Source: a virus
Taxonomy: Duplodnaviria; Caudoviricetes
Direction: 5' to 3' (one strand)
DNA length: 28,990 bases
IMG/VR virus record: IMGVR_UViG_3300043690_000019
Coordinates: 1-28,990 of that record
How positions within the stretch are numbered: the first letter of the stretch is position 1; each line of letters starts with the position of its first letter. Of this stretch, positions 1-28,990 are shown piece after piece. The notes beneath the pieces were generated by a model, which was not told the origin of the DNA, searched no databases, and saw only the letters and a list, made by a program, of their open reading frames with translations. The position numbers were made by a program, and so were the translations under genes.

Positions 1-1
1 T

Positions 2-268
2 GAGTCGCGAGAGAGAATCGCGCTATTGAACAACTTCACACAAATAACCCTGCAGCGCATGAAGTCGAACGACGCCGCGGCGCAGGGCTTGATGGATGCG
101 CAGTTGGCGGCGATCACGCAAAGACTTTCCGTATTACATGAAAATCTGGCAATCGGCGACGAATCCGGTCCGCCGGTTCCAACTCCGGAACTCCCCGGAC
201 AGGTAGAGCCAAGAGTCCAGCCGGTGACCCCGGCCGCTCCCACGCCCAGACCGCAGCCTATTGCTTAA
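2..268 (+). CDS. Portal protein, C-terminal fragment (5' truncated)
   Basis: Frame is open from base 2 (ESRERIALLNNF...); helical then Pro-rich tail; lies upstream of scaffold and coat as in P22. Confidence 0.6.
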   Translation, partial: ESRERIALLNNFTQITLQRMKSNDAAAQGLMDAQLAAITQRLSVLHENLAIGDESGPPVPTPELPGQVEPRVQPVTPAAPTPRPQPIA

Positions 269-293
269 AAGACCCCACAAAAAGGCCCTTCTC

Positions 294-3200
294 ATGAAAC
301 GATTTGTTTTCATCGTCGCGCTTTTGTTTGCCTGCGCTTCTCTTGCCTTCGCGCAGAATCCGCCGGTTCAGCAGTTCAATCAGGATTTCATATCTTCTAC
401 GCAGTGTGTCTCGGTTCCGGTAAGTGGACTCGGAACTGGGAGTTTTGGCGTCAGCGGGACTTGGACCGGGACACTTTCCGCGCAGGGCATTGTGGGGCAG
501 GCTGCGGCGGTCACACTACTGAACGCCACGGCGAACGGCTCTTACACGGTCGCGGTCTCCGGATATACGAAATTTCAGGTCTGCGGAAATACGGTCTCTT
601 CCGGCTCCGCTTTTGTTCAGGTCTACAGCACGGGATTAACGAGCAACGGAGCCTTCGCCGGGGCGCCAAATACGATCACGGTTGGCGGATCATCGGCAAC
701 GTTCCTAGGCTCCGATCTCTGCCAAGCCTTAGCTAATGCCCTGAACGGCACGCTTACCAGTGGGCAAAAGTGGGGCGGGGTCTTCCATACCGAAGGCTTC
801 ACCGGGACGCAAGCTTGCGGAGCTACCACGCTGAACAACCTGAATGCCGCGCTTCAGCAAACCACGGGCGCGGCAAATATTCTTCTGGGTTGTCCGCTGG
901 CATGGTATCTGCCGGTGCAAACTTCGCAAGCGGCTACGGTCGGAACTCCGCCGGTCGGCATGCTTAATCTCACGCCCTATGACAACCTTGGCGGATGTAA
1001 TGCGGCATCGGTCGCGGACAATCAGACGACCCGAATTATTGCTTGCCCTCCGTCCGGCGTCACGGGATGTCCCGCGCCGCAGTCGCTCTTCTGGCCGATC
1101 ACTTCTACAGTCGCCAGCACATCCGGTGCCACGATCAACGACCGCGCCTACATTCAGGTGAATGCTTCCGGCGGAGGCATGGTGATTGTAGGCGGCGACC
1201 CGTTTACGATTGATAGCGGGAGCGTGGGAGCCATAGCGGGATCTTTTACCGCTTGTCAGGTCTCTAGCTCCGTTCCCATTACCGGCTTCGCTTACGCTAA
1301 CCCAAATATCACTTTCACCAACACCGGAACGAATGGGCTCAGCGCAGGCTCCCTAGTTACCCTATCCGGATTTTCCGGGGCGAACGCCGGTCTCAATGCT
1401 TCGTGGACGGTTGCCAGTTCCGCCGACGGTCAGCATTTTGTCATCAACTTTGGTGCAGGCTTCGGCGGGTCGACCGCGGCCGGTACAGCGCAAACCGGGA
1501 ACACCAGCGTTCAAAACGATAGCAAGTGCCCCTTCAATCCCACGCCGACCACGGTTTACGCCGCAATCGAAAATGGGATTCTGGCGACGTCGATCACCAA
1601 CGCGGGAAGCGGCGGCACCTGCAATAACATCGTTCCGACTTGGGGCGCGGGTTGCATCATCAACCCTGAATTGCATATCACCTGCTCCGGCGGCGCGGCG
1701 AACGGCGCCTTCATCAAACACGCCGGAAAGTGCACATCGACGCCGACGATTTCAGGCTTCACCGACACTTTAGGCGGGACGGTTCCGGTCGGCCTTGCGA
1801 TCTCCGTCTTCACTGCCCAGTCTGCCGCGGGAAGCCAAGCAACGGGAAATTGCACGTCGGGATGCGGGTTGATTCATCAGGAAATCCCGATAGTTGAAGT
1901 CGTGGACAATTCCGGAACTAACCAGAATGCCCCGATGGGCGCGCAGATCCACGATTTAATTCTTGATACGCGCCAGAGTGCCGACGTGATCTGCTATCGC
2001 GATCTGGGCGGAAACGAGCACACAAGGCTTTACGCCGTTAACTGCGCCGGGGTCACGATGCGCGGTATTGACCGCCATTCAAAGCAAACCAACTCCGGCG
2101 ATGAGATCTACAGCTTCCGCGCCATCAGCGGAAAGCTTCCCAATCAGGCGACGCCCCCGGCTACCAGCGGCACGGGATCTTTGACGGCCGGAGTTCTGAC
2201 CACGACCGCAGGAAATGGTTTCTTCTATGGCTTAAATGTTTCAGGGAATCCGGCTTGTGTCTACGCCGTGAACACGCCGATTTACTTGACCACGGGCGGA
2301 GTCACGACGGCTTTTGGAATTTCGACCTGTGGGGCTTCGGCCACGGTCACATTCTCCAACGGCTCTGCAGTCATCTCTGGTATTGGGACGACCGTCGGCC
2401 TTTACGCTGGTTTGCCGATTCACTTCGCCACAACCGGAACACTTCCGACCGGCTTCACTCCCGGCACAACGTATTACGTCATTTCTACCAACTTAGGAGC
2501 TACGCAGTTTTCGGTAGCTTCAACGATTGGCGGCTCCGCGATTACCGCGGGGTCGGCCGGTTCCGGAACGCAGACCGCCATGGCGGGACTGACGGTGACG
2601 ATTCAGAATCCCCCGGCCAACGGCACATATAGTTACTACATCCCGGGCGTCGATCTGGGAACGGAATGCGTCTACGGCGGCGGCGGCTTCGGCCATGGTC
2701 TCAGAAATTACACTTGTGACTATTCATCAGCCGTCTCCCAATACGACTACCCCTACATCAGTTCCAACGTCGGAACCGCAGTGATGCGGCTCCCGAATTG
2801 CGGTCTTCGACTGGAAACGAATTACTTCGGAACGACGGTGATGGACGGGCACACTGAGCGGTCGCAGACCAATATCTGCGCGGGTCTAGGTCAACCGGTT
2901 TACGGCTTGAATATCATTGATAGCTACGGTGAACCGAACGCCATCACAAACATCACAGGGCAATTCCAGAACTACCATCCGACAAATATCAAGTTCTTCA
3001 ACGACTACTGGAATAGCTCCCTTTCGACGGTGTCATCGCAGCAATACAGCGTCACCGATGCGCCGACTTCGTTTAATTCCTATTACTCGTTAGTCGATGA
3101 CAATCCGGTCGGACCGGCTTTCACCGCGGGACCGGCGGACGTGCTGAACCTTTCGCAATATATGGTCGAATGGTCGGCGATTCAGACTTCCGGCTCTAAT

Positions 3201-3743
3201 ACGCTTTGCTCAACCGTCAATTCGACAGTCCCCGGCTTCGGGAATTTCTCCAACTGTCCACAGGCGGGTTTTTTCCTCTCTGGGAATGCCCTGACCTTGA
3301 GCGCCGACACTGCGGGAATCGCCGCCACAACCCCGGCGACCGCGAATCAGACCTTCACCCTGAAAGGATTTTTTGCCAATCAGACCTATCGCGTGCACTG
3401 CTCCGGAACTACCGTGCAAAATACGGCCGGAGCGGGAATTGGGATCTCCGCCGCGGCGGTCGCTCCGGTCACATCGGTCAGTTGGAACCTTCACGCACAG
3501 GTCTCCACGTCGGCGACGGCGACCGCGGGAAGCTCTTCGGGCGTCGTGACCAATAGCGCGACCGCAACTTCCATCTATGCCGTCGCCGCGGGAACTCTGA
3601 CCACAGAATTACCTTGGAGCGTCGACGGCTATATCACCGTGGGCGCAAATGCGCCTTCATCTTTCATCATCGGCTTTTACACCCAAGCCGGTGCCGACAC
3701 TGTAGTTGTGAAGCAGGGAAGTTACTGTTCGATGATGCAGTAA
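294..3743 (+). CDS. Large Cys/Gly/Thr-rich virion-type appendage protein with signal peptide (1149 aa)
   Basis: MKRFVFIVALLFACASLAFA|Q; beta-rich; contains a TTGTLPTGFTPGTTYYV motif of the kind seen in phage structural proteins; 28 Cys after the signal; alternative TTG start at 261. Confidence 0.7.
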   Translation: MKRFVFIVALLFACASLAFAQNPPVQQFNQDFISSTQCVSVPVSGLGTGSFGVSGTWTGTLSAQGIVGQAAAVTLLNATANGSYTVAVSGYTKFQVCGNTVSSGSAFVQVYSTGLTSNGAFAGAPNTITVGGSSATFLGSDLCQALANALNGTLTSGQKWGGVFHTEGFTGTQACGATTLNNLNAALQQTTGAANILLGCPLAWYLPVQTSQAATVGTPPVGMLNLTPYDNLGGCNAASVADNQTTRIIACPPSGVTGCPAPQSLFWPITSTVASTSGATINDRAYIQVNASGGGMVIVGGDPFTIDSGSVGAIAGSFTACQVSSSVPITGFAYANPNITFTNTGTNGLSAGSLVTLSGFSGANAGLNASWTVASSADGQHFVINFGAGFGGSTAAGTAQTGNTSVQNDSKCPFNPTPTTVYAAIENGILATSITNAGSGGTCNNIVPTWGAGCIINPELHITCSGGAANGAFIKHAGKCTSTPTISGFTDTLGGTVPVGLAISVFTAQSAAGSQATGNCTSGCGLIHQEIPIVEVVDNSGTNQNAPMGAQIHDLILDTRQSADVICYRDLGGNEHTRLYAVNCAGVTMRGIDRHSKQTNSGDEIYSFRAISGKLPNQATPPATSGTGSLTAGVLTTTAGNGFFYGLNVSGNPACVYAVNTPIYLTTGGVTTAFGISTCGASATVTFSNGSAVISGIGTTVGLYAGLPIHFATTGTLPTGFTPGTTYYVISTNLGATQFSVASTIGGSAITAGSAGSGTQTAMAGLTVTIQNPPANGTYSYYIPGVDLGTECVYGGGGFGHGLRNYTCDYSSAVSQYDYPYISSNVGTAVMRLPNCGLRLETNYFGTTVMDGHTERSQTNICAGLGQPVYGLNIIDSYGEPNAITNITGQFQNYHPTNIKFFNDYWNSSLSTVSSQQYSVTDAPTSFNSYYSLVDDNPVGPAFTAGPADVLNLSQYMVEWSAIQTSGSNTLCSTVNSTVPGFGNFSNCPQAGFFLSGNALTLSADTAGIAATTPATANQTFTLKGFFANQTYRVHCSGTTVQNTAGAGIGISAAAVAPVTSVSWNLHAQVSTSATATAGSSSGVVTNSATATSIYAVAAGTLTTELPWSVDGYITVGANAPSSFIIGFYTQAGADTVVVKQGSYCSMMQ

Positions 3744-3783
3744 AAACCCAGATAAACCGCATACCCACATCAGGAGAGAAGCG

Positions 3784-4722
3784 ATGCCATCAGGGATAAT
3801 TCTGAGTTCTGGAAGTGTAGGCGCCACACAGGAAGCCATCGAAAAAGTTTTGGCCGATAACGGATACGAAGCCGACAAACCAGCCATAGAAGAGCCCACG
3901 GCGCCGGTCGAACCGAAGCGCGAAGACTTCAAGACCGACGAAGAATTTGAATCCGCCCAAACGGAATTTGAAGCCGCACAGGAAGACGCCGAAGAAAAGC
4001 AACGGCAAGAAGAAGAGCGCAAACGGCTGGAAGCCCTTCCCCGCAAATCCCGCACTCAGAAGGCGATTGAGAAAGCCACCAAAAAACTAGCGGAAGAAAA
4101 CAAGAAGCTGGAAGAGCGACTGGCGGCGCTTGAAGGCAAAAAGCCAACGGAGCCAAAGCCGGAAGAATTGAAGGCACCGAAGCGCGAAGACTTCAAGACC
4201 GACGAAGAATTTGAAGAAGCCAAATTTCAATACCGGTACAAGTTGCAACGGCAGAAAGAACAGGGCGAAGAGTCGAAGAAAGCCATCGAGACCCATCAGC
4301 GGGAAATGCTTTCGAACTATCAAGCCGCCAAAGACGAAATCAAAGAGGAATATGCGGACTGGAATGACACCCTTGAACAATTCGGAGAATCCCCGGTCAG
4401 CGCTTCCGTGTACGTCGCGATTTTGAGTCTGGAAGAAGGTCCGCGAGTGTCCTACTACCTTGCGAAACACCCAGACGAACTCGAAAAACTAAACGCTATG
4501 TTCCCCGATCAGGCAACGCGGGAAGTCATTCGCCTGCACGACAGGCTGAAGACGAAGACGCCGCCGAAGGGAACGAGCGAACCACCAAAACCCCGGCCGA
4601 AACTCCCGGCGCCGGTTGTCCCGGTAAGCACTTCGGCCACCAACTCAACCGCCACTTCGCGCGATGCGGCCGCAAGCCGCGATTACAGGGCCTTCAAGAG
4701 AGCCCAGCGCGCCGGACGGTAA
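3784..4722 (+). CDS. Capsid scaffolding protein
   Basis: Highly charged coiled coil; EGPRVSYYLAKHPDE motif; directly upstream of coat; AGGAG RBS. Confidence 0.85.
   Translation: MPSGIILSSGSVGATQEAIEKVLADNGYEADKPAIEEPTAPVEPKREDFKTDEEFESAQTEFEAAQEDAEEKQRQEEERKRLEALPRKSRTQKAIEKATKKLAEENKKLEERLAALEGKKPTEPKPEELKAPKREDFKTDEEFEEAKFQYRYKLQRQKEQGEESKKAIETHQREMLSNYQAAKDEIKEEYADWNDTLEQFGESPVSASVYVAILSLEEGPRVSYYLAKHPDELEKLNAMFPDQATREVIRLHDRLKTKTPPKGTSEPPKPRPKLPAPVVPVSTSATNSTATSRDAAASRDYRAFKRAQRAGR
3912..4215 (+). repeat. Perfect 40-bp direct repeat (3912-3951 and 4176-4215) encoding PKREDFKTDEEFE
   Basis: accgaagcgcgaagacttcaagaccgacgaagaatttgaa occurs twice, identically. Confidence 0.95.
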
Positions 4723-4737
4723 TCACAGGAGATTCCC

Positions 4738-6009
4738 TTGGCAAACCTGATACTCACGAATCAGGAAATCGGCTTCAAGAACCTGATGGTGCTTGAAAAC
4801 TCGATTTCCTTCACGAAGAAAGTCGTTCGGCGCTATGACGACAAATTTGGAAAGTCTGGCGCGAAGATCGGCTATGTGTTGAACATCCGCAAACCCGCGC
4901 GCTCCGTCTCGACTGCGGGTCAGGGGATTCAGCTTCAGGATTACATTGAGCGCTCCGTTCCTTTACTCCTGAATAAGCAGTACCAGCAAGCATGCGCTTT
5001 CACGTCGTCTGATTTGGCGCTTTCTTTGGACGATTTTACCAACCGCGTTACGAAGCCGAAAATCGTTCAGTTGGCAAACGATATCGACTTCGACGGCTTG
5101 CAGCAATTCGTCAACGTCCCGGCCGAAGTGGGCACACCGGGAACGGTCCCGAACACGGCAGATACCTATCTAAACGCCCTGCAGGTTTTGGCAGACGAAG
5201 GCTTCCCCGTGGACGATGAAGAGGGGCTCTCGGTGCACATCTCTCCGAGAATGCAGCGCTCCATCTTCCCGGCACTTCAGGGCCTTGTTGCAACCGGCTC
5301 AGGCACGGCGAACTTTGCTTTCCTGCGCAACTTGGCAAAAGGCGAAGGCGGCGAAGAAGACTACTTCAAGGGCCTTGTGGCAAAGGGTCTCGGCTTCGAC
5401 TGGTTTATGACGCAGAATGCTCCGACGTTCACTACAGGAACGCAGGGCGGAACGCCGACAGTCAACGGAGCCAATCAGACCGGCTCTTCCATCGTGACGC
5501 AGGCGTGGTCGAATAACATCACCAACGTCCTAGTCGCTGGGGACATCGTCTTTTTTGCCGGCGTCCACAGAATCAACCCTCTGACCCGTCAGTCTACCGG
5601 TGATTTGCGGCCCTTCGTAGTCACTGCGAATCAAACGTCATCCGGCGGCGGAGCGGTCACGATTCCGATTGCCTGCGTCGACGGCGATGGGATCACGCTG
5701 GCCGGTCCTTATCAGACGGTTGACGTCTCCCCGGCGAACTCGGCGGCGGTCACTGTGCAGGGCGCGTCGGCGGTTCAGTCATTCCGCGGTCTGGCGTTCC
5801 ATCCGGAGGCTTTCTGCTTCGGTTGCGCGGATCTCGAAATGTACGACAACCAGCACATGATGGAAATGGCGGCTGATAAAGAACTCGGCTTAGCTATCCG
5901 CATGTGGGCACAGCCGGACATCAACACGGATCGATTATTGATGCGTCTTGACGTGCTAGGCGGATGGATCACGATGTATCCGCAGGGCGCCGTCCGGATC
6001 GCCAGCTAG
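4738..6009 (+). CDS. Major capsid protein, P22 coat (gp5) family
   Basis: MANLILT...LENSISFTKKVVRRYDDKF..SGAKIG..LNIRKP N-terminus and RLDVLGGW C-terminus; TTG start with AGGAG RBS. Confidence 0.93.
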   Translation: MANLILTNQEIGFKNLMVLENSISFTKKVVRRYDDKFGKSGAKIGYVLNIRKPARSVSTAGQGIQLQDYIERSVPLLLNKQYQQACAFTSSDLALSLDDFTNRVTKPKIVQLANDIDFDGLQQFVNVPAEVGTPGTVPNTADTYLNALQVLADEGFPVDDEEGLSVHISPRMQRSIFPALQGLVATGSGTANFAFLRNLAKGEGGEEDYFKGLVAKGLGFDWFMTQNAPTFTTGTQGGTPTVNGANQTGSSIVTQAWSNNITNVLVAGDIVFFAGVHRINPLTRQSTGDLRPFVVTANQTSSGGGAVTIPIACVDGDGITLAGPYQTVDVSPANSAAVTVQGASAVQSFRGLAFHPEAFCFGCADLEMYDNQHMMEMAADKELGLAIRMWAQPDINTDRLLMRLDVLGGWITMYPQGAVRIAS

Positions 6010-6050
6010 TTCAGCGCAGGAAAAATCCACACAGGAGAAAAATTTCAACC

Positions 6051-6923
6051 ATGAATCGCAACCTGAATCGCTTCTTGAAAGCTCTCTTCTGGTATGCGCT
6101 ATTTGACGTCTTGGTACTTGGCTATGCCGGGATTTTCCCGGGCGTCGAACTGGCTGCAGCCCAGACCGCACTTACCACAACGACCCTCTCCGCGGCCGTC
6201 AACGGTCCGGCAGGGTACAACGGGACGACAAGCGTCATTGATAATTGTTGGACGCTGACCGCCGTCACCGGCATCAGCGCGCCGACTCTCCCCGGTACTC
6301 CGGTAAGCGTCATTTACTCGGACCGGGAAGCGCTTGGAGTGCTGACCGTCAATACAAACACAAAGCAGGTCTGCGGTATCCGCGGATACCTGTCAACACA
6401 AGCGCATCCGCACATCAGCGGAGCGCTCGTATTGATTGCTCCGGCCTATAACTCGGCGAACGGAGGAAATCCAAACTCTTCGGGCTTCCTTCAATCTGAT
6501 ATGCCCCTCGGCGGGGCGTGCACGGCGGCGAATACTCCCACGACGCCCATGATCAATGTACTGACCGGGGCGCAGTGGCTTTGTTCTTCGGTCACCGGTA
6601 CTTGGGCCCCGGGCTGGCAGAATCCGCTTTCTGCTCCGGCGACTTGGGTACAGACCGCGACTGTCGCTTCTGCGGCCGGGGCAATCACGCCTTCCGGACC
6701 GTATTTCAACATCAGCGGCACTGCGGCGATTACCGGCTTCAATATTCCAGTGGGGTTTGATACGACCACAGGCGGATGCTTCACCGCCAACCCTACCGGA
6801 ATTTGGACTTGGACCGCCGCGGGGAATATCGCCACTGCCGGAACCACGACGGCGGCTACGACGCCAGTTACTTTCTGCTGGAACGTAGCTAGTTCGAAGT
6901 GGATTCCAAGCCGTCTGTCGTAA
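6051..6923 (+). CDS. Putative capsid decoration protein with N-terminal signal peptide (290 aa)
   Basis: Directly after coat; basic n-region, hydrophobic stretch, AAA|Q, then ALTTTTLSAAV; RGYLSTQAHPHISGALV motif; 6 Cys. Confidence 0.65.
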   Translation: MNRNLNRFLKALFWYALFDVLVLGYAGIFPGVELAAAQTALTTTTLSAAVNGPAGYNGTTSVIDNCWTLTAVTGISAPTLPGTPVSVIYSDREALGVLTVNTNTKQVCGIRGYLSTQAHPHISGALVLIAPAYNSANGGNPNSSGFLQSDMPLGGACTAANTPTTPMINVLTGAQWLCSSVTGTWAPGWQNPLSAPATWVQTATVASAAGAITPSGPYFNISGTAAITGFNIPVGFDTTTGGCFTANPTGIWTWTAAGNIATAGTTTAATTPVTFCWNVASSKWIPSRLS

Positions 6924-6999
6924 AAAGTTGTGTCACCGCTTCGGGCGTCTGTGCGGGGAAACAGCGCCCACCCCAAATTCTCTAAGAGAGGAAATCTCC

Positions 7000-7209
7000 A
7001 TGCCGCCCCTTGATGGAAAAGAGCCGGTCCTTCCGGTTCCCTTTGACGCACATGACAAAGTTCTCCGCGCTTCTCCGGAACAGGAACCGCAGGAATATCC
7101 AAAGGCAGTTGACCATGTCGACCACCCTTCAGGCGTCGGACTGCAGCCCATCGTCGTCAATTCGGCTGAAGAAGAAGCAGCCTACAAAGAAGCCGCAAAG
7201 CCTGAGTAA
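7000..7209 (+). CDS. Small head-region protein (EYPK...VVNSAEEE motif)
   Basis: ATG at 7000 after GAGG; motif shared with the next gene. Confidence 0.7.
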   Translation: MPPLDGKEPVLPVPFDAHDKVLRASPEQEPQEYPKAVDHVDHPSGVGLQPIVVNSAEEEAAYKEAAKPE

Positions 7210-7255
7210 TCGGCGCGTTTTCTGATTCGAAAATCTCACTTAGGAGAACTCCGCA

Positions 7256-7591
7256 ATGCCGCCAATTACAAACCGAAACATGGACGACCCAGCAGTGCAG
7301 GAGCAGATCCGCCGGGGTCATCATGAATATGTCGCCGGGGATGGGAAGCATGGGATGTATGTCCCCAAGCAGTACAACCGCGAAAAAAACGAATACCCGA
7401 AGATGATGGGCAAAGACCCCATGCCGCAGTTGAAAGATTTCACCAAAACAGAGGCAGGACTTGCCATTCCGCAAGATGTCGCCTTGGCAAACTGGCAAGC
7501 CGCGGTCGTGGAATGGGACCGCTACATGACGTCAACGACTGTGCATTCGAAATCCGAAGAAGCGCAGTGGTTGAAAGAGAACGCACACTAA
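7256..7591 (+). CDS. Small head-region protein (EYPK...VHSKSEE motif)
   Basis: AGGAG RBS; abuts the gp4-like gene. Confidence 0.75.
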   Translation: MPPITNRNMDDPAVQEQIRRGHHEYVAGDGKHGMYVPKQYNREKNEYPKMMGKDPMPQLKDFTKTEAGLAIPQDVALANWQAAVVEWDRYMTSTTVHSKSEEAQWLKENAH

Positions 7592-8395
7592 ATGCCTGAT
7601 CTCGGACCCGTCGGCACCGTTACCCGCACTGCAACGGACTTCATCAAGTCCGCCCTGCGGCTTGTGGGCGCGCTCCGCTCCGGATTGAATTTATCCGGGG
7701 CGGAACTCACGGACTGCCAGCAAGTCTTGAACGACATGCTGGACGCATGGGGCGTTGACCGGACTTTGGTCTACGTAGTGCCGCGGGTCACATTGAATCA
7801 GAATCAGGCAACCCTGATGCTGAAAGCGAATCAGGCGACCTACACACTGGGGAATCTGACCGGGAACGAAGATTTTTTTCTGCCCCGTCCGCCGCGATTG
7901 GAGCGGGTTTCTATTATGTATTCCGCTTCCCAGCAGACGCCCGTAGAACTCGCCATGGATATGTACGACGATGTCAGATGGCAAAGCGTCGCGAACAAGT
8001 CCACGCCTTCACTTTTACCGCAGGTCTGCTACGTCGAAGAAAGCTTCCCTGATATTTCGCTGACCTTCTGGCCGGTGCCGACGCAGGCGAATCCGGTCGT
8101 CCTTTACTTGTGGCAAGCGCTGACGCAATTCTCGGATCTGACTTCACAGTTCACTTTCCCGCCGGGATATCCGCGCGCTATTCGATACAACCTAGCGTTA
8201 GATCTGGCGGCGGAGTTTCCCTGCGACCTGACGAAGCTCCCGTTAGTGCAGAAGATCGCCGCCAACTCTCTCGCCGCGATTCGCGGATTGAATGTGAAGG
8301 CAAAAGAAGCGGTATGCGATGAAGCCATCATCGGCTCCGGCGGAAAGTCAGGGAACATCTACACTTCAACCGCTAGCCGGGGTCTTAGAAACTAA
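7592..8395 (+). CDS. Head-to-tail adaptor, P22 gp4-like
   Basis: TATDFIKSALRLVG...LNDMLDAW N-terminus; FPPGYPRAIRYNLA; gene order. Confidence 0.8.
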   Translation: MPDLGPVGTVTRTATDFIKSALRLVGALRSGLNLSGAELTDCQQVLNDMLDAWGVDRTLVYVVPRVTLNQNQATLMLKANQATYTLGNLTGNEDFFLPRPPRLERVSIMYSASQQTPVELAMDMYDDVRWQSVANKSTPSLLPQVCYVEESFPDISLTFWPVPTQANPVVLYLWQALTQFSDLTSQFTFPPGYPRAIRYNLALDLAAEFPCDLTKLPLVQKIAANSLAAIRGLNVKAKEAVCDEAIIGSGGKSGNIYTSTASRGLRN

Positions 8396-9916
8396 ATGCG
8401 CTTCGGTTTTGTAGGTCCGGCTTATGCTTCCCCGTCTCCTCTGGCGGCGAATGAGCAGCTTATCAACTGGTATCCCCAGAAGATAGAGTCTCCGAACGCG
8501 CGCGTTCCCTTTATCCTTCTGCCGACTTCGGGACTCTCGCTTTTTGCGAATCTGGGAAATTATCCGACAGGCGTAAGAGGCTCGGGGACTTTCAACGGGA
8601 GAACCTTCAAAGTCGCCGGAACGCATTTAATTGAACTGACGACAAACGGAGTAACAGACTTCGGGGGCTTCGGCGGTAATAACAATATCGTCGATGATGG
8701 GCTTCCGGTGACAATGGTCTGCGGCGGGACGGTCGGCGGAAATTATCCTTCCCAGCTTCTCATCTGCTCCGGCGGAACTTTGACCGTCTTTTCTCTCGTC
8801 TCAAATACCTTTCAAGCGCTCACAACTCCCCCGGCAAACGTGCTAATGGTTGATTTTCTGGCTGGCTTTTTCTGCGCCCTAAGCTCTGGAAATTCTTGGA
8901 GCGTCTCCGCAGTTGAAGATGCTACGACATGGCCGGGAACGGCGGTCTCTCAAGTCTCCATCTTTTCAGATCAGCTTTTGGCGCTCATCGAATGCAATGA
9001 ATTGATCTGGTTACTCGGGGCGAAGCATGCCGCGGCCTATTACGTTTCCGGTGCACCCCTGTTCCCCTTTGACGTTACCAGCGGCGGAGTTCTGAATATT
9101 GGAATTCTGGCGCAATTCTCGGCTACCAGAATCCAGACGGCGCGCGGCGGACGGACGTTAGCGTGGATCGGCGGAGATGACAAGAGCGGCCCGACGGTTT
9201 ACGCCCTGAATGGATACATCCCGCAAAGGATCTCGGATTCAGCGCTTGAATACTGGCTTTCCCATAACACCGTGACAGACGCGGTCGGAATGTTCCGACA
9301 GGAATCGGGACAAAATTTCTTTGATCTGTGGTTCCCCACGGCGAATGCTACATGGACGCTTGATGCGGATCTGGGGATGTGGCATCGCAGGGCTTACGGA
9401 GTTCAGGGAGCCCATCTACAACGGTCGAATACCTATAACGCAGCGCTGGGCGGTCATCTGATCGGCGACCGGACTTCGGGAAAAGTTTTCCTCTTGAACG
9501 ATACCAATCTAACGGATAACGGCGCGGCAATCATCCGGACGCGCGTCGGGCCCACGATTTCAAACGAAGGCGGACAGATCCCCGTGGGAATCAATGAATT
9601 TCAAGTGGATTTTGAGATGGGCTTAGGTCCGCAACCGCCGTTGAAAGATGCCTTCGGTAATCCCCGTGACCCTTTGGCGATGTTTTCCTATTCGGAAGAC
9701 TTCGGAAAGACCTTCGGACCGGAACGGATGATTCCCTGCGGACAAGCGGGAAATTTCAAGGCCGTCGCCATTGATCGGCGTTTGGGGTCTTGGCGCTCTT
9801 GGACGCCAAAGGTCACGGTCTCTGACCCGATTTCTTGGCGAATTGCCGACGCCTACGTGAATGGCACACAGGATCAAAAAGAGCGCTATGCGAAGAGCAT
9901 GGCGCGCATTGCCTAG
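8396..9916 (+). CDS. Packaged DNA stabilization / tail hub protein, P22 gp10-like
   Basis: 506-aa beta-propeller-like sequence; INWYP, WHRR, FSYSEDFGKTF and RRLG motifs; follows gp4. Confidence 0.85.
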   Translation: MRFGFVGPAYASPSPLAANEQLINWYPQKIESPNARVPFILLPTSGLSLFANLGNYPTGVRGSGTFNGRTFKVAGTHLIELTTNGVTDFGGFGGNNNIVDDGLPVTMVCGGTVGGNYPSQLLICSGGTLTVFSLVSNTFQALTTPPANVLMVDFLAGFFCALSSGNSWSVSAVEDATTWPGTAVSQVSIFSDQLLALIECNELIWLLGAKHAAAYYVSGAPLFPFDVTSGGVLNIGILAQFSATRIQTARGGRTLAWIGGDDKSGPTVYALNGYIPQRISDSALEYWLSHNTVTDAVGMFRQESGQNFFDLWFPTANATWTLDADLGMWHRRAYGVQGAHLQRSNTYNAALGGHLIGDRTSGKVFLLNDTNLTDNGAAIIRTRVGPTISNEGGQIPVGINEFQVDFEMGLGPQPPLKDAFGNPRDPLAMFSYSEDFGKTFGPERMIPCGQAGNFKAVAIDRRLGSWRSWTPKVTVSDPISWRIADAYVNGTQDQKERYAKSMARIA

Positions 9917-10453
9917 ATGCGGCGCTTACTTGAAAGCCTGATTCCTGCACATTGGGACGGATCGACGGGAGACCCGAATTCCCCAAGAACGAAATGGCTG
10001 CAGGGCGTTGATGATCTATTTAACCGCCCCGTTTTAAATCGGCTTTCAGCTTCCACGAATGCGACCGCAATCAACTGCAACGGAGCAATCCAGTCGACGG
10101 GCCTCGGAGTCGGCCAGCTTCAACCCCGGCGGTATGCGGAATTTACGGTCAAAGCGCGAGTTTCGTTCAATATCAATTCCACCGGTCCGGCTTATCTCTA
10201 CGTCTATCGGACTCTGGGAACAATTCCTGCGAACGGCGCCGCCCCCGGCGGCTCAGACGTGATCGTCGGCGGGGATGCCTTCACCGGGGGAGCGACAGTA
10301 AGCGGTCAGGCGCAATGCGCAGCCTTCTCTTTTCTCGACGCCGGCTTAGATGTGACGAAGCAGTATCGCTATTACTTCGCGATCAAAGGGCCCAACGGGA
10401 CGACCTTGAATCTGACTAATTCTTCTCAGTTGCTCATCATGGAGCGCTCATAA
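9917..10453 (+). CDS. Hypothetical tail-associated protein
   Basis: Abuts gp10-like gene, in the slot of P22 gp26/gp14; beta-rich C-terminal half. Confidence 0.6.
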   Translation: MRRLLESLIPAHWDGSTGDPNSPRTKWLQGVDDLFNRPVLNRLSASTNATAINCNGAIQSTGLGVGQLQPRRYAEFTVKARVSFNINSTGPAYLYVYRTLGTIPANGAAPGGSDVIVGGDAFTGGATVSGQAQCAAFSFLDAGLDVTKQYRYYFAIKGPNGTTLNLTNSSQLLIMERS

Positions 10454-10454
10454 A

Positions 10455-11366
10455 ATGGCAACGTTAGCTCTCGCTGGTATCGGGGCTCTAGGGTCACTCT
10501 TCGGCGGACTCTTCGGCGGAAGCGCCGCATCGAAAGCGGAACAGCAATATTTACAGGCTTTGCAGCAAGCCCAAGGCAGTCTGAAGGAAGACGAAGCGAA
10601 AGGGCTTCAAGGTTACAACCCTTACCAGATCGGCGGCTATGGCGCACAGACAACCCTTTCCAGCCTATTAGGAACGCCGGGGCAAGGGCTTCTGACGCCA
10701 TGGACTCAGCAATTCACGGCGCCGACCGAAGCCGAAGCGGAACAGACTCCCAGCTATCAGTTCCAACTCCATACCGGCGAAGACGCCATGCAAAACTCCG
10801 CCGCGGGGCGGGGAAGCTTATTGACCGGCCGGACCTTAGCGGACCTGAACAACTTCGCGCAGGGAACAGCGTCGACCAATTATCAGAACGTATTCAATAA
10901 CGCCCTGACCCAGTACAACTCCGCCTATCAATCCTTCCTGAACAACCAAAACGATACCTATGCCCGATTAATGGGGCAGGCGGGGATGGGACTGGGAGCG
11001 ACGGAGAACGCGAACAGCTTCAGGGCGAATATGGGCGGGGATATCGCTTCACTCTATGGGCAGATGGGCGCCGCCAGAGCTCAAGGCACCATGGCGCAAG
11101 CGAATGCCTACTCTTCCATTCTCCCCGGGATTACGAATGCCATCGGAAGCGGTCTGACCTTAGGGTCTCTCTTGGGGAATGGCGGCGGAGGTTCCCAGAC
11201 AAGCACCTTTGACCCCTACGCATGGATTGGGACGCCGTCCTACATGCCCAGCACGCCCAATTACGGAACGCCCAGCTTCCCGGGCTTCGATCCGAATGGC
11301 AATGGGACGCTCCCAATCTCCGCCCTGATGGGAAATTACAGAACGGCCACCATGCCGCAGGTCTAA
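10455..11366 (+). CDS. DNA ejection/transfer protein, P22 gp7-like
   Basis: Gly/Ala-rich hydrophobic N-terminus; PSYQFQL..GEDAMQNSAAGRGSLLTGRTLADL motif. Confidence 0.8.
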   Translation: MATLALAGIGALGSLFGGLFGGSAASKAEQQYLQALQQAQGSLKEDEAKGLQGYNPYQIGGYGAQTTLSSLLGTPGQGLLTPWTQQFTAPTEAEAEQTPSYQFQLHTGEDAMQNSAAGRGSLLTGRTLADLNNFAQGTASTNYQNVFNNALTQYNSAYQSFLNNQNDTYARLMGQAGMGLGATENANSFRANMGGDIASLYGQMGAARAQGTMAQANAYSSILPGITNAIGSGLTLGSLLGNGGGGSQTSTFDPYAWIGTPSYMPSTPNYGTPSFPGFDPNGNGTLPISALMGNYRTATMPQV

Positions 11367-11370
11367 TAAA

Positions 11371-12909
11371 ATGCCCTTTCAGCTTCCAGCGCTCCCGAAT
11401 TTTAATCCCGAAATCCCGCAGATGCCCTCTGCCTTGGACACCTACGGGAAACAACTGCAATTGAAGAATCTGATGGGTCAGCAACAACTGATTCCCCTGC
11501 AGCTTCAGGAAGCACAGGAAAAGGTGAAACAGGCGCAGACCGCGACCGAAATGCAGAATTTAGAGATGCAGTCGCAAAAAGCCATGGTCGGCGCGTGGTC
11601 AGACCCGAAATTTTTGGAGAACTTCACCGGGACGGACAAGGCAAAGACAAGCGGCTTCGGCTTCGATCCGGACGCCCTGACGTCTGCGCTGATTTCGAAA
11701 GGCGTCTTACCTAAAGACGCGATGCAGATGACGCAGTCTTTCATCGAACGGTCGCAGAAGATCGCCGCCACACAGAAAGACATCGCCCAAACCGGCGAAG
11801 CGAATGCCTCTATTCGGGAAAAGGGAATGAAGGTTCTGGCAGACAAAATCGCCGGAGTGTTAGACCTGCCAGCCGGGAAAGCTCCGGAAGCCTTGGCGAA
11901 CCTGAAGCAGGATCTTGTGAAGAATCCGAATGCCTACGCGGGAGTGCCGCAGGAAGACATTGCCCACGTCTACGGGGCGGACTTAGAACATCTCCCGGCC
12001 ATGGCAACACTGATCGGACTGGATTCGAAGATTGCCGACTTCCACAAAGCGAAAGCAGAAGCGGAGAACGCAACCCCGGAAGGCGCGGCGAAAAAAGCAG
12101 GGGCGGAAGCGCAAGCCAAGTTAGACGTCGAAAGCAGTCCGGAAGCACTAGCACTTGCCAGCAAAAAGGCAAATATGGAAGCCACTGCACGCCAGCAAGC
12201 CGCGCAAGGCGACCCGAACGTAGCCGGGAAGATGCTTGCCGACGGATCTTTGACTTTGGCCGACTTGAAGACGCGCGGCACGACTCCGCAATTCATCGAA
12301 AAGGCGGTATTAGCCGCACAGAAAATCACCCCAGCTTACAATCCAGCAGACGAAATCATCGCAGAGAGCGTCGCGAAATCCCCTGCGGCTAATCAGTTCT
12401 TCGGCTCCGCAAATTCTCTGATTGGCAAAGGCGGAACGCTTGACCAACTGGAAAAGCTTGGAAAGACGATTCCGCAGCACGACTTCCCGGTTTTGAATTC
12501 GGTTGACGACTGGCAGAAGCTTGCGCGCGGCAAAGGTCCGTTAGCCGGATATGCGGCGACGGCGCTCGGAGTCGCTGACGATTACGGAAAAGTCATGGGC
12601 GGCGGGAATGCCTCCGACCACGCGCGAGACGCGGCTTTAACGCTATTCGGGGCAGCTTCCAGCCCAGAACAAAGAGCCGATGCAATTAAAGCAACCCGCG
12701 ACGCGGTTCAATCCCAAAGAGATTCCCGCATCGGAAACAATCAATTCCTCAAGCGGCAATATGGCACCGAAGTTTCAAAAGGCGCTCCAAAAGAACTGCC
12801 GAAATCGCTTACCGCGGAGCAGATCAGCGCTTATGCCGCGGGGCATAACGTCACCGAAGCCGAAGTAAAACGACAGGCAAAGGCGCAGGGGATCTCCGTT
12901 CCTGACTAA
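11371..12909 (+). CDS. DNA ejection protein (gp20 position)
   Basis: Gln/Ala/Lys-rich helical 512 aa, Cys-free, follows gp7-like gene. Confidence 0.65.
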   Translation: MPFQLPALPNFNPEIPQMPSALDTYGKQLQLKNLMGQQQLIPLQLQEAQEKVKQAQTATEMQNLEMQSQKAMVGAWSDPKFLENFTGTDKAKTSGFGFDPDALTSALISKGVLPKDAMQMTQSFIERSQKIAATQKDIAQTGEANASIREKGMKVLADKIAGVLDLPAGKAPEALANLKQDLVKNPNAYAGVPQEDIAHVYGADLEHLPAMATLIGLDSKIADFHKAKAEAENATPEGAAKKAGAEAQAKLDVESSPEALALASKKANMEATARQQAAQGDPNVAGKMLADGSLTLADLKTRGTTPQFIEKAVLAAQKITPAYNPADEIIAESVAKSPAANQFFGSANSLIGKGGTLDQLEKLGKTIPQHDFPVLNSVDDWQKLARGKGPLAGYAATALGVADDYGKVMGGGNASDHARDAALTLFGAASSPEQRADAIKATRDAVQSQRDSRIGNNQFLKRQYGTEVSKGAPKELPKSLTAEQISAYAAGHNVTEAEVKRQAKAQGISVPD

Positions 12910-14204
12910 TGGGCGAACTACAAACAACTCAAATTGATTTCTCGCAACCGCCTCCGGCTGCGATTGATTTCAGTCTGCCTCCGCCAGCAGTTGAACCGCT
13001 GCGATTGAGCGACCCTAGAACCGTGCCGAACGCGCGGATTCGGAACATGACCGTAGACCCCACGAAGAATATTCACTCTACGGGGCAGGCGTTCTACGAA
13101 GGCGCAAAGATGGGCGCTCTGGGTGCATCAATTCCCGGCGTCGTTTATGCAACCGTGCCGGGATTGATCGGAGCAATTCTTGGCGGAACCGCAGGAGCCG
13201 CCGGAGGGAAGAAGCTGGCGGAGACTGTCGGCGCGGGAGATTTCGGACAGGAAATTGGTGAAGACTTAGGAAGCTTAGCCGGGGGAGCAGTCGGGGCGGG
13301 AGTTACTGACGCAGCAGTCAGCGCAGTTCGGCAAAGCCGTCTAGGAAATGCCCTGCAAAATGTTCTGGGGATCGCCAGTAAGGACATCGTCGCGCGGGTT
13401 CCGGTTCTGGGGCATTTAGTTCGACGCCCTTCGTTTCAGGATTATTTAGGCGCATTCCAGAAAGGCATGAAAGCGCCGGAGCCGGTTTATCCCGGGGCGC
13501 CATATCCGACGGCAACGCCGGAACAGTTAAACCCGTCCCTCATCAGCGAATCGCGAACGCTCCCGGGGATGAATTCTCCGGAGATTATCCGACCGCCAGC
13601 GCAGCCAATTCCAGCGCGGAGCGGTTTGATGCTCTCTGGGCAAGTGGAAGCGGCGCCAACTCCCGGCGCGGCCGGGAGCATGGTCGAATCCATCGCGCAG
13701 CCTTCTCCGCAGGTCACGCCATCCGGCGAAGGAATTCCGAGAACCCTTAGCGGAGAAAGCGCATTGACCCACGTTCTAGGCGGAAGAGAAAACTCGACGC
13801 TTATGAAGATTGCAAAGGCGCGCGGATTGAATGTCACGCAAGAATCACAACTGAAGGCAGGACCGGCAAACAAGCTTCTCATTGCGAAAATTGTCAGCAG
13901 TTTTTCGCCGGAAGAACTCGAAGAGGTACGGGCGCAGTATCTCGAAAACACCCGTTTCCGCCATGTCTTTCCGGATATCGGAGAAGAAGCTTGGGACACG
14001 ATGACACTGCAGACCTATTTCCCAGACGTGAAGATTCCCAAAACGCAACTGACAAGAACTAGTGCGGCGCTCCGCAGTGCGGGTCAAGCGAAGCCAGTCG
14101 TATCTCCTCCATCTCCTCTTCCGTCATCTCCTGATTTGGTGGACCCGCTTCAAACGATGCTGGATGCGGTGAAGTCGGGGAAGAAGCTGGCCGACCTGCA
14201 CTGA
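12909..14204 (+). CDS. DNA ejection protein (gp16 position)
   Basis: TAATG overlap with previous gene; Gly/Ala-rich membrane-active segment; Cys-free. Confidence 0.6.
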   Translation: MGELQTTQIDFSQPPPAAIDFSLPPPAVEPLRLSDPRTVPNARIRNMTVDPTKNIHSTGQAFYEGAKMGALGASIPGVVYATVPGLIGAILGGTAGAAGGKKLAETVGAGDFGQEIGEDLGSLAGGAVGAGVTDAAVSAVRQSRLGNALQNVLGIASKDIVARVPVLGHLVRRPSFQDYLGAFQKGMKAPEPVYPGAPYPTATPEQLNPSLISESRTLPGMNSPEIIRPPAQPIPARSGLMLSGQVEAAPTPGAAGSMVESIAQPSPQVTPSGEGIPRTLSGESALTHVLGGRENSTLMKIAKARGLNVTQESQLKAGPANKLLIAKIVSSFSPEELEEVRAQYLENTRFRHVFPDIGEEAWDTMTLQTYFPDVKIPKTQLTRTSAALRSAGQAKPVVSPPSPLPSSPDLVDPLQTMLDAVKSGKKLADLH

Positions 14205-14313
14205 TCCCTTTGCAGATCGCAGCAAAAGCGGTAAGGAATACCGGCAGAAAAACACAGAAAACAAGCCAAGCCAAAATCAGGCCGACGGCGAATTGAAAAC
14301 CGCTCCAAATCAT
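14059..14313 (-). CDS. Small antisense membrane protein, possible superinfection exclusion
   Basis: One long hydrophobic helix plus acidic tail; occupies the gap between ejection and tail genes; overlaps the upstream gene by 146 bp. Confidence 0.45.
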   Translation of the reverse strand: MIWSGFQFAVGLILAWLVFCVFLPVFLTAFAAICKGISAGRPASSPTSPHPASFEAGPPNQEMTEEEMEEIRLASLDPHCGAPH

Positions 14314-14386
14314 CGGTCAATTCTTCGCCTTCTCCAACCCTTTGAAAAGTAACACCCAAGCCAAGAGAACAAACGGCGACAATTAG

Positions 14387-15571
14387 ATGAAACCTGAAAA
14401 CTTCTTCAAAGAACTGGGCTTTCTGGCCCTCCGTCTCTGGGTCTTCGTTCTTCTCCTGATGGGCGCGGCTCACTGTCAGGTCTCGCCGTTCATGGGCATC
14501 GGGAATGCTCAGTTTCTCGATAACAACGGGAAGCCACTGACGTCGGGCGTTCTCTACTCCTACACCGCCGGGACGACTTCTCAGCTTGCCACGTTCACCG
14601 ATTACACGGGATTAATCGCAAATCCCAATCCCATCCCATTCGGCTCCGGCGCGCGCGTATCCATCTGGTTGACCACGGCGAATCTCTATAAGTTTGTTTT
14701 GTGCTCCCAGAATGACGGCGCAACCTGCGCTCCGGCCGATGTGCTTTTCTCTGTGGATCAGGTTCCCGGCGGATCTACAGGAAGCGGCGGAAGCTCCTCG
14801 GGGACGTTTACCGGTACGCTTGTCACCGGAAGTTCCGTACCGGCCACGGCTGGGATTGTCCGCGTCGCTTCGGGGGATTTCGCGCTCTGCTTCCGGAATG
14901 CGGCGAACTCCTCAAACCTCTGCATCACAAAAGACTCTTCCGACGTTCTAGCTTGGGCGACAAATTCCTTCAAGCTTCCAGAGGCAGCCTGCAGCGCATC
15001 GGGCGCAGCTTTTGATTATCTCTGCGCGGACTCGGCGACGCATCGGCTGGCGATGTTTAATAATGGCGGGTCGAAGCAGGTCATCGCAGCGCAGGGCGTC
15101 GACATCAATTCTTCAGATCAGGTTATTCAGTTACATTTCGGGGCTTCTGCTCTTCCTCTCGGGACCGCGCCCAGCGCGGGTCAATTTCTTCTCTGGAATG
15201 GAGCCAATATCACCGGAGCAAGCGGACCGGAAACCACTTTCACCGCCATGGCTCCATCGCTTTCTATCTGCGCCGCCGCCGTCGCCTGCCCTGTCTTTGT
15301 GCTTGTCAACGCCCATACCTTGATTAGAGTCGTTGCGAACGTTTATCAGGCGGGAACCGGCTGCGGTACGAACGCCAAGGCGGGGGTCGTCGACATTACC
15401 GGATCGTCGACCCTGAATCAGACGATCAATCTAACCGCAACGGGAATCTATGACTCCGGCGCAATTTCCGTCGCCATGACAGCCGGACATCAGTTCGGAC
15501 TAGGCACGACGGTTGTTCCGGTCGGCTGCGGACAGAATCCCGCGTTCACCATCACCGCTACCTATCAATAA
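14387..15571 (+). CDS. Tail fibre with virion-anchoring N-domain, preceded by a signal peptide
   Basis: LALRLWVFVLLLMGAAHC|Q, then QFLDNNGKPLTSGVLYSYTAGT...NPNPI anchoring motif; 10 Cys in the mature part. Confidence 0.8.
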   Translation: MKPENFFKELGFLALRLWVFVLLLMGAAHCQVSPFMGIGNAQFLDNNGKPLTSGVLYSYTAGTTSQLATFTDYTGLIANPNPIPFGSGARVSIWLTTANLYKFVLCSQNDGATCAPADVLFSVDQVPGGSTGSGGSSSGTFTGTLVTGSSVPATAGIVRVASGDFALCFRNAANSSNLCITKDSSDVLAWATNSFKLPEAACSASGAAFDYLCADSATHRLAMFNNGGSKQVIAAQGVDINSSDQVIQLHFGASALPLGTAPSAGQFLLWNGANITGASGPETTFTAMAPSLSICAAAVACPVFVLVNAHTLIRVVANVYQAGTGCGTNAKAGVVDITGSSTLNQTINLTATGIYDSGAISVAMTAGHQFGLGTTVVPVGCGQNPAFTITATYQ

Positions 15572-15583
15572 AAATTCATCCCC

Positions 15584-17527
15584 ATGAATAAATATCTTCT
15601 GGCTTTTCTGATTTTCTGCCCGTTCGCCTTGGGACAGGGCACATTTGTTTCCCCACAGATGGCCCTGAAAACCGTCAACGGCCTGACGCAACCCATGGCC
15701 GGGGCGACGATCACGGTCTGCCCCCCGAATAGCGCCGGAATTCCCTGCACTCCGGCAACGGTTTCGATTTACAGCGATTCCGCATTGGCGCAGCCATTAA
15801 GCAATCCCTTCACGGCAGATGCGAACGGGAATTTTATTTTTGCCCTGCCCGTGACGACTCCCATGGCGACCGTCACAGTCACAGGCGCAGGCTTTTCCGG
15901 ATATTCGTATCAGGTGATGCGCGGCGGATCGGTGACGCCGACTTATCCCGTCGAAGCCTTCGGAGCAGTCGGAGACTGGAATGGAAGCACGGGAACGGAC
16001 AACACGACAGCGATACAGCTTTGCCTGAACACGATTGCAAATGGTGTGTGTCTGCTTCAGGGAAAAGGTTACAAGATCAGCGGGGCGCTCACGATCAACC
16101 GCTCGGGAGTCGGCATTTCCGGAGCCGCTTCCTATTTTTTGGCGAATTCCTTCTGGTCGAATCCGACGAACCTTACACAACTGATTTCTACCAGCGCCTC
16201 GGCCGACATTATCGACATCGTTGGATCTGTGGCGCCCTCTACGCTCTATAACAATTCCGTGCGATACCTGGGATTGGCCCGCACCGTTGCGCCCAGCGGC
16301 ACGGCAAAAGGTCTGAGTGTCGTTAACACCTACGGGACTCAAGTAGACAGCGTCGTCTCTGTGGATTCCATCTATCCGTTTTATTTCAACGGAGTCGGTT
16401 CGAGCCAAACAGGATATATCGAGAACTGCGAGGCGGGTTGGGGTTTCGGGACTGTCACGGAAACCAGCGGAGCCATGATCGGATTCTTTTTAGACAGTTC
16501 GACGGTGCAAAATCCTTCGATACGAATTCGCAATTCCGGGACTTCCAGCAATCTTCCCCACTCCGGTTCTTATTCAATGGTTGGGCTCTCCGCCAACGGA
16601 GCCTCCACCAACGACCTTCATATTAACCATTTCGAGACTGCCTCTGTCGATACCGGAATCAACATCAACCAGACCAGCGGCGTTTTTTTTGGCAGTTCCG
16701 ACATTCATCTCGTGGATGTGATCAACGATGGCTGCCTTCAATACTGCATCAAGATCAACGGAGTCGGCGGGGCGGTACAAATTACCGGCGGCTGGGACAC
16801 CTGCAACGTAGGATGCGTGGACAATATTGATATTGAATCCTCGAGCAACGTGACCGCGGTCAACGTGGGGATGTACGCCTATACCGCAGTTCCGAATTTT
16901 CTGGCCCACAACTCCACCAACATCACTTTAGCGGACTCGAGCACTTACGGAATAAGCGCAACGCCGATTGTCTTCAATGGTGTCACGACGGGGCACATCT
17001 CGAATGTCACCGTGACTGGAGCGGCGGGGGCGACCGGAATCACCATGACCGGCTCTACTAGCATCCCCATCACCGGCACGATTTTAAGCAACGGCGGCGG
17101 CGGGATGACAGTCGGAATCTCGATTGATGCCGCCAGTCACGGAATCACTGGACTCGAGTCTGACCTCTGCACGACAGGCGTGACGACCTGCATCAGCGAT
17201 GCTGGAGGGAATTTTATCTCCATCCCTCTTCCGCCCAATGCTAGCGGAGCCGCTGCAGGGATCACGGGGACCGGAGCCTGTTCTACCCTTTCAACCCAGA
17301 CCGGCGCAGGTTGGAGCGGTTCGATCAAGTGCACCGGAGGCACAGCGGCCAGCACGATCGTTATTACTCCCGGAGGAACCGCGACCAACGGCTGGGCCTG
17401 CTCCGGCTCTGACTACACCGCTGGCACTGTGGCGGCTCAATCCGGCCTCAGTGCGACTACCTGCACATTGAAATTCGCCAGTGTAGCGACAAACGATTTC
17501 GTCAGCTTCACCCTGAACCGCTTCTGA
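15584..17527 (+). CDS. Tailspike (pectate-lyase-3-like beta-helix) with signal peptide
   Basis: MNKYLLAFLIFCPFALG|Q; SNPFTADANGNF anchoring motif; VEAFGAVGD...TDNTTAIQ beta-helix cap; 15 Cys in the mature part. Confidence 0.85.
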   Translation: MNKYLLAFLIFCPFALGQGTFVSPQMALKTVNGLTQPMAGATITVCPPNSAGIPCTPATVSIYSDSALAQPLSNPFTADANGNFIFALPVTTPMATVTVTGAGFSGYSYQVMRGGSVTPTYPVEAFGAVGDWNGSTGTDNTTAIQLCLNTIANGVCLLQGKGYKISGALTINRSGVGISGAASYFLANSFWSNPTNLTQLISTSASADIIDIVGSVAPSTLYNNSVRYLGLARTVAPSGTAKGLSVVNTYGTQVDSVVSVDSIYPFYFNGVGSSQTGYIENCEAGWGFGTVTETSGAMIGFFLDSSTVQNPSIRIRNSGTSSNLPHSGSYSMVGLSANGASTNDLHINHFETASVDTGININQTSGVFFGSSDIHLVDVINDGCLQYCIKINGVGGAVQITGGWDTCNVGCVDNIDIESSSNVTAVNVGMYAYTAVPNFLAHNSTNITLADSSTYGISATPIVFNGVTTGHISNVTVTGAAGATGITMTGSTSIPITGTILSNGGGGMTVGISIDAASHGITGLESDLCTTGVTTCISDAGGNFISIPLPPNASGAAAGITGTGACSTLSTQTGAGWSGSIKCTGGTAASTIVITPGGTATNGWACSGSDYTAGTVAAQSGLSATTCTLKFASVATNDFVSFTLNRF

Positions 17528-17528
17528 A

Positions 17529-17939
17529 GTGTGGACCTACAACCAATCGAACGGCTGGCTGGATAAGGACGGAATTCTTGTCTCCAAAACGTGCTATTCG
17601 GGCTTCGGTGAAGGACTGAATAACCCAGAGAAGCAAGCCGTTCTGAACGAAGGTCCGATTCCCTGCGGTTTGTGGACGATTTCAGGGCCTCCGTTTGACG
17701 GGATACACGGGCCTTACTGCCTCCGACTTTCCCCGCAGAAGGGCACGCAGACCTTCGGGCGCACGGGTTTTCTAGTGCATGGCGACGAAAGAGAACACCC
17801 CGGCGAACATCTAGCTTCGCACGGTTGCATCATCATGGATCGCGTCACGCGGGAAAGGGTCTACCAGTCCGGCGACGTGAATTTAGAAGTGGTTTCCGGA
17901 ATCGTTTACCCAGACGTGACGGGGGAAATTTCGGTCTAG
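17529..17939 (+). CDS. Tlde1/DUF2778 L,D-transpeptidase-fold protein, putative endolysin
   Basis: WTYNQSNG, YSG, NNP, GPIP.G.W, GRTGFLVHGD and ASHGCII (His/Cys catalytic motif); GTG start; next to holin. Confidence 0.85.
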   Translation: MWTYNQSNGWLDKDGILVSKTCYSGFGEGLNNPEKQAVLNEGPIPCGLWTISGPPFDGIHGPYCLRLSPQKGTQTFGRTGFLVHGDEREHPGEHLASHGCIIMDRVTRERVYQSGDVNLEVVSGIVYPDVTGEISV

Positions 17940-17947
17940 GGGGATTT

Positions 17948-18169
17948 ATGAGAAAGAATTGGCTTACTACCGTCGGCGGAATCATGGGCGGATGCCTTGG
18001 CGTTCCGCTGATTGTCGCGCAAGCTGGTTACCGTCTTCCCGGCTGGCTAGCTTTGACGTTTGTCTGCATCGGCGCGGTCGGCGGGGTTATCGTCGGAGTC
18101 GCCGCCAAGGGTCAAGATGAGCACTCCACGTCCGCAGAAGTCCAAGCCGCGGACATTGAAAAGAAGTAG
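17948..18169 (+). CDS. Putative class II holin
   Basis: MRKNWLTTVGG start, two transmembrane segments, charged C-terminal tail, 73 aa. Confidence 0.7.
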   Translation: MRKNWLTTVGGIMGGCLGVPLIVAQAGYRLPGWLALTFVCIGAVGGVIVGVAAKGQDEHSTSAEVQAADIEKK

Positions 18170-18209
18170 TCCCGCAATATCCCCAAACTCAAATCAGGAG
18201 AATTCAAGC

Positions 18210-18731
18210 ATGAAGAAGTTTTCTATTATCGCCTTAGTGTGCATTCTGACCGCGGCTGCGTTCGCGCAAGCCCCGCCGAATGCCTTCGAGACCACAACTT
18301 TTAGTTTTAACCTTACGCCGGTCTCTCTGCCGAATCTTGGCGCCAGCATATCCGGCGCAGAGACAGATGCCTTATTCCCGCTGACGGCCAACAACCGCTT
18401 CGGAGAGACTACCCTAATCGGAGAGTCGACATTCATCGGCGGACGCTATGACCGCGCCTTCCCGTCAGTCGCGAAGTATCTGCAGAATCACACGTCGCTG
18501 ACCGGCGGAAATTTCGAAGCGGGAGTTACTTCAAGCCTTGGAGTCGTGAAAGCCGCGGCGAAAACTAGCTGGGGCGGAAGGGCTGGCTTTTTCCTCAGAT
18601 ATGCCCCTGCAGGCTCTACCAGCTTCAATATCGGCTTTGAAGCGCAGGCAAACTATCTGCCCAATTATGCGGGACCAAATACACAGCATTGGAATCCCAG
18701 CATCGCCATCGGACCAAATTTTCGTTTCTGA
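18210..18731 (+). CDS. Exported protein, predicted small outer-membrane beta-barrel
   Basis: AGGAG RBS; MKKFSIIALVCILTAAAFA|Q; alternating amphipathic strands; ends IGPNFRF (terminal Phe). Confidence 0.7.
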   Translation: MKKFSIIALVCILTAAAFAQAPPNAFETTTFSFNLTPVSLPNLGASISGAETDALFPLTANNRFGETTLIGESTFIGGRYDRAFPSVAKYLQNHTSLTGGNFEAGVTSSLGVVKAAAKTSWGGRAGFFLRYAPAGSTSFNIGFEAQANYLPNYAGPNTQHWNPSIAIGPNFRF

Positions 18732-18751
18732 TTTTTGGGAAATGCCGACTC

Positions 18752-18780
18752 AGGGGCGGAGAGATCCGCCCCTATTTTTC
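18752..18780 (+). terminator. Intrinsic terminator of the late operon
   Basis: aggggcgga-gaga-tccgcccct 9-bp stem followed by attttt; at the convergence point of the two operons. Confidence 0.85.
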
Positions 18781-19674
18781 TGCCCCGCGCTCTGAGATGC
18801 CCAGAGCCTCACGCAATTCCTCAAGCCACTTCACTGTGCTCAGTGTGCCCATCTCTACATATTCAGGAGCTTTGTTTACCAACTCCCTGACCCGTGCCAG
18901 CTCCGCCTCGGATCGCTCCGCACGTTTCTTCCATCCATCGCTGCATTCGCATAACGTGTCAATCGTTCGCTTGACCCTTGTGTGCGCCTCTTCAGTCATT
19001 CCCGCCCTGAGTTCCTCCCGCCGCCCTTCCTGACCGGATGCCTCAGTAAAAGTCACATTCCCGGCTCTGTCCCACTGATGTTTGAATCCTTCTTTATCGA
19101 GTTTTTGCGATAGTGCCGCTGCAATATTTCGGAAAGCGTTCGCTTCACGTTCCCAGTCCTGCCCAGCCCGCTCCGTAGAGGGTGCCACATGCCAAGTATC
19201 CGGACAATTCACATACGGGCCGCCATTGGGAACGAGTTCTCCTGTGAACGCCACCCGCACTTTGTCGCGCTTCGTGCTTCCGCATGTTAAGCATCGCGGG
19301 GGCTCCGTAGAGGGTGATGCGCCCGTCTCTACTCTCCTCGATGCTTCAGCCATAGCCCCACCACAAATACCAGAAACATGAATACTATTGTTGCTGCCAT
19401 CTGTTCTCGCATTCACCGTTCCTCCTTCTGCTGCCCGCCCGTCGTGCCAAGGGTCTTCACATCCGCAGCATTCAACCGTGCACCACCAATGCCGATTCTT
19501 TCGGCTGGGCGAATTGCACGTCGGGCATCTCTCCGCGCTCTCTGCTGGTGACATAAACTTTCTGATTTCCTCCACAATCAACGGAATTGCATCGTGGTTG
19601 GCGTCTGTTCTGTTAACGATGGCCCAAGCGAAATCTAGTTCCCACCTTGTCGGCACTCCCCCGCTCTCTGGCAT
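18772..19674 (-). CDS. Mosaic accessory protein with two CxxC...CxDxWH modules
   Basis: RCPTCNS...CEDPWH and RCLTCGS...CPDTWH; C-terminal coiled coil; start chosen from RBS and spacing. Confidence 0.65.
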   Translation of the reverse strand: MPESGGVPTRWELDFAWAIVNRTDANHDAIPLIVEEIRKFMSPAESAERCPTCNSPSRKNRHWWCTVECCGCEDPWHDGRAAEGGTVNARTDGSNNSIHVSGICGGAMAEASRRVETGASPSTEPPRCLTCGSTKRDKVRVAFTGELVPNGGPYVNCPDTWHVAPSTERAGQDWEREANAFRNIAAALSQKLDKEGFKHQWDRAGNVTFTEASGQEGRREELRAGMTEEAHTRVKRTIDTLCECSDGWKKRAERSEAELARVRELVNKAPEYVEMGTLSTVKWLEELREALGISERGAEK

Positions 19675-19678
19675 GGAT

Positions 19679-19954
19679 TCAGTCTCCCCGGTTTGCGATC
19701 TCAACTAAAACGTCCCCGTGGCAGGGTTTCGGCGCACACCAGCAACCGAGTACCTTACCTTTTAGTTCTTCCTTGGCCTTTTTAATCAACCGCTCGTCGG
19801 CCATAATCATTTCTCGATACGCCTCAATGCAGCGTTCGCGGTCGCCGTACACACCCACCTTGAACGGATTGCCCCAGAATCCCGGTCGGCCAATGTACAC
19901 GTCGAACTTTTCCCTCTTGCAATGCACCACGCGTGCCCGTCCCTCGTTCGTCAT
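19679..19954 (-). CDS. DUF4326 family protein
   Basis: VVHCK..FDVYIGRP..WGNPF and LKGKVLGCWCAPKPCHGDVL signature. Confidence 0.9.
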   Translation of the reverse strand: MTNEGRARVVHCKREKFDVYIGRPGFWGNPFKVGVYGDRERCIEAYREMIMADERLIKKAKEELKGKVLGCWCAPKPCHGDVLVEIANRGD

Positions 19955-20157
19955 TTGGTCACCCCGGTATGCCTAATCCGATCAAGCTCTATCTGCTGAA
20001 AACTTCCATCATCCATCGCCACGACTGCCAATGTGCCGCGAGAGAAACTTCGTACCGTTCCAACTAGTTCGCCACTGTACTTCGCAGGCGGAATCGGCAC
20101 ATAGGTATCTTCGTAGCCCTCTGGAATCGGTGCGAAAACCAGCCATTCAACTCTCAT
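19951..20157 (-). CDS. Hypothetical protein
   Basis: GAGGAG RBS; ATGA overlap with the next gene. Confidence 0.7.
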   Translation of the reverse strand: MRVEWLVFAPIPEGYEDTYVPIPPAKYSGELVGTVRSFSRGTLAVVAMDDGSFQQIELDRIRHTGVTK

Positions 20158-20180
20158 TCGCTCCTCGTTCCTTTCGCCAC

Positions 20181-20632
20181 TTATTTGCTACAAAGCATCT
20201 CCTGAGTGTGAGTCGAACGGGTCCCTACCCACACTCAGGCTTGCTCGTGGTTAGAGTGAAAGACCGCGCAGAGCGATTCCGGCATTCGCTGTCATGATGG
20301 CTTCGCGCAACTTGCGAATCGCCGCCGTGCGATCTGCTCCGCTCGGCACCGTGTTGAGGATCACTTCCGCCATATGCTTTGCCGCAGAGCGCAAGTTCTC
20401 ATACGCCTTCTGCTGCATCACGTTCGGCGGGTGATACGTGAAAAGTTCGCGGATGATGTACTCATCGCTGGGACGCTCATTGCAGCAATCTTCGCCGCGA
20501 GTGCTCGCCTGCATGGGAATGTCGGTACGGCGTTTCATTTCTTCTGTTTCCAAGGCTTACCACCTTTCAATTGAGATTTCAGGGTAGGGACCCCGAATGC
20601 ACTTACCAACAGCAAAACTGTGTAGCAAATAA
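20181..20632. repeat. Bipartite inverted repeats flanking the Acb2/Tad1-like gene
   Basis: ttatttgctaca 20181-20192 / tgtagcaaataa 20621-20632, and gggtccctaccc 20219-20230 / gggtagggaccc 20582-20593. Confidence 0.85.
20251..20553 (-). CDS. Acb2/Tad1-like helical hairpin protein (putative immune-signal sponge)
   Basis: FTYHPP..Q..AYENLR...P.GADRTAAIRKLREAIMTANAGIA pattern; TTG start with AAAGGTGG RBS. Confidence 0.65.
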   Translation of the reverse strand: METEEMKRRTDIPMQASTRGEDCCNERPSDEYIIRELFTYHPPNVMQQKAYENLRSAAKHMAEVILNTVPSGADRTAAIRKLREAIMTANAGIALRGLSL

Positions 20633-20638
20633 AATTAC

Positions 20639-21064
20639 TCACTCCCTCCCACCCGGATCGCAAGGTGTGGTTACTGGCTCTCGCGATTTAAAGAAGTCTT
20701 TGGGCACGATTGGCTTCTTGGCATTGAATTGGTAGAATAGGTAGCATTCGCCTGCGTTCGCGCGCCAGTGCTTGAGTGTCATCAGGTAGTTCATCAGACC
20801 GATGCAGTCAATGCCCGTCATGCGAATGTTCTGCCAGAAGATGTTTCCCCCGTCGCCTGCCAGCACTACCGGACGCCAGATGTCGCGGCCAAACTTGATC
20901 TTGGTAGGCGCAGGGCCATTCCATTCAAACTTGACTCCGCGAGGCGGCCAGAGAGTGTCTTCCAGTTCCAGTTCGTATTGATCGAAGTCGATGCGGACCG
21001 CACGGCCCGTACTGAATCCATTGTCATCGTTGCAGCAGATCGAGACGGTAATCATTTCTGACAA
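20639..21064 (-). CDS. Hypothetical protein
   Basis: GGAGG RBS; tiles with neighbours. Confidence 0.65.
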   Translation of the reverse strand: MSEMITVSICCNDDNGFSTGRAVRIDFDQYELELEDTLWPPRGVKFEWNGPAPTKIKFGRDIWRPVVLAGDGGNIFWQNIRMTGIDCIGLMNYLMTLKHWRANAGECYLFYQFNAKKPIVPKDFFKSREPVTTPCDPGGRE

Positions 21065-21282
21065 CTCCCCTCCGGCAGATGCACACAGTCCCTAAGCAAC
21101 AATTTCCGCAAGAATTGTTCGCGCCGTGTCGCGGAGATTATTGACTCGGGCGATTGCTGCTCCATTGCAAGATTGGCCCAGAACTTGTATTCCTTTACCA
21201 GCGACAGAACGCCGTGCGAATTGATTTCAGACGCATGACGCTCTGCCGCCATAACTAGCCCGTGATCTATTTCGTAGGGCAT
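21052..21282 (-). CDS. Hypothetical protein
   Basis: TGATG coupling to the upstream gene; starts MPYEIDHG. Confidence 0.55.
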   Translation of the reverse strand: MPYEIDHGLVMAAERHASEINSHGVLSLVKEYKFWANLAMEQQSPESIISATRREQFLRKLLLRDCVHLPEGSCQK

Positions 21283-21593
21283 CAGTCGATGTGCTCCTCC
21301 GTGAACGTGCAATCCTTCCACTCGGCAATACGATCCTCTTCTACTTCCCAATCGACGCGCTGCTCTACAACGCTCGCTGCACCGAATAGCGTCTTGCCGC
21401 CTTCGACCAACTCGCGCCCGACCTTCATTGCAGAATCCTTATCCTTGAAGTTCTGGTAGCGGTAGATGATGTCGGTGTCGTAGTCAATCTCCTCTTTGCC
21501 CTCGGCAGACTTTCTCAACTCTTCCCAAGATAGCTGCCAGCGTGTCGCGCCGAAATTCTCGTAGACCTTCTCTGGATAAACCCAAACTCGCAT
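21282..21593 (-). CDS. Hypothetical protein
   Basis: GAGGAG RBS before ATG at 21593 (MRVWVYPE). Confidence 0.7.
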   Translation of the reverse strand: MRVWVYPEKVYENFGATRWQLSWEELRKSAEGKEEIDYDTDIIYRYQNFKDKDSAMKVGRELVEGGKTLFGAASVVEQRVDWEVEEDRIAEWKDCTFTEEHID

Positions 21594-21722
21594 ATGCGCT
21601 CGCTCCTCATCGAGCACATCTAGTTTACTAGCCTAATTTTTCGTAATCGTCATTTTCGCCAGTATTCATGCGGTTAAAACGAATGTCGTGTTGAGAGCAA
21701 AGGAAATAAAAATTACTTGACA

Positions 21723-22025
21723 TCAGTCCGGCCATTTTTTCGGATCGCTCGGAAAAGCTGGCGGATCACACACTCTCGGATCTTCCGGCTCCTTCACTTC
21801 CACCTTGGCATTCATCTGCTCTGCCCATTTCGGATCAATATGCTGCCAGTTCCATCCGGTGCATACTCCATCGGGGAAGCAGAGGCGTTCTTGATGGAGA
21901 CATTTTGCCTTCGCAGTCTGCTGATACCTCGCCACTGCCGGTATCTTGTTCATGCATCCCAGACCATTGATTGCCAGTCCCATCGCTATTGCCCCGCACA
22001 GGAAACCCTTAAAGAATTCTGTCAT
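21723..22025 (-). CDS. Small membrane-anchored or exported protein
   Basis: GGAGG RBS; ATGA overlap; hydrophobic N-terminus. Confidence 0.6.
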   Translation of the reverse strand: MTEFFKGFLCGAIAMGLAINGLGCMNKIPAVARYQQTAKAKCLHQERLCFPDGVCTGWNWQHIDPKWAEQMNAKVEVKEPEDPRVCDPPAFPSDPKKWPD

Positions 22026-22348
22026 CTTTCCTCCGTCCAATGCCTCACGATCTCAGGCAGCGTTGGCGCGGGATTGAATATGGAATCACAGTTACCTATG
22101 AAATTCGGTGCTTCCAGTGGAACTTCCACGTATTCAGTGTGAAAGTGTCCGCCGCCATCAGTGATCTGCCGAGTCTGCCGCGCTGCCTCGAAGTCCTGCT
22201 CTCTATAAGTAGGGTAGGGGTAGGGAAGGAATAGCGTCGTCCTTCCGCTGCAATCCTGATACTCGCAACTTAGCGGCTTGTCTGGAGTCAATTCTCCTGC
22301 CTGCTGTACTAATCCCGTGGCAATGAGCAATAAGAGGGTGGTTTTCAT
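22022..22348 (-). CDS. Small protein with signal-like N-terminus
   Basis: GGAGG RBS; MKTTLLLLIATGLVQQA; ATGA overlap. Confidence 0.6.
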   Translation of the reverse strand: MKTTLLLLIATGLVQQAGELTPDKPLSCEYQDCSGRTTLFLPYPYPTYREQDFEAARQTRQITDGGGHFHTEYVEVPLEAPNFIGNCDSIFNPAPTLPEIVRHWTEER

Positions 22349-22608
22349 GGCTTCCTCCCCGAACAATCAACATGATGATGAAGGCCATCTGGGAACGTTA
22401 CGGGTGTGCAAGTACAAACAGGAGTAGATTGATTGTTTCCGCATTGCGGACATTCGCCAGAAATTAGGATCGGGAACCAGACGTGCCCGCAGCCGTCGCA
22501 CTTCCGATCTACCGTGTTCACGTCGAATCCCATTGCCTGCAAACTCGGGGCTTTTGCATATCTTCCGTGACTGCGGAATACCATTCGACCATTGCTGTAC
22601 TTGCTCAT
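22345..22608 (-). CDS. Zinc-ribbon protein
   Basis: CDGC...CPQC; AAGGAG RBS. Confidence 0.65.
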   Translation of the reverse strand: MSKYSNGRMVFRSHGRYAKAPSLQAMGFDVNTVDRKCDGCGHVWFPILISGECPQCGNNQSTPVCTCTPVTFPDGLHHHVDCSGRKP

Positions 22609-22612
22609 GTGC

Positions 22613-22990
22613 TCACTCTCCTTCCTTGGGAGCCGCCGCCCGCCAGTGCGTAATCTCGTCGTGGTCAAAGAATCTCTCCCGCCACCAATAGTCAAGATCG
22701 CCTTGGAGAATGGCTCCGTGAAGTTCTGACCCATCGCGCAATCGGACTATGATCTCCTCTCCCATCGGCGGAATTGCCATCGCGTTTTCTTCTGTGCTAA
22801 TCCAATCGGTTGGCGCTCCCCCGGCGCGGGAAGAGGACTCTAGCCTAACGATTAAATTGATTGCTTCTTGGCAACTCATCTGCGGAAGATATCCGTGGTC
22901 TACCAAGTGCCGCAGAAAGTGAATCGCGTGTTCTACTGGCGAAAGTTCCAAGCATTCCTTCGCATCTTTGATCGCATCCCGTCCGCTCAT
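22613..22990 (-). CDS. DUF551-like domain protein
   Basis: C-terminal DWIS...PP.GEEIIV...ITHWR pattern; start could be 23014. Confidence 0.55.
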   Translation of the reverse strand: MSGRDAIKDAKECLELSPVEHAIHFLRHLVDHGYLPQMSCQEAINLIVRLESSSRAGGAPTDWISTEENAMAIPPMGEEIIVRLRDGSELHGAILQGDLDYWWRERFFDHDEITHWRAAAPKEGE

Positions 22991-23030
22991 GCTCCGCTCC
23001 CGTTCCTTAGCCATCGCTTTTTCTCATCCA

Positions 23031-23459
23031 TTAGCAGTGCGCCTCCAAGTGGCATTCGATACAGATCAGAATTGTTTCCGCGTCGTCGCGCTTGCCTCCG
23101 CCGATTCCGCGACCGTTCAAGTGATGCCGATGTCCCCAAGCTGGCGTCGGCATGAATTTCCCGCACTCTTTTCCCGACTTCAGATTGACGCAGCGCTGAT
23201 TCTGCTTTCGCCACATTGCCTGTTTCGTCTGGGAATATCGCGACGGGGATTCAACTAGTCGGCCATCTTTCGGTTGTTGCTTCGCGCTGGCGCTGGGCTT
23301 GGGAATCGCGAAGCCGGAGGTATCCATGGGGATCTGAATCGGCTTCGTCACTCTCTGCGGGAATTTCTTTCTCAGCGCCATGCGAGTCTCCGCCCAGATG
23401 GAAGTGCCCTTCTGGTAGTACCGCGGTCCGGCTAAGGTCATGATCCTGATAGCGCTCAT
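23031..23459 (-). CDS. HNH-like nuclease domain protein
   Basis: RC...ECG...HRHHLNGRGIGGGKRDD...LICIECHLEAH. Confidence 0.7.
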   Translation of the reverse strand: MSAIRIMTLAGPRYYQKGTSIWAETRMALRKKFPQRVTKPIQIPMDTSGFAIPKPSASAKQQPKDGRLVESPSRYSQTKQAMWRKQNQRCVNLKSGKECGKFMPTPAWGHRHHLNGRGIGGGKRDDAETILICIECHLEAHC

Positions 23460-23773
23460 GCAGCCTCCGCCGGATCGATGTCAAGGTTTTCGCCGCGCGC
23501 TTCCAGCCATTCCTGCCAGCGCTTTTTCTCTACAAGGCCGTATTCATACATCGGGATTTCATGTGCGGCCGGAGGCTTGCCGGTCTGGGCGCGGCAGATC
23601 TCGCACAGTTTGTCGCGGGTTGGCCCTGACAGATCCGCGCGGAAATCCAGTTGAAGGCCGAAGCACATCAACCCGTTCTCAATCAGAGTTCCGCACTTCA
23701 TCTCCAACTGATGAAAGCAGAGCAAAGGCTCCGAGACGGTGATTAGATGAATCGGTGGTCGCTTGACTTTCAT
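23456..23773 (-). CDS. Hypothetical protein
   Basis: ATGA overlaps at both ends. Confidence 0.65.
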   Translation of the reverse strand: MKVKRPPIHLITVSEPLLCFHQLEMKCGTLIENGLMCFGLQLDFRADLSGPTRDKLCEICRAQTGKPPAAHEIPMYEYGLVEKKRWQEWLEARGENLDIDPAEAA

Positions 23774-24312
23774 GCTGCCTCCGGCGGTTGATCCATTGGG
23801 GAATCATTGATCGATGGCGGAGGGGGGAATTCGCAGGGCCCGTCATGGTCCGCGAAGTGAATGCAGCCGGGAGATTTTGCGCAAAGCTTTGTGACTTCGT
23901 CGGACATCTTCGCGAGTGCATCATTGACCTGTTCATCGGTCGGCGCCGCCGCGTTCTGCGCAAGGGGGAATTGAATGGTTTCCTGCTTCTCTTCCCAGTT
24001 CATTTCGTGGGTTTCTACCAGTTCGTTGCGGTCCATCCGGAAATAGGATTTCTTCCCCGGCTCCGGATGGTCGTAGCGGATATCGCAGCCGATTTGCGCG
24101 GTCTCTCCGCCCTTGACGTATTTCTTCGCCAAGTCGGAAATGTCAGTGTCGTGCTTCGTGATGCGCTCATTAAATGCGGCATCGGAAGCCTTCTTTTCGT
24201 TCTTTGTGGTTTCCCGGTCGGAGATGGCTTGCGCAAGGCTGGCTGCGGTTTCTGCTAATTCCTCCGCCGTGTACTTTTCAAAAATGGCGAGTGTGATTGT
24301 GTCCGGTCTCAA
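23770..24312 (-). CDS. Hypothetical coiled-coil phage protein
   Basis: AAGGAG RBS, TTG start; helical N-half; C-terminal C..C.H..H..C cluster. Confidence 0.7.
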   Translation of the reverse strand: MRPDTITLAIFEKYTAEELAETAASLAQAISDRETTKNEKKASDAAFNERITKHDTDISDLAKKYVKGGETAQIGCDIRYDHPEPGKKSYFRMDRNELVETHEMNWEEKQETIQFPLAQNAAAPTDEQVNDALAKMSDEVTKLCAKSPGCIHFADHDGPCEFPPPPSINDSPMDQPPEAA

Positions 24313-24316
24313 GTGT

Positions 24317-24472
24317 TCATTTCTCCTTTGCTAGTTTTCGAATATCTTGCTCTGCCCTGAATTCCGCCGTGGGGCGAGAAAGGTTACTCATAAATTCGAT
24401 AATTCCGGCGCGCTCTTCGAATAGCTGACGCCAGTCCGACGGCCACTGCGAAACTTTTTCGGGAAGATTCAT
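24317..24472 (-). CDS. 51-aa protein with FEERAGI motif (absent from the ORF track)
   Basis: My translation: MNLPEKVSQWPSDWRQLFEERAGIIEFMSNLSRPTAEFRAEQDIRKLAKEK; ATGA-coupled; fills the gap. Confidence 0.7.
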   Translation of the reverse strand: MNLPEKVSQWPSDWRQLFEERAGIIEFMSNLSRPTAEFRAEQDIRKLAKEK

Positions 24473-24816
24473 GCCGGTCTCCAATAGAGGCTCTTCCAGA
24501 CGTTTTGCCGGTTCCCGTGCTTCTCCGGCCGTTCGCTGCGCTTTACTTCATTCGTGGATGCAAGAATTTTCATCAGTCGCGCGCGCTGCATCGCAGGGCC
24601 TATCGCAGCCAAGTTGTGAGTGTGCGGCGGCTTGTAGAGGGATTCGAATTCGTTCAGAACGTCATCCGACGTCAGGAATTGCTTCCGCTTTGCCACGGCC
24701 AAAACGCAGGCGTCCCAAATGTGTTTCCACTTTTCGTCTGCGTTATCGTCGGCGGTCTTCATGCCGATCTGCGCTGAAGGCGGAAGCTTCTGTTCGAAAT
24801 CTAACGAAAATTGCAT
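24469..24816 (-). CDS. Hypothetical protein, possibly winged-helix
   Basis: FLTSDDV...AIGPAM...RSERPEKHG...VWKS; AAGGA RBS. Confidence 0.7.
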   Translation of the reverse strand: MQFSLDFEQKLPPSAQIGMKTADDNADEKWKHIWDACVLAVAKRKQFLTSDDVLNEFESLYKPPHTHNLAAIGPAMQRARLMKILASTNEVKRSERPEKHGNRQNVWKSLYWRPA

Positions 24817-24936
24817 GGCTTAATCCTTCATTCTGGGATGGGGCGGCTTGTTGCCTTTCACTGGTTTCTTTCTTCGCGAGAAAAAATCCAAGTGTTCCGA
24901 TAGTTGGCTAACTGCCGCCCCAACGCCCCCAGAAAC

Positions 24937-25722
24937 TCAATCCCCAAATTGCGGTTCGTCTTTGTGCGCTGAATCAATCGAAGTCACTACGGCTTGCGGT
25001 CCCCGCCTCTTCTTGATATCGGCAACCGCCGCGGACCACTGGCCGGTGAGATCCTGCCCCTGAGCGAGTAACCACTTCATTGCTACGTCGAAATCCTTAC
25101 GCGGAAGATCTGGAATCTGATCGGCATCGATGGGGAAGCCCATGATCTTCGTCAGGGCTTCGTTAATCTGCTCCCGCGTCATGCTGACCTGCGCAGTCGC
25201 CGCGCCCCATGCTCTCTTCTGGTAAGAGGCAATGCGGACGGATTCCTTCGCCGTGGGGTCCGACTCCCGCTTGGAGGCGTCCGGATCGTCGGCTTCCCCG
25301 TAGACCATGGAGACCCGCTTCAGCCAAGCTTTGAAGGCCGACGTCTGCGCAATAGCTAAGGCTTTGTCGGAGCGGTTCTTGGCGGAGCCGTAAGAGGCTC
25401 CCAGATTGACGACTTCCTTCCGTCGACGCGCGGAGAACTCCGTCCGGACAACGCAGCGCTCTATGAGTTTGCCTTCGTCATCCCGCATCTGCTCAAAACG
25501 CTGTTCGACGTCGTTCGGCAGAAAGAGAATGCCGCGCTGAAACAGTTCTCCCTTTAGGGCGTCGCAGAGATCCACGATGCGCAGGTATGCGAATGGGTCT
25601 TCCGGGTCTTCGTCGTTCAGCCCGTTCTTTTTGATGGAGATAATCCGGTCGCAGACTTCGGCGACTTCTTCTGCGATTGTTTTCTTATGAAGCTTCGATT
25701 TGAGGTACGATAGAGAGAACAT
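24937..25722 (-). CDS. erf: Erf-family ssDNA annealing protein
   Basis: KKNGLN...FAY...D...L...GI and GSAKNRSDKALAIAQTSAFKAWL...DDPD pattern. Confidence 0.75.
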   Translation of the reverse strand: MFSLSYLKSKLHKKTIAEEVAEVCDRIISIKKNGLNDEDPEDPFAYLRIVDLCDALKGELFQRGILFLPNDVEQRFEQMRDDEGKLIERCVVRTEFSARRRKEVVNLGASYGSAKNRSDKALAIAQTSAFKAWLKRVSMVYGEADDPDASKRESDPTAKESVRIASYQKRAWGAATAQVSMTREQINEALTKIMGFPIDADQIPDLPRKDFDVAMKWLLAQGQDLTGQWSAAVADIKKRRGPQAVVTSIDSAHKDEPQFGD

Positions 25723-25762
25723 TTTGGGTCAATCCTTTCCTTTCCGCGAATTGAAGGCTGCG

Positions 25763-25981
25763 TTAGTTTCTGAGGCTGGCGCAGCCTTCTCTTTCATCAA
25801 GTTCAAGTTCTTCTGCTAATTGCTCACAAAGGTCTGAAAGCGCTTCGTCTTTCGTCCTTCCCCAGCCGACATTCTGCGGACCCGCATCCGGCGCCCCGTC
25901 GTAACGGTCTTCGTCGTAAGCACAGAAGTCGTGAGTTCTGATCGGAATCGGAGGAAAGACGCAGTCAACTCTTATCTTCAT
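25763..25981 (-). CDS. Small phage protein
   Basis: PPIPIR.HDF...YDGAPD...GWGRTKDEAL; tiles with neighbours. Confidence 0.75.
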   Translation of the reverse strand: MKIRVDCVFPPIPIRTHDFCAYDEDRYDGAPDAGPQNVGWGRTKDEALSDLCEQLAEELELDEREGCASLRN

Positions 25982-25982
25982 T

Positions 25983-26210
25983 TCAATTCACCTTCTGAAT
26001 ACTTGGGCTTACAGCTTCACTTCCGCACCGGTTGCACCTTCCCTGTGGATCTAATGGCCCTACGTTGAAGCAATTGCAGCAATCCCATGTCTCATTCGGG
26101 CAGATCGTCACGGAATTGCGGAATTCCAGTATTTCTTCGAACAATTCCGGCTTCTGCTGTCGGATCAGACTCAAGAGGCTGACGGCGGAACGGGCTCTCA
26201 GGTGATTCAT
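25983..26210 (-). CDS. Small zinc-finger protein
   Basis: CCNC...CNRC; ATGA overlap. Confidence 0.6.
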   Translation of the reverse strand: MNHLRARSAVSLLSLIRQQKPELFEEILEFRNSVTICPNETWDCCNCFNVGPLDPQGRCNRCGSEAVSPSIQKVN

Positions 26211-26605
26211 CGCGGATTTCTCCAAGCCCATGATCCCCGTGCGTGCTTGTCGCCGTGAATCAGCAGATGGCAGCTTCCGCAGACTGGAATGTGACCGTCT
26301 GCAAAGTGCCCCGTGGGGCTATGTCGATGGGCGGCTTTCGCTCCGCACAAAACGCAGCAATCCAGCTTCGGCGCCCTGCGGATTTCCTGTGCGCGAGAGG
26401 AAATCTTCCGTTCCCGGGAAACTTCCACAGAAGTAAGAAAAACAGTAGGCCCTGTGGAAGCTTCGGAAATCGGCTGAACGTCGCGCGTGAAGGGAATTTC
26501 ACCGTCTGGCAAAGTTGTGCGAAAGCTTGTTTCTTCTGCCAAGGAAATCCCGGCGCCGACGTCCCCGATTTCTAGCGGTTGTGAATTTTGGGGAAATGTG
26601 GACAT
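26207..26605 (-). CDS. Protein with degenerate HNH-like zinc domain
   Basis: CVLCG...HRH...PVCGSCHLLIH; abuts the upstream stop. Confidence 0.55.
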   Translation of the reverse strand: MSTFPQNSQPLEIGDVGAGISLAEETSFRTTLPDGEIPFTRDVQPISEASTGPTVFLTSVEVSRERKISSRAQEIRRAPKLDCCVLCGAKAAHRHSPTGHFADGHIPVCGSCHLLIHGDKHARGSWAWRNPR

Positions 26606-26818
26606 TCAGGACCTCCACCACCACAAAGAAGCTACCGCCAAGCCCACAAACAGCCCCGCCCAGAAAACTCCCGTGAAGATGTTCCCGGTTCGGTTCATGT
26701 CAGCGCGGCGCTCACAGAACTGCCAGTAAGGCTCCGGCTCTCCTGCGGTTCGGGCGCGAAGGGCTTCCAGTTCTTCGTCGCTCATGATTGGGTCAAACGG
26801 GATGCGGCCGTTTTTCAT
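26606..26818 (-). CDS. Small membrane protein
   Basis: GAGGAG RBS; C-terminal transmembrane helix. Confidence 0.7.
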   Translation of the reverse strand: MKNGRIPFDPIMSDEELEALRARTAGEPEPYWQFCERRADMNRTGNIFTGVFWAGLFVGLAVASLWWWRS

Positions 26819-26851
26819 TTTTGGGACTCTCCTCGACAGAGAATTTTTGAA

Positions 26852-26867
26852 AAGGGGGAAGGCTTTT
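26852..26867. repeat. 16-bp intergenic repeat, copy 1
   Basis: aagggggaaggctttt, identical to 28361-28376. Confidence 0.85.
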
Positions 26868-26869
26868 AC

Positions 26870-27220
26870 TTATGCCATTTCTTCTTGCTCAGCTTGCCGC
26901 GCGAACACTCCCGGCGCCGGTTCGGGATGGATGATTGATACCGCCGCCCTGCGCAATCCGCGGCGAACATCTTCAAGCGATTCCCGAACGCGATAGGACT
27001 CGGAATATTCCGCGTTGGAATGATTCATCTGGATTTCCGTTCCGCAAATATTGCCTTCCGTTGTGTAATCGCGTGCTGCTCGGATAGAGGCGATATTTGC
27101 GATGTTTACTAGAATCGGTTCCGGCTTCGTCCCCAAGGTGAAGACCTGCAGGAACCGCGGCGCCGTGGCTTCTTTGATTTCCGACGCCAAACACATCAGG
27201 TTTTCGTAGCTGCTTTCCAT
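26870..27220 (-). CDS. Hypothetical protein, FlbD-like pattern
   Basis: ILVNIANIASI...TEI...VRESLEDV. Confidence 0.55.
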   Translation of the reverse strand: MESSYENLMCLASEIKEATAPRFLQVFTLGTKPEPILVNIANIASIRAARDYTTEGNICGTEIQMNHSNAEYSESYRVRESLEDVRRGLRRAAVSIIHPEPAPGVFARQAEQEEMA

Positions 27221-27406
27221 GTGACTTCCCTTCTGCCCGTATGGGCGCTTAAACGTGCCGCAGGATTGCAACACCGTATCCGCAAACTGTGAGCATGAAA
27301 TTGAAATGGTTGCGGGTGTAGATCAGGCGAGTTTGGCCCGTCTCAAATTTCCCAACAACGTAGATGTTTCGACCGATACGCTTATTTAGCAGCATGGAGT
27401 TTTCCC

Positions 27407-27673
27407 CTAGTAGTCGGGTCCGTCGTAGAAGCCGCGGACTTCGTTTGCATATCCGATGGGGTCATTGACTCGCACGCAGGACTCGCAAACGTAGTGATTG
27501 CGTGCTTTATAGGCGGAAATGGGACCGCCGCACTGTGGGCATTTTGGGCCAGTGTAGGGCGCGTCCGGCTGGGCGCAACCTTTGCACATTCCGTTGTGCT
27601 GACGGGCGTAACTCTTGCTGGTTGTCGATCCGCATTGATTGCACTGAGTACAGAATTGCTGGTAGTGCGGCAT
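27407..27673 (-). CDS. Zinc-finger protein with multiple CxxC pairs
   Basis: GGAGG RBS; CNQC, CKGC, CPQC, CESC. Confidence 0.75.
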   Translation of the reverse strand: MPHYQQFCTQCNQCGSTTSKSYARQHNGMCKGCAQPDAPYTGPKCPQCGGPISAYKARNHYVCESCVRVNDPIGYANEVRGFYDGPDY

Positions 27674-27689
27674 TGTTGATTCCTCCGAG

Positions 27690-27899
27690 TTACCGCGAAA
27701 ATCCTTTCTTGTGATAGCTGATTGATGTTCCGTAATAGGCTCCGTCGTTCGTCTCTTCAGTTTCGAACGAGATTGCAGAGCCATCGTCAAAAGTGATTAC
27801 AGGACGATGCGAAGGCGACGTACTATTGCGCTCTCCGGCCAAAGTGTTCATATTCACCTGTGCGACTCGCTTGCCGACAATCCAGCGCGGATTAAACAT
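27690..27899 (-). CDS. Hypothetical protein
   Basis: AAGGA RBS; starts MFNPRWIVGK. Confidence 0.65.
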   Translation of the reverse strand: MFNPRWIVGKRVAQVNMNTLAGERNSTSPSHRPVITFDDGSAISFETEETNDGAYYGTSISYHKKGFSR

Positions 27900-28329
27900 T
27901 TTGCGATTCCTTAATCGCGCTGCCGTCGGCGCACAGTGGATAGCCATGCAATCCGCCATCAAATAGCGCCTTGGCGCAAACGCGACAGGTAGAAGCGTGA
28001 GTCTCTAGCGCATCGGGCTCCGAAGCTTCTTCAATCGGCTGAGTTTTCTTGAATCCGTTCGCCTTGTAATCGTCAATCCACTGCCAGCCGTGGGGATTGC
28101 CGAAATAACCAGAAAAGCCGTTTCCGGTTTCGTATCCTCCGAAGCGCTTGCCGGTTGGGGAAATCAGGTAGTAAGCCGGATACCAAGCAGGACCGACGCG
28201 CGCTGGCAGTGGGTACTGGCGCTCACAATGGAACGTCCATCCATTCGGTAGGCTTTCTTTGTAGTTTGCTGCCGTCTTGAGGGCTTTCCAGCCACGACTG
28301 CAAGCTTGGCGTAATTGTTGGCGTTTCAT
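27892..28329 (-). CDS. Hypothetical protein
   Basis: GGAGGAG RBS before MKRQQ; C-terminal Cys/His cluster. Confidence 0.7.
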   Translation of the reverse strand: MKRQQLRQACSRGWKALKTAANYKESLPNGWTFHCERQYPLPARVGPAWYPAYYLISPTGKRFGGYETGNGFSGYFGNPHGWQWIDDYKANGFKKTQPIEEASEPDALETHASTCRVCAKALFDGGLHGYPLCADGSAIKESQNV

Positions 28330-28360
28330 ATTCTCCTCCGCGCGGAGATTTCGGCAAAAC

Positions 28361-28376
28361 AAGGGGGAAGGCTTTT
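28361..28376. repeat. 16-bp intergenic repeat, copy 2
   Basis: aagggggaaggctttt, identical to 26852-26867. Confidence 0.85.
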
Positions 28377-28381
28377 TCCAG

Positions 28382-28873
28382 CTAATCGACTACATGAGCA
28401 CTGCAATATTCCTGACCGGGAACGCAGGAGCGGCCACAGAGCCGACTATGCAAAACGCGGCCATCAAAAACGGCTTGGCAGGTCATTTCTGAGAATTTGG
28501 TATTGCGGCGATTCGGCCACGGGCACATTGACAGGGCTGCAGTGTGCTCCGCGTATGGCTTATGGCAGTGGCGGCAGAGACGCGCGTCCCGCTCCTGCTT
28601 CAATTGATTCGCGACGGCCAAAACGTAATCGGCCTTCGCCATCAGGTCTTGAATGCAAGAGCCGGAGAACTGCGGACGCGGAACGGCTGGCCGGAAGAAA
28701 CGATTCGCCGCGCGCCGGACGTACCGCCCAATTACGCGGGTTGCTTGGCTGCGATTCCGGTAGAAGCTTGAATGCTGGCCGGGAATCTCTAAGCGAAACA
28801 GGTCGTACTTCGCTTCGTAGAATATTTCAGGAAGTTTGTTGCTCTGAGTTTCTGAGGTTTTGCTAAGTGTCAT
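28382..28873 (-). CDS. Hypothetical Cys/His-rich protein, first gene after the att site
   Basis: ATG at 28873; CRHC...H...C and CQA...C...YCSAH motifs; weak RBS. Confidence 0.55.
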   Translation of the reverse strand: MTLSKTSETQSNKLPEIFYEAKYDLFRLEIPGQHSSFYRNRSQATRVIGRYVRRAANRFFRPAVPRPQFSGSCIQDLMAKADYVLAVANQLKQERDARLCRHCHKPYAEHTAALSMCPWPNRRNTKFSEMTCQAVFDGRVLHSRLCGRSCVPGQEYCSAHVVD

Positions 28874-28875
28874 AT

Positions 28876-28896
28876 CCGTCACGCTTTCCGTGACGG
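28876..28896. promoter_or_regulatory. Perfect hairpin downstream of the tRNA fragment
   Basis: ccgtcacg-ctttc-cgtgacgg; no U-tract on the minus strand. Confidence 0.5.
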
Positions 28897-28906
28897 CTTT
28901 AGAAGA

Positions 28907-28951
28907 TGGTGAGCGCGGAAGGAATCGAACCTTCAACCTACTGATTAAGAG
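28907..28951 (-). other. attP-like core: 3' half of tRNA-Lys(CTT), anticodon loop to CCA
   Basis: Minus strand CTCTTAA TCAGT AGGTT GAAGG TTCGATT CCTTC CGCGCTC ACCA; no contiguous 5' half; phage genes lie downstream. Confidence 0.8.
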
Positions 28952-28990
28952 GGAGTAGGTCTTTCGATGCCATCAGTTGCTCAGAATTCT

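Follow-up and report, generated by a model that had tools for sequence, protein, structure and literature searches.

The window, the whole stretch of 28,990 nucleotides that was analysed, carries P22-type coat, scaffold, gp4, gp10 and ejection genes in a P22-like order. Judged from its genes, the phage appears to be a P22/PBR31-like podophage with a short tail, and its host is probably a soil member of the Acidobacteria (Acidobacteriota). The genes of the late strand, several of which are named here by their first coordinate, are as follows.

26..268, + strand: portal gene 3' end (context), assigned by size and by gene order compared with PBR31
294..3743, + strand: 294, a 1149-aa Ser/Thr-rich protein in an optional portal-scaffold slot; leader 294-353, 28 mature Cys
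3784..4722, + strand: scaffolding protein, leaderless (phrog_8865, E 2e-35)
4738..6009, + strand: P22-type coat protein, leaderless (PF11651, E 2e-28; 38.8% to PBR31)
6051..6923, + strand: 6051, post-coat protein, likely a capsid accessory; atypical 37-aa leader 6051-6161, 6 mature Cys
7592..8395, + strand: gp4-like tail adaptor, leaderless (family profile: P22 gp4 E 2e-4, Pam1 adaptor E 0.025)
8396..9916, + strand: gp10-like head closure/nozzle, leaderless (phrog_578, E 5e-61)
9917..10453, + strand: 9917, a leaderless 178-aa protein at the tail-needle position, assigned by position
10455..14204, + strand: three genes at ejection positions (gp7-like, gp20 and gp16 positions), without a basic leader (first: phrog_598, E 1e-19)
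14387..15571, + strand: 14387, a 394-aa fibre/spike; leader 14387-14476, 10 mature Cys, tailspike head-binding domain at about 14477-14767
15584..17527, + strand: 15584, a 647-aa tailspike-like protein; leader 15584-15634, 15 mature Cys (odd), conserved N-domain 15635-15928
17529..17939, + strand: putative endolysin with a Tlde1 domain, leaderless (PF10908, E 3e-10)
17948..18169, + strand: putative holin of 73 aa with two hydrophobic stretches, assigned by position and hydrophobicity
18210..18731, + strand: 18210, fifth leader gene, likely an outer-membrane beta-barrel; leader 18210-18266 (AFA/Q), no mature Cys, C-terminal Phe

A 739-aa ORF of contig L172, which overlaps window positions 1-3066 at 99.97%, ends with the 3' end of the portal gene. 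The single-sequence PDB search with the gp4-like protein returned nothing relevant, and Pfam and PHROG searches gave no family match for the 9917 protein. This leaderless protein could serve adsorption, a point that speaks against the two-compartment assembly proposed below. The database places the start of 6051 at 5964; this start was not accepted, as it would lie within the coat gene and the relatives begin near 6051.

N-terminal leaders were scored with a position matrix of our own. Its training set consisted of 96 leaders from the 14387 family, chosen with Gln at +1 as the selection rule, and the remaining families were held out. The predicted cleavage sites lie after 20 residues in 294 (AFA/Q, score 23.5), 37 in 6051 (AAA/Q, only 0.2), 30 in 14387 (AHC/Q, 17.0, a circular score as this is the training family) and 17 in 15584 (ALG/Q, 20.0), and all four leaders are of Sec/SPI type, ending in x-x-[AGC]/Q. 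Outside 294, 14387, 15584 and 18210, the other 12 late-strand proteins scored from -21.9 to 1.8, and the 25 opposite-strand ORFs at most -0.2. The basic, hydrophobic and A-x-A-like N-termini that the earlier note had described on these four proteins were found as described, the window copy of 6051 being atypical. With the matrix, a basic n-region, a hydrophobic core and small residues at -3/-1 were present in 294, 14387, 15584 and 18210, the last of which (score 19.0) had been overlooked in that first reading. The low score of the window 6051 results from a long leader with an Asp in its core, an atypical form shared with five relatives; 109 of the 119 held-out 6051 relatives have clean leaders at scores of at least 8, 111 have Gln at +1, and the mature Gln1 is invariant in all 62 aligned rows of the family. 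Among the training leaders, the -1 residue is always small (96/96: A63, S19, G12, C2) and the leader sequences are otherwise freely variable. A lipoprotein (SPII) reading of the 14387 site was rejected, since 94 of 96 relatives have Ala, Ser or Gly in place of Cys30; no lipobox was flagged in 15584 or 18210.

The distribution of leaders over the gene families departs from chance. Across the fetched loci, among which are the window itself and a few contigs present in duplicate, and whose members are kin, so that the counts are not independent, a leader was scored in 31/32 6051, 28/32 14387, 8/8 15584 and 3/3 294 proteins, and in 0/40 scaffold, 0/90 coat, 0/93 gp4-like, 0/90 gp10-like, 0/25 9917-like, 0/17 gp20-position and 2/26 gp7-like proteins, these two gp7-like proteins being without a basic n-region. 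This agrees with the earlier statement that the scaffold, coat, gp4-like, gp10-like and gp20-position proteins carry no such signal. Of 19 host ORFs with leader-like starts in Acidobacteriota genomes, 7 also had Gln at +1, versus a background of 4.4%. As in the window leaders, Gln directly follows the SPI site in Q-rule substrates of Bacteroidetes (PMC5837995), a paper in which Acidobacteria are unmentioned.

The 14387 family profile matched the tailspike head-binding domain of Pam1 (PDB 7EEQ, E 3e-8) and Pan3 (9VYG, E 5e-9), a model of 14387 superposed on 7EEQ with an rmsd of 2.8 Å over 90 columns (TM 0.69), and tblastn matched the N-terminus of the PBR31 tailspike (E 3e-10). This was the sole match to the head-binding profile in the window, where a leaderless copy was not seen. 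The N-terminal domain, the gene order and the place after the ejection genes are as in the cyanopodophages Pam1 and Pan3, Xanthomonas phage PBR31 (gp34; PMC10975493) and P22 (gp9); PBR31 gp34 has a Met immediately ahead of the domain and no leader, whereas 14387 has a leader and an inserted Cys pair. In unled head-binding homologues, a Met stands where the mature Gln would be. The alignment of homologues that had been proposed as a check showed the leader to be an extension ahead of the conserved domain, present in 8/8 Acidobacteriota genome loci versus 1/32 elsewhere, the host labels being MAG bins, many on short contigs. The domain is kept at 40-70% identity across more than 100 leader-bearing relatives, and on the head-binding-domain tree, where L075 was scored wrongly, the leader may have arisen just once. 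Searching 401 Acidobacteriota genomes with profile A1 yielded no new head-binding locus, its two matches being the centre genome and a C-terminal match. Inspected for a central parallel beta-helix, the model of 14387 has fibre-like strands and a C-terminal sandwich, with best matches to lambda gpJ, Bd2133 and C1q/TNF-like folds, and on this modelled fold the protein may be better called a short fibre.

The 6051 product is likely a capsid accessory. Its family gene lies directly after the coat gene in 53 of 56 distinct full-length relatives, and a P22-like coat gene precedes 17/18 leaderless and 35/36 leader-bearing orthologues. The 18 distinct leaderless orthologues have no Cys (15), one (2) or two (1), and the 36 leader-bearing ones have 2-8, always an even number. 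The two invariant Cys of the family are absent in 9/9 aligned leaderless rows, and in the 62 rows both members of each of five variable Cys pairs are present or absent jointly. On a Cys-masked tree of the protein itself the leader label changed three times, two of these changes being forced, and on the coat tree it changed four times. Residues 1-96 resemble barrels of virion proteins, with Z 8-10 to capsid, baseplate and tail protein barrels (9IN6 capsid: Z 9.8, rmsd 2.5, 79 aligned), and the C-domain reached Z below 6; barrels of ATPases and GTPases are likewise similar to it, at Z 5-6. Foldseek gave nothing at E 0.001 and tblastn against cultured phages no match.

The mature Cys count is even in 94/96 members of the 14387 family, 109/109 of the 6051 family and 26/28 of the 15584 family, the window 15584 being odd. 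Among the scored head-binding domains, 87 of the 90 leaderless copies had no Cys, and 23 of the 28 leader-bearing copies had at least two. DsbA-like genes were found in 4/4 Acidobacteriota genomes, VKOR in 3/4 and glutaminyl cyclase (PF05096) in 1/4. Since export signals occur with paired Cys, folding outside the cytoplasm is likely, and the post-coat slot, where leaderless orthologues mostly have no Cys, makes export with disulfide folding very likely; we hold this with high confidence for the leader-bearing proteins. The export proposed earlier is thus strongly supported by leaders that diverge in sequence yet keep their cleavage site, by their host-linked presence and by Cys pairs that track the leader. 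Four leader-bearing head-binding domains have no Cys inside the domain, and these, together with the Cys counts of phage phi18:3 given below, argue that disulfides are not the sole reason for export.

The other leader-bearing proteins are less readily placed. The 15584 N-domain matched only 7EEQ in the PDB (E 0.14), so the earlier claim that a leader precedes a virion-anchoring motif in both 14387 and 15584 is well supported for the former and weakly for the latter. PF13620 was matched by 15584 at E 3e-4, under the cut-off, the N-domain had no tblastn match among cultured phages, and its profile did not align with that of 14387 in hhalign without the context library (Neff 2-3). Beyond the N-domain, the protein presumably has beta-helix character, judged from its motifs, with no database support past E 7e-3. 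Single-sequence PDB searches with 15584 and 294, and PDB searches with full-length profiles A2 and A3, returned nothing relevant. No Pfam, PHROG, PDB or cultured-phage (tblastn) match was found for 294, whose residues 1-115 reached viral clusters at Atlas 0.77, under lead level, and in 20 of 35 relatives this optional slot is without a leader-bearing gene. The 294 product is likely exported and may not be a virion part. The earlier assignment of the leader-bearing proteins to the virion is therefore backed for 14387 and 6051 by their homology and their place in the gene order, is weakly backed for 15584 and is unsupported for 294. The 18210 product is likely an outer-membrane beta-barrel protein, for which Atlas look-alikes (YfaZ, Tsx and PagL, 0.91-0.92, low recognition) serve as a lead only; its leader indicates that the phage exports non-virion proteins as well. 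A lipoprotein spanin was not seen in five lysis regions, and in three of them a leader-bearing barrel-like protein took the place of a spanin.

Tailed phages are described in textbooks as finishing assembly in the reducing cytoplasm, and P22 tailspikes attach late, also in vitro. From the topology of the late proteins we infer that the leader-bearing ones probably join the virion at lysis, in a two-compartment assembly. The cytoplasm would be the place of assembly for the head, the tail core and the ejection proteins. Spike, fibre and post-coat proteins would be exported through Sec and lose their leaders to signal peptidase I; once folded in the periplasm, with disulfide bonds, they would dock on finished particles when lysis opens the inner membrane. 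Cleavage would put the mature N-terminus exactly at the start of the leaderless homologues and would thus leave the surface for docking as it is in them. The route is switchable protein by protein.

The exported proteins might instead never become virion parts and act as host-surface or secreted factors derived from tail genes, in receptor masking, superinfection exclusion or the breakdown of capsule or matrix at release, like the MAT fibres of Bdellovibrio. The latter form trimers that resemble phage fibres and have signal peptides and, in part, disulfides (PMC10769870), and the 14387 model matches one MAT-type fibre, Bd2133 (8OND, E 2e-4), in a similar fold; but they are bacterial surface adhesins outside any virion operon. 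The optional 294, the exported non-virion 18210, and the leaderless tailspike followed by a leader-bearing neighbour in PBR31 and in Trinickia prophage L083 fit such a role, whereas the conserved head-binding domain of 14387, with no leaderless copy to replace it, and the interchange of leader-bearing and leaderless proteins in the post-coat slot do not. We consider this account unlikely overall and most plausible for 294.

Particles might also be completed at the membrane, through uncleaved N-terminal anchors, or by reaching the periplasm or vesicles of the membrane ahead of lysis, with appendages added there and not in the lysate. The long atypical leaders of 6051 and five relatives and the spanin-less lysis regions with barrel-like proteins could be read in this way, but the conservation of small residues at -3/-1 and of Gln at +1, the alignment of the mature start with Met1 of leaderless homologues and the endolysin- and holin-like genes make it improbable. 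Inoviridae pIII and pVIII are virion proteins with Sec leaders that are membrane-anchored and assembled during extrusion without lysis; assembly of that type was rejected for the window phage, which has an HK97/P22 coat, a portal and lysis genes, the Tlde1 gene among them. It is more improbable still that each gene gives two products, an internal start providing a leaderless cytoplasmic virion chain and the leader-bearing form being incidental or having another job. Met35 of 14387 lies just past the cleavage site, and 54/96 relatives have a Met within -4..+12, but only 10/109 in the 6051 and 3/28 in the 15584 family do, and the paired Cys imply that the selected form is oxidised. A Shine-Dalgarno sequence precedes the internal Met in 1/28, 0/44 and 0/7 loci, a weak test because it precedes the upstream start in only 13/28, 11/44 and 0/7.

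Assembly in two compartments with docking at lysis, the reading we prefer, has parallels in cultured phages. Tunturiibacter phage Tunturi 1 (PP887698; PMC11924767), a cultured Acidobacteriota podophage of another, 63-kb lineage that is absent among the best 25 coat matches listed, has five proteins that score as leader-bearing (gp12, 13, 14, 16 and 17), four of them with 10-32 Cys, and unled core genes; gp14 is labelled 'tail spike' and gp17 and/or gp16 'virion structural protein'. The main text of its paper contains no virion proteomics and leaves signal peptides unmentioned. For the tailed Cellulophaga phage phi18:3 (KC821620), with a Bacteroidota host, GenBank notes give gp85-87 as structural proteins detected by MS/MS; they have leader-like starts with Gln at +1 (gp85 scoring only 2.8) and 0, 1 and 3 Cys, and no homology to the window proteins was seen for them; cleavage is not mentioned in the record. 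MS of virion preparations can pick up co-purifying proteins. In the literature searched, which included few subscription papers, no account of a periplasmic-maturation route for tailed phages was found, in keeping with the earlier remark that no described example was known, although the phi18:3 proteins had already been annotated as structural.

There is a somewhat better than even case for a second tailed-phage pathway, in which naked heads and core tails would form in the cytoplasm and receptor-binding and capsid-surface proteins in the periplasm, particles becoming infectious only after lysis mixes the compartments. Such a pathway would be widespread in Acidobacteriota phages, reach Bacteroidota phages and perhaps PBR31, switch per protein, and maybe be paired with spanin-less lysis via an outer-membrane barrel. 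Were the periplasm the site where spikes and capsid accessories mature, lysis would be an assembly step and the host Sec and disulfide systems would count among the host factors of the phage. The phage could then have appendages that are stabilised by disulfides and perhaps modified in the periplasm, a property of possible relevance in acidic soils. The Tunturi phages, as cultured and non-pathogenic models, allow direct tests of two-compartment assembly. For annotation, leader-bearing genes inside virion operons are not necessarily morons.

Leaders, meaning Sec/SPI-type N-terminal signals that end in A, G or C followed by Gln, had been described in the earlier note on four genes: 294 (in the slot between portal and scaffold), 6051 (post-coat protein), 14387 (short fibre or spike with a head-binding domain) and 15584 (tailspike-like). 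Reading all four starts showed that they are real, with a low score for 6051. Scores came from a position matrix trained on 96 leaders of the 14387 family, which is circular for that family and held out for the others. 294, 15584, 14387 and a fifth gene, 18210 (likely an outer-membrane protein), scored 17-23.5, 12 other late proteins of the window at most 1.8, and its 25 opposite-strand ORFs at most -0.2. The 6051 protein itself scored 0.2; 109 of 119 relatives passed, and most of the 10 that failed were mis-started upstream or, like the window's protein, have a long leader. A subgroup (window 6051-6161; P0126, P0130, P0152, P0192, P0237) differs from the rest of the family in its long leaders, which acidic or polar residues interrupt ahead of the cleavage site.

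Across the fetched loci, in counts that include duplicates and the window itself, leaders were carried by relatives of 294 (3/3), 6051 (31/32), 14387 (28/32) and 15584 (8/8). The core structural proteins, most of which had been listed in the earlier note as signal-free, almost never carried one: scaffold 0/40, coat 0/90, gp4-like 0/93, gp10-like 0/90, 9917-like (tail-needle position) 0/25, gp20-position 0/17 and gp7-like 2/26. Leaders on the appendage genes are a real, lineage-wide feature.

The window, one virus record of 28,990 bases, has the following arrangement:

Plus strand: P22-like late operon with scaffold, P22 coat, gp4-like adaptor, gp10-like closure, three ejection-position genes, two appendage genes and lysis region.

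A portal-sized gene directly before 294 was seen on an overlapping contig. The best cultured match of the coat protein was Xanthomonas phage PBR31 (38.8%), with identical gene order. We infer an Acidobacteriota host, as the nearest loci with a taxonomic name come from bins of Bryobacterales and Acidobacteriaceae. Between 6051 and the adaptor (7000-7591) lie two small genes for charged, leaderless proteins, which had no family match and were kept in about 30-38 relatives. The opposite-strand arm (18772-28936) consists of consecutive short genes, none with a leader, and the ORF at 18772-19704 translates on the minus strand. In one Acidobacteriaceae bin (L049, G005:C25), a prophage-like region had many fragmented structural genes, which may reflect either decay or long-read errors.

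The 14387 family profile matched the head-binding domain of the Pam1 tailspike (7EEQ, E 3e-8) and the Pan3 tailspike (9VYG, E 5e-9), and the predicted model of 14387 (pLDDT 81) matched 7EEQ with an rmsd of 2.8 A. The N-terminus of the PBR31 tailspike, which its authors assign from a model to virion binding (PMC10975493), also matched 14387 (E 3e-10). Among 40 genome loci with this domain, the leader was present in 8/8 from Acidobacteriota bins vs 1/32 others, the bin labels of short contigs being weak host evidence; the single exception was a 1.7-kb contig, and the remaining leaderless loci had a Met start at about the position of the mature Gln. By sequence comparison, the leader of 14387 is an add-on ahead of a putative virion-docking domain. 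On the domain tree the leader state needed four changes, one from the mis-scored L075, and a single origin may apply.

The earlier claim of a virion-anchoring motif behind the leader is well supported for 14387, but for 15584 a shared head-binding fold was only hinted at (7EEQ, E 0.14). Relatives of 15584 carried leaders in 28/29 cases, the remaining one being a mis-start, and 15584 comes after 14387 in close relatives. No homology evidence for virion docking was found for 294. The portal-scaffold slot contained a gene of more than about 900 nt in 15/35 relatives, so it is optional; all 15 carried leaders, with two pairs being duplicates. In another locus (L023, 13688-14912), two extra leader-bearing genes between the 7256-like gene and the adaptor formed a third insertion slot.

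Cysteine counts in mature chains were even in 94/96 members of the 14387 family, 109/109 of the 6051 family and 26/28 of the 15584 family, the window's 15584 being odd. Alignment of 62 relatives of 6051 showed two invariant cysteines and five further pairs, each jointly present or absent. Among 96 full-length relatives (50%-identity representatives), 84 carried leaders, 83 of these with even counts; the 12 unscored comprised three with a leader or remnant by eye and nine leaderless with 0-2 cysteines. The genomic context of 56 distinct full-length copies (36 scored with leaders, two by eye, 18 leaderless) was alike in both states, 53 lying directly after a P22-like coat gene, and 15 of the 18 leaderless copies lacked cysteine. 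Leader state changed four times on a quick coat tree and three times, two of them forced, on a quick Cys-masked tree of 6051 itself. Two phages (L175, L177) combined a leaderless post-coat protein with a leader-bearing head-binding protein; therefore the export route is chosen protein by protein. In L207 the post-coat gene occurred twice in tandem after the coat gene (850 and 1500), both with leaders. The N-terminal barrel of the predicted 6051 model (pLDDT 90) resembled barrels of capsid, baseplate and tail proteins (Z 8-10), which fits, and does not prove, a capsid accessory.

The paired cysteines point to an oxidising compartment. Disulfides as the sole reason for export are argued against by four leader-bearing head-binding domains without any cysteine and by the few cysteines of the leader-bearing proteins of Cellulophaga phage phi18:3. 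Four Acidobacteriota genomes had DsbA-like genes (4/4), VKOR (3/4) and the glutaminyl cyclase PF05096 (1/4). In 400 kb of one such genome, Gln stood at +1 in 7/19 leader-like ORFs, some probably membrane anchors, vs a 4.4% background; Gln at +1 has been described in Bacteroidetes (PMC5837995).

The heads of tailed phages are built in the cytoplasm, and no way back into it is known for folded periplasmic proteins. The leaders would drive Sec export and SPI cleavage; in the periplasm the proteins would then form disulfides, fold and oligomerise, and heads and exported parts would thus first meet once the envelope is opened by the putative holin and endolysin. Since the window has no second, leaderless copy of the docking domain, either the exported copy is the one used or adsorption does without this domain, a role for which 9917 is a candidate. 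An internal start giving a leaderless chain that escapes export is poorly supported. Export of the leader-bearing proteins is very likely, and export followed by joining the virion is probable.

This proposed two-compartment route appears undescribed as far as searched, and its parts are of known kinds; a literature search, mostly of open-access papers, turned up no report of tailed phages that export their virion appendages. For two Bacteroides phages, signal peptides were only counted in the accessible text (PMC5723332). In the podophage Tunturi 1 (PMC11924767), which infects Acidobacteriota and is in culture, five tail-region genes score as leader-bearing. In phi18:3, gp85-87, MS/MS-detected structural proteins according to GenBank, have leader-like starts (2.8, 12.2 and 9.6), and the nine further MS-annotated proteins that were scored reached at most 3.9. 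The Bdellovibrio MAT fibres are an example of exported trimers of this kind (PMC10769870). The gene after the tailspike carried a leader in 2/39 loci with leaderless domains vs 11/19 with leader-bearing domains, and PBR31 gp35 also carries one. In the proteobacterial phage PBR31 (L046, 17115-17924, gp35) and a Trinickia prophage (L083), a leader-bearing 'putative structural protein' directly follows a leaderless tailspike; the main text of the PBR31 paper does not mention gp35 (PMC10975493).

No lipobox-bearing spanin was seen in five lysis regions. In three of these five, a leader-bearing, Cys-free, barrel-like protein was present, which may act on the outer membrane as a non-canonical lysis factor or, like Lom, belong to the host surface. 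The lysis regions have differing endolysin-like genes with a small holin-like gene (window 17529-18731; L048 15315-15818; L089 15480-16004).
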